Below, piece by piece: positions 1-64,000 of a stretch of 64,000 bases of DNA; the first letter of the stretch is position 1; each line of letters opens with the position of its first letter. The translations under genes were made by a program, and so were the position numbers. The notes under the pieces are model-generated. The model did not search any database, was not told where the DNA came from, and saw only the letters and a list, made by a program, of their open reading frames with translations. Origin of the DNA: Methanobacteriota archaeon. Lineage in GTDB: Archaea > Halobacteriota > Bog-38 > Methanoflorentales > Methanoflorentaceae. Location of the stretch: NCBI GenBank assembly GCA_963720465.1, contig OY970393.1, positions 2,249,765 through 2,313,764 on the forward strand. Direction: 5' to 3'.

Positions 1-10
1 AGAATCATTC

Positions 11-616
11 CTACAGGAAAATGAATAAGATGATGTAAACAGCGGCCACAAAAGGCACGATCGCTATCGCCACGTATTGCAGGACGCCCCAGTTCAGTAT
101 TTTCCTTCCATCGAGGGGCCCTATCGGGAGCAGGTTGAAGGCGGATAGCCATATGTTGATTACAAAGCCGTATACTCCAACGTAGCTAAGCAAGCCCCCT
201 AGGGGCGCCAGCAGGTACAGGAGTAGGTACAGCCCGCCTAACGCCAGATTAAGAAGCGGCCCGGCGGCTGATATGATCCCATTCTGCCGCTTGGTGATAT
301 TTGGACCGTAAATCATGGTCGCTCCAGGAGCTGCGAACACGATGTGGACCACATAGGCAAACAGTATAGAAAGCCCTAGGGTGACATAGTTCGCTCTGAA
401 TTCAGACCAGAATCCAAAACGCTGGGCCGTGAACTTGTGCAAGAGCTCGTGCAAGACAAAACTTGAGCCTACGACCAGAAGCGGCAGCACGAGCGTGAGC
501 TCAAATGATGCGTTCGGCAAAACTGCGCCAAATACAAGATAGAAGGCGAATGAAACGCCCAACCACGCTACGAAGAGATCAACGAGTTCTTTGCGGCTTG
601 TTGAATGCTGCATCAT
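11..616 (-). CDS. M50-family membrane metalloprotease
   Basis: HELLH zinc motif, AAGP and NLLPIGPLDG motifs; hydrophobic helices. Confidence 0.9.
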   Translation of the reverse strand: MMQHSTSRKELVDLFVAWLGVSFAFYLVFGAVLPNASFELTLVLPLLVVGSSFVLHELLHKFTAQRFGFWSEFRANYVTLGLSILFAYVVHIVFAAPGATMIYGPNITKRQNGIISAAGPLLNLALGGLYLLLYLLAPLGGLLSYVGVYGFVINIWLSAFNLLPIGPLDGRKILNWGVLQYVAIAIVPFVAAVYIILFIFL

Positions 617-634
617 GTGCCCTAAGCAAACCCC

Positions 635-1366
635 CTATAACGTGCGAGAGCGCAGCGTCACGCGTCTTTTTGGGACAACGTTAAGCTCTTCAAGCGGCGG
701 AATAAGCTCCGGATGATCAAGATAGCGCTTAATCCCCTCTTTGTGGCCGGCGCCGACGACAGCGACGATTTTTCCGCGTAGCGTTAGTAAATTTCCCGCT
801 AGATACGCGTCCCGTTCGTCAACAAGCACGCGTGCAGCGTTTGGCGAGAACTGCCGCAATTCACTGACCAGCTGTGAAATAGTGTCATCGTTTGTGATGT
901 CTTCGAGGTCGATTTCCTCGTCGCTCGTGGTAATCCCGAGAAGCGCGACAAGCATCTTTAGCTTCTCAATGGGACGCATCGTTGCCCAGAATCGAGCCAT
1001 GGTCACATTGATATCTCGGTCGACGAGTGCTATGCTCGCTCCGACGCTCCCTGCCACTTCGATGGCGGAAAGCATCTCGCTTCCGGGCTTTACTCCGACT
1101 TCTGAGCCGAGCTTATTCTGCACGCGCGCCAGCAGCCAGTGAACTAAGAATTGATACAACCTGCCGCTTGAGAGGATATCTTTGATTGAAGCACTTTGCT
1201 GTTCGGGGTGCGTCAATCCTTGGTACCGACCGATGTCTAGCTCTACCGCCACGACATCAGGTCTTTCGGCTTCGATAGTGCGCCGCACCTCTTTAATGCT
1301 CTCTTCGGAGATGTGTGCAGTTCCGACAACGATGATCTCCGCCGGTTGATCGTGGTTCTCGTGCAT
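635..1366 (-). CDS. TraB/GumN family protein (short form without C-terminal membrane domain)
   Basis: VGTAHIS, VAVELD, G.EM, LVDRDI, ERD.YLA and VVGAGH motifs. Confidence 0.9.
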   Translation of the reverse strand: MHENHDQPAEIIVVGTAHISEESIKEVRRTIEAERPDVVAVELDIGRYQGLTHPEQQSASIKDILSSGRLYQFLVHWLLARVQNKLGSEVGVKPGSEMLSAIEVAGSVGASIALVDRDINVTMARFWATMRPIEKLKMLVALLGITTSDEEIDLEDITNDDTISQLVSELRQFSPNAARVLVDERDAYLAGNLLTLRGKIVAVVGAGHKEGIKRYLDHPELIPPLEELNVVPKRRVTLRSRTL

Positions 1367-1371
1367 TGCGC

Positions 1372-2481
1372 CTATGCTTTGATCAAAGTGCCGTCAGGGC
1401 CGACGATCTGTTCTCGCGCCTCCCCCAGAAGGGTCATCGCGCTCGTGACGTCTTTCTGTGTGACGATCCCGACCACACTGCCCCCCCGAACAACTGGAAT
1501 CGACTCCAGCCGCCGTTGGGCGAGCCTGACGAATACCTCAGAGGCCTCGTCATCGGGCGTTACGGGCTCAACGTTGCGCATCATCACGTTGCCTACCATG
1601 ATGTCATCTCGACGGTTCGGAGGCACCTGATGCACGTTAGTGAACGTAATTAGGCCTACGAGATTACCGCCGTCAACGACCGGATAGGTTGTGTGTTTGC
1701 TTTGAAACATCACCTCAATCAGTTGAGTGATCGTCATCGATGGAGGCACGGTCGCTACGTCAGCCGTCATGATGTCGCGCACCTTAATGCCTGACAGCGT
1801 CTGTGTAATCGTGGTTTGCCGCTCTTCATCAGACGCGGCGATGTAGATGAAAAAAGCTATGATGATCAAAATTGGACTGACGAATAGTCCGACTATACCC
1901 ATCACAATTGCAAAGATCTTGCCGACTTGGACGGCGGTATGCGTCGCCTTTAAGTAGGGCTCCCGACTGGCAAGCCATGCCCGGAACACGCGTCCGCCAT
2001 CCATAGGAAACGCTGGAAGAATATTGAACCCGCCGAGAACAAGGTTGATATACGCAAAGTTCTCCAAAAACAGATTTGGCACGGTTGCGGTCACCGCCAA
2101 GCTCAATGCGAAAAAGATCGCGCCGAGGGCCAGGCTGACCAGTGGCCCGATTAGCGCTGTTCTCAACTCGAGTTTCGGATCTGTCGGGATTTCGATTGCG
2201 GAAACCCCTCCGATGAGGTAAAGCGTTATGCTTTTCACTTCGATTCCGTAGCGCAAGGCCAGAAGAGAGTGCCCTAGTTCGTGGAGCAGCACGAAAACAA
2301 AGATCATAATGCCCGCTATTGTCCCGTAAACGTAGTCGTAGGGATAGGGAACGGTTGCAAACCCTATAGGCGGGGGGGAGATGGCAAACGCGAAGGCGAA
2401 GAGGGGAATAATCAAAATGAGCGTAATATTGACTAGAATCGGGATTCCGCGAACGGTAGCGATTCGAAAAGACCAGGCCAT
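1372..2481 (-). CDS. Site-2 protease (M50) with CBS pair
   Basis: HELGH and NILPAFPMDGGR motifs; C-terminal CBS domains (VRDIMT..., VGNVMM...). Confidence 0.92.
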   Translation of the reverse strand: MAWSFRIATVRGIPILVNITLILIIPLFAFAFAISPPPIGFATVPYPYDYVYGTIAGIMIFVFVLLHELGHSLLALRYGIEVKSITLYLIGGVSAIEIPTDPKLELRTALIGPLVSLALGAIFFALSLAVTATVPNLFLENFAYINLVLGGFNILPAFPMDGGRVFRAWLASREPYLKATHTAVQVGKIFAIVMGIVGLFVSPILIIIAFFIYIAASDEERQTTITQTLSGIKVRDIMTADVATVPPSMTITQLIEVMFQSKHTTYPVVDGGNLVGLITFTNVHQVPPNRRDDIMVGNVMMRNVEPVTPDDEASEVFVRLAQRRLESIPVVRGGSVVGIVTQKDVTSAMTLLGEAREQIVGPDGTLIKA

Positions 2482-2577
2482 ATAATCCTGATCAAGCCTT
2501 TATTTGGCAAACTATATATTACTTTAGTCGATAGTGTATGGCGGAGTTTGTGCACGAAATCCAAAAGGGAGGTTGAA

Positions 2578-2847
2578 ATGCGAATCGAGCTGACACAAAT
2601 CATGGACCTCAACGTGTATACTGATCGGGGGGATTACATAGGGAAAGTTGAGGATATCAAGATCGACACGAACGATAAGAGGGTAACGGGCCTCGTTATA
2701 GGCGACATTAACCATAATATCTTCGATATAAAGTACCGATTCGTAGTGATACCCTACCGGTTTGCCAAATCGATAGCAGACATAATTCTCGTCAGTAGCG
2801 TCGTGAAAACGCTCATCGGCCGAGCTAAGCCAAAAGAAGAAGCTTAA
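2578..2847 (+). CDS. PRC-barrel domain protein
   Basis: VYTDRGDYIGKVEDIKID...IADIILV; GGAGGT Shine-Dalgarno sequence before ATG 2578. Confidence 0.85.
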   Translation: MRIELTQIMDLNVYTDRGDYIGKVEDIKIDTNDKRVTGLVIGDINHNIFDIKYRFVVIPYRFAKSIADIILVSSVVKTLIGRAKPKEEA

Positions 2848-3587
2848 TGAAAGAGCGCGAGATCTACGCAGGCTTGCGCACAGTCGTCCCTTTTTTCGTG
2901 CGTGTTGACGGACGCAATTTCCGGCACGCGCTTTCGCTGCTCAAGTGCGAACAACCGTACGATCTCGCCTTTGCAGAGTCCATGGGCGCCGCATCGGAAG
3001 CGCTCATGCGACGTAGTGGACTGTCCGTGCAACTCGTTTTCGCATTCTCTGACGAAGCAAACGCCCTCTTTTTGGAAGCTCCATTTGACGGCAGGGTCGA
3101 GAAGCTTGACTCCGTCGTCGCCAGCTTCTTCGCCAGCGCTCTGACACTTAACCTCTCGTCAGACGTCCCTTTAGCGTTTGATGCGCGCGTCATTCCGGTG
3201 AGCACAATGGATATCCCGATCTACCTCGAATCGAGGCAAAATGAAGCGTGGCGAAATCACGTGCACGCGTACGGCTACTATTACTTGCGACAAAGTGGTC
3301 AAACAGGACGAGAAGCTCACGCAGCATTGCTTGGGATGAGCTCGAGCGAGATGCACGAGCTCATGTTCAGCCACGGGGTCAATCTGGCGAAGACCCCTGC
3401 GTGGCAGAGGAGGGGGATACTCGTCCATAAGCAAGGCTATGAGAAGAAGGGCTTTGATCCGATGTCCGCTCGCCCGATCACTACACGCCGATCAAAAGTT
3501 GTGCAAAACTGGGACCTTCCCATTTTTAAATCGCCTCAGGGGCGCGAGATGCTCCTCGGGCTCATAGGCTCTACCATAAATAAATAG
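2847..3587 (+). CDS. thg1: tRNA(His) guanylyltransferase Thg1 family
   Basis: VRVDGRNF, FSDEAN, FDGRVEKLDS, FDAR, RQ.EAWRN and PAWQRRG motifs. Confidence 0.93.
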   Translation: MKEREIYAGLRTVVPFFVRVDGRNFRHALSLLKCEQPYDLAFAESMGAASEALMRRSGLSVQLVFAFSDEANALFLEAPFDGRVEKLDSVVASFFASALTLNLSSDVPLAFDARVIPVSTMDIPIYLESRQNEAWRNHVHAYGYYYLRQSGQTGREAHAALLGMSSSEMHELMFSHGVNLAKTPAWQRRGILVHKQGYEKKGFDPMSARPITTRRSKVVQNWDLPIFKSPQGREMLLGLIGSTINK

Positions 3588-3716
3588 CAAGAATTATATA
3601 TTAATATCCAGCGAAAATGGCTTTTTAGCATCACATTCAAAGCGATAAACGTGCCTGTTAAACAGCGGGAAGAAATCGGTAACAGCGCGAGTACGGGGTA
3701 AGGAAGGGAACGCGTC

Positions 3717-5156
3717 GTGGCTTTAGGTCTTTTAGGAGCGAAACCGAAGGTAGCAAAGAACGAACAGGTGTCCCTGCTTGACATCAAGAAGGGGCCGTAC
3801 TACGTTGTGGCGTCGGTAGAAGTGGGAAACACGACAACGAAGTGCATTCTTACCGCGACGAACATGCTTGAGGGCAAGGCCTACGTCGTCAACAAGGTCG
3901 TCAACATGACGCGCGACGTGCGCGACCCAAAACCAGGCGAAGAAATCTTTGGCAGGACCCTGACCTACAAGCCGCTTACACGAAACAGCATTGCTGAAAT
4001 GGTGAAGCGTACTCTCATTCAGTCAGTTCGAAACGCAAATCTCGACCTTGCCGATGACCTCCACTTTGTCGTGCGCTCCACGGGCGTGGTCGCTGGCTTT
4101 GATCAGCCCGAGGATATAGGTGAGTTCATAAAGGCACTTGCAGATGGCTGCTTAATGGCGGGAGTTACGGCTCGGAAAATGACGCCTGCGATGAGCATTC
4201 ATCAACTTCCAAAGAAGTTTCGCGAATACAGTCTTCTCGACAAAGTCGCTTTTGATGGTTCGGTAAGCGGCGTGCTCCCTCCGATTGGCTCAACAGGTGT
4301 TGAAGTTGTCGCAAATGAAATGGAGGGCGAGCTGGCGACGGCAGGAATCAAGGAAGGCGCGAAATGGGCAAACGTCGATTTCAGAAATCCGTGCCTTTCT
4401 ATGGATTTCGGGACGACCTTCAAAGGGCGCATCACCAACGACGTTCTCCCCTATGCAAACACGATCGCGAACTTCTGTGGGATCTCAGGGGAAATCGTCG
4501 ATTCCGTCGGCCGCGGCACCGGGCTGGTAGACGAAACGAGTGGCACAACATTTGACCTGCCAAAGCCGAGCCGGCTGAGGGTCAGCGTTGCGAGAGAACG
4601 GGACGTTAGAGCTCTAGCAAACGAGATCCACGAACATATTCGAATCGAGGAAGTCCCAAAAACGTCCAAGCGCTTTGGCAGCGTTCCAGTGAATCCTCAC
4701 GCAGCGGCGCAAATCGGGTTGACCCTCATCGGCGTCGATTCCGGTGAGAATGGCAGTGATCTTCACCGTATTTCGAAAGTCGGTGGCGAAATCTACGAAG
4801 ATTATGGGCTCGGAATGCTATACAGCGTCATTGACTGGGTATCGACGGGCATAGCCGAACGGACCATCAATACAGCATTTACCAAAGGTCTGATCAACGA
4901 CAAGGTGAGCATCGGGATAACCGGGCGCGCAGGCATAACCGGAAACAAGCCAAATCATATCTTAAAAGTTATCAGAGAGATGGGCCTCTACGGCAAGCCC
5001 GAAGAGTATGTCGTGTTTGTGGACGATGGGCTGGCGCGGGGAGCGGCTATCATGGCACGATGTATGAATTCGCTTGGCACGCCCAAGAATCCGTTTGGGG
5101 GGCTTAGAGGTGGGAAGTGCATATTGGGCCAGCGAATGAGGCTGCAGACCTACTGA
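3717..5156 (+). CDS. Methanogenesis marker protein 14
   Basis: VASVEVGNTTTKCILTATN, FVVRSTGV, NEMEGEL, DFRNPC and DDGLARGAAIMARCMNSLG motifs. Confidence 0.9.
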   Translation: MALGLLGAKPKVAKNEQVSLLDIKKGPYYVVASVEVGNTTTKCILTATNMLEGKAYVVNKVVNMTRDVRDPKPGEEIFGRTLTYKPLTRNSIAEMVKRTLIQSVRNANLDLADDLHFVVRSTGVVAGFDQPEDIGEFIKALADGCLMAGVTARKMTPAMSIHQLPKKFREYSLLDKVAFDGSVSGVLPPIGSTGVEVVANEMEGELATAGIKEGAKWANVDFRNPCLSMDFGTTFKGRITNDVLPYANTIANFCGISGEIVDSVGRGTGLVDETSGTTFDLPKPSRLRVSVARERDVRALANEIHEHIRIEEVPKTSKRFGSVPVNPHAAAQIGLTLIGVDSGENGSDLHRISKVGGEIYEDYGLGMLYSVIDWVSTGIAERTINTAFTKGLINDKVSIGITGRAGITGNKPNHILKVIREMGLYGKPEEYVVFVDDGLARGAAIMARCMNSLGTPKNPFGGLRGGKCILGQRMRLQTY

Positions 5157-5489
5157 AAGGTCGTCGTGCTGCGGTTTTTTTTGGCGGAGATTGCGACGCT
5201 CGTATCATCTTTGCGAGAGCTCTGAGCGGTTTTTGTAACTGCATCGTCTTGGAAATCAGCTAGAATGTTGAAAGCTGTGCGTGGAAAAAGGATTCTAAAA
5301 TAGCCCGCAGCACAGCGTGACACGGGCGCCGGCCCCGTAAAAAAAGCGGAAGGATTATTAAACAAGAGCCACACAAAAAAATATAACTATAATTATAAAG
5401 ATATTGTTTGCATCGACATGCTGACATAACTGTGCCATTCGGACTGAAAACAATTTATAGTCCGCTCGCGGAAAAAAACAACGATCGCA

Positions 5490-6701
5490 ATGTTGAAAAG
5501 ACACGGACCGACAGAGAGAAAATTACTCATTGGTCTTTCGGTGGCGCTTATAATTTTGATGTGCTGCTCCGCAACGGGCGTTGCGGCGGCGCAGCCATCA
5601 GCGTCTTCGGCCACAACCACGGCTGCGAGCTCGAAATACCCGCCGTATCCGGTGAACCTTTACGAGTTTTATCTGTCGACCTGCCCGCATTGCCAGGCGC
5701 TCGCGCCGCACATTGCCGCACTGAAAGCCGAATATCCAACATTGCACGTGTATCAGTACGAAACGTCAAATTCTGCGAATTACAGCCTTTTTCAGACGTT
5801 CCAGAGCGCGTACGGAGTGAAGTTTGACACCGTCCCTAGCGTTTTTGTCGGAACGCAGTTTTGGCAATCGGACCTTGACGCGCCGCAGATTGCAGCAGCT
5901 GTTGCGCAAGCCATTCAACACGGAGCGACAGGCAAGGGTGACACAATAACCGGCAACTCTGTGCCAATGCCGAAACCAGGGACCCAGGATTCGACTACCG
6001 CTGGGACATTAGTGAATACGCCGCCTCTGCCACTGCCGCTTTTCATCACGACCGGCATCATAAGCGGCATGAATCCGTGCGTCTTTTCGGTCCTCATATT
6101 TTTGATGGGGACGATCGCTCTCACAGGTTCGCGTGCGCGAGCCCTTGCCATTGGCGTGACTTACATCGCGACGGTGTTCATCGTCTTCTTCCTTTCGGCA
6201 CTTGCTATTGTGCAGTTCGTTCAAGTCATAGGCCTACAGAACTTAGACCTGACTAAGACCGTGATTGGCATTTTCCTCCTCGTCGTTGGTATCGTATCGA
6301 TCAAGGATTTCTTTTGGTACAACCGCTGGTTCAGTTTTAAGATCCCAACCTTCACGAAACACAGCATCAGCACTCTCGGGAACACCGGGTCTTTTCTTGC
6401 TATTATAGGGCTCGGCATCATCGCGACGATTGCCGCTTTGCCGTGCACGCTCGGTCCGTTTACCTTCTTCTCCACCACCTATTTGACCAGCATGGCCGCG
6501 ATGCAATACAACCTCTACGTTGCCCTCTTCGCATTAGCATTCATCATACCGATGATCATCGTTTTTGTTGCCATATACGCCGTCAAGGTGGGAACGGACA
6601 GGGCAGAAGCATGGAGAATGCAATCAGCGCGCTATATGAGGCTAGTGGCCGGGGTCCTAATGGTCACGTTTGGTCTCCTGCTCGTGCTCAAAGTGTTCTA
6701 A
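5490..6701 (+). CDS. Exported thioredoxin-like (CPHC) domain fused to CcdA/DsbD-type membrane domain
   Basis: Signal peptide, CPHC motif, then membrane domain with NPC and LPC cysteines. Confidence 0.8.
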   Translation: MLKRHGPTERKLLIGLSVALIILMCCSATGVAAAQPSASSATTTAASSKYPPYPVNLYEFYLSTCPHCQALAPHIAALKAEYPTLHVYQYETSNSANYSLFQTFQSAYGVKFDTVPSVFVGTQFWQSDLDAPQIAAAVAQAIQHGATGKGDTITGNSVPMPKPGTQDSTTAGTLVNTPPLPLPLFITTGIISGMNPCVFSVLIFLMGTIALTGSRARALAIGVTYIATVFIVFFLSALAIVQFVQVIGLQNLDLTKTVIGIFLLVVGIVSIKDFFWYNRWFSFKIPTFTKHSISTLGNTGSFLAIIGLGIIATIAALPCTLGPFTFFSTTYLTSMAAMQYNLYVALFALAFIIPMIIVFVAIYAVKVGTDRAEAWRMQSARYMRLVAGVLMVTFGLLLVLKVF

Positions 6702-6891
6702 GGCAGGCTAGTCTTTCGGTAGCGCAGCCTCGCGAGGCGCTTCTCAAGCCGTCCTGCTGACAGCTGCGTGGTTTTTTTAGCATAGTCGAGTTAAGCCGGA
6801 CTATTGCGCGCGGCGACTATAGTTATGTTAAAGGCCGTGAGCAAACTCACGTCGACAAGGAAACGACAAGACCAAGTATCTTGTCTGCTTT

Positions 6892-7470
6892 ATGGCATCA
6901 CGTCGTGATTCGATGCATCACACATATCGAGACGAAGCCGAAAGGCGAACGTGGCAGAACCCTGAAATGATTCTTGCGGAAGTTGGGGTCACGGTCGGCG
7001 ATGTGTTTATAGATTTGGCCTGCGGTTTTGGGTTTTTTGCGATTCCCGCAGCAAAAATAGTTGGCCCGAAAGGTGTCGTTTGCGGCGTTGACATTGACAA
7101 AGAAGCTTTGGAAGAACTACGTGAAAAAGCTGCGCTTGTCGGCCTGCGAAATCTGCGGCTAACACTCGCCGCGGCAGAAGATGTCGTTCTGTGCGAGCAG
7201 TGCGCTGATAAAGTGTTCGTTGGGATAGCGCTTCACGATTTCAAAGATCCGCTCAAGGTTTTGCAGAACGTGAAGAGGGCCCTCAAAACGGGCGGCAGAT
7301 TGGTAAATCTAGATTGGAAGAAAGAGCAAACGCCTTTCGGCCCTCCTCTCGAAATACGGTTCAGTGAGAGCGAAGCCGTTTCTCTCATCGAAAGAGCAGG
7401 ATTTAAAGTCGTCTCAGTAAAAGATTCAGGGCCCTATCACTACATGATTTCAGCGAATTTGCTTCAGTAG
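6892..7470 (+). CDS. Class I SAM-dependent methyltransferase
   Basis: DLACGFG, GVDID and ALHD...LKTGGRL motifs. Confidence 0.88.
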   Translation: MASRRDSMHHTYRDEAERRTWQNPEMILAEVGVTVGDVFIDLACGFGFFAIPAAKIVGPKGVVCGVDIDKEALEELREKAALVGLRNLRLTLAAAEDVVLCEQCADKVFVGIALHDFKDPLKVLQNVKRALKTGGRLVNLDWKKEQTPFGPPLEIRFSESEAVSLIERAGFKVVSVKDSGPYHYMISANLLQ

Positions 7471-7589
7471 ACTCGTGCTAGGCTCAAAACAGGCAGGAAC
7501 ACTTACTTTCTTCGCCAATTTTGATAATGTTATATCCTCTCGAACCCATTTATTAAGAAGAACGTCTAGATCAGCAAAGGAGTCTGGTT

Positions 7590-7817
7590 TTGCCGACTTA
7601 TCCAGTCTCTATGTGTTTGGTCTGCAAGCATTATCGAAAAGCGCAGCGATGTGAAGTTTTTCCGGCACGAATACCTCAGGCCATTCTTACTGGCAGATTT
7701 GATCACAGAAAACGACACGACGGAGACCGTGGAATTAGATTTCAGCCAAGAGATGATGTCAGCCAAGTAGAGTTAGAAAGCATTTTAAGCATATTCGACA
7801 AAAAAACCGCTTTTTGA
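7590..7817 (+). CDS. Small Cys/His protein of a type often seen in mobile or phage contexts
   Basis: CxxCxH...C..FP..IP..I..G..DH...DGDRGIRF pattern. Confidence 0.55.
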   Translation: MPTYPVSMCLVCKHYRKAQRCEVFPARIPQAILTGRFDHRKRHDGDRGIRFQPRDDVSQVELESILSIFDKKTAF

Positions 7818-8536
7818 GCGCGGTTTTAACTTTAAATCTGCAAGTGACGCCAGTGCGCGTGTAACAGTTTAGAGTTCTGCGAAATTGCCTAAACTCTCAC
7901 TTTTGCCTGATTCAGGCGTGAAAATTGCCTAATTGTTCCGAGAAAAACGAGGGTCTTAGAAAATAGTTGCTATGCTTACCAAGCAAGGTTGAAGTTGAAG
8001 TGCTTAATTTTGTTACATGTATTCTTAATTAAAGTGGTTGCTAAAGTATTAATGCTATAATATAGATTCTTATATTATTACAATTTATATATTACTTATA
8101 TTAATAATCTGAGAATACCATTTATTCGGATTTTTACAAAAATTCGTAATATAATATTCAACTCTCATTTTAGCTAAAAAGTCCAAATTCGCGGTTATTA
8201 AGGTATCTTTTTTCCAATATAACTCAAAAAATATAGAAATCGTACGGTCTTGACCAAATAACTATGATTTTTTGGCTCTGCGCTATTTGCTGACGTCATA
8301 TGAGAACGGAAATCGTAGTGATTAGTAGAAGAGGTCCTGAGGAAGATATCTCCAATTAGATCTGCATTCTAACACTTAGTTAATCCGTGGTGTTAACAAT
8401 ATGATACCAAAAATAGTCGTGAGAAATTCAATGATATCAAAAACCAAAAAATTAGTTAATAGATGAGAGTAATTCTTTGTACCAGGGGTTTTTAGGCCAC
8501 TAGCTCTCACTTTTATAAAAATAGCTGGAAAAAAAC

Positions 8537-9063
8537 TTAAAATGAAACCTTTCCATACGCTTCCCTCAAATCATCGTCTTTGAATTGAAGGTAGACCTGC
8601 GTTATGCTAAGGCTGGAATGCCCTAATAGCAGCTGTAAACCCGTAGATCCATTCCTGACCGTACTAAATGTATAGTAAAACTATGGCGAAGCGTGGGCGG
8701 ATGGATCTGAACACCTATCATATTCCCGTATCTCTTGCTTAAGTTGGAAACTTGTGCTCGACTGATAGGGAAAATAGGTTGATCCTCAGGGGTATTTAGT
8801 GCTAAGACATAATCGAAGAGCATTTTGAGAGTTTCTTGGTCAAGAACTACCCTCCGCTGCCGCCCTCCCTTGGCTTTTCGTGTGTTCACTACGTTATTCT
8901 TGAATTCGATATCGTTCGGTGTGACATTGATGACTTCGCTCACTCGTACTCCGGTTCGCCACATGAACCGCACCAGCATAGTCCCGTTGACTGCACGTTT
9001 TGGCAGCATGCAGCATCTCATCGACCTGCTCTTTTTCAAGATAGTTGGGAATTTTGGTCACAT
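8537..9063 (-). pseudogene. Frameshifted paralog of the adjacent Xer-like recombinase
   Basis: RFMWRTGVRVSEV and KGGRQR conserved; catalytic HPHTLRH degraded to HPPTLRH; frameshifts near both ends. Confidence 0.85.
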
Positions 9064-9228
9064 TTGACAAAGATATGTTTTGTTTAACCGCAAAAGCGAT
9101 TCTTAGCCTGATTTGCCGTTTTTTCGATAAATTATAAAAAAAAGAAGAATTGATTTTAGCGTTATTTATAACACTGTTATAGGTGCTATAACTCTCACTT
9201 TTATAAAAAAAGCATTAAGAAAAAATGT

Positions 9229-9765
9229 TTAAAAAGCTACTTTTTCGTACGCTTCTCGTAGGTCATTATCGTTGAATTGAAGGTAAACCTGCGTAATGCT
9301 GAGGCTTGTATGCCCTAGCATGAGCTGTACACGCCTTAAATCTGTCCCGCCACGAACCATATTAATAGCAAAACTGTGTCGCAGAGTATGTGGATGTATA
9401 TTAACCCCTGCCATATTTCCGTATTTTTTGACGATGCTAAATACTCGATTTCTTTGAATAGGAAAAACAGGTTGATCCTCTAGGATATTTAGTGCTAAAA
9501 CATAGTCCGAAAGCATTTTGAGGGTATCTTGATCAAGCGGGACTCTCCGCTGCCGCCCTCCCTTAGCCTTTCTGATGTTAACAACACCGTTCTTATATTC
9601 AATATCCTTCGGGGTAACGTTTATGACCTCACTTACCCGTACGCCGGTACGCCACATAAACCGGAGCAGTAAGTAATCCCGATGATTACAAGTTTTAGCA
9701 GCGTTGAGTATCTCATCGACCTGTTCTTTTTCAAGATAATCGGGTATTTTAGTCACATGATACAA
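9229..9765 (-). CDS. Short (catalytic-domain-only) Xer-family tyrosine recombinase
   Basis: TGVRVSE, KGGRQR, HPHTLRHSFA and LGH...TQVY catalytic residues. Confidence 0.93.
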   Translation of the reverse strand: MYHVTKIPDYLEKEQVDEILNAAKTCNHRDYLLLRFMWRTGVRVSEVINVTPKDIEYKNGVVNIRKAKGGRQRRVPLDQDTLKMLSDYVLALNILEDQPVFPIQRNRVFSIVKKYGNMAGVNIHPHTLRHSFAINMVRGGTDLRRVQLMLGHTSLSITQVYLQFNDNDLREAYEKVAF

Positions 9766-10351
9766 AAGATAGGTTTTGTATCTTAAAGGTTGTCATTTTG
9801 GTCTTCTTTACGATGAGATCCTCCTAGTTTATACAATGAGGACAATTTTGGGCTAACTGAAGCACTTTTCCAATAATTCAGTTTTTATAAAATAGTGAAT
9901 ATTTAATTTGATTGTGATTCCCATGGATTTCGTGAGTTTGTATGTTAAGCCATCTTTCAGGTTAACGAGAATGGGTTGAAACAAAAGTGAGAGTTGAGCC
10001 TGTCTATCTCCAGACAGCTAGGTATTTTCTGACAAGGCATCTTGGGTATTGCCTATCAATATTTGCGTCAGAGATTCGTGGCTCCGGTACCGCCGAAGTT
10101 TTTGGAATGACTAGTAAGACCAGCTCTTGAAAACAACCTGCTGCTGACCTTCGTAACAACGTCAAGTCCGCACAAAGGAATAGGTAGCAAGTGAAAGTGA
10201 GAGTTAAATGGCGGAGCTGATGAAGCCGGAAACCCGAGCACTTCTACAGGTAGATTAGGCGGTAAACGCAAGTGCGGGTGCATAGAAGCAAAAGTGAGAC
10301 TAGAGGTAAGTCCTTCTTGTTCGCCTTTTTGCTGACCGGTCGCGTGCTGCG

Positions 10352-10654
10352 TCAACGCGTCTTGTCGTCTGGTGTATCCAGTGCGCTTAAAATGTAAGGT
10401 CTTGAGGACACCTTGTGGTATTTGGGTCCTCCACCCATCGACAAAATCCCTATGTAGCCTGCCGCCAGTAACTCGTGGAGGGCTTCTTGGACTTCGAGCT
10501 TCGTCCCGTCGACTTTTTTCTGCACCTGCCACGAGCGAAGGCCTTCGCTGCTAGACTCATAGATGCTTCTCAAAACCTTCTTTTGAAGACCGGTCATCAA
10601 AGCCACTTCACCGGGACCGTCGTGCAGCATCGGATTTAGCATAGTGACACGCAC
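10352..10654 (-). CDS. Small winged-helix-like hypothetical protein
   Basis: LQKKVLRSIY...EVQEALHELLAAGYI pattern. Confidence 0.5.
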   Translation of the reverse strand: MRVTMLNPMLHDGPGEVALMTGLQKKVLRSIYESSSEGLRSWQVQKKVDGTKLEVQEALHELLAAGYIGILSMGGGPKYHKVSSRPYILSALDTPDDKTR

Positions 10655-11066
10655 CTTTCGGGATTGACCGTGTTAGTTAATCGCATATAGCTCTCCTTGT
10701 TGGCACCACCGCTGCAGAAAAACAAGAGACTTAGACGCCTAGCCGACCAAAAAGTTTCTGTGCCACGCGCGCCGGCACCCCCTTAGACCGGCTGACAGAC
10801 GTGGTCAAAGGATGCTCGAATGGCGGTTTGTCTGCGTGCAAGAGCATTTATCAACCATCCCGAGGAAATGAAACTGAGCTGAGAACATGTTGTTACACGT
10901 TACCATACCCGACGCAGATACTGGTTGTCCCCGATACAATTCTAACAACATCTTGCTTGGTGTCGATAGACGTAAGAAACGCATGATCTGGCGCAGTTTC
11001 TATGCGATCGTTGCCCCAAATAGCTTGGCGCTCGCGTACGAAGCTTATCGTGCATAGGGTGGTTAG

Positions 11067-11531
11067 ATGGAAATGGGTTCACAAGTGCCGGCATTCTGTC
11101 TTCCGGATAAGGCCGGAGAGCAGCGGTGTTTAAGCGATTTCAAGGGTAAGTGGGTGGTCCTTTACTTCTACCCGAGAGACAACACCAGTGGCTGTACGAG
11201 AGAAGCTATGGATTTTAGCGAACAGCTACCGGATTTTGAGAAGCACAACGCAGCAATCATCGGAATAAGCCCTGATTCGCCTGCGAGTCATGAGAAATTC
11301 GCTGAAAAGCATCAACTTCGTGTAGTGCTTTTGAGTGACGAAAAGCATGAAGTGGCGGAAACGTATGACGTCTGGAAACTAAAACGCCTATACGGGAAAG
11401 AGTATCACGGCATTGAACGGAGCACCTTTCTCATAAACCCAGAAGGGAAGCTGGCCCAGGCTTGGAGAAACGTGAAAGTGAGCGGCCACGCTGATGCTGT
11501 CAAACGAACCCTCGAAGCGTTCATACAATAA
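11067..11531 (+). CDS. bcp: Peroxiredoxin Bcp/PrxQ
   Basis: LYFYPRDNTSGCTREA, GISPD and ERSTFLI motifs. Confidence 0.93.
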   Translation: MEMGSQVPAFCLPDKAGEQRCLSDFKGKWVVLYFYPRDNTSGCTREAMDFSEQLPDFEKHNAAIIGISPDSPASHEKFAEKHQLRVVLLSDEKHEVAETYDVWKLKRLYGKEYHGIERSTFLINPEGKLAQAWRNVKVSGHADAVKRTLEAFIQ

Positions 11532-11669
11532 AAACGGCCTCAACGAGTCAGATCTGAATCTGGTAGTCGTCGCGAAGAAGCGAGGGCAGCCCTACAAACC
11601 CGATTGCAGTAGATTACGCAGAATTTACGAGTACCGCCGCCGATCCGCTCAAAGTAGGTCACAAAGAGG

Positions 11670-11978
11670 TTACCATTCCGGTTCGCCCTCTGTGCCAAAT
11701 AAGCCGGAATAGAACAAGCCGTTGAAGCGATAGTCCTTGAGGTTGTCTGTAATCTCGTGCGATTCGTTGTTTTTGCTGCCCACTAACCTGCCATCTTCAA
11801 ACCATCTGAGAGTGTCATAGCGGGAAAGCGCCAGAATGACCTTCTGCTCAATGCGCTCTTCATCGGACCCTTCAGAACTCGCCGCTTTCACGTCGTCGAT
11901 CGCCCATTTCGAAACGTCAGGTTTCAGCCACTGGAGGAATTCTCCCACTAGCCACGGGTACACGATAAGCGAGCGCAT
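11670..11978 (-). CDS. Hypothetical protein, possibly a truncated restriction partner of the adjacent methyltransferase
   Basis: Co-oriented ORF immediately downstream of the DNA methyltransferase; no clear motif. Confidence 0.35.
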   Translation of the reverse strand: MRSLIVYPWLVGEFLQWLKPDVSKWAIDDVKAASSEGSDEERIEQKVILALSRYDTLRWFEDGRLVGSKNNESHEITDNLKDYRFNGLFYSGLFGTEGEPEW

Positions 11979-11993
11979 GCTACTCTCTGCCTT

Positions 11994-13334
11994 TTAGGTG
12001 GACTCATCATCCTTCTTGAAGATTAAAACCTTTTCCTTTTGCATTATGTTGTACAGGCCAAAGATGGTCTTGTCGATGCTTCTTGTGAGTCGCAGTCCAA
12101 TTCCGCTTGCGTGTTCCGTAATGAGCTCGGCAGATTGTAGTGACGTGCCGCCAAAGACGGCATTCCCAATAACGATCAGAGCGTATTTGTTTGGCTTCAA
12201 TACGCGCATCATCTCGTCTAAACAGCCCTTTATGTCCTCATCGTAAAGGCGTACCCGGTCTTTCATCCGACCCCGCAACCCAATGAACTGTTCCCGGATC
12301 TCACTCGTATCAAATCCAAGGGCCTCAAGCGCGTGCGCATCGTTCTTGATATAATCGAGTGCAATCGAGTACGGAGGAGACGTGATTATACCATCGATGC
12401 TGTTATCCCGCACAGGCAGTGCGCGCGCGTCGCCGCGTTCAATAGTTGCACATCCCAGCGTTAGGCCGAGGTCCTTTCGGATCTGATCGTAGTCGGCAAC
12501 CGACTGGACCATTAGTTTGGTTTTTGAGGCAAGTGCCGCAGCAGCGTCTTTTCTTCGTCGCACGCTATCGCTTAACGCTACCAGTTGGGCCAAGCGAAAG
12601 AAGTCCCCGACCCGTTGGTCTGTATCCACGGACATTGTCGACGTTGCTTCGTGCAGCGACGTGTTTGCCGCGTTTACTTTCGAAAGCTCCGCGCAGCGTT
12701 CTCGTATCTTGTCGATGACCTCGTGCGAGACGGTCTTGACCCTGCTCTGCAGAACGCACAGAGGCGAGGCATCGAACCCGACGCAGTTAACGCCCAATAA
12801 TTGGGCCTCGAGCGCCGTCGTGCCGCTTCCGACAAAGGGATCCAAGACGGTGTCTCCCGGTCCCAGTCCGATTATGTTGAGCGCCGCTCGGACCAATTGC
12901 GGGTGGAATTTGCCTTTGTAGGGATATATCCAGTGTGTGAGATACTGGTTGACCGAACGCGTGCGATTTTTTCGCGAAATGTAAACGTAATCGGTGTCCT
13001 CCCCTCTGACCGTTTGAAAATATGCGAGCTGCCTCTTGAGTCGTTCATTATCGTCGACATCGAGCAGCCTGAAGCTCGAACACCCGTCGGTCATCTCGAA
13101 AACGGCTCCCAGAGACCGGAGTTCGAGGCCCGCTAGGATGAGTTCGTAAATGAACTGAACGTTGTCAAATAGGCGCGCCTGGTCGTGTAACGGGCTTTCT
13201 TCTTGTTTTTTCAAAGGTGCGTTGTTTGCAAGGCGTGACTTGTCGTTCACGTTATTTTCTGCCTCATAACCGTTTTTTAAATGCAAAGATAAAGTGTAGG
13301 TGACTTTATCGCTGAGCCGTACAGAGGATCCCAC
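11994..13334 (-). CDS. Amino (N4C/N6A) DNA methyltransferase
   Basis: THWIYPYKGKFHPQ, VLDPFVGSGTT and ITSPPY motifs; true start probably downstream of 13334. Confidence 0.8.
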   Translation of the reverse strand: MGSSVRLSDKVTYTLSLHLKNGYEAENNVNDKSRLANNAPLKKQEESPLHDQARLFDNVQFIYELILAGLELRSLGAVFEMTDGCSSFRLLDVDDNERLKRQLAYFQTVRGEDTDYVYISRKNRTRSVNQYLTHWIYPYKGKFHPQLVRAALNIIGLGPGDTVLDPFVGSGTTALEAQLLGVNCVGFDASPLCVLQSRVKTVSHEVIDKIRERCAELSKVNAANTSLHEATSTMSVDTDQRVGDFFRLAQLVALSDSVRRRKDAAAALASKTKLMVQSVADYDQIRKDLGLTLGCATIERGDARALPVRDNSIDGIITSPPYSIALDYIKNDAHALEALGFDTSEIREQFIGLRGRMKDRVRLYDEDIKGCLDEMMRVLKPNKYALIVIGNAVFGGTSLQSAELITEHASGIGLRLTRSIDKTIFGLYNIMQKEKVLIFKKDDEST

Positions 13335-13732
13335 CGAGTCTTGCTCATTAGGCCCCGGTGGACCTTACAAAACTCAAACAGGTTTTGAACGACCTTCGAT
13401 TTAAAATTAATGCGCGAACGCCTTTCAGGCAGCGTGCTTTGCTATTCCTAAAAAAACACCTAACCGCAGTGTTAAAAAAAGCAAAAAAGGAAGCCAGGTT
13501 ATCCCTGGCTTAAATCGAATTCGATTTTAGCTTTTGCGACTGCCCTGATTAATGACTGACCTTATCAGGTCGCTCGTAAATCGATGACCGGTTACGGATC
13601 ACTGCAATAAGGGCACTCGCCTTTTTCTCTAATGCTCCCAGTTTTTGTAGCAGCGCCTACAGCTGAGATCAACTGTAGGCACTCGCCGTCGTTCTACAGT
13701 TGAACTGTATCACGACGTGCTGTCATTGCTAT

Positions 13733-14317
13733 TTAGTTACTGTCCGCGATTGCGGTGCCATTATCCCAAGCCACGGCAGGGCTAATGTTGACACTCTTGA
13801 TGACGACGTTGCTGTTGATAGCGACGTTGCTCTGGTCGTTGTCGCTTACGGTGTTATTGTTGCCAGTGACTGTTATGGTGTTTGTCTGGGTGATCTTTTG
13901 CGTGGTTGCAGTTGCTTGGCTGTTTCCACTCGCGCTCGCGGCCGCGGCTCCCTTAGTAGCGACTGCGGCTGGCGTAACGACTGCTGGGGCGACGACTCCA
14001 ACGACTCCCGGCGTAACGGCTGCTGGCTTTGCCGCGTAGTAGACTGGCTTGTAGACTGGCTTAAAGACTGGCATTGCCGAGACGGTCTTTACTTCACAGC
14101 ACTGAGTGACTACGCAGCACGCGACTGTTGGACAGCAGCATGTCGTGGGGCACGCACAGCTGCAGCACGTTGATGTCACGCAGCTCGTGCACTGAGCACA
14201 TACCGTCGCTGCACTAGTGCTTGTCGTGGCCTTGGCGGCGCACTGGGCTGAAACTGTGCCCGTCGCTGCAAGTGCCACAAAAGCGAGCACTAATAGAGAC
14301 ACGATAACTTTTTTCAT
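13733..14317 (-). CDS. Secreted Cys/Thr-rich protein (CAQCTSC family)
   Basis: Signal peptide, CAQCTSC followed by CC/CCC clusters; GGAG Shine-Dalgarno sequence. Confidence 0.75.
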   Translation of the reverse strand: MKKVIVSLLVLAFVALAATGTVSAQCAAKATTSTSAATVCAQCTSCVTSTCCSCACPTTCCCPTVACCVVTQCCEVKTVSAMPVFKPVYKPVYYAAKPAAVTPGVVGVVAPAVVTPAAVATKGAAAASASGNSQATATTQKITQTNTITVTGNNNTVSDNDQSNVAINSNVVIKSVNISPAVAWDNGTAIADSN

Positions 14318-14732
14318 GATTCATCTCCTTTTGTTTAACACAGAGGGCTTATGCCCAACTTCTATGTCGTAACTCCTCTTTTTTCTAAGATATAAAAAGG
14401 TTTTGATATTGTTGGATGGTAAATTGCACTTAAATGGCCATATTGAGCGCTCATGTAAGTCTTTTTCAGTTACGCTTCGCGGCGTAGGAAATGCTCAACG
14501 TTTCGGCTGATTGCGTCAGCCCGCGGCTCATCTTGGGAAGAGCCAGAGAAAAAAAAGTCCGCGCGCTGTACAGCAGCAAGCGCCGTCCTTTTCGCTTCAG
14601 CTATGGCTCGTTGAAGGCTTAAGAAACAAAAAGCCTGGAGATGAGCTCCCGGCTCTAAAAGCTGTTTGAAAAAAGCTAGTTCATTTGGCTAAACGCGATC
14701 ACGCGAGATCGATAAGAGTTAGGCGTGTGGCG

Positions 14733-15137
14733 TTATGCAAGCCGGCACGTAGGACACGTTACCGCGTGTTGGACAGGCGCGAACGCACTGTGCCTGCAGG
14801 CCATTGTCGGATAATTCGCGCACTTCATCGTTGTCGGATAATTCGCGCACTTCATCGTTGTCGTAGGACACGCTGAAGTCTTTTGACAGCTCGTACACTG
14901 AGCGCACGTTGTCGTAGGACACGCTGAAGTCTTTTGACAGCTCGTACACTGAGCGCACGTTGTCGTAGGACACGCTGAAGTCTTTTGACAGCTCGTACAC
15001 TGAGCGCACGTTGTCGCAGCGCATGCGCTTGTACTAGTCGTGGTTGCGGGCTTAGCCGCGCACTGGGCTGAAACTGTGCCTGTTGCTGCGAGCGCCACAA
15101 AAACGAGCGCTAGTAGAGATACAATTACTTTCTTCAT
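14733..15137 (-). CDS. Secreted Cys/Thr-rich repeat protein (CAQCTSC family)
   Basis: Near-identical signal peptide to 13733-14317; three CAQCTSCQKTSACPTTT repeats. Confidence 0.75.
   Translation of the reverse strand: MKKVIVSLLALVFVALAATGTVSAQCAAKPATTTSTSACAATTCAQCTSCQKTSACPTTTCAQCTSCQKTSACPTTTCAQCTSCQKTSACPTTTMKCANYPTTMKCANYPTMACRHSAFAPVQHAVTCPTCRLA
14803..15016. repeat. Intragenic tandem repeats: 3 x 51 bp and 2 x 27 bp
   Basis: 51-bp unit starts at 14856, 14907 and 14958; 27-bp unit encodes TMKCANYPT. Confidence 0.9.
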
Positions 15138-15459
15138 TCTAGTTCTCCTGTTTTACTGATTGAGGGCTTCGATGCCCTTGCGTCTGTCGCTCTTTTTCCA
15201 ATGATATAAATATATTCTGCATAGAATATTATTTCTGAGTAAACCTTTCGAGCTTATGAGGCCCTTAAGAGCAAATTAGCGTTTGAGTGCTTTCTTATGC
15301 ATGCGTCCTCCGTTAGCAGTTTTAATGTGCTCCTCCTCGTGGGGTCGTGAGCCTGTGTCAGCGTCTAGGGCGAAATGGACGGCTCGCGTTTTTCCTGTGG
15401 GACAAGGGCTGCTCACCGTTGCGCAAGGTATATATCCGCGCGATTTGAGATCGAATGAC

Positions 15460-16155
15460 ATGCAATCTAATCCAGCTAGTGCCTCAACAAGCGCAACAGC
15501 AAATACACAAGCCGCGAGAGGAATTCCGCTGATCGGGGACAGATTCCCGCAGATGGAAGTTCAAACGACGCACGGCAAGATGACGCTGCCGGATGTTTTT
15601 AGCGGCAAGTGGTTCGTGCTTTTTAGTCACCCTGCAGATTTTACGCCGGTGTGCACGACTGAGTTTGTGGCCTTTGCTAAACGATATGACGAATTCCAAA
15701 AGCTTGACTGTGAGCTCATCGGACTGTCCGTTGATCAAATAATAGCGCACATGAAGTGGACCGAGTGGATCCAGCAGAACCTGGACGTCGAAATTCCGTT
15801 CCCGATTATTGCGGACACCGGCAAAGTAGCCTCGATGCTGGGGATGATTCACCCTAACAAGGCGTCGAATACCGTGCGCGCAGTGTTCATTGTCGATCCG
15901 AAAAGCACCGTTCGGTTGATTATCTATTATCCGCAGGAAGTCGGCAGAAATATGGACGAAATTCTTCGAGCCGTGAAAGCTCTCCAAACCGCTGACAAAT
16001 ACGGCGTCGCCATGCCCGCTGGGTGGCCGCAAAACGAGCTTATCGGGAAGAAGGTACTCATACCACCGCCGGCCGATGAAAAGACGGCAAAAGAACGCGC
16101 TAAAATGTATGAAAACTACGACTGGTGGTTCTGCTACAAAGAGCTCGAAGAGTGA
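15460..16155 (+). CDS. Peroxiredoxin (Prx6/archaeal type)
   Basis: [24 protein letters not shown] and DWWFC motifs. Confidence 0.95.
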
Positions 16156-16225
16156 TGTCCTACGGCTCAGGCAGTATTCATCCGCGAAGCCCTGAGAAAG
16201 CAGGACATGATAAGCCGCGTGTATA

Positions 16226-16591
16226 ATGGAGGATGCGTTGACCGATACAGATCTGCCGCGTGAAAATGTGCAGGCGGGTTTGTTCTACGTGTCGCCAGAG
16301 GAGCTCGCTCGAAGACTGCATTCAGACCGGGCGCCGCTGGTGCTCGACGTGCGAGACCCTCCCGAATTAGGGGGGGAGTTGGGGCAGCTGTCTGGCGCCC
16401 TGAATATCCCGCTCGGGCAGCTTAAACAACGGGTAGGCGAACTCTCGACTCACAAAAGCCGGGACATCGTTGTTGTGTGCCGCACGGGAAGACGCTCAGA
16501 GGCCGCCGCTCGACTTCTTCAGGATATGGGATTTGAGCGGGTCTCCGTCTTGAAGGGTGGCATGACGGCGTGGCGGGACGCGCACCGATGA
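16226..16591 (+). CDS. Rhodanese-like domain protein
   Basis: LDVR, CRTGRRS and LKGGMTAW motifs. Confidence 0.9.
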   Translation: MEDALTDTDLPRENVQAGLFYVSPEELARRLHSDRAPLVLDVRDPPELGGELGQLSGALNIPLGQLKQRVGELSTHKSRDIVVVCRTGRRSEAAARLLQDMGFERVSVLKGGMTAWRDAHR

Positions 16592-16772
16592 ACAGCGCCT
16601 GACGGTTCCATTGCCGGCGCCCTCCAAGCGTGCACCTCCCAGCGGGGCCAAAAACACCGCACGAAGATCGCTCGTTTGGGCGCCTCTTTTTGTTTGTGAC
16701 AACACCCATCAAGAAAGGGCGCTGCCCCCGTCGTTTAGGGAGGGTGAGCAAACGACTGGCGCAGTTGCGACG

Positions 16773-18141
16773 CTAGCCTCTTTCGAGCGGATATCTTCGG
16801 CTTTTCCAAGCCCTGATCGCGCCGAGAACGTTGTAGACGCTTGCGTACCCGTGGTGTGCTAGAATGCTCGCAGCGAGACTGGCACGCCCTCCCCAGGAAC
16901 AGTGTACGGCGAGGGGCGTATCCCGTGGCACACGTGCAACTTGCTGTTTGAGGTATCCTACGAAGAGGTGCTGTGCCCCTTTGATGTGACCATCCCTCCA
17001 CTCGTGATCGTCGCGGACGTCGAGCACGATGACAGCCGCGCGGTCCACGGCATTTTTCAGCTGCTCAACCGAACACGTCTTGAGCCGCGCGATTGGCTTT
17101 CCGCGGTTCCGCCAGTCGGGCATTCCGTTACAGAGATAGGTAGCGACGTTGTCAAAGCCAAGCCGATTCAGATACGTCTGAGCCACCTTGGCGTCCCCCG
17201 GTCTTTCGGTAACGAGCGCAACGGACTCGTCAGCATCTAACACCCATCCGGGATAGATGCTGACACCATCCAGCCATATGCTGAGTGACCCAGGAATGTG
17301 CGATCCGGCAAATGCCCCTGGCTCTCGCGTGTCGATAGTGGTTGTCGCGTTAGCCTCAATAATTCTCTCGAACTCGTCAGGGTCTGCCTCACGGAGCGTC
17401 CGAGGCATCGGAGGTGGGCCTTGAACATTAAGCTCCTGTGTTCTGCTGAAGTAAGGCGGCAGCGAGAGCTCCTGCTGGGTCAGGTAGCGCACGAAACCGT
17501 CTTCGTCCAGCTGAAGCAGCGGATTCGATTGGCGTTCGTAGCCCACGGTGCTGTACCGATCTGGTACTCATGTGGTTTCCGCAGACGCTTCCCGCGCCGT
17601 GGGCCGGATACACGAGAGCGTGATCACCAAGCGGCAAGAGTTTTTCAAAGATGCTGCTATGGAGCTTCTTTGACTGTGCGTGGGCTAACTCAGTTCCGAG
17701 GAGATCAATCCGCCCGACATCGCCCGCGAAGAGCGCGTCTCCCGTAAACACAATGAGCGGCACGCGGCTATCAAGCCGCTCGTAGACGACAAAGCAAAGG
17801 CTGTCGTTGGTGTGTCCGGGCGTGCTGAGGACTTCAACCTTCAGGTCGCCGACACGGAACGTTTCGCCTTGGGCAAGGTTATGGTCTCCGTATCGAAAAT
17901 GGGTTTCCTTGCTGTGGCCGATTTCTGCGTCGGTCCGCCGTTGAAGGTCGAGAGAACCGGCGACAAAATCCTCGTTGCAGTGCGTCTCGAAGATGTACTT
18001 AATTTCGGTGCACTCACGTACTGCCAGTTCGGCATAGATCGCGCAGTCTCGACGAGGATCTACGACCATCGCCTCGTTGTGGTCAGACAGGAAGTAGCTT
18101 TTGTGTGCCAGCCCCTCGGCCGTTACAGTCTCCAGCAGCAT
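16773..18141 (-). pseudogene. MBL-fold hydrolase with two rhodanese domains, split by frameshift
   Basis: ETHCNEDF, TPGHT, FTGD and PAHGAGSVCG in ORF 17428-18141; rhodanese domains in ORF 16773-17546; frame change near 17550. Confidence 0.8.
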
Positions 18142-18453
18142 TCGTACCTACTTGGGCCTTCGCGTTTATCACATTTTCTCGCCACAGTGAGAAACTCTGC
18201 ATGCCACACCCCCCCATCGTGCTCGTCCGATAGCCTTGTAAATGGCAATCCGGACCTAACGCGGTACTATCGGGCACCGCAGGCCATCTGTGCGAATCGC
18301 GGAGCCAAGTGGCGAGGCAGGCTACGACAAGGATGCTGTAGATCGTCGTCCAGAGCGCTTATCTTCGTAACAAGCTAACCCCTCATGTTGTGAGTCAGCG
18401 TCGTGTGGCGAAGAAGCCGTGAAACTGCTGTGCAGCGTCATTCAGGAGCTCAT

Positions 18454-18889
18454 TTATGGTGAGGATTCGATGAGATGAAACCCGCGTTCGGTTAGCAATC
18501 CGGCCGCTTTCTTTAGGTCGCTTGCTTGGAGAATCAAGATCGCCTTATTCGGCGTTGCGCTCGTGTAAGCGTAGGCGTAATCGATGTTTATGGCGTTGTC
18601 GGAGAGCGCACGGCTGATCTCGAACAAGGCCCCAGGCGTGTCGTGTATTTCAAGGCCGACACCTTTGTTTCAGAGACGGAAAAACCGCCCTTCTTAGGTG
18701 GCGCAGAGACGCGTCTGCATCATCAACGACGAACCGAATGATGCCGAATTCGCCGCTATCAGCGATCGTAAAGGCGCGTACGTTTATGCCGTTTTCAGAG
18801 AGTATTTTCGTCGCGCTTGCAAGCCGGCCAGGTTTATTCTCGGCAAAAAGCGTGATCTGCTTCAACAGTTTGTTTGTGACCATTCGCAT
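18454..18889 (-). pseudogene. ACT domain protein (paaK-associated), frameshifted
   Basis: QITLFAENKPGRLA...ADSGEFGIIRFVVD, with the second half (PGAL..., INIDYAY) in another frame. Confidence 0.8.
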
Positions 18890-18904
18890 TACGACCTCGT
18901 TAGC

Positions 18905-20203
18905 CTAAATATGTCGCAGGTCGATGACCTTCTGCGACTTTCCCGATGACCGAGGCAGGGTGCCTCGTTCCACGAGTTCCACCTTTGCGTTAACCATGAG
19001 CACATCGCGGAGCTGCTTCGCGACCCGTTCTTCCAGCTGCATCAACGCGCCGACTCGGTCGCTCAGCGTGCTCTCCGTTACTTCAATCTTAACCGCCATG
19101 ACGTCCATGGGGCCGGCTCGGTCGACCACGATCTGGAAGTGGTCACCGACTTCCGGAATTTGCATGAGCACCGATTCGATCTGGCTCGGAAACACGTTCA
19201 CGCCTCTGACCACGATCATATCGTCAACGCGCCCTTGAATGCGCATGATTCTCGGATGGGTCCGACCACACTCGCACTCTTCCCACACCAGCGAGGTGAT
19301 ACCACCCATCTCGACCGGATGAGCGGCAGGGCTTCCTTTGACAGCGTCGTGACAACGAGTTCGCCTTTTTCGCCCTCTTCGACGGGGCTGCCATAATCGT
19401 CGACGATCTCGATCAAGAAGTGATCCGCCCACGCGTGGATGCCATTCTGAGCGGAACATTCGGTAAAGAGCGGACCGCTCATCTCAGACGTGCCGTAGAT
19501 GTCATAGGCCTTGATCCCAAGGTTCTGCTCGATGCGTGTGCGCGATTCTAGCGACCAGGGCTCGGCTCCAAGGATGCCCGCTCGCAGTCGCGTCTGCGAT
19601 GCTATGTCGATGTTCATTGACTCGGCGACTTCACCGATGTGGAGCAGATACGAGGGCGTGCACGCGATCGCCGTCGTTCCCAGGTCTTTCATGAGGCTTA
19701 TCTGTCACGTCGTGGTGCCAGCGCCTACAGGGAGGACGGCTGCGCCAATCTGCTCGACGCCGTAATGAAGGCCAAGCCCTCCCGTAAACAATCCATAGGC
19801 GTAGGCGACTTGGACGACGTCACCGCGCCCGAGCCCGCACGCGGTCAGCGAGCGCGCCAAGCAGGTCGTCCAAACGTCAATGTCGTTGGCGCTGTAGCCG
19901 ACAACGGTCGGGACGCCTGTCGTACCGCTTGAAACGTGAAATCGCACGATCTGGCTCTGTGGCACTGAGAACATGCCGGTCGGATAGGTGTCCCGCAGAT
20001 CGGTCTTGTGCGTGAACGGCAGCTGCTGGATATCCTCGAGTGATCGTATGTCGTGCGGAGAAACGCCGGCTGCCGCAAAACGCTTCTTGTAGAAACTGGA
20101 GTATTCGTACGCGTTTTCGACTAACCGTCTAAGCTTGCGTTCTTGCAGCTGTTTGAGCTCTTCCGCGGACAATCGTTCGACTTTCGGGTTCCAGTACCTC
20201 CAT
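18905..20203 (-). pseudogene. paaK: Phenylacetate-CoA ligase family, multiply frameshifted
   Basis: SSGTTG, YGLFTGGLGLHYG, YGTSE and GRVDDMIVVRGVNVFPSQIE motifs spread over three or more frames. Confidence 0.88.
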
Positions 20204-20638
20204 GGCGATATCAGCCTCTCTCAATCTGGCACGTACTCAATGCCATTTTAGTACTTTAACGTTATGAGTCGCAGCATGCAGTCTAACAGCCCGTCAGGGG
20301 CGTTAGGGCGCTCCAAAAGTGCATCAAGGAATGTTGAACAGCTCGGGCAGCGGCTCTGGCAGTGACCAAGGATGGTGAAGTATTGTGCGTTCGCCGCACA
20401 GCGATCTAAGCTTGGCGCGGCTCAGTTTCTCGGTCTTGTGGTTTCCTGAGAGCGGCGTGTAATCAGTTAGGTCTTGCCATGGATGCCCTCTGTCTCGAGT
20501 GAGCGCGCGAAGAATGCTGACCACGTTATACTACCGAGTAATATATCAACAAGTTATATATAGAAACTGAAACTACTAAATAATACACACAAATGTGCTG
20601 AGTGCGCTTAAACCCACTCACGTGCTTTTTATGCCCTC

Positions 20639-21631
20639 GTGATCAAAATGAAAGCCATCGAAACAAAAGATCTCGTAAAGCGGTTTGAAGACGTTGAAGC
20701 CGTGAAAGGAATCAATTTGGAAATTGAAGAAGGGGAGCTTTTCGGGCTGCTCGGACCCAACGGAGCCGGCAAGACGACGACCATCTCCATGCTGTGCACC
20801 ATTACGAAGCCCACGAGCGGCTCAGCGAGCGTCTTCGGGCACGACGTGAAAAAAGAATCCAGCACCGTGCGCGGAATGATAGGCATCGTGTTTCAGGACC
20901 CCAGTCTCGACGATAACCTCACCGGGAAGGAAAACCTCGACTTCCACGGCCGGCTCTACAAGGTGCCCAGAAATGAAATTTCCGGGAGAATCCGCGACGT
21001 TCTCGAGCTCGTTGAACTCGCCGATAAGGCGAACGTGATCGTTAAGAAGTATTCTGGTGGTATGAAGCGGCGGTTGGAGATCGCGCGCGGCCTGCTTCAC
21101 CACCCTAAGGTGCTCTTTCTCGATGAGCCCACGCTCGGGCTTGACCCGCAGACCCGGCTTCATATCTGGGAGTACATAGAGAAGCTCAATAGAGAAAAGA
21201 AGATCACGATGATCCTAACCACGCACTACATGGACGAAGCCGATAAGTTGTGCGACCGCATCGCCATTATCGACCACGGGAAGATCGTTGCGATGGACAC
21301 TCCCGAGAACCTTAAACACGACGTTGGCGGCGACGTCGTGACCATGACGGTGCCACACGGGAGTGAGCAGCTCAAGACTAAACTCGAACAGCTCGAATTC
21401 GTGAAGTCGAGCCAACTCGTTGACGGCACATTGAGGCTCAGCGTCGACAAAGGCGACACCGCGATACCGATTTTCATGGACGTGGCGCGTCAAGAGGGGA
21501 TCCCCGTGCCCTCGATTTCGCTTCACGAGCCCACGCTGGAGGACATCTTCATCAAGTACACGGGACGGGAGATTCGGGCTCAGGAGGCCGCGAGCGGGTT
21601 CGCTGCGTTCCACGGCCCGGGGAGACGCTAG
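20639..21631 (+). CDS. ABC transporter ATP-binding protein (DrrA-like)
   Basis: GPNGAGKTT, YSGGMKRRLEIA, LDEPT and TTHYMDEA motifs. Confidence 0.95.
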   Translation: MIKMKAIETKDLVKRFEDVEAVKGINLEIEEGELFGLLGPNGAGKTTTISMLCTITKPTSGSASVFGHDVKKESSTVRGMIGIVFQDPSLDDNLTGKENLDFHGRLYKVPRNEISGRIRDVLELVELADKANVIVKKYSGGMKRRLEIARGLLHHPKVLFLDEPTLGLDPQTRLHIWEYIEKLNREKKITMILTTHYMDEADKLCDRIAIIDHGKIVAMDTPENLKHDVGGDVVTMTVPHGSEQLKTKLEQLEFVKSSQLVDGTLRLSVDKGDTAIPIFMDVARQEGIPVPSISLHEPTLEDIFIKYTGREIRAQEAASGFAAFHGPGRR

Positions 21632-21633
21632 CG

Positions 21634-22422
21634 ATGCCAGACGGACGAATGGCTTTTTTGGGTGACATCTATTCGATCTGGCTCCGGGAGATGACCCGGT
21701 ACGTAAGAGCCCGGTCGCGGGTCGTTACCTCGCTTATAACTCCCCTGCTGTGGCTCATCATATTCGGGACCGGATTTAGCTCCGCCTTGTCGTTCCCTGG
21801 AGCAAGCGGCACGACGAATTACATAAACTTCCTCGCGCCTGGGATCCTCGGCATGATAGTGCTCTTCACCTCGATATTCTCAGGGATGAGCGTGATGTTC
21901 GACAAAGAATTCGGTTTTCTGAAAGAAATTCTCGTCGCCCCCGTTTCGCGGACGTCTATCGTCATCGGAAAGGCTCTCGGGGGAACGACGCAAGCGTCAA
22001 TACAGGCCCTGCTGATACTCGCCCTTTCCACGTTCATCGGGGTGAAAATATCGAGCACGCTCGGACTCGCAGGCGCCATCGCGCTCATACTCGTGTGCAT
22101 ATTCTTTCTCGGCATGGGTTTTGTCGGGTTTGGAATTAGCATCGCCTCTCGGCTCGAGAATATCGAGGGCTTTCAAGTCGTCGCTAACCTTCTCGTGCTG
22201 CCCATCTTCTTCCTGAGCGGCGCATTCTTCCCGGTCACGTCGCTTCCGAACTGGATGAAGGCACTTGTGGACGTCAATCCGCTTGCTTATGGCGTCGACG
22301 CGTTGCGGTATGCTGTCACCGGACTGCACTCGTACGCCCTGACGACTGATCTCGCGGTCATCATCGGATTCTTCGTGCTGATGACGGTTGTCGGTTCGAT
22401 CTTGTTTAGAAACGTGCGTTGA
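21634..22422 (+). CDS. ABC-2 type permease
   Basis: DKEFGFLKEILVAPVSR, FLSGAFFP and NPLAYGVDALR motifs. Confidence 0.93.
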   Translation: MPDGRMAFLGDIYSIWLREMTRYVRARSRVVTSLITPLLWLIIFGTGFSSALSFPGASGTTNYINFLAPGILGMIVLFTSIFSGMSVMFDKEFGFLKEILVAPVSRTSIVIGKALGGTTQASIQALLILALSTFIGVKISSTLGLAGAIALILVCIFFLGMGFVGFGISIASRLENIEGFQVVANLLVLPIFFLSGAFFPVTSLPNWMKALVDVNPLAYGVDALRYAVTGLHSYALTTDLAVIIGFFVLMTVVGSILFRNVR

Positions 22423-22684
22423 GTCTTGAGCCCGTCGGCCGGAGTCAAAAAAAAGAGAAGTGCGCGACTGGCAGCGGTAGTTTGACGTGATACGGTGCTC
22501 AAACGAATTTTGCCGGATCTCTGTCGAACATCGCCTTGCAGCCAGGAGCGCAAAAAAAGTACTTCTTCCCCTTGTATTCGCTGACGTACTTCGCCGTCGT
22601 TTCATCGACTTCCATGTTGCAAACGGGATCTTTTGTCATTTTTCCCTCTAAGCACCTTGTGTTGCTAATGCTTAATACACTAAC

Positions 22685-23404
22685 TCAGTCGACGGCGCGT
22701 GACGATTTGCAGCTCCACAAAAAATCGAACAGCTCCACGAGCAGTCGGTAGGTCACGTCAGCTGCGGGGACGAGAAATCCGCACGACATATCCGGGTCGT
22801 AGCGTTCTCGAGCGGTCACTCGCGGGAAAAAAAGGAGACCGCGAAGCTCGTTGACGAGGAGTATCATGCTGAAGCTATCGACGTACCGGATATTGGGGCT
22901 TTCTGTTCCGGCCGCGCTCTTCAGAAGTACTTTGACTTCGGACGCGTTGAGTCCAGTCTGGTCAACGGCGTAATTCAAGACCCACAGAAACCGTTTCGCT
23001 TCACGCACGATCTCGGCTGCAGCCGCGTGCAGCTGCTTACCGTCCTGGAGCAGCGACTCGCTGAGGTCTGCCGGCAAACGCTTGAGATGCGCGGGAAGCT
23101 CGGCCGCGCTGTGGAGCTCCCAGTACTCCAATAGGTCGTGAACGTCGCTTATCCCTTCAATGAAGGTTACCAGCACCCTTCCGTATTCCGATATCACGTA
23201 GTCCCCGTTGGGGAGCTGAGAAATAAGTCCCACGTCCTCCAAGCGGCGAAGATGTCGCACAGCTTCGTGCACGAGCAAGCCGAACCGCCGGCAAATGTCG
23301 ATCACAGACGTTCGTTCGTCCAGCTGGTTCAGGATGTCAAGCCGGCTGACGTCTGAAAGTGACAAGAAAAGCCTCGTCAGTTCATAGGAACTCCGTATGG
23401 GCAT
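22685..23404 (-). CDS. ArsR-like winged-HTH transcriptional regulator
   Basis: LSDVSRLDILNQL...RHLRRLEDVGLI N-terminal HTH. Confidence 0.75.
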   Translation of the reverse strand: MPIRSSYELTRLFLSLSDVSRLDILNQLDERTSVIDICRRFGLLVHEAVRHLRRLEDVGLISQLPNGDYVISEYGRVLVTFIEGISDVHDLLEYWELHSAAELPAHLKRLPADLSESLLQDGKQLHAAAAEIVREAKRFLWVLNYAVDQTGLNASEVKVLLKSAAGTESPNIRYVDSFSMILLVNELRGLLFFPRVTARERYDPDMSCGFLVPAADVTYRLLVELFDFLWSCKSSRAVD

Positions 23405-23487
23405 AGTTTCTCCGTTTAGCGTTTTGCTGCCGGCGCGTGCATGCGTACGGTAAGAAACGTATAAATAACATTCCCTTTTAGGGTTTA

Positions 23488-24579
23488 GTGCGGAGGCTGG
23501 CCTTGAAAGAGCTTTGTGAGGACGTCAAGCGCGAATTGTCACAAATCTTAGCAGCACTCGATCCGCGAGAGACGCGGAAGCTGCACGTCGTGTGCACACC
23601 TAGCTTCTATTTGGATCACTTCGTGCAGGTCGACGATCTGAGCACGTTTTGCAGCGCGATTCAGGCGAAGTACGTCGGCGGCGGTGGCAACCTTCCTGGC
23701 TTCGTCCAGAACGTGCTGTCGGGCGGCGGTGCGGCGAATACTGCAATCGCGCTGTCGCGACTCGGGGTGAGCTCCCATTTCATCGGCCGGACGAGCGAGC
23801 TTGGACGTCACGTTTTGAAGTTCTTCGCCGAAAATAGCGGGGTTGACATCGCCCACGTGAAGACCGACGGCAGATTGGGACAGACCCTCGCTCTCGAGAT
23901 TGGAGAGCGACGGATCAACGTCATGCTCAACGACGTCGGCTCGAACTATGACTTTGCGTTCGACAGCTTGCGCGATACCGATCTCGAACTCATCGAAAAC
24001 AGTCAGCTCGTGACCGTCCACGATTGGGGGACTAACGTCGTGGGAGGCACCGATCTTGCCGTGAAGACGTTCGCCTACGCGAAGCAATACAACGTGAAGA
24101 CGTACTTTGACTCGGCAGACCCGGGTCCCCGCGTGCACGACCTCACCGAACTCTATGAAAGCGTGATCGCGAGCACAAACCTTGATATCACGAGCCTCAA
24201 TCAAAATGAGCTTGAGAAGCACACGGGTGAGGCCACCCTTGAGCGCGCGATCGCATTCAAGCGCCGAGTTGGCTCACGCGTTGATTATCACACCCCCTGG
24301 TATGCGGCGTCAATCGACGATAGCGTGACGGTATTCCCCGTGTATGACGTGAAACTGCTTCGATCCACGGGCGCCGGCGATGCTTGGAACTCAGGCAATA
24401 TCTTTGGTGAGCTTCTTGCTCTGGCCCCCGCACTGCGCCTGTGCCTTGCGAACGCAGTGGCGGGCTACTATGTATCAAGCAGACACGGGGCTCATCCGAC
24501 CATCGATGATCTGGTAGCGTTCGTCACGACTGAGAAACTGCGCACGTTGCCGACGGAAGTTGCGAGCGTCGTAAAATAG
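23488..24579 (+). CDS. PfkB family carbohydrate kinase
   Basis: GGGAANTAIALSRLG, NQNE and STGAGDAWNSG motifs. Confidence 0.88.
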   Translation: MRRLALKELCEDVKRELSQILAALDPRETRKLHVVCTPSFYLDHFVQVDDLSTFCSAIQAKYVGGGGNLPGFVQNVLSGGGAANTAIALSRLGVSSHFIGRTSELGRHVLKFFAENSGVDIAHVKTDGRLGQTLALEIGERRINVMLNDVGSNYDFAFDSLRDTDLELIENSQLVTVHDWGTNVVGGTDLAVKTFAYAKQYNVKTYFDSADPGPRVHDLTELYESVIASTNLDITSLNQNELEKHTGEATLERAIAFKRRVGSRVDYHTPWYAASIDDSVTVFPVYDVKLLRSTGAGDAWNSGNIFGELLALAPALRLCLANAVAGYYVSSRHGAHPTIDDLVAFVTTEKLRTLPTEVASVVK

Positions 24580-24659
24580 GCAATGCGTGCACAAATTCTG
24601 GGCAGTGTAATTAGTGGTGAAAAGCGGATATCGCCTAAGGCACACGAGCGGTACGACGG

Positions 24660-26201
24660 CTATTCGTCTCGCTCCACGCCAATTTTCGAATAGATCCTGC
24701 GCGTTACGACCTCTTCGACGAGCTGAAGCAGCGTCGTTCGGTCCCGGACGCCGGTGAACACACCGAGGGGGATCTGCGCGGCAGCGGCGTTTGAATGGCC
24801 GCCCGCAGAGCCGATGTCGCCGAATGCTTCGCTCATGACGGCGCCGATGTTGACGCGGATGTCCTTGCTCCGCGCTGATATGTGAATCTTTTCTTCGTTG
24901 AGTCCGAAGACGGCTACTGCAGTTACCCCTTCAAGGTTGAGCACGTAGTCGGCCGCCTGTGCGAGCGCGTCTACATTGTGCATGTACCCAACGGACGAGA
25001 CAAGGTAGCTTCCGGTGATGTGCTTGTTGTGAATGGCCTCGCCGATTATGTCAAGCGTTTCCATTGACATCGTCGGTGATTCAATTTGATTGAGAATATC
25101 TCTGTCGGAGAGCTGCATGAGCTCCATTGCGGCGGCTAGATCTGCGGGGGTCACGTGCACTTTGTAGTCCTGGGTGTCGATGCGTATGCCGTAAAGCAAA
25201 GCCGTCGCGAGCCGCTTGTCTATGTCAATGTCAAGCTCTTCGAGGTAGTTCGTCAAAATCGTCGCCGTTGCCCCTACGTCCCTGATATCGGTGTACAGGA
25301 CGCGGTGCTCAGGAACCCCGTGATGGTCGATGATGATTCCGACTTTGTCTAGGCTTGTCAGCGGGTTATTCGCCCCAGGCGTCCCCGTATCGACCAAAGC
25401 GAGCATATCGTAATCGTTCGGATCAACCTCGTCGACGTGGATCAAGTCTATGTTGAGCAGGTTTACAAAGGCTCTGTTTTCCTGTCTGCTGATCTCTCCG
25501 TGGTAGATTATCGAGGTTTCCGTGTTGACGCTCGCGGCGATCTGTTTGAGCGCGAGCGCGCTTGCGATCGAGTCGGGATCGGGGTTATCGTGGACCATTA
25601 TGCCGAGCTTCTTTATGCCCTTGAGAATTTCGTGAAGTCGATTCGCGGACCGCTGCGATTCTGCCTTCTGGAGGTCGTGCAATGTGGCGCTCGCGATAAG
25701 CGCTGACGGGTAGACGACTGCGTCGGCCCCCAACTCTTCGAGCTTATCTTTGCTGAGCGGGTCGGCTGCTCGGACGATCACGAAAACGTCTGGCTTCCTC
25801 TCCTTGATCACGCTCAGCGCTTTGGTGTTCGCGTTGACGTCAGAGCTGAGAATCATAACGATTTCGAGTTCAGGCGTGAGCAGCTGAGTGATGACCTCCT
25901 CCTTTGTGATGTCACCGACGTGCGCGTCAAAATTCTGGTCACGCAGCGTCTCGACCCGTTTCGCGTTCTTCTCGATGATGGTAAACATCCTGCCGCGTTG
26001 AGTGAGTTCCTTGGCTACGAGAAAGCCGACACTGCCTGAGCCGAGTATTGCGTACGTTATCCGTTCGTCAATTTTGAGGGGTATGCCTTGCTCGAAGGTT
26101 GTCGAATTATAAGCCGAAATAAGCCACCACCTGCTTTCGCTGGATTGAAGCCTCAAATGTAGTTTGGGTAAGCTATATATGTAGAAGGGGTATAAGAGCA
26201 T
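24660..26201 (-). CDS. TrkA-N plus DHH/DHHA1 phosphoesterase
   Basis: ILGSGSVG Rossmann motif, HDNPDPD, DHH and SAGGH; true start likely near 26080. Confidence 0.88.
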   Translation of the reverse strand: MLLYPFYIYSLPKLHLRLQSSESRWWLISAYNSTTFEQGIPLKIDERITYAILGSGSVGFLVAKELTQRGRMFTIIEKNAKRVETLRDQNFDAHVGDITKEEVITQLLTPELEIVMILSSDVNANTKALSVIKERKPDVFVIVRAADPLSKDKLEELGADAVVYPSALIASATLHDLQKAESQRSANRLHEILKGIKKLGIMVHDNPDPDSIASALALKQIAASVNTETSIIYHGEISRQENRAFVNLLNIDLIHVDEVDPNDYDMLALVDTGTPGANNPLTSLDKVGIIIDHHGVPEHRVLYTDIRDVGATATILTNYLEELDIDIDKRLATALLYGIRIDTQDYKVHVTPADLAAAMELMQLSDRDILNQIESPTMSMETLDIIGEAIHNKHITGSYLVSSVGYMHNVDALAQAADYVLNLEGVTAVAVFGLNEEKIHISARSKDIRVNIGAVMSEAFGDIGSAGGHSNAAAAQIPLGVFTGVRDRTTLLQLVEEVVTRRIYSKIGVERDE

Positions 26202-26207
26202 ATGCCA

Positions 26208-26314
26208 GGGCCGGTAGCTTAGTCAGGCAGAGCGTTGGGCTCTTACGGTATTTATGCTGTGACCTGTTGACCAGAGATACCCAAAGGTCGAGGGTTCGAT
26301 TCCCTCCCGGCCCG
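26208..26314 (+). tRNA. tRNA-Lys(CTT) with intron at 37/38 (~26246-26278)
   Basis: GGGCCGG/CCGGCCC acceptor stem, TTGGG-CT-CTT-A...CCCAA anticodon arm, GGTTCGATTCC T-loop. Confidence 0.92.
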
Positions 26315-26323
26315 CGTATTTGT

Positions 26324-26491
26324 GGGGCTGTGGCCTAGTCAGGAATGGCGACGGGCTCCAGCGGTAAAAGTTCTCGATATGATGAGCAACGGGTCAACTG
26401 ATGACTCGGGGACGCTTGAGTCAGGTGATGTCCCGTTGGAGCACTGATCGGAGAGACCCGTCGATCGGGAGTTCAAATCTCTCCAGCCCCA
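26324..26491 (+). tRNA. tRNA-Trp(CCA) with long intron (~26362-26455)
   Basis: GGGGCTG/CAGCCCC acceptor stem, ACGGG-CT-CCA-G...CCCGT anticodon arm, GTTCAAATC T-loop. Confidence 0.93.
26362..26455 (+). ncRNA. Intron-encoded box C/D guide RNA of pre-tRNA-Trp
   Basis: Box C ATGATGA (26379), D' CTGA (26398), C'-like GTGATG, D CTGA (26444); guides ACGGGTC and TGGAGC complementary to the anticodon arm. Confidence 0.85.
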
Positions 26492-26693
26492 TTTTTTGCG
26501 ACACGTTGATTTAGCGCTCGGCGTCGGTGTACGTCGGCGGATTAAGCCTTTTGGTACTCGTAGCGTGTAGCTCCGTAGCTTCCGCTCGAGCGAGTTGTTT
26601 TTGAATTAAAGCTTCCCCCGTCGACGAATGTGCTCTCGTAAGCTATAACGTGACCAAAACGTTAAGTATGTATAAACCTTACTCTAGTCCGAG

Positions 26694-26798
26694 AGTCCCG
26701 TGGTGTAGTGGTCAATCATGCGGGCCTTTGGATTCATGTGGTCTTGGGCCACTGATAGAAGAAAGCCCGCGACTGCGGTTCGAATCCGCACGGGACTA
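26694..26798 (+). tRNA. tRNA-Gln(TTG) with intron
   Basis: AGTCCCG/CGGGACT acceptor stem, CGGGC-CT-TTG-G...GCCCG anticodon arm, GGTTCGAATCC T-loop. Confidence 0.9.
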
Positions 26799-26816
26799 TT
26801 CGCCGTTCGAGGCTGT

Positions 26817-26890
26817 GCCGAGGTGGGGTAGCTTGGTTATCCTATGGCCCTGTGGAGGCCACGACGCGGGTTCGAATCTCGCCCTCGGCC
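26817..26890 (+). tRNA. tRNA-His(GTG), integration target
   Basis: GCCGAGG/CCTCGGC acceptor stem, TGGCC-CT-GTG-GA-GGCCA anticodon arm, C73 discriminator. Confidence 0.93.
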
Positions 26891-27357
26891 TTTGATTTTC
26901 TCTTTTTATGCTCGTAAGGGAATTCTTTTGAAAAAAGAGCTTGTTTAAGTTGGCTGATCTCGAATTCAAGAGAAGATAAGCGAGATTCGACGCCATTTGG
27001 GCTATCCGGTTGTATAACTTTAGGCAAAAGTTGTATAACTTTTGAATCGGGTTGCGCAATTTCAGACTCTGCATCCTCAGCCTCGTCGTCGAAAGTGACA
27101 AGAAGTGCCCGTCTGTCATGGTGCTGAATCTCAAATATCTTTGCAACCTTCCCAATTTCGTCTGCGCAGGTCTTTGGCAGCCTAATAAGCGGGTAAACGA
27201 CGCCCGCTTTGGCATTCAACTTGGTGACCTTCGATTTTCCCAGATAATGCACAACGATTCCCCGTTTCGATTTGCGATAACGAGATTTCATTCGGGCTAA
27301 TAGAATAATAACCTGTCTGGAGGCGCGTACATCGGATAAGTGAAATTGTGGCGTCAC
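26842..27357 (-). CDS. Integrase N-terminal fragment int(N) of element 1
   Basis: Reads through att as KAEGEIRTRVVASTG, the same frame in which int(C) begins (VASTG-RLFEY). Confidence 0.85.
   Translation of the reverse strand: MTPQFHLSDVRASRQVIILLARMKSRYRKSKRGIVVHYLGKSKVTKLNAKAGVVYPLIRLPKTCADEIGKVAKIFEIQHHDRRALLVTFDDEAEDAESEIAQPDSKVIQLLPKVIQPDSPNGVESRLSSLEFEISQLKQALFSKEFPYEHKKRKSKAEGEIRTRVVASTGP
26847..26903 (+). repeat. att direct repeat copy 1 (57 bp; 3' half of tRNA-His plus 13 bp)
   Basis: Identical to 48753-48809. Confidence 0.95.
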
Positions 27358-27389
27358 GCATCACACGGTTTTAGCTTTGCCTGAAAAGT

Positions 27390-28046
27390 TTAGGAGGGCG
27401 GTTTTTCAGCCCGGCCTTTTGAAGATAAGCGCATCCACTTGTCAAGATCGATATTATACCATCGACTTTTATATGATCTCTTTGCGCCATCAGTATACTC
27501 GCATTTTACTTTGATGGCGCCACTGTACACAGAATCTTCGAGACGCAGGCCAGAAAGAGTTATGAGGTCTCGCAAGCCCCGATTTTTATCCGTTAACAGA
27601 AGCGCAAGTTCCTCAGCAGGTACCCACACATTACAAGTTTTTCCAGGTTCTATCGTATAAGGAAATGTGACATCGCTTTCATGAGGTATTCCTACTAATA
27701 CAGGCACCTGTATGCCCCCCTCAGGTCGTAATAGACGTATTTTCAGCAGCAGGATCAATAAATAACGTGGAAGGCTGAGCTTCAAGGCGTCACCTCGTGA
27801 CTTTCCTGGCACTAAAATGTTAAGTCCATTGAGTGTGGTAGGAACGTTTCCGATATTAGTGGCTGTTAAAACATAGCATGGGGATCCGGCGAATCTTCCC
27901 GCAGGAAAGCCGAAATCAAAGAACACGCGGATTTTCGGTTTATTCTTGAAGAAGAAGTTATAACTTGAAAGGATCGTCGAGTATGCGAGAAAAAAAAGCG
28001 CGATAGCTTGTAACAAAAGATTTAGTGGTATATCAAGCAAGACCAT
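27390..28046 (-). CDS. Hypothetical membrane-anchored protein
   Basis: 218-aa ORF with N-terminal transmembrane helix. Confidence 0.6.
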   Translation of the reverse strand: MVLLDIPLNLLLQAIALFFLAYSTILSSYNFFFKNKPKIRVFFDFGFPAGRFAGSPCYVLTATNIGNVPTTLNGLNILVPGKSRGDALKLSLPRYLLILLLKIRLLRPEGGIQVPVLVGIPHESDVTFPYTIEPGKTCNVWVPAEELALLLTDKNRGLRDLITLSGLRLEDSVYSGAIKVKCEYTDGAKRSYKSRWYNIDLDKWMRLSSKGRAEKPPS

Positions 28047-28207
28047 CGAGCAATACGTGCCTTACTATCATATAAAAAAGGATATCAACGCTGCTCCTTG
28101 TGTACGTGGTAATATACGGGGCGGCCTGCAGCTACTGCCTTGCGAGAGCTGAACGGCCTGACGGGTCGTACCTGCGAACGTTTGCGCTTGATTTAAAGAA
28201 CATAGCT

Positions 28208-29569
28208 TCATTTTGGCGTTAGCTTTTGCGATTCAATCCACGTCAGCAAGTTCTGTTTTTTCTTAAATTCGTCAATGCGTTTAATTAGAACTGCTAATAG
28301 GCCCCGAGCGATGAGGCGAAGATCATCGAGGAGTGATTTCTCCTGCTTGCTTGTGATACTTCCCCCTCTATGAACAATCTTGCTTCTTATGTCATAAATC
28401 TCCAAGACTCTCGCTTTTAGCTGTAGCCGTTGTTCTAGCTCATCTTCCAAAAGGATCGCACACCCCTCGGCGATTGAAGCTCTGATCGAACTACCGTCGC
28501 CCGGCGTCAGGCAGTTTTCCAAGCACGTGACTAAATTAACGAATTCAATCTCTGGTGTGTCTTGCCTTTGGGATGCAGCAAACCAGCGAATGCCAGCGAG
28601 AACTGTTTTTTGAAATGGCGTTGGTCGGCCAGTCTCTATTATTGCGGATACATTGAAAATGCCAAGAGCATTCATGGCCTTGATATCATCTTTGGTAAAC
28701 TCAACGGGCATGTACGCCCCCGTGCGCCGGTTTGCTAAGTAAAAGGAATCATTAGTGGGTGAAAGAAGAACCGTCGTGCGATGACCTCCGGCCATCTCGC
28801 CCTGCAGCCGAACAGCCCCTTTGTAGTCTCTTGAATGTATGAAAGATATGAAGTAGCTTAGCAGGTCAAGAATTTCCTGCGTCTGTTCCTCCGCTATTTC
28901 TATCGCTCTTTTCGATTCGGCCGTTATATGATATATAGCGCAAACGGTGTCTTTAAGGGTCTCGATGCGCCCCCGCACAAATTCGTCACGGCCGATTTCA
29001 CTTTTATCGCCCTGCGCACTTCTATTCACGAAGATCGTATTGATCTTTTCAAACAAGGCGCTCATTTGTGCGTTATTCATGTATTTTAAGCAAGTACGGC
29101 CGATTTTTAGCGAATTTCCACTTATGCTTGAAATGCCGGCGAGAGGGAGATATACTATCCACTCTGTTGACGCTTGCCGATCGAGATCAGCAACCAAGCC
29201 GCGCACCAGCTCGCGAACGTATTCAGCATCGGCTTCACTGAGTGCTTTGGGCAAAGTACCAAAACCCTCACCTTCGACGATCTTCGAAAGTGGTTTTCCA
29301 TATACCTCATTCATCTGATTTTCAACGTACTTGAGCGAGAGGCGATTCCACGGTTTCATTTGCAGAACATAATCAGCCAGTTGTTCGTGCCTCTTGTCTC
29401 CATCTTTATCCAAGCCAAAAAAATGCTGCCCGTCTTCCGTTGAAAACCACGTTTTTCCAGTTTTAAGAGCGTATTCAAAATCTTGGGTGTGTTCTGAATC
29501 TAAAACAACATTCAAAAAATCAACAACCTTTCTTGTTATCAATTCAGTCTTATCTACGTCTCGAGACAT
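28208..29569 (-). CDS. HEPN (Apea-like) domain protein, putative defence RNase
   Basis: C-terminal LVTCLENCL...IYDIRSKIVHRG (RxxxxH). Confidence 0.75.
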   Translation of the reverse strand: MSRDVDKTELITRKVVDFLNVVLDSEHTQDFEYALKTGKTWFSTEDGQHFFGLDKDGDKRHEQLADYVLQMKPWNRLSLKYVENQMNEVYGKPLSKIVEGEGFGTLPKALSEADAEYVRELVRGLVADLDRQASTEWIVYLPLAGISSISGNSLKIGRTCLKYMNNAQMSALFEKINTIFVNRSAQGDKSEIGRDEFVRGRIETLKDTVCAIYHITAESKRAIEIAEEQTQEILDLLSYFISFIHSRDYKGAVRLQGEMAGGHRTTVLLSPTNDSFYLANRRTGAYMPVEFTKDDIKAMNALGIFNVSAIIETGRPTPFQKTVLAGIRWFAASQRQDTPEIEFVNLVTCLENCLTPGDGSSIRASIAEGCAILLEDELEQRLQLKARVLEIYDIRSKIVHRGGSITSKQEKSLLDDLRLIARGLLAVLIKRIDEFKKKQNLLTWIESQKLTPK

Positions 29570-30480
29570 TTCTCACTCCTCAGTTCTTAAAAAAACTGAT
29601 TAAACACTAAACCATTGATGAAGTGGCTTCAGTGTTTCGTTTAGCAGCTTTTTTGCGGCCTCAATGTGCGAGACGAGACGTTGTGAGGTTGCAATGCCTC
29701 GAAGTGGAGGGCTCTGAAAAAGGTTGAGGTAGAAGGCGCTCACGATTGCTCATACGCCCAGCCATATTCGCGCTGCTGGAGCAATCGCACCTGTATTCTT
29801 TTAATAATCCGTCGCAACTGCTGACGCGCACTGTCGGGTAGCCAAACATCATTCACACGGTCTCGCAGATATTGATACGCTTCCCAACTGGTCGAGCACT
29901 ACCTCAAAAGTTTTTCGGCAGCCATATCGGCATAGTCGTTTTTGTAGTCTGCGATTTCAAGGATGAGTTCGTCGACTTCGAGGCGATCGTTGTGCATAGT
30001 ATAGTAAAATGAAAGTGTTTTCCTGAATAATGGTTGACGAAGAGCGGTGCGGAAGTGGTCTTGGCGGTTCCATAATCTCAAACATCTTCACCGATCAAAC
30101 ACCCAACCCACAACAAACGTGCCCCGTGGCAATAACCTTGCTGTGAATCGTTGGGATAACGCGATTGATATGCAGCGGGCTTCTCTACGTGCTCTAATCG
30201 CTACAATAGGTATGTCTCCTCCACCCCTCAGACTGAATCGACGTTCGATGAGATAACGAAAGCGCAGCTTAGCTATCGTTGCGCCAGATCGTTGAAGTAT
30301 CCAGCAAGTGATGTTCACGAAGCAGACTTCGTCGAGTCACCTTATCATGTAGGTTCTGAAACACTTCGGGATGATGCGTATGCACTGGAATCAGCGTTTT
30401 GGCTGCACTGCTTGAATCACGTCTCTTCTCACCGTAGTTCAGGTGAGTTCTAGCAGAACATAATTTGGCGCGTTTTTTTT

Positions 30481-30939
30481 TTAGCTGCAAGCATCATTAC
30501 TTGTGGCTTTCTGGCCAACTTCCCATTCCTGTAATTGCTTTTCTAAGCGCTCGATTTCGACAGTAACATTCTTAAGGGATCTGAAGATTGCATTGATCTT
30601 ATCCGTTCTCTGTTTTACAAGTGAATCGACAAATTCGCGGCGTGATTCTCCAGCCAACCGTCTTATTTCTTCTTCAACTTTTCCGCATTCTCGGTCATAT
30701 TCCGTAAGACGTTTTTCAGCACGACTGATAGCACCCGCAGCGTCGCCCAAAGCCCGATCAATAGTGCTAGCAGCGTGGTCTAAAGTATCAGCGTTAACTT
30801 GTTGATTCAAGAGGCTGGCTACTCCGTCTATGCTCTCCATAACTTCTTTTTCTACTTTGTAGGATTCGCTCCGCATGAGATCCGTATAACGACCAAGCCA
30901 GTAGTTCAAACGCTCCCCTTCGCGTGCAGGATCCCTCAT
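30481..30939 (-). CDS. Coiled-coil hypothetical protein
   Basis: 152-aa helical, charged ORF. Confidence 0.5.
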   Translation of the reverse strand: MRDPAREGERLNYWLGRYTDLMRSESYKVEKEVMESIDGVASLLNQQVNADTLDHAASTIDRALGDAAGAISRAEKRLTEYDRECGKVEEEIRRLAGESRREFVDSLVKQRTDKINAIFRSLKNVTVEIERLEKQLQEWEVGQKATSNDACS

Positions 30940-31073
30940 TTTTCGTTCTCCGTCTTCTCCAAACTAACGTTTGATAAGAACCGCAATAACCTTTGATCAG
31001 ATGAATAACTGTCGAGAGGAGTCAGAATGCTGACTGAATCAGAATACCAAGTACCAGCGTTTGAGATTGGCAG

Positions 31074-31127
31074 CGACGTCTTGTAAGTCTTGCCACAGAT
31101 CGACGTCTTGTAAGTCTTGCCACAGAT
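31074..31127. repeat. 27-bp tandem duplication
   Basis: CGACGTCTTGTAAGTCTTGCCACAGAT at 31074 and 31101. Confidence 0.9.
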
Positions 31128-31149
31128 TTTATTCATTTTGGCAGCATTA

Positions 31150-32067
31150 TTATAGTACGCCGGCTTTGACTGCTTTTGCGAACAGGTAATTAACAAAAGC
31201 GGAGCACGAGACTAACATGAACTGTGCATCTTCTAGGTCTAAGTTCGGTTCATCGAGCAATGCATGGCGAATGCCGTTTGCGTCACTGGTATATCCATAC
31301 AAACTGCTAAACGCGTGACTTAAAGCGCCGTGCAATTTTATCTTGCCGGCCCGGTCTATCATCTTCAATGCGTCCCCTAACGTCGCTTTTTTAGTTCCTG
31401 TTATTCTTTGACAGATTGATTCGACAGCACTTATCGACTCTTTGACTGAATTTCGATAGATGGGGTTCTTCCGATCTGATAACAGTATCAAAGCATCTCT
31501 TATGTGTATATAAGCCCCTCTTAACGCCGGATGACTGGAAGTTATGTTTAAAGCTTCTTCTATAGCGGCGCGTTCTTCAGCAGATGTGATCGGCGTTATG
31601 ATGCCTGAGATGAAGCGATAGGCCGATCGTTCTTCCTCTAGGATTTTGTTAGATTCTTCTGTAAAACTAGAGTTAATGTCAGAATTTGGGTAGTGGTTAG
31701 CGAGGTATTCTATGAAATCGTAAACCTCGTACCATTCGCATTTAAAAAATTCGCTTCTTATCTGCAAGCAAAACACGGGCCAAACATCAAGGAGGAAGTT
31801 CCACGGTTGCTTGAAATATTCGTCCTGCAAACGTCGTGAAAATTTGTTTGTGGATTCTCGATTGCTCTGTTGAGCGGCATCTTGCCAGTAATACCTGTCT
31901 AGGGCATTCCAAATGCGATTTCTCAAAGCATCATCAACGCTGTTGAGCTGGATCGCCGTCTTTCTTGGCAGGAGGCCCTCTCTCTGAGAGAACGGGAGTT
32001 TAGGATCTTGATCGCCCATTTTGCCCTCAAAGAGCAATTCGATTTCAACCGCTGACGCCCACGACAA
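31150..32067 (-). CDS. AbiJ-like (NTD4 plus HEPN-like) abortive-infection protein
   Basis: FSQREG, LRNRIWN, WYEVYDFIE, YRNSVKESISAVES and LYGYTSDANGIRHA motifs; likely start ATG near 32019. Confidence 0.8.
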   Translation of the reverse strand: MSWASAVEIELLFEGKMGDQDPKLPFSQREGLLPRKTAIQLNSVDDALRNRIWNALDRYYWQDAAQQSNRESTNKFSRRLQDEYFKQPWNFLLDVWPVFCLQIRSEFFKCEWYEVYDFIEYLANHYPNSDINSSFTEESNKILEEERSAYRFISGIITPITSAEERAAIEEALNITSSHPALRGAYIHIRDALILLSDRKNPIYRNSVKESISAVESICQRITGTKKATLGDALKMIDRAGKIKLHGALSHAFSSLYGYTSDANGIRHALLDEPNLDLEDAQFMLVSCSAFVNYLFAKAVKAGVL

Positions 32068-32475
32068 GCACCGAGAGGGTGCCTAGCACCAACACCATTT
32101 TTAACCTAACCTTTCTCACTTGTCCACCCCTTAATCGAAGAGGTAAAAGGGCGGCGTGATAGCTTAAGTGTTGTCTTTTTAGCTGCGCACGTCTCTCCAC
32201 AAACGCTTATGCGCGGCCGGTAGAAAAAAGAAGAAAAGTGCTGGTCTAAATTTATCGGTCCGGCTGTGGTATCTCATCTAATCTAACGCAGTCAAACCGG
32301 TTATGCGTCGCATCTTAGCGTAGCTATCCGCGATAGTGGCCTCTAGCTGCAGGTGCATCGTGCCCGCCAACGCAGTGATACTCTTCGCCACACGCATTTA
32401 GCGGGTCGACGTGGCTGATGGCATTATTGCAGATGGTCTAACAGGTGATGCTCTGACCCCGTCGGTCGGTCATAC

Positions 32476-33108
32476 CTACGACTGTGTTACCGTAGTCATG
32501 ATGAAAAATTGGTCATACTGTATGTATTCGTTGTCAACGCCAGCAGACTCGCCAGTCCCCTTGAGGTAAGCATCATTAACTGTGGTTGGAGCGTGTCCTA
32601 GCGCTACGGTCGCCGCTTGTTGTCCGAAGTGCGTATTGCTTCCCGTATCTGGCACATCCCCAGAAACACCTGTCGATAATGACTTAAATAAGCTGCTTGC
32701 GGCGTCTGTGCTTCCTTCGTTTCGTATCTCTGCCGTTGTAGTACGTCCGTTTGATTCGAAAGTAACGTAAACGGCGTCAAAGCTAATGTCGTCTTTCGCC
32801 CTCTGTGTAACCGCGTCGCTTCCATATTCGGTTTTAAGCGTCGGCACCAACTTAGCGAGCAATGGGTCAAAACTAGCCGAAGTCGTTGGTGTAGCCGTAG
32901 CCGTCGGTGTAGCTGTCGGAGCTGCTGTCGGTGTAGTCGTCGGTGTAGCCGTCGGTACGCTGCTGGCTGACGGGCTTGGGCTGGTGGTAGCAGGCGACGT
33001 GCAACCACTAATTGATACGAGAACGAGAGAGCCGATAAAAAGCAACGGCAATGCATATTTGAGCGGCGTTCTGATATACCGCTTCATCATCCTAGTTATT
33101 GCATTCAC
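32476..33108 (-). CDS. Lipoprotein with Pro/Thr linker
   Basis: ISGC lipobox; paralog of 34143-34784. Confidence 0.8.
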   Translation of the reverse strand: MNAITRMMKRYIRTPLKYALPLLFIGSLVLVSISGCTSPATTSPSPSASSVPTATPTTTPTAAPTATPTATATPTTSASFDPLLAKLVPTLKTEYGSDAVTQRAKDDISFDAVYVTFESNGRTTTAEIRNEGSTDAASSLFKSLSTGVSGDVPDTGSNTHFGQQAATVALGHAPTTVNDAYLKGTGESAGVDNEYIQYDQFFIMTTVTQS

Positions 33109-33385
33109 ACTTCATCCCCCTTATAAGTAAAAACAACTATGTTAGACGGGGTCAACGAAGCTTAAGAATTGCTATCTGTGATCGCAGAGCGCAGTTAGCG
33201 GCACATATCTAATCCTAATGACTTCTTATGTGTGCCCTCTGTAAGCGGCGCTATGCTCGCGAACTCATTTTTTTCGCCATCACGCTAAGAGAGGAGCCGC
33301 AGTTAAATAGCAACACTTAAGCTGTCAGCATCGGCTTGGGCACGTAGTTTATTTTTTGGCTGAACGATAGAAAAAGGCGAACTGT

Positions 33386-34048
33386 ATGATAAAAAAAGTG
33401 TTAATGGTTTGCATCGTTCTTACGCTCGTGACCGTTCTGGTGGGCGTGGCTGGCAGCATCCAAACACAAACCCCCAGTAACCCATCGACGGCCGCGCATG
33501 CGACGACCGTTCTATCTTACGCACAACCTACGAACGTGCTATCGTACGCGCTACCGACAGCGCCACCCGCGAACATCCAGTCGTATACCGGCCCGTTCGT
33601 GGGAAGCATTAATTCGAACGTCTACCACTATCCGTGGTGTTACGAAGCCGCGAAAATTAAGCCGGCGAACCTCGTTGTCTTCCCCACAGTGGCGGCCGCC
33701 TGTGCCGCAGGTTACCGACCGTGCAAGGTCTGCGATCCGCCAGCGTGCGGTGCGCCTGCGCCAACGGCCACGCCAACGGCTACTCCAACGGCCACGCCAA
33801 CGGCTACTCCAACGGCCACGCCAACGGCTACTCCAACGGCCACGCCAACGGCTACTCCAACGGCTACAGCCAAAGTGGCGAGCCCTACTGCCAAGCCAGC
33901 ACCTATAGCGAGCACTGCTGCTGCGAACGTCGCTCAAGCCAGCGCAGCTGCGGGCAGCAGTAGCTCGACTCCCGGTTTTGAAGGGTTGTACGCAGTTGGT
34001 GCTCTTGCTGCCGTGTTTCTGGCATTACGGATCGCCCGCCATCGCTGA
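33386..34048 (+). CDS. Surface protein with Ada-type metal-binding domain, PTAT repeats and PGF-CTERM
   Basis: FVGSINSNVYHYPWC...GYRPCKVC, (PTAT)n, TPGFE + transmembrane helix + basic tail. Confidence 0.85.
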   Translation: MIKKVLMVCIVLTLVTVLVGVAGSIQTQTPSNPSTAAHATTVLSYAQPTNVLSYALPTAPPANIQSYTGPFVGSINSNVYHYPWCYEAAKIKPANLVVFPTVAAACAAGYRPCKVCDPPACGAPAPTATPTATPTATPTATPTATPTATPTATPTATPTATAKVASPTAKPAPIASTAAANVAQASAAAGSSSSTPGFEGLYAVGALAAVFLALRIARHR

Positions 34049-34142
34049 GGTTTGAAAGAGAAAAACAAGACGGCTCACAGAGTGACCAGAGCCGTCCGCT
34101 TCTTTTTATTATTATACCCTCTCACGCAGAGCGCGAGAAATC

Positions 34143-34784
34143 CTAAGACGATGATGGAGATGTGGTAATGTAAACAAAGATTTGATCGTCCTGTATGTAC
34201 TCGTTATCGAAACCTGCCCAGTCTCCTGTTCCTTTAAAATATGCATCATTAACTGTGCTTGGCGTGTGTCCTAGCGCAACAGTAGCCGCATCTGAGCCGA
34301 TATGCGACTCAAGTGAGGGAGTTAATACCGTGCTGTTATTAGGCCCTGATGATGGGTCTGCTTGTGTAGCGAAATCTGCGCTCGCTTTGGCGATGCTACC
34401 GTCGTTAGTAAACCATACATTCGTAACTATAGAGCTGTTTGCTTTGGGGGTCATATAAATCTCATTAGCCCCACCAGAAGCATTCATTCGACCTATTAAC
34501 CAAGTACTCCCATATTCTGAGTTAAGTGCCGTCTGCAACTTAACAAGTAGAGGGTCAAAACTACTCGTCGTAGTCGTCACGCTAGGCGTTGCGCTAGGTG
34601 TCGCCGTCGGATTGCTCGTTGATGATGTGCAACCGCTAATTGATACAAGAGCGAGAGAGCCGATAAAAAGCAGCGGCAACGCATATTTGAGCGGCGTTTT
34701 GATATACCGCTTCATCATCCTAACTATTGGATTCATTGATTCATCCCCCTTATAAGTAAAAACAAATACGTGAGACGGGGTCAA
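34143..34784 (-). CDS. Lipoprotein, paralog of 32476-33108
   Basis: MMKRYIKTPLKYALPLLFIGSL..SISGC, SFDPLL, ATVALGH.P.TVNDAY and DNEYIQ shared. Confidence 0.8.
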   Translation of the reverse strand: MTPSHVFVFTYKGDESMNPIVRMMKRYIKTPLKYALPLLFIGSLALVSISGCTSSTSNPTATPSATPSVTTTTSSFDPLLVKLQTALNSEYGSTWLIGRMNASGGANEIYMTPKANSSIVTNVWFTNDGSIAKASADFATQADPSSGPNNSTVLTPSLESHIGSDAATVALGHTPSTVNDAYFKGTGDWAGFDNEYIQDDQIFVYITTSPSSS

Positions 34785-35031
34785 TGAAGCTTAAGCGTTG
34801 TCGTTTGGCTGCGGTTAGTTTCTCCCCGCACGGATAGCCCTCTTTACACTGGAGTTCATGAGATGCAAGCGTGATGATCAACGATTGCGTCGAGGTCGAC
34901 GAACTCATCCTTGAAATCGCCGACTACAAAAACGACCTTGCCGACGTGGCCGCCGGGCACTGCTTAAAAGTCACACGTTCACGGCGATAGCAACCGCCGT
35001 TTTTAAAAATTTGAAAAAAAAGAGATGCAGG

Positions 35032-35361
35032 TCACTTGTCCTGCATCGCTGCAGCTGCCTTCTTGACTACATTTATCGACTGGTCTGCGTCGAGCACAGG
35101 GAACACCTCATACGAAACCGTCGTATACTTGAGCATGGTAGCGCAAAGGTCCTCCTCGCTCGCCTCGGTAATCGCGTATCCTTCCCTTCCATTGCTAAAC
35201 TGTCCCCACTCAGTAAACCTTCCTGCGCTCAAATCGGCCTTTACCGCTTCGAGCATCGCTTCGAGCATCGGCAACATGATCTTCTCGAACTCTTCAGGCG
35301 TGAGGGGCGTCTTTGGGGAGTCAGCCCACCACTTCATAAATAATTTGGTCATATCTTTCAC
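35032..35361 (-). CDS. Small hypothetical protein (DUF3303-like, dimeric alpha/beta type)
   Basis: EWGQF..G..GYAI motif; GGAGGTGA Shine-Dalgarno sequence. Confidence 0.65.
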   Translation of the reverse strand: MKDMTKLFMKWWADSPKTPLTPEEFEKIMLPMLEAMLEAVKADLSAGRFTEWGQFSNGREGYAITEASEEDLCATMLKYTTVSYEVFPVLDADQSINVVKKAAAAMQDK

Positions 35362-35547
35362 CTCCTTTCGCTTTGGCGGCGGTGGTAGTGACCGCCGTTT
35401 TTTTCTAAAACACGTAAAAAGGCACTCTAAGGAAATAAATGTTGTTGTTACAGGCGCTTGTCACGGCGATATGCAAACGTGCCGTTTTAGCTTAGAGGCG
35501 TAAAAAAAGAAAAAGGAAGCGTGAACGCTTCCTAGGTTCACCTAGAC

Positions 35548-35889
35548 CTACCGTTTCATCGCTGCCATCTGCTCTGCTTGGGCTTTGAGAACCTGCCGTG
35601 CGATTGCCTTTCCTGTCTCGTAGTCTATGATTTCGTGCACCTCGTGCTCAACCCATGGGTAGTCCGCGAACGCTGCCATGAACAAGTCTTTGGCTTCGCC
35701 GCTGGCAATTACGTATCCTGAGGGTGTGTTTGGAAAATAGCCAAACTCAAGTATGATGCCACTCTTTAGCCCTTCGTCAATCCCTGCGAACATCATCTCA
35801 AGCACCTGCGTAGCGGCAGCAGGGTCCAGCGGCCACGGCGCGCTCGGGTTGGCACGCCAAATGGTTAGATACTTCGCCATTTCTTTCAC
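35548..35889 (-). CDS. Small hypothetical protein related to 35032-35361
   Basis: EFGYF....SGYVI motif; GGAGGTGA Shine-Dalgarno sequence. Confidence 0.65.
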   Translation of the reverse strand: MKEMAKYLTIWRANPSAPWPLDPAAATQVLEMMFAGIDEGLKSGIILEFGYFPNTPSGYVIASGEAKDLFMAAFADYPWVEHEVHEIIDYETGKAIARQVLKAQAEQMAAMKR

Positions 35890-35961
35890 CTCCTTTGACG
35901 TAGACGGCTGACAGTCAGCGCCGCCTTTCGGTTCATTCCGCTATGAGAAAGATACAAGCCA

Positions 35962-36285
35962 TTAGGCCTGCATCAGCATCTGTGCCACTTCTTCCCTTGT
36001 TACGCAAGGCCACAAGTCCCAATCGTACATATCGAGCACTTTCTTCATCGGCGGTTCCATACAGTATGCCATTAACGCCTCAAAATTTGGAGCATCGTAC
36101 ACGTTAACTTGAAAGTGCTTGGGATGCACAGTCCACGAACCCACTATTTTGATTCCGTGCTTCTTTGCGAGGTCTTCCATCTGGGGCATGCCTTCGAGCA
36201 CCGCTTTCCTGTAGTACTCGTTGTGCGCGGCACATTCTGCTGCACCGTGTCTAATAATCGACAAAAATAACGCCATTTCTTTCAC
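35962..36285 (-). CDS. Small GYD/DUF3303-like protein
   Basis: KKHGIKIVGSW...H....VYDAP motif; GGAGGTGA Shine-Dalgarno sequence. Confidence 0.65.
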   Translation of the reverse strand: MKEMALFLSIIRHGAAECAAHNEYYRKAVLEGMPQMEDLAKKHGIKIVGSWTVHPKHFQVNVYDAPNFEALMAYCMEPPMKKVLDMYDWDLWPCVTREEVAQMLMQA

Positions 36286-36846
36286 CTCCCTTCACGTAGC
36301 GCGGCAGTTGTTAGCCACCGCTCGAAACAAGTAAAAAGGTGCTCCAAAGGAATAAGTGTTGTTGTTACAGACGCTTGTCACGGCGTGGCAGCACCAAAGA
36401 TAACAGTTACTTTCATGGTTCGCGTCGATTAGGCACTCAGCGCATCGCTCACCGATTCAGCAACTTCAAATTCAGCACTTGTTTTTGAGTTGGTTCACCG
36501 GAGATTAAGCAGTGCCAACGAGTAGAAGCGTACGACGGATAAAAAGCGGGTTCTTGTAGGGCTTGTGCAACAATTCTGCCGCTTCCTGTTGGCCTGATTT
36601 AATTAAATTCTTTTACAGGCTGCGATGACGTAAACGCGAGCATATTAAGGCCTGCTGTATATACTTCATCTACCGCGATTTGGCGTCTGTCAACTGCACA
36701 CTGCACGTACGCCTTCTAAACACTTCGTCGAAGGCTTCACAGCGTTGTTTCCATTTGTGCGTCGACGACCAATTTTCCAAAATTTGCTGGTAACCCGTGC
36801 TTTTACCTAGTTTTTTATGATGTATCACCGACAGGTCGCCGACAGG

Positions 36847-37110
36847 TTACCACTTAGCTATTCCTTCCAGCAGGATACGCTCTGTACGCTCTTCCAGATT
36901 CAGGGCAAAAATGTGGTCAGAAAAAGCTTGTGCCCGTGCTACCCAATGGTAAGTCGCACTATACCGCTCTAGCTGCCGCAAGGAAAGATGCATAACATGG
37001 GTTTGTCGGAGCTTCTGAAGTGATCGGTAGGGGCCCATGTCTCGATAGAGACAAAAGAGTTCATACGCCTTTATGCGTTCATTGGGGAGACGATCCCATG
37101 GTTCGGTCAT
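36847..37110 (-). CDS. Terminase-small-subunit-like HTH protein
   Basis: PWDRLPNE..KAYELFCLYRDMG..RSL...WVARA.AF pattern. Confidence 0.55.
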   Translation of the reverse strand: MTEPWDRLPNERIKAYELFCLYRDMGPYRSLQKLRQTHVMHLSLRQLERYSATYHWVARAQAFSDHIFALNLEERTERILLEGIAKW

Positions 37111-37128
37111 TCAAACTATTCCTAAGTC

Positions 37129-37383
37129 TCACGGGGGGCAGCAAATAATCGATCTTCTGACGCGGAGAATCTTAATATACCGTAGCCCTGCCAGTCTGCG
37201 AACCCTGTAATAGAGTTCCTGATAGGGAGTGGTATGGAACTCTTTGTTGAGATCGGCAAGTGACACGCACTCTATATTATGACCCATAGAAAGCCCCGGA
37301 GTGAAACGGGATCTCCAGCAAATCCGAGTTATGAGTTCCTCATCGAGTTCATTGATTTTGTTTTTGTTATTCACCTTCATCAC
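37129..37383 (-). CDS. Small winged-helix-like hypothetical protein
   Basis: Overlaps helicase stop; LADLNKEF...ELYYRVRRLAGLRYI. Confidence 0.45.
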   Translation of the reverse strand: MMKVNNKNKINELDEELITRICWRSRFTPGLSMGHNIECVSLADLNKEFHTTPYQELYYRVRRLAGLRYIKILRVRRSIICCPP

Positions 37384-39391
37384 CTTCTAACAAGAGCGGC
37401 TTTCCACCGGTTAGGTTCAAAAAGATTGAAGCTGTCGGGGATAGGCCGTTCACGATCTCGCTGAAGCGTCGCGCGAGGGTAATTCGCAACTTTCTGTCAG
37501 CGCCCCGTATGTTGTGCCTATCACAATACTCAGCAACTGTGACATTACAAAGTAGTTCTGACGCCATAGATCCCTTCAAATCGCTATCAGCCAATCGCAC
37601 AAGCTTTTCGCACACGAAGCCTTCGAAATCAGCCTGCTGGATGATCGGTGCCGGATCTGGCTCAATTTGCTCACCGCTAAGAGGGTCTGGAGGTACGCCT
37701 AAATCCCGCAGACGTGCAGTTTGCAGTGCGGCTGACAGAGATGACGGATCTGACAGTGTTTTGCGTAAACTCGTATATGCACTCAGATTTTCCACATGGG
37801 TTTTACTCAAATTGCCCTCAAATCCGTCAGGTCTATCAGGCCTGACGATCTGCTCCATGTAAGGGTCTATCTCGTACTCTATTTCCTCCCAAGTGTCTGG
37901 GATGGTCAGACCTTCATAAACGCTGCCGCTCTCGGTATGCTTGCTAACGAAGCCTAGTTTTTTCATAGTTCGGCCGAAGTTCGCAACGCTCAACATTTCC
38001 GCTTGTATCGTGCGCTGGAACTCTCGTGGCATCGTCTCAGCAATGCTTTTGAACCGCTTATGCAGTTCGCTCGCACCGATCTTGGCGCCATCTTTCTTCT
38101 CGCAGTGCCCGTCTATGAACCACGTGAGCGGGTTCATCGTGCGCTGATATTCCTTTGTGGCTGCATTAACTTCGGCAGGCCGCTGCAGACCGTGCTCACG
38201 CCACTCAAACGCACCGTCGACGATCCACGCGAATATAGCCTCTCTTTCCTCTGCGTCGGTCATCAGCTTTTCAAGCACGCTCTTGTCTACCTTTTCAAGC
38301 GGCCGGTTGAATACGATCACGTTAAGCCTGTTGAAATTAGCCTGATCCTCAAAGTCGATCTTAGCCATGAAGTTCGATTCAAACCAAAACGTCGCCTTTA
38401 CAGTCACGTCGTGCATATAGCGATCATACAAATTCCTGACGTGTTGTGGGTTTGCCGACGTGAGGCTCTTAATGAGAGCATCATCTATTACGAACCCTTT
38501 GGGCAGCTCGGAACACTGCGCGGCTCGTAATCCTTCCATATCGATAATATCTGGGCGTGCTGAACTCGCCCGTGCGCCTTTCTTCATAAACGTCGAGTAG
38601 TGGAACGCGTGGGCATAATCACCTAACACGCTGAACGCGGGGTCGAGCACAGAGCTCTTGCGCCCATCAGGTATCCCGTACAAGAAAAGGAACGCCTTCT
38701 CCTCCATCGTAAAGATACAGGAATAGCCGAATGCATCTTGCAAGAAAAATACGACGTCTGCCGGGAGGGCACCGAACAACGTGTCATACCATAATTGGCC
38801 CTTCGCATCGGAGTTGTAACGAACTGGGCAGACCTTCGTAATAAGGTCTTCGCGCCTGTGTTCGCGCACAGGCTTGTCGCGGGGGCAATTCTTAAAGTCT
38901 ATCGTGCCGCTCAGGCAGTTCAGCAGATTCGGATCGCCGTTGAGCTCACGTGGCTCTACGACGATCCGATCGTCAGATTCAGCCAACGCGATCATGGCAG
39001 CAATGCGGTATTCGCTCTCCGACTTAAAGGCCCAGTTTTCAATCTCCTTTTGCTTTGCCTTCTGCTCTTTCGTGTCGGCCTTGTCAACAAACGCTGCCTC
39101 GGCGTGAATGAGCTTGACCCGTTGCTTTGCGATCTCTTTGATCCGATTGGTAGTGTCTACAACCCACTGAACGCCGTTCCAAATATACCAAGTGTTTTGA
39201 GTCGGGCAATAGCGGATATTCGCACCACAGTCTGCTACGAGCCTCAAGGCGTTGCCTAGGTCGGTTAAGTGAAAGTCACATGTGACCCTTAGGTTTTGCT
39301 GCTTACCTTCAACAGGATCAACAATGGGCAAGAACATCTCTCGCCCGGTGTCTGAGTACCCAGCTTCTGCGCTCACTGCGGATGCCTCCAC
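37367..39391 (-). CDS. P4-family/D5-like replicative helicase (phage/plasmid primase family)
   Basis: TDLGNA.RL, WYIWNG..W, LLNCLSGTID, ITK, Walker A-like GIPDGRKSS, SE and ESN motifs. Confidence 0.88.
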   Translation of the reverse strand: MEASAVSAEAGYSDTGREMFLPIVDPVEGKQQNLRVTCDFHLTDLGNALRLVADCGANIRYCPTQNTWYIWNGVQWVVDTTNRIKEIAKQRVKLIHAEAAFVDKADTKEQKAKQKEIENWAFKSESEYRIAAMIALAESDDRIVVEPRELNGDPNLLNCLSGTIDFKNCPRDKPVREHRREDLITKVCPVRYNSDAKGQLWYDTLFGALPADVVFFLQDAFGYSCIFTMEEKAFLFLYGIPDGRKSSVLDPAFSVLGDYAHAFHYSTFMKKGARASSARPDIIDMEGLRAAQCSELPKGFVIDDALIKSLTSANPQHVRNLYDRYMHDVTVKATFWFESNFMAKIDFEDQANFNRLNVIVFNRPLEKVDKSVLEKLMTDAEEREAIFAWIVDGAFEWREHGLQRPAEVNAATKEYQRTMNPLTWFIDGHCEKKDGAKIGASELHKRFKSIAETMPREFQRTIQAEMLSVANFGRTMKKLGFVSKHTESGSVYEGLTIPDTWEEIEYEIDPYMEQIVRPDRPDGFEGNLSKTHVENLSAYTSLRKTLSDPSSLSAALQTARLRDLGVPPDPLSGEQIEPDPAPIIQQADFEGFVCEKLVRLADSDLKGSMASELLCNVTVAEYCDRHNIRGADRKLRITLARRFSEIVNGLSPTASIFLNLTGGKPLLLEGDEGE

Positions 39392-40020
39392 GTGTCATCT
39401 ATGAAAAGGTCAAACGCCGGTTCTTCGCTAACTTCCGCGCCTTGCATGCCGCGGGCGATCACGTCATATTCACGCGCGTTGCCTCGCACATAGGATTGGA
39501 TCTGTTTTAACAAGTAACGAAGCAACGACTTGGGCACAGACTCAGGATAACAGTCATCTTCCCATTCGGTGTTGTGGCCCCATTGATAGCAGATCGTGGC
39601 TTTTTGAAACAGTTCGTTGAAGTCGATATGCCAAGACACGACTATGTCTGCTATTTTTGTTGAGCCGTGCCGAATGAAATGGCGATAGTCATAAATTAGC
39701 TCCTGAATATCGTCATTAAGGTTGTCGTCTATCTCTTCGCAAGTTCTCACGGCCGTGGTGGCTCTTTCAAGTTCAACACTGCCGTCTTTTTGCCGTTGCC
39801 GTCGCTCGGCGGCCCGCTTCAAAATGAAATCCCTAAAATCTGGGTTGGTTTGCTCGAATGCGATTATGTTTGTAAATTTCTTGCCATTTTCAGAGTACCA
39901 CAAGGTGCCCTCATTCCGACGTACAAACGCCCACTCGTAGACTACGCTGTTCAGTTCAATGCGACCGCCTAGAGGCGCGTAGCTGAGTACGTCTTCAACA
40001 GCTTGATACAACCTAGCCAC
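39373..40020 (-). CDS. Hypothetical protein upstream of helicase
   Basis: 215-aa ORF overlapping the helicase start. Confidence 0.55.
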   Translation of the reverse strand: MARLYQAVEDVLSYAPLGGRIELNSVVYEWAFVRRNEGTLWYSENGKKFTNIIAFEQTNPDFRDFILKRAAERRQRQKDGSVELERATTAVRTCEEIDDNLNDDIQELIYDYRHFIRHGSTKIADIVVSWHIDFNELFQKATICYQWGHNTEWEDDCYPESVPKSLLRYLLKQIQSYVRGNAREYDVIARGMQGAEVSEEPAFDLFIDDTWRHPQ

Positions 40021-40110
40021 GGGCGCTCCTGATATTAAGTCGGATGTTATGCTGGCGCCAGAGCCAATTACTGCATATTCGTGGAACCAAGTGGTGCGGG
40101 CACTTATCCA

Positions 40111-41019
40111 TCACAAAAGCCCCTGTGCATCAAGCCAACACTTTAGCATTTCTTCGGCGTAGTCGGCAAGACGTATGCCGTATGCGTTAAGCCGTTTGAT
40201 TAGGTTAGGGTCGGTCACTTTATGCCCGTCGATAACAACATGATCGATTTCGGGGCCCCAATCATCTTCTTCGTCGGAATCTTCTTTCGGTTCTTTTTCT
40301 ACGCGCGATGGGTCACGTATTGCACCAAGCTCCTCAATGAGCTCTTCTTTCGATAGGTCTTTATTGAGGAGTGCCACACCTTCGCGTTCTGGCAAGGCCC
40401 CTTTCTCTCCGGGCTTTAAACCTACGTCAACTTTGGCAAATTCATTTGCAAGCTCGACCTCTTCCTCCGGCGTCTTTGCCTTTTTTCGTATTTTTTCGGC
40501 TACTTTCTTTGCAACCGCTCCTGCCTCGACCAGTTCCCGAGTCTCAGGTTGCAAGCGCAACGGCTCTAGCCAACGATCGACTGTAGTATCAGTCACCCCT
40601 AGGCGTTTGGCTAGTTCGCGTTCCGTATATGTTGTTTCGCCGTGCCCCGCGCGCGGGGTAGCATAATCCTTTAACAACTCGTTTTGGCCTAACAATTGAG
40701 CTATAGCGATTGCTTTATCTAAGGGTGCTAGGTTGTGGCGGGCGATGTTCTCAGAAAGAGAGGCGACTATCGCCTCGGTATCAGTCATCTGCCGCACTTC
40801 GCAAGGGAGCGTCTCCGCGCCTGCCTTTTTTCCAGCGTTAAATCTCGACTGCCCTATAACAACCTCAAATTTCCCGTTTACACGTCGCACTGTGAGAGGT
40901 TGTATTACGCCGAGCGACTTTATGTTCTCATCGAACGCCTTGTGAACAATATTCGTTTTTCTTACGTTGAAGTCGCTAACCTTCAATAGTGAAACCGGAA
41001 TTTCTACTAAATTACTCAT
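40111..41019 (-). CDS. ParB/RepB/Spo0J family protein
   Basis: GVIQPLTVR, VVIGQSRF and SLSENIARHNL motifs, followed by HTH. Confidence 0.88.
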   Translation of the reverse strand: MSNLVEIPVSLLKVSDFNVRKTNIVHKAFDENIKSLGVIQPLTVRRVNGKFEVVIGQSRFNAGKKAGAETLPCEVRQMTDTEAIVASLSENIARHNLAPLDKAIAIAQLLGQNELLKDYATPRAGHGETTYTERELAKRLGVTDTTVDRWLEPLRLQPETRELVEAGAVAKKVAEKIRKKAKTPEEEVELANEFAKVDVGLKPGEKGALPEREGVALLNKDLSKEELIEELGAIRDPSRVEKEPKEDSDEEDDWGPEIDHVVIDGHKVTDPNLIKRLNAYGIRLADYAEEMLKCWLDAQGLL

Positions 41020-41051
41020 TGCTCATCACCATTCTCTCAAACTCGTCTTTT

Positions 41052-41309
41052 TCATTTTTTTTGCAGGAACCACCAGACACGGTGATTTCTCAATTTCTCT
41101 TGCCCCACGATTCCTTTCGCCATGAGCTGGAAGAGCCGATAACGAATGGATGGAATAGTGAGCCCCACCAACGCGGCGAGTTCCCCAGCGCTCGCATGAC
41201 CGTGCGCGCCAAGGTAAGCTACAAGCTTCCTGTTTGTCTGATCCATTTTTTTTCTTCTGGGGCGACTGCCGCTGATAAAGATCTTCTTTAGGGGCAGCCC
41301 CCATGACAA
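41052..41309 (-). CDS. Winged HTH regulator
   Basis: ASAGELAALVGLTIPSIRYRLFQLMAKGIV. Confidence 0.75.
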   Translation of the reverse strand: MSWGLPLKKIFISGSRPRRKKMDQTNRKLVAYLGAHGHASAGELAALVGLTIPSIRYRLFQLMAKGIVGQEKLRNHRVWWFLQKK

Positions 41310-41374
41310 AATATATGATATGTGTTATATCCCCTTAATCGCTTAGTTATCAAAAAATAAAGGCACTTTCTAAT

Positions 41375-42424
41375 TTGGTTATTTCGAAGAAGAAGGATCA
41401 GAGGAAGATGAACATACACGTAGCCACGAAAAAACTCGTAGATCTCGGAATTCCTGGAAAGGAAAAGAAACGGGCTATTAGGAAGGCGGTGGAGAGCAGA
41501 TCTGTTAAGAACAAAACCGCTGACGTCGAAAGCGCCATTGAGAAGTATGTCGAGAAGACCCTCGTACGCTGGGCGTACACCGAGGAGATCATTACGAAAC
41601 CGGAACGGCATAAAAACGAGAAGGGGCGGTTTGAAAAAGGAAGAGGGAAAAATTCGGATTGGCATGAAAAAGCAGTCTACGAAGCCGCTGCAGTGTGGGC
41701 AGTGCGTGATAGGGCGAAAAAAATAGCTGCTGAAGGTGGCAGAAAGAAAAAAACTCTCTCAGCAAAGGAAATTTGTGAAATAAGGAGACATGCCAAAGGC
41801 GTCTTCGTCTCCCCGTGTATGGAGTATGAACTGCCCCCAAACATTACAATCACTACACCAAACCCATCGTACATCTATGATTTTAAGGCGCTAACACCGA
41901 AGATAGTCGCTGACGCAGCGCTAAATGAGTTGGTGATAGCGTGGATCGTTGCAACGGTAAAGGCTCAAAAAAAGCGGAAGATTTCAAAGCCCGCACAGGT
42001 TATTTTCAGGTGGCGTCACAACCCAGAGTACTACCCATCGATAGATATTGGAAATATTATAGCGGCTTACGAAGGGCCTCAACCGCCTTCAAAAGAGTTT
42101 GAAGACTTTATACTGCAACACATGCCGGAAGAAAGCGAGATAAAAAAACTGGTCAATTTGCTTTATCAGAGGCGGATCGAAAGTTCAGATGCGGTCGATT
42201 TCATGCACGCCGGCAAGGGGAAGATGCACGCTAACGATCCCGAAGAAGTCGAACACCAGTTCCTATTTGACGACATATACGTTAAGTCGACGGAATCAAA
42301 CAGGGATGAGCTTGTAATCCTTCTTGACGGTCAAGATAGCCGAATAAAAGCATTATATGCTCCATTTGAGCTCTATTCTCCTGATATTGAATATGGTCGT
42401 AAATATAGAGATCATCGCTACTAA
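41375..42424 (+). CDS. Hypothetical basic protein, divergent from the replication operon
   Basis: 349-aa ORF. Confidence 0.6.
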   Translation: MVISKKKDQRKMNIHVATKKLVDLGIPGKEKKRAIRKAVESRSVKNKTADVESAIEKYVEKTLVRWAYTEEIITKPERHKNEKGRFEKGRGKNSDWHEKAVYEAAAVWAVRDRAKKIAAEGGRKKKTLSAKEICEIRRHAKGVFVSPCMEYELPPNITITTPNPSYIYDFKALTPKIVADAALNELVIAWIVATVKAQKKRKISKPAQVIFRWRHNPEYYPSIDIGNIIAAYEGPQPPSKEFEDFILQHMPEESEIKKLVNLLYQRRIESSDAVDFMHAGKGKMHANDPEEVEHQFLFDDIYVKSTESNRDELVILLDGQDSRIKALYAPFELYSPDIEYGRKYRDHRY

Positions 42425-42489
42425 CGTAAACCTAGCTTAGCGTAATATCCTTCTGATTGATAGTGGCAAATAGTCAGTCAGCCGACGAG

Positions 42490-42593
42490 TTGAAACAGAC
42501 TTGTCTCCAGTATTTTTTACATACGTCATAGACGTGCCGGGCAGCGGATGCTTGTAGTGCTTCCAATCGACTCCGCTGACCCGTGCGTAGGAT
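42490..42593 (-). repeat. Orphan integrase 3'-end fragment A
   Basis: Encodes THG-VSGVDWKHYKHPLP-HVYDV..KYWRQV with small indels. Confidence 0.85.
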
Positions 42594-42808
42594 CTAAAGG
42601 GTTTTCCTTCCTTCTTCTTCGTTCCCGCACCCTAAGTTTTTCCAAAAACATAGCGAAAGCGAGATAGCAAGGGCTAAGCATGAGTTTGCCTAGGCTCCAG
42701 CTTTGTTAATTTCCTAAAGAGATTTGCATGCGTTCGCCCACGCTTACAACGCAACTAATAACGTCTTGCCGGGCAAAGTTAAAAAAAATTTAGACTGCAA
42801 GAGTTAAT

Positions 42809-43834
42809 ATGCCCGCCATAATCAATGTCGAGCTCGACCCTGAGAAAATATACGACACAGGAAAAAAGCTTCTCCAAGACATTTATGCAATAAAAACTGC
42901 ACGTGCAGCTAAGAATGATAAAGACAAGATTGAAGGTTTCGAAAGAGGGATCAAAGAGCTTTCTATCACCAGTATTGAAATAATCACTTTTTTCGAATCT
43001 TCGACCAAGTTGCAAAACGAATTAATCGATGACCCGACAGGCTTGGCAGAAAAGTTGCAGGCATCAGCAACTGCAGCCCTGCGCGAGCCACTGCGCAAAT
43101 ATGTAGACGAACGTTCTTCGCAAGAACAGCGACATTCTTTGCAACAGCAGGTTAATAAGTGGGTTCATATGCCGCCTGAGGCGTTACAAAGAGAACTCGA
43201 ACTCACCGAACTTTTGACTTCTGGCGCCAATAAAGTCAAGATAGACGGCAAGAGTATCAAACCTGACCAATATTTAAAGAAACTAGCCAAAGAGACGACA
43301 ACGCCACTGATCGCGGAATATGGAAACGTGGGCAGACCGAGAAGTGAGACGCCAGAGATTCATTTTAAACTTATCGGCAAAGCTTACAGTTCGGAGCCAG
43401 TGAAGAGTTTGCTAATCATGGCAGCGACTGAAACAAATGTGCCTGAAAAAGAGAAATTGTGTGAATTGGCAATAGATGAGTTTATCGTCACTTACGGGAT
43501 CTTGCAAATGCAGCTACTACTAAAAGAGTGGCAAGATAATGTCACACTGATTGGCAAGCTGATCGCAGAATTAGACAAGTCAACGCGCGAAAAAGTCGTT
43601 CATCAATTCATGCTAGATCATCCAGACGTTTACGAAAAATTCAAAAAGCTATACAACGATCTACAATTGGAAATTCCGAAAATCACTCTGCCGCTTTCAG
43701 CGACGGGCAATCGCGACGCGATCGTTTGGGAAGAGTGGAGGTTAATGGCCCTCATCGTTCAGTTCATGCAACACGTGAGACAGCATGCCGATTTTGTCAG
43801 CGAATCGATAACAAAAGCTAAAATTAACTCATAG
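42809..43834 (+). CDS. Hypothetical helical protein (cargo)
   Basis: 341-aa ORF. Confidence 0.65.
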   Translation: MPAIINVELDPEKIYDTGKKLLQDIYAIKTARAAKNDKDKIEGFERGIKELSITSIEIITFFESSTKLQNELIDDPTGLAEKLQASATAALREPLRKYVDERSSQEQRHSLQQQVNKWVHMPPEALQRELELTELLTSGANKVKIDGKSIKPDQYLKKLAKETTTPLIAEYGNVGRPRSETPEIHFKLIGKAYSSEPVKSLLIMAATETNVPEKEKLCELAIDEFIVTYGILQMQLLLKEWQDNVTLIGKLIAELDKSTREKVVHQFMLDHPDVYEKFKKLYNDLQLEIPKITLPLSATGNRDAIVWEEWRLMALIVQFMQHVRQHADFVSESITKAKINS

Positions 43835-43920
43835 GCTTCAAGGGTTTTCAAAGTGAGCTAGAGCGTACGATCTCACTTTTTTACCGATCGCTCCCGGCAA
43901 AAAAGCGTCATTCACCACCT

Positions 43921-44292
43921 TCAATTTTCGCGTTGTTTAAGACCATCTTTAAATAATATAGCTTGAGTTAAGAAAGAGTCAGTTTTTTCACTTCTGTCTT
44001 CATAACTCGATGTAAGTCTTTCAATGTTCGGAACATCACCTAGTCGGATGAGTTCGTTGATGCAAGTCGTCTCTTCTTTTCGACAGTTAGTCACCAATTT
44101 TATCAGCTGATCAACGATCCCAGCAATATCATCTACTGGTGCTCCGCTCGCATCTAACTCATGTGCTTTCCTAAAAAGCGCCTTTCCTTCCTTTTGGGCT
44201 TCCATACACTTCGCTAGAGCATCTTGATAACGCTTCAGCCAAAATACGCGTTCTTCGTCGCCTTTCATTATGCCACCTTGCTGTATTTGCAC
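43921..44292 (-). CDS. Hypothetical protein (cargo)
   Basis: 123-aa ORF. Confidence 0.5.
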   Translation of the reverse strand: MQIQQGGIMKGDEERVFWLKRYQDALAKCMEAQKEGKALFRKAHELDASGAPVDDIAGIVDQLIKLVTNCRKEETTCINELIRLGDVPNIERLTSSYEDRSEKTDSFLTQAILFKDGLKQREN

Positions 44293-44420
44293 TGACTGCT
44301 TCGATAAAGCTTCCGACTAACAACGCAAAACAACTTCCGCGCACGAAGCTGTATGGCCAGATTGAGTTATAACTCGCATCGAACGTCGATAGGGGCCCCT
44401 ACCAACTCTCGCACCCATTT

Positions 44421-44518
44421 ATCAGGAAGTTGATTTTGCGCCACGACTGCATATACACGCCAAACACGTGCTCCGGCAGCGGATGCTTGTAAAACCGCCA
44501 ATCGACACCCGATACCCC
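44421..44518 (-). repeat. Orphan integrase 3'-end fragment B
   Basis: GVSGVDWRFYKHPLPEHVFGVYMQSWRKINF. Confidence 0.9.
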
Positions 44519-44583
44519 GGTAAGGCGAGTGGGAATCTGCAAAAAGAGGTCGGTCACGTTCACTGTCTAACGTTCAAAGCGGG

Positions 44584-45177
44584 TTACCCCGGCTGACCCA
44601 AAAAGAGTTTAATTACAGCGACAATGAAAGTCAGCCCAGCGAAAGCTACCCCTATAAGTGGAACGACAAGCGGGAGATTGAGATTCCTTAAACGGCCGGC
44701 TGCCTTCCCTTCTCCGACGAGCTGCTGAGCTCCTAACAATGCTAACGCATCTAGTGATCTTCCTTCATTTGTGAGCCGCATAGCATGGATTGCTAAATAT
44801 TGTGCAGCTACAGAACACGTTAAACCGCTATTCCTAAGCTTCCCGGCGGTTGAACACAGATCAACATATTCATTATATATCGATAGGGTCGAGGGCAGAG
44901 GGAGCGCCGTTTTTTCAACAAAGCGCCTCGAAATAGCATCATTTTCGCGCCTCTGTTTGTTCCTTCTATCTATGTAAACAACTACAAGCGGAACGGTCAG
45001 TAAAATGCTTATCGCTATAATCGTTTCTAAAAAAAGTGCATTAGAAACGCTGAGTGCTATAGAACTAACCGTCGTTGCAAGTGAAACAAGTGTAGCGATT
45101 ACCGCAATAATTACGGCCACCCAGCTAATTGCAACGCTCGCTTTAGAGCGGGTTGAACCGCGTCTGGCTTCATCCAT
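44584..45177 (-). CDS. Hypothetical membrane protein (cargo)
   Basis: Three hydrophobic segments. Confidence 0.6.
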   Translation of the reverse strand: MDEARRGSTRSKASVAISWVAVIIAVIATLVSLATTVSSIALSVSNALFLETIIAISILLTVPLVVVYIDRRNKQRRENDAISRRFVEKTALPLPSTLSIYNEYVDLCSTAGKLRNSGLTCSVAAQYLAIHAMRLTNEGRSLDALALLGAQQLVGEGKAAGRLRNLNLPLVVPLIGVAFAGLTFIVAVIKLFLGQPG

Positions 45178-45328
45178 AACAACCGTTGCCTGTTGAAGCT
45201 TCGTAGCACTACTAAAAACTTGTGAAATGTTTTTTCGCCGCAGGCTGTTTCTAGCGAAAAATTTTGTTTGCTTGTCATGGCGCTAGTCTGGCCATTCCTG
45301 AGTTGATGTGCTGCACTATTTGACGCAG

Positions 45329-45600
45329 TCAATGTCGGTTTTTAAAACGGGCGAAATCTACCTCTTCCCAACTCTTCATATAAACATCATAGACGTTTTC
45401 TGGCAGCGGATGCTTGTAGTGCTTCCAATCGACTCCGCTGACACCGTGCGTCATAATATAAGCCCTGTTTGACTGATCCCACCCGATAGCATCGCCATGC
45501 TGTTCGCAAAACTTGCGAAGGTCGCCTAGCACGAAATGCCCTTTGAACTGCGACATAAGGATTTGCTGCCGTTTGACACATCAAAAAAGAACCATGCCCT
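45329..45600 (-). repeat. Orphan integrase 3'-end fragment C
   Basis: GHFVLGDLRKFCEQHGDAIGWDQSNRAYIMTHGVSGVDWKHYKHPLPENVYDVYMKSW. Confidence 0.92.
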
Positions 45601-45664
45601 CCGTTGCGACGCGACAGCTGACTAGAAAGAACGCTTATAAGGCTGCAAAACGCTCTTTTTTGCG

Positions 45665-46144
45665 GTGGTAATCCACATGTCAAAAATACTGGTTGTTTAT
45701 GAGTCGAAGTACGGTAACACGAAGCGTGTGGCTGAAACGATCGTACAAGGGATGCGGCAGGTTGAAGGAATAGACCCGACGCTTAGTGACATCACAGGAG
45801 TTGACCCCAACACCATCCTTAACTATGACGCAATTGTGATCGGCGGCCCGAATCATATGGGCGGCCCTACGAGAGGCGTCAAGAAGTTTATCGATAAAAT
45901 AGGCAAGCTCTCGTTAGCAGACAAGAAATTCGCGGTATTTGATACCTACGGTGGGGGGGATTTTGAAAAGGCAACAAAGAAGATGGAGCAAAGAATGCAC
46001 GAAAAGGCCCCTGCGATGAAGGCGGTGGCTCCCGGCTTGTCTATAAAGGTCGACGGGATGAAGGGCCCCATTAGTGAAGGGGAGCTTCCAAAGTGCGAGG
46101 AGTTTGGAGCGCAGATAGCGATGCAGCTGAAGGCTGCAACTTGA
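45665..46144 (+). CDS. Flavodoxin
   Basis: VYESKYGNT, YDAIVIGGP and AVFDTY motifs. Confidence 0.9.
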   Translation: MVIHMSKILVVYESKYGNTKRVAETIVQGMRQVEGIDPTLSDITGVDPNTILNYDAIVIGGPNHMGGPTRGVKKFIDKIGKLSLADKKFAVFDTYGGGDFEKATKKMEQRMHEKAPAMKAVAPGLSIKVDGMKGPISEGELPKCEEFGAQIAMQLKAAT

Positions 46145-46269
46145 TCACGCGACAGTGCGCCTCTCAAGTTAATTGCATCTCTCCTCATCCACGGCCGCAA
46201 CACCGGCAGGCCGCGAACGCGAAAAGAGTGGCACGGTGAGAGGGTTTCTTTGTAATTGCACCAAAGGAG

Positions 46270-46597
46270 ATGAAAAACGTGAAGATAGGTATTATGGTCT
46301 ATTCAAACGACCCTGAGACCATATGGAACGCCTTTCGATTCGGCAACTACGCGGTGAACGAGGGTGAGAACGTAAGGGTCTTCCTGTTAGGGAAGGGCGT
46401 GCAGAGCGAATCTCTTGACACTGAACAATTTCAAATCACTCAGCAAATGCGCTCGTTCGTCGAGAGGCGGGGCGATAGCGGCGTGCGAGACGTGCCTTAA
46501 AATCCATCACTTAGGAGGCTCGGAGCTATGCCCAATATCGACCCTGGCCGATTTGCACTCTCTCGTAGTCGAAAGCGACAGGCTTGTTATCTTTTAA
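46270..46597 (+). pseudogene. DsrE family protein, frameshifted
   Basis: SNDPETIWNAFRFGN, VFLLGKGV, then ACETCLK...CPIST in another frame. Confidence 0.8.
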
Positions 46598-46706
46598 ATA
46601 GATTAGCAAAGCGAGTGCATTTGTCTTAAGATATCACTATTAAATCAAAAAACAAAAAATAACTGAACCTTAAGCGACGCACAAACTAGATTTAGTCTGC
46701 GAATGG

Positions 46707-46994
46707 GTGGGAGGTGAGACATTGCAGAGCGACGAAGAACTGATGAGGTTAGCTCGAAAACGCGCTGAAGAGAGGGTCGGATTCTACATACACTTCACGA
46801 TTTACGTAGTGGTGAACCTTTTCCTCGTCGCCGTGTGGTGGTTTACCGGTGCCGGGTTCCCGTGGTTCGTCTTTGTGCTCGGTTTCTGGGGAATCGGATT
46901 AGTTGCACACGGCGCGAGCGTCTTTATGGGGGGTGGAATGACGGATAGGATCACTGAACGAGAATATCGGAAACTTAAACGAGGCAAGGAATAG
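46707..46994 (+). CDS. 2TM domain protein
   Basis: GFYIHFTIYVVVN...FPWF....FWGIGL.AH. Confidence 0.85.
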   Translation: MGGETLQSDEELMRLARKRAEERVGFYIHFTIYVVVNLFLVAVWWFTGAGFPWFVFVLGFWGIGLVAHGASVFMGGGMTDRITEREYRKLKRGKE

Positions 46995-47015
46995 CGAGCG
47001 GCCTTTTTAACTGGG

Positions 47016-47100
47016 CTAAGCGCCGAGTCTCACATCTTTCCAGTACTTCATGCAGACGTCATAAACGTACTCTTGTAGCGGATGCTTGTAAAACCGCCAA
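47016..47100 (-). repeat. Orphan integrase 3'-end fragment D
   Basis: WRFYKHPLQEYVYDVCMKYWKDVRLGA*. Confidence 0.9.
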
Positions 47101-47139
47101 ATTTGTTTATAGCGGCTGAGACTACTTCATCGACAACCT

Positions 47140-47646
47140 ATGCCAATGATTCAAGAATTGCTGTCAGATCACAGTGCCACCATTCGCGAGATAATCAATG
47201 ATGCTGCGAACGCGTACAAAGGCGTCATCCCGGATGACCGATGGAAAGAGCCCTACATGTCAGCTGAAGAACTCACCGATGAAATAGGAGCTGGCGTTCG
47301 ATTCTACGGATGGATCCAAGACGGCTTGCTGCTCGGTGTCGCAGGTATTCAGCACTTAGGTGACGTTGATTTGATCCGACACTGCTATGTGCGCACCGAA
47401 TGCCAGAGTCGCGGCATAGGTGGTGCCCTGCTGCAACACCTTCTGAGTCTTGCACAGGCCTCTCTGATCTTGGTGGGCACGTGGGAAAACGCGTCGTGGG
47501 CAGTTCGGTTTTATGAGCGCCATGGATTCGCGTTGGTTACGCGCGAGGAAACGAATGCCCTCCTGCAAGAGTCCTGGAACATTCCAAGGCGGCAAGTCGA
47601 AACATCGGTTGTGCTTAAGAAAAGACTTCCAGATTCACTGAACTGA
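47140..47646 (+). CDS. GNAT family N-acetyltransferase
   Basis: IINDAA.AYKGVIP, QSRGIGGALL and AVRFYERHGF motifs. Confidence 0.9.
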   Translation: MPMIQELLSDHSATIREIINDAANAYKGVIPDDRWKEPYMSAEELTDEIGAGVRFYGWIQDGLLLGVAGIQHLGDVDLIRHCYVRTECQSRGIGGALLQHLLSLAQASLILVGTWENASWAVRFYERHGFALVTREETNALLQESWNIPRRQVETSVVLKKRLPDSLN

Positions 47647-47736
47647 GAGTCTTAAGCATCAAAAATGATCTTCTGGCAGCGAAAAACCTCAACCCTAAAC
47701 TCGCGTGAAAAAAACTTGTAAGCTTCATACTAGAGG

Positions 47737-48768
47737 TCAGACTTTGAAGTTTACATCCCTCCAATACTGCATGTAAGCGTCGTAGACGTGCTCAGGCAAC
47801 GGATGCTTGTAAAATCGCCAATCGACTCCGGAGACGCCGTGTGTGAGAATGTAGTTCTTGTTGCTTTGATCCCATTGAATGATGTCGCCATGCTGCTCAG
47901 CGAATTTGCGAAGGTCACCGCAGACGAAGTGCCCGCCATTCACTAAAGGAATTTTTTTCCTCCTCGCCCATTTGTCGAAGTATTCATGCGCAAATATGCG
48001 GGTGTCGTCTTTTCGATTTCTGCCGTCTAGAAGCGGTGTCACAGCGTCAACAACACAAGGGTGTAATGGCACATAGTGCTGCATCCTGATTTTATCCTGT
48101 TGCGGCAGCACGTCAAGCACCGAAGGATCGCGCCGTAGAGCGGCCTGAAACTGCCCGACGGTCAGTTTGCGGATGGTGGCGAGAGGGCGTTGCCCTGTGT
48201 ATGCACTGAACAAAACAAGAGCCGTGTAGTTTTGGCGCTGTCGCGCGGTAAACTCATGGTTTTGACCGCCTTCTTCTATAGCGGATAGCAAATTTTTGAT
48301 ATCCTGTATCGTTGCAATACGTTGTGTTATCCGTTTGCTTTCCTTGACCGTTTTAGGCATCTCTAAAAACAGGTCAAACTCCTTATATCGCGTGTCGAAC
48401 CGCGTCTTCGTGAGATAACGTAGGAACGCTTTGGCGAAGTTCAGCATCTTACGTTTTGAATAGATGCCCGTGTATTTGGTGAGAACGAATTCACGGAACG
48501 CTTCTATTCGTGCTTTGTTTATCACGCCCTTCGTGACGTTCCAAAACGTCACCGAACACTTGTTAATCCATGGAATAGTCGCCGCAGTCACGCCTATACA
48601 TCGAAACGCAGTGTAATCAGTGAGTTCTTCCTCTCCGTACTCAAGTTCGAGCGACATCAGGGATTGGTGATGCCGCTGGTCGGGTGTCTTCGGTTCCTGC
48701 TCTTCTGTGCTCGCACAAGTAAGCTCATTCTTGGGTTTATATTCAAAAAGCCGCCCTGTGGAGGCCAC
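47737..48768 (-). CDS. Integrase C-terminal (catalytic) fragment int(C) of element 1
   Basis: Begins inside att; YTGQRP (R), DK, DLRKF and THG...FY tyrosine-recombinase residues. Confidence 0.9.
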   Translation of the reverse strand: MASTGRLFEYKPKNELTCASTEEQEPKTPDQRHHQSLMSLELEYGEEELTDYTAFRCIGVTAATIPWINKCSVTFWNVTKGVINKARIEAFREFVLTKYTGIYSKRKMLNFAKAFLRYLTKTRFDTRYKEFDLFLEMPKTVKESKRITQRIATIQDIKNLLSAIEEGGQNHEFTARQRQNYTALVLFSAYTGQRPLATIRKLTVGQFQAALRRDPSVLDVLPQQDKIRMQHYVPLHPCVVDAVTPLLDGRNRKDDTRIFAHEYFDKWARRKKIPLVNGGHFVCGDLRKFAEQHGDIIQWDQSNKNYILTHGVSGVDWRFYKHPLPEHVYDAYMQYWRDVNFKV

Positions 48769-49021
48769 GACGCGGGTTCGAATCTCGCCCTCGGCCTTTG
48801 ATTTTCTCTCTTGGCGCTGCCGAGCTAGTGGTTTCGCAAAATTGCTGTGTCAGCGCGTCTATCTTTGACTCTAAAGACTCAAGACGTTTTTCTGTAGAGG
48901 CGTGGTCTTTCGCTGTATGCATGAGGGTATCTACTGCCTCACTCAACGTTTTTCCTTCACATAAGGCACGGGCTTTTAAGGCTGAATAAACATCTTCATC
49001 AAGGCGGACCATCTTCGACAT
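48743..49021 (-). CDS. Probable int(N) of a second, tandem element (RHH-like plus coiled coil)
   Basis: Reads into att as GRGRDSNPRRGLHRA; EKRLESLESKI resembles ESRLSSLEFEI of the first int(N). Confidence 0.65.
   Translation of the reverse strand: MSKMVRLDEDVYSALKARALCEGKTLSEAVDTLMHTAKDHASTEKRLESLESKIDALTQQFCETTSSAAPREKIKGRGRDSNPRRGLHRAAF
48753..48809 (+). repeat. att direct repeat copy 2
   Basis: Identical to 26847-26903. Confidence 0.95.
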
Positions 49022-49029
49022 GATGTATG

Positions 49030-49147
49030 CGTCCTATATGCGTTGCGTTTGTCGTCGTTGTTGCGTTACTTGCCGCCTGATTGCTGCTAGTTGATGATGT
49101 GCAACCTGCTATTGCTAAAGAGGTAACCATCACAAGCACGATAATAG
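49030..49147 (-). pseudogene. Lipoprotein 5' remnant
   Basis: MEKK-LLAIIVLVMVTSLAIAGCTSSTS with a frameshift in a poly-A run. Confidence 0.55.
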
Positions 49148-49402
49148 CTAACAACTTTTTTTTCCATACACGTCACTCTCTGAGGGGAAAATAAATCAAA
49201 AGCGTAAAAAGGCGGCGCGATAGCTTAAGTGTTGTCGTTTTGCTGCGGTCAGTTTCCCGCATCGATGAAAGGATTTGTTACGCGTGGACTCGCCGTAATA
49301 CGAGCTAATTACAACAACGTTTATTAGAAAAGAGCGTAAAACTACTCAGTTTCAAAAATAGGCGGCCGTAAACTATTGCCGCTAAGTAGCTAGGAGGCGA
49401 CC

Positions 49403-50074
49403 ATGAAAAAATATCTCGCCATACTCCTTATTGCGATAATGGCCACCACGGTCCTGAGTGCTGCAGGCGTCGTGACGACGCAGAAGGTGGCGGCAGTCCC
49501 TTCATCCACTCCCGTTGTCGTTAAATATCGCCCAGGCGCGACGTACATCTTTACCCCGTCACAGTTTAATGTAAGAACTTCGGTTAATTTTGGGTCGCTA
49601 GGCTCGAAATCGTTTGCGGCAACGTTCAACAACGCGCTTCGCACGTACGCAATCACGACACAGATTGGACAAGCAGCACAAGGCGATGCACAGATAGGCA
49701 TGGCCTGGCGGCTCACGCTGCCGTCGCACGGACCGTATTCCAACTGGGCTTACGTGGTAACACTACCGTGCCGAGTTACGGTCACGTTGGCTTATGACGT
49801 TTCAGCAAATGGACCCAACATAAACACCTGCGCTACAGCACGAGCACTCGTGGCGCATAACGCGCAAGGTGCTACCGTCTTCGGCAATGATCCCATACAT
49901 ACGCAGATTGGCATAAGGAGGCTAACCTTCGTAAGCAGCGTTGGACAAGTGTTTTCGTCTGGCGGCTTTGTTGGACTTGCGCGAATCCAAGCGGTAAGTC
50001 TAATGCAAGACGTGGGACAAGCACACGCGTCGCTCATTTGCAGCAGCATTGTGCTCGAGTTCCCGGCCAGTTAA
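49403..50074 (+). CDS. Secreted protein family member 1
   Basis: Signal peptide, YRPGATYIFTPSQFN...IVLEFP; hairpin plus T-run terminator follows. Confidence 0.75.
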   Translation: MKKYLAILLIAIMATTVLSAAGVVTTQKVAAVPSSTPVVVKYRPGATYIFTPSQFNVRTSVNFGSLGSKSFAATFNNALRTYAITTQIGQAAQGDAQIGMAWRLTLPSHGPYSNWAYVVTLPCRVTVTLAYDVSANGPNINTCATARALVAHNAQGATVFGNDPIHTQIGIRRLTFVSSVGQVFSSGGFVGLARIQAVSLMQDVGQAHASLICSSIVLEFPAS

Positions 50075-50502
50075 GTTAAGCGATTGGGGTTTGCCTCCCC
50101 ACCTCTTTTTTTTTACCACTCTTTCGGCTCACTAGTCGTTTCGGTAGTCGACTAGTTTGAATATGAGCCTATCGACTTCCAGGCAATTGTTGTTCCGGGG
50201 TGAAAAGTGGGTTTACATCTGGGTATTTCTTCTCAAAAAGTAGGGTGAAACTAAGGTAAAATGACCGCTCGGCTGTTTGGTCGCGTTCCATATCGCCGCG
50301 CGGCCTGCAATGCGTGTACTTCTCGCACCTTTGGCAGTTCATTATTTGCGCATTTCAGGAAAGCAGCGTAACGAGGCGAGGCATATCTGCGTAGTTTAAC
50401 GTGTTTATAGCAACAGGGTCCACATCAATGGTCTATAAGGGTTGGTTGCTCGGCAATCCTGGCAGAAAAAAAGAGGTGGGAGCGCGAACTCCCTTTCAGT
50501 TC

Positions 50503-51195
50503 TTAACCCAGCGCTTGTGGAAACTCAATTATGATGTAGTCAAGGTGGCAAACCGCTGAAGCACTGCCCGCAGACCCTGGCGGCCAATTAAATGGTATAG
50601 TGAGGACTTCGGCGCCAGGATTTGAAGCCATCGTCTCGCGAGTTTGAGGGTAAAAAACATCTCCCACCGTGCTTACAAAGGTCACCGTCTGCGTCCCGCT
50701 CTGTGCCCGGTTCTCTGAAAATTTATCCCACTGGGGATTCCCGGCTGAGACGCTGACAGATGCCTCAGCCCCTCCCTTCGCTACTAGATTGTAACTCAGA
50801 TGCATAGTTATCTTGCACGGCTCTTGAGAAAGTGACCACCAGCTACCGCGCATCTGCACAAGAACCCCCGTCGTTGCCCAAGAAAGCGGACGGTAGCTCT
50901 GTTGGGCAGGGGAAACGCGCATTGCTGAGAACGCGAAACCGCTGAATGCGGCCTCTGAATGGACCCATCCACTCGCTCCACGCGTATTGTAACTTGACCC
51001 ATCGTTATTGAACTGGATTGGCGCGAAGATGTACTTCGCCCCCGGCCTGTAGGCGATATCGATTGGCGTCGGTTGCGTGGACGCGGACGCGGCTGCGACC
51101 TTCGGCGACGTCGTTACGGCAATAGCACCGCAGGCGCTGAGCGCCATAATCGCGACCATCGCGGTGGCAATAACGGTTCTTCTTGTTGTGTTCAT
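50503..51195 (-). CDS. Secreted protein family member 2
   Basis: Signal peptide, YRPGAKYIFAPIQFN...IIIEFP. Confidence 0.75.
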   Translation of the reverse strand: MNTTRRTVIATAMVAIMALSACGAIAVTTSPKVAAASASTQPTPIDIAYRPGAKYIFAPIQFNNDGSSYNTRGASGWVHSEAAFSGFAFSAMRVSPAQQSYRPLSWATTGVLVQMRGSWWSLSQEPCKITMHLSYNLVAKGGAEASVSVSAGNPQWDKFSENRAQSGTQTVTFVSTVGDVFYPQTRETMASNPGAEVLTIPFNWPPGSAGSASAVCHLDYIIIEFPQALG

Positions 51196-51694
51196 TCATC
51201 CTCCCCGATGTTACCTTACTATCTCATAAAGACAAAGAAATCATAGAATCCGTTTTCTGTGAGCACCTGGCCAGCAGATGTCTCACACCCGCGAGTTCAA
51301 GCCTCAGCCGTGGCATGACACCCCCCCCGGTCCGCTCTGAAAGCCCCCCGACGCTTGTGCTGTGGGTTTGGCGGTTGCCGGCACGACAAGCACCGCTGAG
51401 CAGAGTAGCACGCTGATGACAACGAAGGCAGCAACCGCATATCTCTTCACCGTAGGTCACCTCCTCTTATCTTCTTTCATCAGGCGGCTGCGATGCTGCA
51501 ACCGCCGGTGTTGACAAGCTAGAAATTATCTTGCTCTCACGCAATAAACGTTGTCGTTTCGGCTTTGTCAATATTGCGTTATTTTATCAGTTAGACGGTG
51601 CAATCCTCTTTTTTGGCGTAAAATCGGAAGGTATGAGCTTGTTGCACCGCTCTTTTTACGCAAAAATGGCGAAAGCCGATATATGGAGAAAGCT

Positions 51695-52338
51695 ATGAGA
51701 GGCAAAAAAGTTCTTGCCATGTTTTTAATCGCGCTGATTGCGACGACGGTCGTGGCCGCTACCAGCGTCGTGACCACGGAAAAAGCCGCCGCGCAACCGG
51801 TCGACCCCATCATACTTTACAAACTAGGAATGACATATTTCTTCGGGCCGTCTCAGTTTAATGAACACTCTGCAGCGTCCGTAAGTTTGCCACCTGGTGC
51901 ACGGGATTCGGCAACGAGCGCCGGTGGCCTCGTGTACGCGTCGATTATCACGACGGCGCAAATCAGTGGGAGCCAAGCCTTAACTGGAATCTCCTGGCAG
52001 CTTAATCTAGCCGGGGCGGACTGGAGTACCGTCCAGGGCAAGACATGTACAATCACCGTCACGATGGTCTATCTTCTCCAAGCCAAGAGCGATTACTCTA
52101 CTCGCGCGTCCGTGCAATGGATTGCCGCGGGGAACCAGCAAGATATTGTGCGAGGCAATAGCCAACACACTCAAAGCTAGTGATGACGACCTGGACGCGA
52201 ACTACCACGGTCGGCTCCATGTTCAACAACGGGTACGGAGAGAGCCGAGTCATGGTTCAGGCTATCAGGAACCCCGCAGGTGCGGGGCAGGCCTCTGCGA
52301 CGGCACTTGTCACGGGCATGACGCTGAGATTTAACTAG
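51695..52338 (+). pseudogene. Secreted protein family member 3, interrupted near 52180
   Basis: YKLGMTYFFGPSQFN; premature stop, with C-terminal part in another frame. Confidence 0.65.
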
Positions 52339-52824
52339 TTCGGAAAAACCGGCGGGAGCGTCAGCTCCCACTCTTCTTTTTGGCTGGAAATAACTCTATA
52401 AATCGGTGAAAAAGGTTGAAAACTGAGTTTTTTGGCCGCTAACCTTTTTATGTCAAAAAGTTATGGCGAGCATCGAGGGCCGCAGCAACGCAGTTGGCGT
52501 TTGAAATAACCATAGGATACGTGAACCCAAAGCCTCCTCCACCCCTTCGACTTTTCGCGGTCGCGTCAACTCTTTCTTCAGAAGCACTTTTAGCTAAAAC
52601 TACCAGGTGACCCTTGCTGAGTTTACCTTAATCGGGTCAAAAGAATAGTGTGAAGCCGAATAGCCGTGTAACCTGTTCCACATTTGGACTGCGTGAGACA
52701 GAAAGAATAAGAGCCTGGGACGCCGTACGTCGCTTCCCGGTAGCTTTTGGAGGATGACACGTCTCAGAAAGTCAGCTTCTTGTGGGCATTGTGACGTAAG
52801 CGAGGGCACCTTGGCACATCCGCT

Positions 52825-53280
52825 TTAGGCGAACTCAATTGTTCCTGATAGACACCCGCTGAAGATTCCACGTGAGTTTTGATGCAGTAAGAAATGTCCC
52901 GTTCCGCCTACAACGCGGGCGAAACATCCCGTGCCACCGTCAATCTGGTACGTGGAGGTACCAAATGGCACGTGCAGTTAATCGAACCGGTCGGGGGCGT
53001 GATGGTCATTTGAAACGGGGCTGGGGGAAATGTTACCATTTGAACTCCATTGACCCGCGACAATCCGCAGTAGGAGAGTAAGCCGCATCCGTTGTAGGTC
53101 GTGCCCCCAAGCCGCGTGACGTAAGCTGAAAAGAATCCTGTAAAACGGCAAGGTGAGTTGACCAGACACGTGCGAGGTTAGTTGTGCCTCGTTTGCCGCA
53201 AGCGCGGATGTCGCTGTAAGCGGCATCGCTGCGACCAAGATAATTAGCACAAGTAACGCGATTGTGATTGGTCGTTACGT
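52825..53280 (-). pseudogene. Degenerate paralog of 58472-58978
   Basis: GQLTLPF...HVPFGTSTYQIDGGTGCFARVVGGTGHF...GTIEFA* across frames. Confidence 0.7.
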
Positions 53281-53387
53281 AAACGTCCTCCGTGCCTGCT
53301 TCTTCGACAGGCTTAGAAACAATACGTATATGTTCGGCTTAAGGTTGGCGTTTTTTGCTTGGTCGTTGTCGCCCCGAACGTAACTGC

Positions 53388-53495
53388 TCAAATTTTGAAG
53401 CTCACATCCACCCAGCATTTCATATATACATCATAAACAGAATCAGGAAGCGGACGCTTGAGAAATCGCCAGTCGACTCAAGAAACGCCATGTGT
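53388..53495 (-). repeat. Orphan integrase 3'-end fragment E
   Basis: THGVS*VDWRFLKRPLPDSVYDVYMKCWVDVSFKI*. Confidence 0.88.
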
Positions 53496-53575
53496 AGGGA
53501 GTGAGCTTAGTGGTTCCCTTTTTCTATATAGCAGAAACCTACCCGAAAAATCGTCAGTTTGCAGACCGATATGGG

Positions 53576-54811
53576 TTAGGTTGCGTGTATATTTTCTTCA
53601 CCTAATGCGGTTTCACGGAATAATCGATCGGAGGTAGCGTGGGACAAGGCTCGAGTTACCATTCGTAATTCCCGGAAGTAGGCTACCCTGCCAGGAACTC
53701 TACCGTCCATGTCTGCAGCAGCGGTGCCCGGACGTGGTGAAAATGCATAGATTTCGGCATAGTCGAAATGTAATTCGTCGAACAGGCGCATGGACTCAGC
53801 AAAGTCTTTCGCTGTTTCGGCTGGGAAGTTTACCATAATCTGAGTCTGAATGAACAGGTCCGGATGCGCCTCTTTCAGTCGTCGGATGCCTTCTTTGACA
53901 TCAGCAATACTATATCCCCGCTTCATCAGCCTTAAGATCCGGTCGCTTCCGGACTCAACGGGGACCCCGGTAAACCATATCTTTCCTGTCGCAAACGCGG
54001 GAACTAACTCGTTAATCATCTGTTTTAGAAAGAGGGGATGGATATTACGCAGGCCAATCTTAAAATCGCCGTTTTCACTTACCATTTTGGTGAGAAGGTC
54101 TGCTAGGTCATAGTCATAGCCGAGGTCTCGCCCATACGGTCCCAAGTCCGTTCCCAGTAGGCTGAACTCTTTGAAACCAAGATTAAGCCCGGCCTTGAAT
54201 TCATCCATGACCTCATCAATGGGCTTGCTTTTGATGTTACCACGGGATTTCTTCACCGCACAATACGAACAGTTTCCTAAACAACCGCTCGCTATCTTGA
54301 TGTAAAAGATTGAAGAATCATCGCGTCGATACAGGTAATTACCTGCTGTTAGCCTTAGATACAGCATATAAAGAAGTTTAACAGGCAAGCGGTCGAGTTT
54401 ACGAAGACGATGCCGTATGCTTGTTTTAGACACCGGCCGGCAAATTTCGTTGGCAGTTACTTCATTTATCGACGTTGTAGCCTTAATTACTTCGTCCAGC
54501 TTGCCGACTTCTCGTTCTCCGAAAGAAAGCTCCTGATGCGTCTGGAAAAGCGTTTCAGGGTCTATTTTGGGCAGGCATCCCCACACGATCAATCGCTGAT
54601 CATCTTTTATTTGTTTCTTAATGTCCTGAATGAGATGAATCGAGTTTAACTCTAAGGGTTGAGTCAACGCACAGGCATTAAAGAGGATAAGATCAGCATC
54701 TGTAACGTTATCTGCTATCTGCCACCCATTTCCCTCTAAATACGTCTTCACGCGGCCAGAGTCTAACTGGTTCTCCGGACAGCCATTGGTGAGGACGCAT
54801 GCTTTTTTCAA
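53576..54811 (-). CDS. Radical SAM methylthiotransferase-like protein (MiaB/RimO family, no TRAM domain)
   Basis: GCPEN, NAC and GCL N-terminal cysteines; CLGNCSYC; ESGSDRILRLMKRGY; FSPRPGT. Confidence 0.85.
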   Translation of the reverse strand: MKKACVLTNGCPENQLDSGRVKTYLEGNGWQIADNVTDADLILFNACALTQPLELNSIHLIQDIKKQIKDDQRLIVWGCLPKIDPETLFQTHQELSFGEREVGKLDEVIKATTSINEVTANEICRPVSKTSIRHRLRKLDRLPVKLLYMLYLRLTAGNYLYRRDDSSIFYIKIASGCLGNCSYCAVKKSRGNIKSKPIDEVMDEFKAGLNLGFKEFSLLGTDLGPYGRDLGYDYDLADLLTKMVSENGDFKIGLRNIHPLFLKQMINELVPAFATGKIWFTGVPVESGSDRILRLMKRGYSIADVKEGIRRLKEAHPDLFIQTQIMVNFPAETAKDFAESMRLFDELHFDYAEIYAFSPRPGTAAADMDGRVPGRVAYFRELRMVTRALSHATSDRLFRETALGEENIHAT

Positions 54812-54977
54812 AGTATTGCCTCTTGATATATCTCCAAATATGGCGTAATTATTGTGATCGACAACGATGCATTACAAAAAGCGACCCGAAAAGGTCGGTT
54901 TCACCATTGGCTCATCTTTGTCCAGGTGACCACCTATAGATAAAGGTTTGTCACGTATCTCATCATAATATTCTTCT

Positions 54978-55131
54978 CTATTTTAGAGTCACGTCTTTCC
55001 AATACTGTACGTAAATATCGTAGACATGCTCCGGCAGCGGGTGCTTGTAGAAACGCCAATCGACTCCTGAAACACCGTGTGTGAGTATGTAGTCCGTTGT
55101 TTGACTGATCCCACAGCAGTGTGTCGCCCAT
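54978..55131 (-). repeat. Orphan integrase 3'-end fragment F
   Basis: GDTLLWDQSN-YILTHGVSGVDWRFYKHPLPEHVYDIYVQYWKDVTLK*. Confidence 0.9.
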
Positions 55132-55485
55132 TTTGGATCAGAATCTTCTTAGACCATAGTGACCACATGCCTTGGTAATCTGTATATCGGACATTGCTGC
55201 TTTGCGACCAACAGGCCCGATCTGAAAAGAAGAAAAATGGGGAAGCTGAGAGCGACGAAAAAGTAAAACCAAGCAGCAAGCAGCATTTTGAGCCTGAATG
55301 TTGAATGTGTTTGAGTTTCAATCCAAACAAAACTCTTCATCGTCGCCATCAATTATGTTCAAAATCTTGAACGCAACATCCCTCGAATCTTGGGTGTAAT
55401 CTAGATTAGGTTCGAGTATTGCCTTACACACACCCCGAATTTTGTTGAGCTTCTTTTTGCACGTCATAACTACCTATTCCCAGCT

Positions 55486-55713
55486 TTATGCTGAACAATT
55501 TGGGCAGACTCTTTGCAACTGCCTAGCTGAGCTGCCTGAAAATGTGAACCCAGAGATTGATCGCAATAGGTATCTGGTTACAACAATGACCAAGATGACG
55601 AAAAGTGGCGTTATTTGTGCTTTTCCACTCCAGATAACATAAAAAACAATAGCATCTGTGACGGCAACGATGATGGTAGTGATAATAAGAGCTCTCACAA
55701 AGAGGTTGACCAT
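55486..55713 (-). CDS. Small two-helix membrane protein with CxxC
   Basis: GGAG Shine-Dalgarno sequence, two transmembrane helices, CPNC. Confidence 0.5.
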   Translation of the reverse strand: MVNLFVRALIITTIIVAVTDAIVFYVIWSGKAQITPLFVILVIVVTRYLLRSISGFTFSGSSARQLQRVCPNCSA

Positions 55714-55784
55714 GATTTTGCTCCTTACGCTTCAGTGTTGCTACTTGATTCAAAAACTGTTAGTGATAGTTTAGTTGCCTAGCT

Positions 55785-55915
55785 GAGTTTTGCCAATACT
55801 TTATATACACGTCATAAACGGGCTCAGGCAGCGGATGCTTATAGAACCGCCAATCAACTCCTGATACACCGTGAGTGAGAATATAGTTCTTATTTGACTG
55901 GTCCCACTGTAGGAT
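55785..55915 (-). repeat. Orphan integrase 3'-end fragment G
   Basis: ILQWDQSNKNYILTHGVSGVDWRFYKHPLPEPVYDVYIKYWQ. Confidence 0.92.
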
Positions 55916-56776
55916 CCCGCAGGGAGGATTTGCTCTCTGTTTTAGATGCGCTCATTAATGAGTGGGAGCGCTGCAACTCCGACCTCTGCACTAGTAGCTG
56001 TCATCATTCGGCTTGGTCATGCAGAAGGAGAAAAGATGCGTAAAGTGTTCAAACAACATACGGAATAAGCCGTTTCGTCCTCTTTGCGTACGAGACGTAT
56101 TCGTCGCCCAGCTTCGACGTTAAAACCCCTTCCTCCACGTGAATCCGATAACCGAAGGCCACCGCGAAGAAAGTTATGAGCACGAGCACAGCCCCCCCAC
56201 GAGTGCAGCACGAAGCCCAGTCATATGAAGATCATGAGCAGGCCGGTGTACGAGGGATGACGCACGAGTCGATATGGCCCGCGATCCACCACCGCCTGGC
56301 CCTCTTGAACGCCGACCCAGATAGGTCATCATAGTTCGCTGGGTTTTCTTTTCCTTCTTCAATATGCCTTTATCGCCGGTGTTGATTAACGACCAGGACA
56401 ACGGCACACAACGATGCTTAAAATCAAGAAGACGTTGTAGGCGATGAATTGACGAGGGAACCCCACACAACGCGGCACTCCTGCCGACCGTTATTCGCTA
56501 GTCATAATTCCCAACATGGCGATTTGGGGAAATGAACACCGCATTAGCGTGCTCCGTTTAAAAATCGACTAAACCGTTGAGGAGGAATTGTGTACCGTCG
56601 AAGCTCATTTTGGGCTTTTCGCTTGGAACCGACACAATATGAGGATTTAAATGTCGAGTTTTGCACGGTTGCCCACTGCAAAGGCGAGATCGTCCAAGAG
56701 ATATAGAAGAGCGTTAGGCAAAAAATGCACTAGGAGGGTAAAAATGCTCTAGGAGGCGAAAAGTTGACAGAACCTT

Positions 56777-57274
56777 TCATGTCTTGTAAATGAAAATCTT
56801 GTTTTGGCTTTTGACGAGCTTCATATTTTCTATTCGGTGCCAATAGCTTATGATCCTTGTTCCACTTCGTGTTTCAGCCCTTATTTTCATCGCGATTCTG
56901 TTGTTTATCCTTCCTGGGTATTGGAATATGAATATAACATCAGCGTCAGAAATGCCTTGCTTGAAAAGGTTTCCTAGGATGACTTGGGCTTTTCTTGCTC
57001 TGAGCTTGGCTATAAACCATCGAATAGGCTCTAACTCAACTCCCTTCACATGATCGCATACCTTTGAGGCTTCTATAAGGGCTTCTCCTGTTCCACATCC
57101 AAGGTCGTAGAAGACTTCATCTTTCTTAAGGTCTGCCAGTTTAATGGCCTCAGCTGCAATCGTCCTCGGAGTACGGCCATATGCTGCGCCTCCTGCCAGC
57201 ATAGGATAGACAGGAGAAGCTAGGAGGTATGCGACTATCAGAACAATTATGCCCAGTATTACATCCGTACTCAT
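56777..57274 (-). CDS. SAM-dependent methyltransferase with N-terminal transmembrane helix
   Basis: FYDLGCGTG, GVELEP and ADVIF motifs. Confidence 0.85.
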   Translation of the reverse strand: MSTDVILGIIVLIVAYLLASPVYPMLAGGAAYGRTPRTIAAEAIKLADLKKDEVFYDLGCGTGEALIEASKVCDHVKGVELEPIRWFIAKLRARKAQVILGNLFKQGISDADVIFIFQYPGRINNRIAMKIRAETRSGTRIISYWHRIENMKLVKSQNKIFIYKT

Positions 57275-57290
57275 TTCATCAGCAACAGCG

Positions 57291-57440
57291 TTAGATTGTC
57301 AAGACGACATTTCCCCAGTACTTCATGTAGATATCGTAAACTGAAGCAGGAAGCATCCTTTGAAATTGCCAGTCCTCTCCAGAAACGCTGTGCGCGAGTA
57401 TGTAGTTCTGGTTTGACTGATCCCCGCACAGTATGTTGGC
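57291..57440 (-). repeat. Orphan integrase 3'-end fragment H
   Basis: DQSNQNYILAHSVSGEDWQFQRMLPASVYDIYMKYWGNVVLTI*. Confidence 0.85.
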
Positions 57441-57532
57441 CCTGCTACTGCTCGAACCTGCCATTTTTTTCGCGGCCATGTCCGTGTCGAAGGAAACGCC
57501 AAGTCTTTTTACAGTCCAAACCGCGCCCGAAT

Positions 57533-58338
57533 CTAGACGCGCAAGTGAAAAATATTGTACATTCTGCTCCGATCGGTAAAGTTCATCCACCTCTCTACCT
57601 GCGCGCCCCACGCTGGGTCTCGCGGGACGTTCTTGAAAGCGGAGAATTGATCCAGGACTGTGATGCGCTTGTCCCATTTTTCCATCTTGCGTGCGTCTTT
57701 CAGCACCCATTTGGTCGCGATGTCTTTAATACCCGTTCGACGCAAACCCCAGTTGCTGATGAGCCTCCACAATCTTGACTGGGCGTTCAGCACGATTTCG
57801 GCGCCCGCGAAATTGTCCGCCAGCAGCAAGAAAAACTGTTTAACCTGTGACTCGTCTAACCAATCGAGCACACCTCCGGCTAGCATGAACACGCCGTTTT
57901 CTTTGTCTCTGACGCTCTCGCACCACCTCGCGTCGAAAAGCGACCCTGCGAGGTACGTTGTTCGGTCTTCTTCAGGGCTAATCGCCTTCTTGTGTCGATC
58001 ACGTTTGGCAGATCGAGATCATACCACTGAAGCAATCCGTTGTCGACACGGTAGAAGGTGGCGTCGAGTCCGGCCCCAACGTTAATGACCGACGCTTGTT
58101 GATGTTCATTGACATACGCACGTATTTTGTCGTCGAACTGTTTTGCTCGCGCAACGATAGCGATAGTTCCTTCGAGTCCTAGAGCCGCAACCTTTGTTGA
58201 AAAATCATAGTCAATCTGATCGACAAGCTCGATCGCTTTCGCGTCGTTGAAGATCGAAGGAAACTCTCGACTGAATTTCGCCCGCGCGCACAACGGAGCC
58301 AACAGCGTCGCTTCAACGTCGTGAAAATCGATTTTCAT
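57533..58338 (-). pseudogene. LCM/TcmP-like O-methyltransferase, frameshifted
   Basis: TLLAPL.ARA, IDYDF, NVGAGLD and WYDLDLP, then AGGVL..LDE in another frame. Confidence 0.8.
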
Positions 58339-58471
58339 TCTCGCACCCGTCGCACTTTCTGTAGCAGATTGCTCCGCGATTATAAGCAGGTCCCGTACTG
58401 TGAGTATTATCGCCGTCCGCGCTACGTGCCATGGTGACGGTTCCGCGTTACTAGGCCGCCTAAGCGCGCCG

Positions 58472-58978
58472 CTATGCCAAAACGATAGTTCCGTCCAGAT
58501 ACCCGGTAAAGGTTCCGTGTGCACTTTGGTGTAGCGAAAAATGTCCGCTTCCTCCGATGACGCGGGCGAATCGTCCGGTGCCATTGTCAATCTGATATGT
58601 GCTGCTGCCAGGTGGCACGTGTAAGCTAATCGTGTCGCCATTTGCGGTCTTGATTGTCATCGTAAATGGGGCTAAGTAATATACAACTTGGCGTCCATCC
58701 ACCTTCGACCATCCACCGTACGTGAAGAAGCCAGTCCCACTGTACAACGTGGCCCCGAGGCCCGGGCTGCCGTACTTTCCTGAAAAGACTCCTGCAAAAG
58801 GCACGGTGAGATGCCCACACGTCTTGTACGCGGTTTGCTGCGCCGCGTCTGCTGGGAGCACACAGGTCGCCATCAGCGGCAACACTGCGACGCTTATTAC
58901 CATTAACGCGATTGTGAGTTTTCGTAGCATCGATTTCCTCCCTATGCCTGCTTGAGTAGCAGGCTCATAGCTTATCAT
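58472..58978 (-). CDS. Secreted hypothetical protein
   Basis: Signal peptide MLRKLTIALMVISVAVLP; GTGRFA..GSG beta-rich pattern. Confidence 0.7.
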   Translation of the reverse strand: MISYEPATQAGIGRKSMLRKLTIALMVISVAVLPLMATCVLPADAAQQTAYKTCGHLTVPFAGVFSGKYGSPGLGATLYSGTGFFTYGGWSKVDGRQVVYYLAPFTMTIKTANGDTISLHVPPGSSTYQIDNGTGRFARVIGGSGHFSLHQSAHGTFTGYLDGTIVLA

Positions 58979-59061
58979 CGTGTTTTTGATTTAAAGTTGG
59001 CGTTATTGCCTCACCCGTCATTCGCTCTGCGGCGTTCCTATTTTCACTTGGCTTAAATTGT

Positions 59062-59205
59062 TTAGATTTTAAAGCGGACGCCTGTCCAGTACTGCATGTA
59101 GATATCATAAACCGAATCAAGCAACGGCTGCTTCTAAAATCACCAGTCAACTCCAGATACACCGTGAGTGAGAATATACTTCTTATTTGACTGATCCCAC
59201 TGTAA
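59062..59205 (-). repeat. Orphan integrase 3'-end fragment I
   Basis: LQWDQSNKKYILTHGVSGVDW*F*KQPLLDSVYDIYMQYWTGVRFKI*. Confidence 0.9.
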
Positions 59206-59253
59206 TCGTATTAAAAACAAAAACTTAAGTCAGAGTGCTCGCAACCTTTCCGT

Positions 59254-59664
59254 ATGCCAATCGATCATCGAACTGAGTATATACCTGGAATTCCAGCAGC
59301 CACCATTACAACCCCCACTAATAATACGCGGGTGGAAAACTCAGTATTTATTAAGGGCACGGCCCAAAACATTGGGGAAGAATACAGTCTATGGCTTGTA
59401 TTTTATGATTACAGCGCGAACCGCCATTACCCACAAGATGGGCCCCTTGCTATCTCCACAAACGGTCAATGGGAGATGACCGCATCTTTTGAGAGCAGCG
59501 GAAGGTATGATATTACTGCGCTCGCTGCAGACAAAAACGCCAACGACAGTCTCTTACTATACCAAGCAGCCAGTGAGTCGAGTGGTGATTATCCGGGGTT
59601 GCCTGCCCTTCCTTCAGGATGCATAACGCTGGCGTCAGTCACCGTCTCTAGAACGCAGCTTTAA
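59254..59664 (+). CDS. Ig-like hypothetical protein
   Basis: ITTPTNN..V....IKGT...HYPQ...NGQW pattern. Confidence 0.6.
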   Translation: MPIDHRTEYIPGIPAATITTPTNNTRVENSVFIKGTAQNIGEEYSLWLVFYDYSANRHYPQDGPLAISTNGQWEMTASFESSGRYDITALAADKNANDSLLLYQAASESSGDYPGLPALPSGCITLASVTVSRTQL

Positions 59665-59859
59665 CTGTGTGCTATTCGTTCAAGCAGGTTTACTGAAGCG
59701 AGGGACGAAAAACACGCACAGATCCAGAAGCCGTATTATGGTTGCGATTCGGCGGCCGCGACAAATTATCTCAGATGATCGGGTTCCGTTCCGATCAATG
59801 CGGACGTCCGCGTTGCTTACCATATTGATAGTTCCGCTTTACGAGGCCATGCCTACACG

Positions 59860-60003
59860 TTATTCGCCCGCGCAACGTGCGCGATAGCAAGCGAGCAAAC
59901 GCTTGATGATATCGTCAAACGTTTCACCGCGCTTGCCTATAGCGTCTATTTCGGCTTTCGTCTCAAAGTGTACTGATATCGTCGCCCGATCTTCACGTTT
60001 CAT
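59860..60003 (-). CDS. Small ribbon-helix-helix / antitoxin-like protein (47 aa)
   Basis: ATISVHFETKAEIDAIGKRGETFDDIIKRLL; below the ORF-track size cutoff. Confidence 0.7.
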   Translation of the reverse strand: MKREDRATISVHFETKAEIDAIGKRGETFDDIIKRLLACYRARCAGE

Positions 60004-60031
60004 ATTTTCTTACGCATCGGGGTACGTGGTC

Positions 60032-60370
60032 TCACGCAATCGACCGCTGCAAGCGTAATGCTTCGCTTTCCGTGATCGGCTTAACGACCCTGGATAGGTA
60101 CTCGCAGACCTCGTCGGCGGCTTCTGGCGGCACATCGAATAAGTCGAGGTATAAGTCGGTCATGCGCCAAAATTCGTCGCGATCCTTTACTAAATCGTAT
60201 TCAAGCCCTTCTAGGTCAATAGAACCGAGCCTCGTTTTATCGAGTAGGCGTCCGCTTCGCGTCCGCTTCTCCAAAACTCCATGAAGCGTAACATCTCCAT
60301 GTCGGACTTGCCTTCGTGGGCCGTTTTGTTGTCTCACGAAGTGGAATCGGTATTCGACGTCGGTAGCCAT
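60032..60370 (-). CDS. Hypothetical protein
   Basis: 112-aa ORF co-oriented with the RHH gene. Confidence 0.5.
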   Translation of the reverse strand: MATDVEYRFHFVRQQNGPRRQVRHGDVTLHGVLEKRTRSGRLLDKTRLGSIDLEGLEYDLVKDRDEFWRMTDLYLDLFDVPPEAADEVCEYLSRVVKPITESEALRLQRSIA

Positions 60371-60840
60371 CCCTTACCCTCGTATCATACGTAATTAGTA
60401 GTAACGGTAACACAATATATAACCGTTCCCAAGATTGTTACAATAGTAACGTTCTTAATAAAAACAGAAATATTATCAGAACTATTAAAAGCGCCGCCTC
60501 GGTTAGCGTTTCGTTTTTATCACCGTGTTTGTTCATAACCTGACTAATTATCCGCGTTAGCGGCCTCCTTTCTGATCCTGCATATCTGGGCCGCTACGTG
60601 GTGTGTTGCAATAAGCTTGTTAGCGACGGCATGGGGGGTTCGTTAACGACAAAACCGCTGTCGATATCGCGCAGGACTTAGAATTACTCGGTTTCGTTGA
60701 TAATCACCGAAGAGGGTGGGGACGTGAAACCGCTTTATTATTTAGTCCTCAGGTTCTATTGACCGTAAGTATATGGTCGATACGCTTACGTCGATGGTGG
60801 TGTGAAGTGGCTAATAGTAGTGCAAACACAGTGACTATCA

Positions 60841-61053
60841 ATGACTGCACAGGAGCGCAAGCCAAAAGAGCCCGGGTTTTTCACAGGCCACGAAGCTCTA
60901 ATATATGAAGTCGAACGGGCGTGTAGCCAATTAAACAAGCTTAAAGAATTACAGCTAGACGAACCTTTTTTGCGTGCGGTGGCTGCGGAAATACGAGCGC
61001 ACATGGACCACTTGGGGGCAAGCTTGCAGGACTTAACGGAGCCTTGCGGTTAA
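60841..61053 (+). CDS. Hypothetical protein
   Basis: 70-aa helical ORF. Confidence 0.4.
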   Translation: MTAQERKPKEPGFFTGHEALIYEVERACSQLNKLKELQLDEPFLRAVAAEIRAHMDHLGASLQDLTEPCG

Positions 61054-61102
61054 TGACTGTAGTTAAAACGGCTCGGGCTTGTTAAGGAGCCCCCTCCGAC
61101 AT

Positions 61103-61387
61103 TCAGCCCTGCCGCGATCTGCTCTCACGGCTGTCCGCGCCGACGGGCCTATCGAGAATTGTGCCCAATATAAGACCCTTACGTAAGGGGCTAAGATACG
61201 AGTGACGTTCTTCTTTGTCCTGTCCTTCCCTTTCCACATTTCTGAAGCTCGAAAGGAGTGTATCGAGTGCTTGGGTATCATCTAAACTAGTCTCGGACTC
61301 CTCATAGACTTTTGTCTTGACCTCTGAAAGCGCGCGGCTCAATAGCTCCGCGTCGCTGCCCGTTAAGATTAGCCCATTTTCTATCAT
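61103..61387 (-). CDS. Hypothetical protein
   Basis: GGAGG Shine-Dalgarno sequence; 94-aa ORF. Confidence 0.45.
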   Translation of the reverse strand: MIENGLILTGSDAELLSRALSEVKTKVYEESETSLDDTQALDTLLSSFRNVEREGQDKEERHSYLSPLRKGLILGTILDRPVGADSRESRSRQG

Positions 61388-61843
61388 TTTTCGCCTCCTG
61401 GTCGGTGTTTTTTACATGAACACGTGACATTATAGCGTGATCGCTTTGTTCTGATGCTGATATTAGCGTCAAAGAGCCCGTTATTCTTAGTGGCGAGTTC
61501 CAAACAAGCTTCAAAAGGTAAATGGCTGCCGGGCTAGTCTCTAATATAGCATGGACGGCGGTACTGCTCGCAATATGGAACCTGCTCTTTATCACCACGC
61601 AGCTGACAATGGGCGTATTTTTCGCACCTTTGGCAGTTCATCATGATTGCATTTCATGCAAGCCAGCTTAAAGAGGGCTATCTGCGCGGTGCGAAACTAA
61701 CCAGGCTATGAATGCCACAGTCAGCGCATTGCTGAGCTAAGGGGAGGCTAAACAAAACACGCAGCGAGGTCGAGCGAAAATGGTATAATGTCTCGTATGG
61801 TGTGTATGTGAATCGTAAATGAAACATTTTGGAGAATATCCGC

Positions 61844-62160
61844 ATGACAACCATCACCGATGAGTTTATGCAGCAGATGCTGTCCAAAACCAAGCAGTAT
61901 TGTATCGTAATTTTGGAGGCCGGGCCTAATAGGTATGAGGAGGGAATGGAAAAAATCATTTGGGAGCACGGATGGAAAAAATCATTTGGGAGCACGGAAG
62001 AAGAAATTTTGCACTTCGCGCGGATTGCGTGTTATCTATTGTGTGTGCGGTCTCCGATGAGAGTAACGTCTCTGGCGTTGGAATCTTTAATGCTCCAGTC
62101 GAAGAAGTAAGAAAGATTATGGATGAAGACCCGGTGGCCACGAACCCAACTGCGAAGAGA
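61844..62160 (+). pseudogene. YCII-like protein disrupted by a 26-bp tandem duplication
   Basis: ATGGAAAAAATCATTTGGGAGCACGG at 61946 and 61972; IIWEHGRRNFALR...GVGIFN...IMDEDP. Confidence 0.7.
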
Positions 62161-62176
62161 GCGCGCAAAAGAAGCT

Positions 62177-62259
62177 CAGATAGTCAACGTACACCTACCC
62201 AGTATTTCATGTAGACGTCATACAATGAATCAGGCAGCGGATGCCGATAATCGCTCCAT
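62177..62259 (-). repeat. Orphan integrase 3'-end fragment J
   Basis: WSDYRHPLPDSLYDVYMKYWVGV. Confidence 0.8.
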
Positions 62260-62408
62260 TCGGCGCTATTCCGTTCTCGCATAAATGATCGTCGCGGAAG
62301 AAGTGGATTTCAGACAAATCTTGTGTGAATCTCACGGCAAAATGACTTTGCCACCAAGCTAGGGTGTGTTTCTTAAGGGGAAGTTAGCTAAAAAAAGAGA
62401 GGTATAGC

Positions 62409-62828
62409 ATGAAAAAAATAGCAGTCTTTCTAGTAGCGGCAGCGGTTGCGCTTTCAATCGTCGGCGTAGTGGGAGTAGTCGCACAAACGTCGTCAACTAC
62501 GATGACGGCGACGACGACGGCAACAGCGACGCCGATGGCAACGACGACCACCACCACTTCAGTGCCGCAAGGTTGCTCGGCAAAAGCTCCGACGACATCG
62601 TCCACCGTGACATCAACTCCGTCAGGATGCTCCGCTGCGCCCACGACAACGTCTTCGTCAGGATGCTCAGCAGCCACGACAACGTCTTCGTCAGGATGCT
62701 CAGCAGCCACGACATCGTCGACATCCACGTGCTGTCCAGCGACGGCCTGCGCACAGTGCACTAGCTGCACGACAACCGCGTCTAGCACGAGCAGTTCAGC
62801 GATGACGACGGGGTGTTCGGCGAAATAA
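62409..62828 (+). CDS. Secreted Cys/Ser/Thr-rich protein (CAQCTSC family)
   Basis: Signal peptide, GCSA repeats, CCPATACAQCTSC. Confidence 0.75.
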   Translation: MKKIAVFLVAAAVALSIVGVVGVVAQTSSTTMTATTTATATPMATTTTTTSVPQGCSAKAPTTSSTVTSTPSGCSAAPTTTSSSGCSAATTTSSSGCSAATTSSTSTCCPATACAQCTSCTTTASSTSSSAMTTGCSAK

Positions 62829-63364
62829 AAAGGTATAAACGAATATTTGCACGTCCGGCATGAACCGTTTAGAACGGTGACGGGATCAAGCGGCTGTGTC
62901 AGATACGGGCTGTACCAGGCAGCAGGCTCGACCGCCGAGAGTTCGAATTCATCTAAAACTCTCGGTGACCCGCTTGTTGGCGGTGGCGACTGTTTGCAAG
63001 AGTCAAGCGAAGCAGCAGCTAGGGAATAGCCTGGTTTCTTTTCTTTTTTTGTGCTGTAGCGGTTCACTAATGGCCCTCGCCGTAAGCCATCGAACTGGGT
63101 AGAGGATCCACCCGTTGCTCGCTTCTGGAAACCAGCTAGTGCATCACTACCCCTGCTTGCGTACGCCCAGCTCCAGAAGGGTATTTTGCTCATTTCGTAA
63201 GGCAGCATCTTGCGTACTTCTTGTAAAGGGACTGACAGTGTTTGCCAGTTTGAATGGATTAACGGACGTTCCCCCGACGATCCAGTAGTCTGACGTCCCA
63301 TCCGTTAAGAAGCCGACTGCTGTAGCTCTTGGTAGTACATTTAGTGTTACGGATGGAAGTCACC

Positions 63365-63495
63365 GGAACTTACCGTTCCCCGGTACTTCGTGTTGACATC
63401 AAAAACGTGCGCCGGCAGCGGATGCTTGTAAAATCTCTAGCCCCCCCGAAACACCGCATGCCCGAAAACATAGGCGGCGCTATTCCGTTGACTTT
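63365..63495 (-). repeat. Orphan integrase 3'-end fragment K (degenerate)
   Basis: AYVFGH-GVSG...RFYKHPLPAHVFDVNTKY. Confidence 0.8.
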
Positions 63496-63593
63496 AATTG
63501 CAGAACTGTACCATACCATGCTTTAAACCGAAGCTCAGGTAGGTAATCCCCGGTTGGAGTTAACGTTCGCTATAATGCGGAGAGGTGAAAAAC

Positions 63594-63749
63594 TTGATCG
63601 AAGACGATGTTGAAGAGTTAAAAAAGCGAGTTGAGCAACTTGAGGCGTGTTGTAAAGAACTCCGCGAGAAAATACGTCCTGAAAGACTAGTGCCAGATAT
63701 TTACAGATTTGACGATGAACTGGTAAAGCGGCTAGGAGGGCGCATTTAG
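63594..63749 (+). CDS. Small coiled-coil protein
   Basis: GAGGTGA Shine-Dalgarno sequence, TTG start, EDDVEELKKRVEQLE. Confidence 0.45.
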   Translation: MIEDDVEELKKRVEQLEACCKELREKIRPERLVPDIYRFDDELVKRLGGRI

Positions 63750-64000
63750 AACCTTAGAACGGCGACGCTTACCCACCACATCTTGCACTTTTTTCTTAAA
63801 ACGACCAGGCAGTCCAGACAGTTCTTTTTGCCGAATCCGGTGGCATATTGGTCCCAGTGGCCGCAGTATAGGCGGTTGCTGTTTGAACGTGCGTTGACAT
63901 GGAAATTATCTAAAAAGACGTTAAGAATACGCGCAACGCACAAACGTGCTTTCAGACCAACGAGACTATATGTCCGCATCTTGCGAGACCTCTGTTCTAG

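Follow-up and report, generated by a model that had tools for sequence, protein, structure and literature searches.

In a window of 64,000 nt (the whole stretch of DNA analysed) from a methanogen-related archaeon, the 3' end of a tyrosine integrase gene recurs as 11 orphan fragments, here called tails, with cargo genes between them, and our analysis suggests that mobile elements exchange and accumulate cargo at this conserved integrase end. All 11 fragments proposed in an earlier, sequence-only reading were recovered, all on the minus strand, by tblastn with the 343-aa int(C) as query, by a protein HMM of five full integrase copies and by a DNA HMM (nhmmer) of the last 450 nt of int from nine copies; none of these searches found a twelfth elsewhere in the window. 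Each is a 5'-truncated copy of the integrase 3' end, 79-246 nt long in nhmmer coordinates. As that reading stated, they differ from each other, with pairwise identities mostly of 70-85%; the exception is a 50-nt stretch (columns -103 to -54 of tail 42491) that is 98% identical to tail 45351 and is followed by divergence. We consider it somewhat probable that the tails are orphaned 3' ends of SSV-type int genes still joined to their former downstream DNA, and that they accrued through homology, much as Rhs orphans do.

The tyrosine integrase of the window is encoded by a split gene and belongs to the SSV-type, or "suicidal", class. Such archaeal integrases and their integrated elements were reportedly treated by She et al. 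in 2001. The window integrase is part of a 22-kb element that is bounded by a 60-nt repeat of the 3' part of tRNA-His (98.3% identity between attL and attR); int(N) lies at the attL end and int(C) at the attR end (Table 1). The end of the int(N) ORF, ...KAEGEIRTRVVASTGP, spans att, and the same peptide runs on into int(C)-type proteins such as P0002; about 20 int(N) paralogues adjoin tRNA fragments elsewhere in the genome. R194, K226, R287, H310 and Y320 are invariant across 25 int(C) homologues.

The fragments had been described as one array, which did not stand: four lie inside the tRNA-His element and seven outside attR. The inner four are just downstream of int(C), within the att-bounded element and between int(C) and the backbone. 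The outer seven are part of an older, backbone-less tandem remnant beyond attR. An int(N)-like ORF of an older neighbouring element enters attR in a frame that differs from that of int(C), its peptide ...KIKGRGRDSNPRRGLHRAAF being att read in that different frame. The outermost tail, 63367-63484, is 0.5 kb from the contig end. The window tails did not arise by decay of full genes in place, since their 5' ends directly adjoin cargo ORFs or other cassettes; a radical-SAM block with 95% identity, for instance, stops at 53496, precisely the start of the next tail. In support of the local order, Logan short-read contigs of four runs span several tails (e.g. 42551-44914, 46987-48782, 51478-53558, 53822-55559 and 55535-60831) and show no differences from the window; since the assembly may derive from three of these runs, those three are not independent support.

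Table 1. Integrase tails, cargo and host element in the window
Feature	Position	Strand	Evidence or remark
tRNA-His (GTG), integration target	26817-26890	+	ARAGORN
attL (tRNA-His 3' part + 16 nt)	26847-26906		repeated at attR
int(N), N-terminal integrase half	26842-27357	-	reads through attL
Element backbone	37367-41019	-	D5_N protein, unnamed ORF, ParB-like protein
D5_N primase-helicase-like protein	37367-39391	-	Pfam D5_N, E = 8e-25
ParB-like protein	40111-41019	-	Pfam ParB_N, E = 9e-15
Orphan tail 4, innermost, adjoins backbone	42491-42596	-	nhmmer columns 337-445, E = 6e-17
Cargo behind tail 44426	42809-44292		341-aa (+) and 123-aa (-) ORFs, no Pfam family
Orphan tail 3	44426-44519	-	nhmmer columns 351-444, E = 6.5e-16
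197-aa membrane-like ORF (cargo)	44584-45177	-	only a weak sub-threshold Pfam match
Orphan tail 2, longest	45351-45596	-	nhmmer columns 199-446, E = 4e-60; frame still open
Flavodoxin	45665-46144	+	Pfam Flavodoxin_5, E = 1e-12
Broken ORF, earlier labelled DsrE	46270-46597	+	46270-46500: no Pfam match
2TM protein	46707-46994	+	Pfam 2TM, E = 1.5e-20
Orphan tail 1	47021-47100	-	nhmmer columns 369-448
GNAT acetyltransferase, directly behind live integrase	47140-47646	+	Pfam Acetyltransf_10, E = 2e-11
int(C), catalytic part of split integrase	47737-48768	-	PHROG integrase phrog_1, E = 1e-5
int(N)-like ORF of older neighbouring element	48743-49021	-	ORF translation
attR	48753-48812		repeat of 26847-26906
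Orphan tail, outer set	53391-53497	-	nhmmer columns 344-450
Radical-SAM (MiaB-like) cassette	53496-54964	-	Pfam Radical_SAM + UPF0004
Orphan tail, outer set	54989-55191	-	nhmmer columns 237-439
Small membrane-protein cassette	55520-55837	-	joined to tail 55787-55920
Orphan tail, outer set, mosaic	55787-55920	-	nhmmer
DOT1-like methyltransferase	56777-57274	-	Pfam DOT1, E = 2e-8
Orphan tail, outer set	57292-57453	-	nhmmer columns 289-452
LCM-like methyltransferase, two frames	57533-58641	-	Pfam LCM, E = 1.4e-9; ORFs 57880-58641 and 57533-57892
Orphan tail, outer set, two in-frame stops	59063-59204	-	tblastn, nhmmer
Orphan tail, outer set	62188-62266	-	nhmmer columns 362-440
Orphan tail, outer set, degenerate	63367-63484	-	nhmmer columns 328-442, E = 3e-10

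The cargo labels given earlier are borne out for the flavodoxin, 2TM, GNAT, MiaB-like radical-SAM and methyltransferase genes, but not for the "DsrE" ORF. Cargo uses both strands, often the one opposite to the tail.

Tails and the cargo downstream of them move together, as had been anticipated, and recur at other loci beside different neighbours. We identified 13 in-register pairs of tails that share at least 100 nt past the stop; only three pairs, plus the pair 1696283/378351, share sequence upstream of the tail. A window orphan and its cargo can correspond to the 3' end and neighbour of a live integrase in another genome: positions 46548-47100 (tail 1, spacer and 2TM gene) are 89% identical over 553 nt to the last part of a full integrase ORF of 410 aa and the 2TM gene beside it at locus L014 (genome G006). 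Within the genome of the window, 331599-331951 likewise matches the tail 1/2TM region at 89% identity. Similarly, a block homologous to 42809-44292 lies 114 nt past a full-integrase stop codon at locus L022 (79% identity), where int is 90% identical to that of the window and the three units that separate tail 44426 from the int stop in the window are missing. In L020 and L021 the same two int halves (88%) surround a 7.3-kb element free of tails. Units are thus polymorphic in their presence, which favours accretion through homology. The radical-SAM cassette matches 556275-557748 (95%) and 1906625-1907993 (84%), with the same left boundary in the three contexts, 13 nt past the stop. Copies of the membrane-protein cassette (367024-367342, 87%; 332507-332816, 82%; 1905884-1906198, 81%) share their right end, about 15 nt past the gene stop.

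Across the whole genome, nhmmer found 63 matches: 10 span the full 450 nt, and the other 53, about 60-400 nt long, are 5'-truncated tails; head-only fragments number only about four (protein HMM). Adjacent matches less than 10 kb apart lie on the same strand in 40 of 43 cases and on opposite strands in three (binomial p = 3e-9), a pattern not due to chance. At 61 independent, non-redundant metagenome loci, co-oriented tails number 37 on the downstream side of a full int and eight upstream (1.43 versus 0.45 per 10 kb, p = 0.002), alongside three opposite-strand tails and five head-only fragments. The predicted co-orientation with the integrase and enrichment downstream of it hold in both data sets. 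Tails occur in 24 of 24 related genomes, with 595 summed matches to a 60-aa tail query and 227 to a 220-aa body query, sums that are not copy numbers. The 3' end is also the most conserved DNA of the gene: among nine full genes, mean pairwise nucleotide identity in 60-nt bins is mostly 0.36-0.60 and reaches 0.69 in the last two bins.

Among live integrases, nearly identical bodies can carry divergent tails, a mosaic structure expected if the tail of a resident integrase can be replaced. This pattern (identity of at least 0.88 in columns 1-240 and at most 0.80 in columns 270-430) was found in 37 of 3403 pairs, and the reverse, a similar tail on a divergent body, in 0 of 3403 at the thresholds used; across live-integrase pairs tails are on average more conserved (0.70 versus 0.60). 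Breakpoints in live integrases fall at conserved blocks, near column 250 (GDLRKF) and columns 300-315 (QWDQSN), and those of orphan tails at -86/-78, -54 and -32/-20. In 30-nt bins, int(C) of the window is 0.90-1.00 identical to that of L023 over columns 1-300 and 0.50-0.73 over columns 301-450, so its last ~150 nt (47740-47889) differ in origin from its body. Between L023 and L029, identity is 96-99.9% outside a segment that runs from IQWD in int into a methyltransferase gene; this segment points to a recent event with a homologous left and an illegitimate right junction.

Under the homology-driven reading, the last ~150-250 nt of int, from the GDLRKF block through the presumed catalytic Tyr to the YDVYMKYW end, would act as portable homology, being the most conserved DNA common to the many related elements of this archaeal family. 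Recombination within this stretch could take place between co-resident, tandemly integrated or incoming elements, and the other end of the exchange would usually be an illegitimate join. Such an exchange could replace the resident tail together with its cargo, insert a new tail-plus-cargo unit and leave the old tail as a 5'-truncated orphan, or loop out the units between two tails. Only products retaining one complete integrase would spread, and this filter would account for the survival of 3' ends, their co-orientation and their place directly behind int(C). Recombination with the live gene may remove long orphans, leaving short ones to accumulate and then decay. We infer this selection argument, the order of events and the recombination pathway, which could be host homologous recombination or the integrase itself. 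What the sequences show directly is the layout of the arrays, the tie between tails and cargo, the mosaicism of live integrases, the variability of junctions and arrays free of att and int(N). Several observations count against this reading. It needs a separate illegitimate join for each orphan 5' end, and dozens in one genome are many for a rare event; the 70-85% identity between tails is low for classical homologous recombination; plain tail-to-tail recombination does not predict sharp shared cassette edges outside the tails; 12 of the 53 tails stand alone; no near-identical donor or displaced tail was found for the window tails, whose best match to any other tail is 0.73-0.88; and no recombination event was caught directly in the Logan contigs, which show only short-sided joints at tails, as repeats would also give.

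The same final structure, also with one illegitimate join per unit, could arise by site-specific tandem accretion at the same tRNA followed by random deletion of backbone, int(N), att and integrase body, the tails remaining by chance and their homology being irrelevant. Tandem integration does occur here, as seen from the older int(N)-like ORF that enters attR beside the live int(C), from the seven outer tails in a backbone-less remnant and from a related locus (L021) with an int(N)-att-int(C) read-through beside a second int(N) at the tRNA. Composite islands of this kind are known from CIME/ICE of streptococci and the ssrA islands of Dehalococcoides, where successive integrations at one tRNA-type site are followed by deletion, internal att repeats are kept between units and truncated integrase genes occur. 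The arrays described here share the build-up at a tRNA-type site and the truncated integrase genes but have no att repeats, the repeated element being the integrase tail. As the sequence-only reading required, tails do not come with an att or int(N) of their own: 0 of 20 tRNA-fragment att copies were found inside arrays, and no int(N) homologue between tails. The outcomes named in that reading as fatal to it did not appear. Random deletion, moreover, predicts bodies as often as tails, against the 53 tails and about four head-only fragments of the genome, and the 48 and five of the metagenome loci; 51 of the 53 tail 5' ends fall in the last 325 nt (the other two at columns 56 and 128). The four inner tails, between int(C) and backbone of an att-bounded element, and the mosaicism of live integrases at conserved blocks also argue against it, and we regard tandem accretion as an unlikely source of the arrays.

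The sequence-only reading had likened the array to an integron. A dedicated platform modelled on attI and attC, in which the integrase or a partner recognises its own 3' coding site and inserts and excises circular tail-plus-cargo cassettes, would explain discrete units with the same edges in different contexts, and it fits the 11 of 53 tails that start at columns 362-375, the several mosaic breakpoints at -86/-78 beside the presumed catalytic Tyr codon and the different tails of four close relatives joined near columns 300-315. Int-pTN3, a related kind of archaeal integrase, offers a precedent in homology-dependent recombination on 104-bp segments, as described in the part of PMC5495485 relied on here. 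The integron analogy failed at the crossover, for which no common point exists: tail 5' ends scatter over columns 56-391, breakpoints occupy at least three positions, all of them conserved blocks, a pattern that homology by itself would produce, and cargo lies on both strands. By eye, junctions share no motif or repeat. In-frame stops occur in at least 21 of the 53 tails, many tails are degenerate or short, and around the integrases of L020, L021 and L026, which are closely related to that of the window, up to 10 kb is free of tails. No circular tail-plus-cargo units were seen in Logan contigs. Like integrons, these loci place an integrase gene beside an array of small, unrelated, promoter-poor units that are separated by repeats and vary in content and order between relatives. 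Unlike in integrons, the repeat is the coding 3' end of the integrase itself rather than attC and decays as a pseudogene, units lie on both strands, and there is neither a single crossover point nor an attI or Pc arrangement. We think a cassette platform quite improbable and prefer accretion through homology because of the variable tail 5' ends and crossover points and the decaying tails.

That the tails are kept for a function, supplying the catalytic tyrosine in trans, spare ends for integrase repair or regulatory DNA for cargo, is very improbable: a few retain both a start codon and an open frame (e.g. orphan tail 2, ORF 45329-45556, 75 aa), a tail covers the conserved motifs from R287 to Y320 and recombination with the main gene can reactivate Rhs orphans (in the sections of PMC3967940 drawn on here), against which stand the in-frame stops, only 5 of 53 tails free of both stop and apparent frameshift (in an HMM alignment that over-counts frameshifts), start codons absent from most, the wide range of lengths, cargo often on the other strand and no Rfam match in 40000-64000.

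As described in portions of PMC7253208 and PMC8371274, SSV-type, or type I, integrases likewise have att inside the integrase ORF, are split into int(N) and int(C) at the element ends by tRNA-gene integration, form hybrid int(N)/int(C) pairs with att read in different frames, and belong to plasmid-like elements with a primase-helicase. The integrase studied here differs in showing no detectable sequence similarity to either solved recombinases or Pfam and in its mesophilic, mcrA-bearing Halobacteriota hosts from peat, soil and sediment; tandem integration, present here, is absent from the data sets of Badel et al. 2020, according to the parts of PMC7253208 used. The same portions of both papers make no mention of orphan 3'-end arrays. 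Closer in form are the orphan toxin-immunity modules of Rhs/CDI systems, which, in the excerpts of PMC3967940 consulted, are also co-oriented, 5'-truncated copies of a conserved part downstream of the full gene, each linked to the gene behind it; there too an orphan in one genome is the main-gene end in another, and recombination between main gene and orphan is the proposed engine. Here, by comparison, the hub is a recombinase instead of a toxin, tail and cargo have no functional pairing, the cargo is heterogeneous and on either strand, and the arrays sit in mobile elements and move with them.

Two direct repeats of the 3' part of tRNA-His (attL and attR, 60 nt, 98.3% identical) and the two halves of a split integrase stand at both ends of a live element, which is thus 22 kb in size. 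The junction peptide of int(N)-att-int(C) is present in one frame in unsplit relatives, for example the protein P0002. The geometry is of the SSV type (suicidal, type I), with attP inside the integrase ORF and a tRNA as target. Suicidal integrases present a paradox, as integration itself destroys the gene. A split gene and a tRNA target are common to SSV-type integrases and the window element, but sequence similarity to the SSV1, pTN3 and pT26-2 integrases was not detected. The backbone of the element includes genes for a D5_N primase-helicase-like protein and a ParB-like protein. Searched against PHROG, int(C) matched two integrase families (E = 1e-5 and 4e-5). No family was found for the integrase in Pfam at E <= 1, likewise none in NCBIfam, phmmer against PDB sequences returned no recombinase match at E <= 10, and an IMG/VR scan found no relatives. 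The gene has more than 750 relatives, some named integrase by JGI. The catalytic motif of tyrosine recombinases is R..K..xxR..H/W..Y; R194, K226, R287, H310 and Y320 are invariant among the 25 relatives compared, and we read this set as a tyrosine-recombinase signature.

The window forms the final 64 kb of one 2.31-Mb contig. Its genome encodes McrA, the relatives of that genome are MAGs labelled Euryarchaeota or Halobacteriota archaeon, and DNA near-identical to the window is contained in freshwater-sediment and soil metagenome runs. The sequence-only reading had counted 11 minus-strand fragments of the integrase 3' end, here called tails, and each of three queries recovered all 11: tblastn with the 343-aa protein of 47740-48768 (minus strand), a protein HMM of five full copies, and a DNA HMM built from nine full copies over their last 450 nt, whose positions we refer to as columns. 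The tails are 79-246 nt long and all lack the 5' part; ten reach to within about 10 nt of the gene end and one to within 15 nt. Cargo ORFs or other cassettes abut their 5' ends, as where a radical-SAM block (95% identical to a copy elsewhere) stops at 53496, the exact start of the adjoining tail. About 900 nt of decayed gene would not fit in between, so the tails are physically truncated, and we rejected on the same ground a detectability bias in which full-length decayed genes are seen only by their conserved end. At least 21 of the 53 tails in the genome contain in-frame stops, which means that the tails are not kept as coding sequence; decay was judged by in-frame stops only, as the gappy alignment close to the variable end overstates frameshift counts. 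Most window tails are bridged without differences by Logan contigs from four runs, three of which may be the source of the assembly.

Features of the window and of compared loci (window positions unless another source is named)
Feature	Position	Strand	Remark
int(N)	26842-27357	-	171-aa ORF, reads through attL
attL	26847-26906		
Tail, inner set	42491	-	start
Tail, inner set	44426	-	start
Tail, inner set	45351	-	start
Tail, inner set	47021	-	start
int(C)	47737-48768	-	begins within attR
Older int(N)-like ORF	48743-49021		reads into attR in another frame than int(C)
attR	48753-48812		
Paralogous ORF	49403-50074	+	no Pfam family
Paralogous ORF	50503-51195	-	no Pfam family
Paralogous ORF	51551-52180	+	
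Tail, outer set	53391	-	start
Tail, outer set	54989	-	start
Membrane-protein cassette	55520-55837		includes last 66 nt of its tail
Tail, outer set	55787	-	start; 3' reach within 15 nt of gene end
Tail, outer set	57292	-	start
Tail, outer set	59063	-	start
Tail, outer set	62188	-	start
SSGCSAA-repeat ORF	62409-62828	+	139 aa; no Pfam family
Tail, outer set	63367	-	start
Head-to-head tail and full integrase	genome 370705-371976		
Radical-SAM copy	genome 556275-557748		95% identical
Tail after tRNA-His fragment	genome 1538872-1539147		truncated at column 209
Body-tail fusion	L006:10064-10634 (= G010:C7)		
183-nt unit	L023:8132-8930; L029:8319-9291		copy number differs

What had been described as one array is borne out in its 11 tails and falls into two sets, four inside the element and seven beyond attR. 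The inner set lies between the int(C) stop and the backbone of the tRNA-His element. The outer set follows attR, the one internal att in the window, which divides the live element from an older remnant. The region beyond attR is the remnant of an earlier neighbouring element, and with the older int(N)-like ORF, which meets the live int(C) at the att in a different frame, it represents tandem suicidal elements with a dead hybrid gene. Suicidal-integrase elements can thus sit in tandem, unlike in the Thermococcales data sets of Badel et al. 2020 (PMC7253208), in which, according to the accessible text of that paper and of the 2021 review (PMC8371274), tandem integrations were not seen. By eye the older ORF looks ribbon-helix-helix-like, a likeness with no family call behind it. 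Between it and the outer tails are three secreted-looking paralogues of about 210-230 aa with a common signal-like N-terminus and the motif Y(R/K)PGA.YIF.P.QFN. Another ORF, among the outer tails, is Thr/Ser/Cys-rich; its start is signal-like, SSGCSAA units repeat within it, and a long antisense ORF overlaps it.

Tails are abundant well beyond the window. The DNA HMM had 63 matches in the genome, comprising 10 that cover the full 450 nt and 53 tails (12 of them solitary), and the protein HMM found about four pieces with the opposite truncation (head-only). Adjacent matches within 10 kb share a strand in 40 of 43 cases and are opposed in three (p = 3e-9); the fragments are not randomly oriented. 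The pattern extends across a family of mcrA-bearing soil and peat archaea, with hundreds of tails and tail matches in 24 of the 24 genomes searched (two genera), 21 of which also have body matches. Summed over these genomes the tail query gave 595 matches and the body query 227, figures that are matches and not copy numbers, the tail query being better conserved. Seventeen other genomes of the phylum yielded a single weak DNA match (six genomes) or none (11). We also collected 80 metagenome loci anchored on a full integrase, or 61 once near-identical repeats were removed. These have 37 co-oriented tails downstream of the full integrase, eight upstream and three on the other strand, as well as five head-only pieces; 21 of the 61 loci have at least one downstream tail, and the downstream excess is significant with flank lengths allowed for (p = 0.002). 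The expectation of co-oriented arrays downstream of full integrases is thus borne out in this genome and in the metagenome loci. Four loci (L045, L052, L055 and L056) have an internal integrase-like piece (HMM 151-214), neither tail nor head, about 2.27 kb downstream of the full integrase in all four.

The same tail-plus-cargo pairs were anticipated to recur elsewhere with other neighbours, and they do. The membrane-protein cassette is found at three further loci (81-87% identity), with a constant right edge about 15 nt past the gene stop and different neighbours. The radical-SAM cassette occurs at two further loci (95% and 84% identical) with its left edge unchanged, and the 2TM cassette recurs with its tail at genome 331.6 kb (89%). 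The order membrane protein then radical SAM is common to the window and genome locus 1905.9-1908 kb. Across the genome, 13 in-register tail pairs share sequence for at least 100 nt beyond the stop, and three pairs share it upstream of the tail; the pair 1696283/378351 is alike (95.8%) in its upstream flank and for 34 nt into the tail, and diverges from there. Cargo types include GNAT, flavodoxin, 2TM, radical SAM, methyltransferases and unknowns, with no evident tie to the integrase C-terminus. In one case (L014, in genome G006), the end of a 410-aa integrase ORF and its 2TM gene are 89% identical over 553 nt to window 46548-47100, so that an orphan of the window is the live end, with its neighbour, of a full integrase elsewhere. 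The 95%-identical radical-SAM copy contains only a 210-aa ORF and looks broken; there is no clear tail upstream of it and a very degenerate tail-like stretch downstream.

Live integrase genes are themselves mosaic. Their last 160 nt are the best-conserved DNA of the gene (identity 0.69 versus 0.36-0.60 elsewhere). Pairwise comparison of 83 distinct full 3' regions gave 37 pairs of 3403 with an identity of at least 0.88 in columns 1-240 yet at most 0.80 in columns 270-430, and none with the reverse pattern at >=0.92 and <=0.72. The window integrase matches that of locus L023 at 0.90-1.00 in every 30-nt bin to column 300 (window 47890) and at 0.50-0.73 after it; other relatives break at about column 250. 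Mosaicism extends to the orphan tails, which switch at -86/-78, -54 and -32/-20 nt relative to the end. Conserved blocks (GDLRKF, QWDQSN and GVDW/YKHPLP) are where the breakpoints fall, and such a spread over several blocks is expected from homology-dependent exchange, not from a single core site. Along 15 kb, loci L023 and L029 agree at 96-99.9% identity apart from one segment, which runs from after IQWD in the integrase to inside a methyltransferase gene, contains an orphan tail in L029, and has a homologous left and an illegitimate right junction. These loci, 97% identical otherwise, also differ in copy number of a 183-nt unit adjoining an orphan tail.

Presence and absence of units also vary among close relatives. 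In L022 (integrase 90% identical) the homologue of window 44279-42834, followed by ParB, starts 114 nt after the integrase stop, and the window has three additional tail-bounded units between the integrase and this block. We used L022 as a presence/absence comparison only; its tail was rejected as an orthologue of orphan 44426, as about three quarters of positions agree (rough count) and the intergenic DNA is unalignable. In L020 and L021 the same int(C) and int(N) (88%) flank a 7.3-kb element without tails. Such differences may be insertions or deletions. The best matches of the window tails to any other tail are at 0.73-0.88, with no donor closer than 0.88. L006 has an integrase body (HMM 2-129) that passes directly into a tail (HMM 247-309), the product of an internal deletion or of joining to an orphan; this tail is 81% identical to window orphan 45351 versus 72% to the live tail of the window. 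At the head-to-head tail and full integrase, a 72-nt stretch is 100% identical and the remainder has diverged, which looks like gene conversion between inverted copies.

Taken from sequence comparison, these patterns suggest that related elements recombine through the conserved integrase 3' end, a homology they have in common, and thereby swap, stack and lose the genes that follow it. Being common to related elements, this end would provide portable homology. Exchange within a tail, if its other side is closed by an illegitimate join or by a second tail, could replace, add or delete tail-plus-cargo units, and only outcomes that retain one complete integrase would spread. It would follow that 3' ends, not bodies, accumulate, in one orientation and directly behind int(C). 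The exchanges may be catalysed by host recombination or by the integrase; the accessible text on Int-pTN3, an archaeal integrase, reports homology-dependent recombination catalysed on 104-bp segments (PMC5495485). Badel et al. 2020 (PMC7253208) and the 2021 review (PMC8371274) describe hybrid integrases, and exchange of modules between tandem elements by homologous recombination; the accessible parts of both make no mention of orphan tail arrays. Our literature search (limited terms, main texts in so far as accessible) returned no description of arrays of integrase 3' fragments.

Pure tandem accretion of elements followed by random deletion is a weaker fit than exchange through the shared 3' end. 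It leaves unexplained the mosaic live integrase genes, the restriction to the last third of the integrase gene, and the lack of att and int(N) in the arrays. In the genome, none of the 20 tRNA-fragment copies stands between tails, such copies being placed at element ends, and none of about 20 int(N) homologues lies inside an array. Simple decayed tandem elements, in which each tail keeps its own att and int(N), are rejected on these searches. The arrays also differ in this respect from CIME/ICE-type composite islands, which have internal att between accreted units. Outside the window, one tail directly follows a 34-nt tRNA-His 3' fragment on the same strand, which misfits normal attL/attR geometry.

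An integron-like site-specific platform, the form in which the array had been cast, is unlikely, as the junctions are variable. Tail 5' ends are spread over columns 56-391, the breakpoints fall at several positions, and by eye no common motif precedes the tail starts except within duplicated families. Integrons have one defined crossover in attI/attC-type sites, which the window arrays lack, and an IntI-type integrase (the Pfam phage-integrase family with the IntI insertion), to which the window integrase, without a Pfam family, does not correspond; Rfam has no family in 40000-64000. We likewise give little credence to a true cassette-capture platform, in which the split-gene integrase itself would recombine DNA within the conserved 3' end of its coding sequence, perhaps as Int-pTN3 does, so that units are mobilised, stacked and reshuffled. 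If true, the recombinase gene itself would be the attachment site, an archaeal counterpart of integrons. Two other roles were dropped: the tail as pseudo-att (a weak likeness to the tRNA-His core by eye, and the same tail in elements targeting tRNA Asp, Val and Gly) and as cargo promoter (much cargo is on the opposite strand).

The comparison with Rhs/CDI orphan modules holds in part. Here too 5'-truncated, co-oriented copies of the conserved 3' part of a gene lie downstream of the full gene, and in one case an orphan is a live end elsewhere; for Rhs, the accessible text reports orphans in one genome that are main-gene ends in another (PMC3967940). It fails in the pairing of tail and cargo: in Rhs/CDI the variable end and the following gene form a functional pair (toxin and immunity), whereas the window cargo has no evident pairing.

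How archaeal integrative plasmids and viruses gain and exchange cargo is poorly understood, and exchange through the integrase 3' end offers a simple and testable rule. Rows of orphan tails would be a record of swaps, stacking and losses, usable as a natural marker that delimits cargo modules and for dating acquisitions. Tail arrays could also serve to distinguish recombination driven by the integrase from that driven by the host.

Reads had been proposed as a place to look for circular tail-plus-cargo units, and none was counted in the Logan contigs. Three tail-to-tail joints (42568>44476, 47016>55844 and 47840>57394) are each confined to a single run and have sides no longer than 30 nt, and repeats often yield such joints. 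The joint 55838>55520, which goes back 319 nt, is present in all four runs at genome-like depth. It may derive from a paralogous membrane cassette followed by another tail, but at the 367-kb copy about 55 nt lie between its sides; it was not counted as a circle. Loose ends of Logan contigs at the att (48753-48809) carry tRNA-His-like sequence with other flanks. The junction of the int(C) lineage (84-90% nucleotide identity) with tRNA-His exists in two opposite forms: int(C) comes after the antisense 3' half in the window (48730-48830), L020 and L022, and after the sense 5' half in L023 (5330-5470), L024, L029 and L001, where the two meet in the anticodon loop (CCCTGTGGAG, or reverse complement). 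These opposite joints point to switching of target or orientation at one tRNA.
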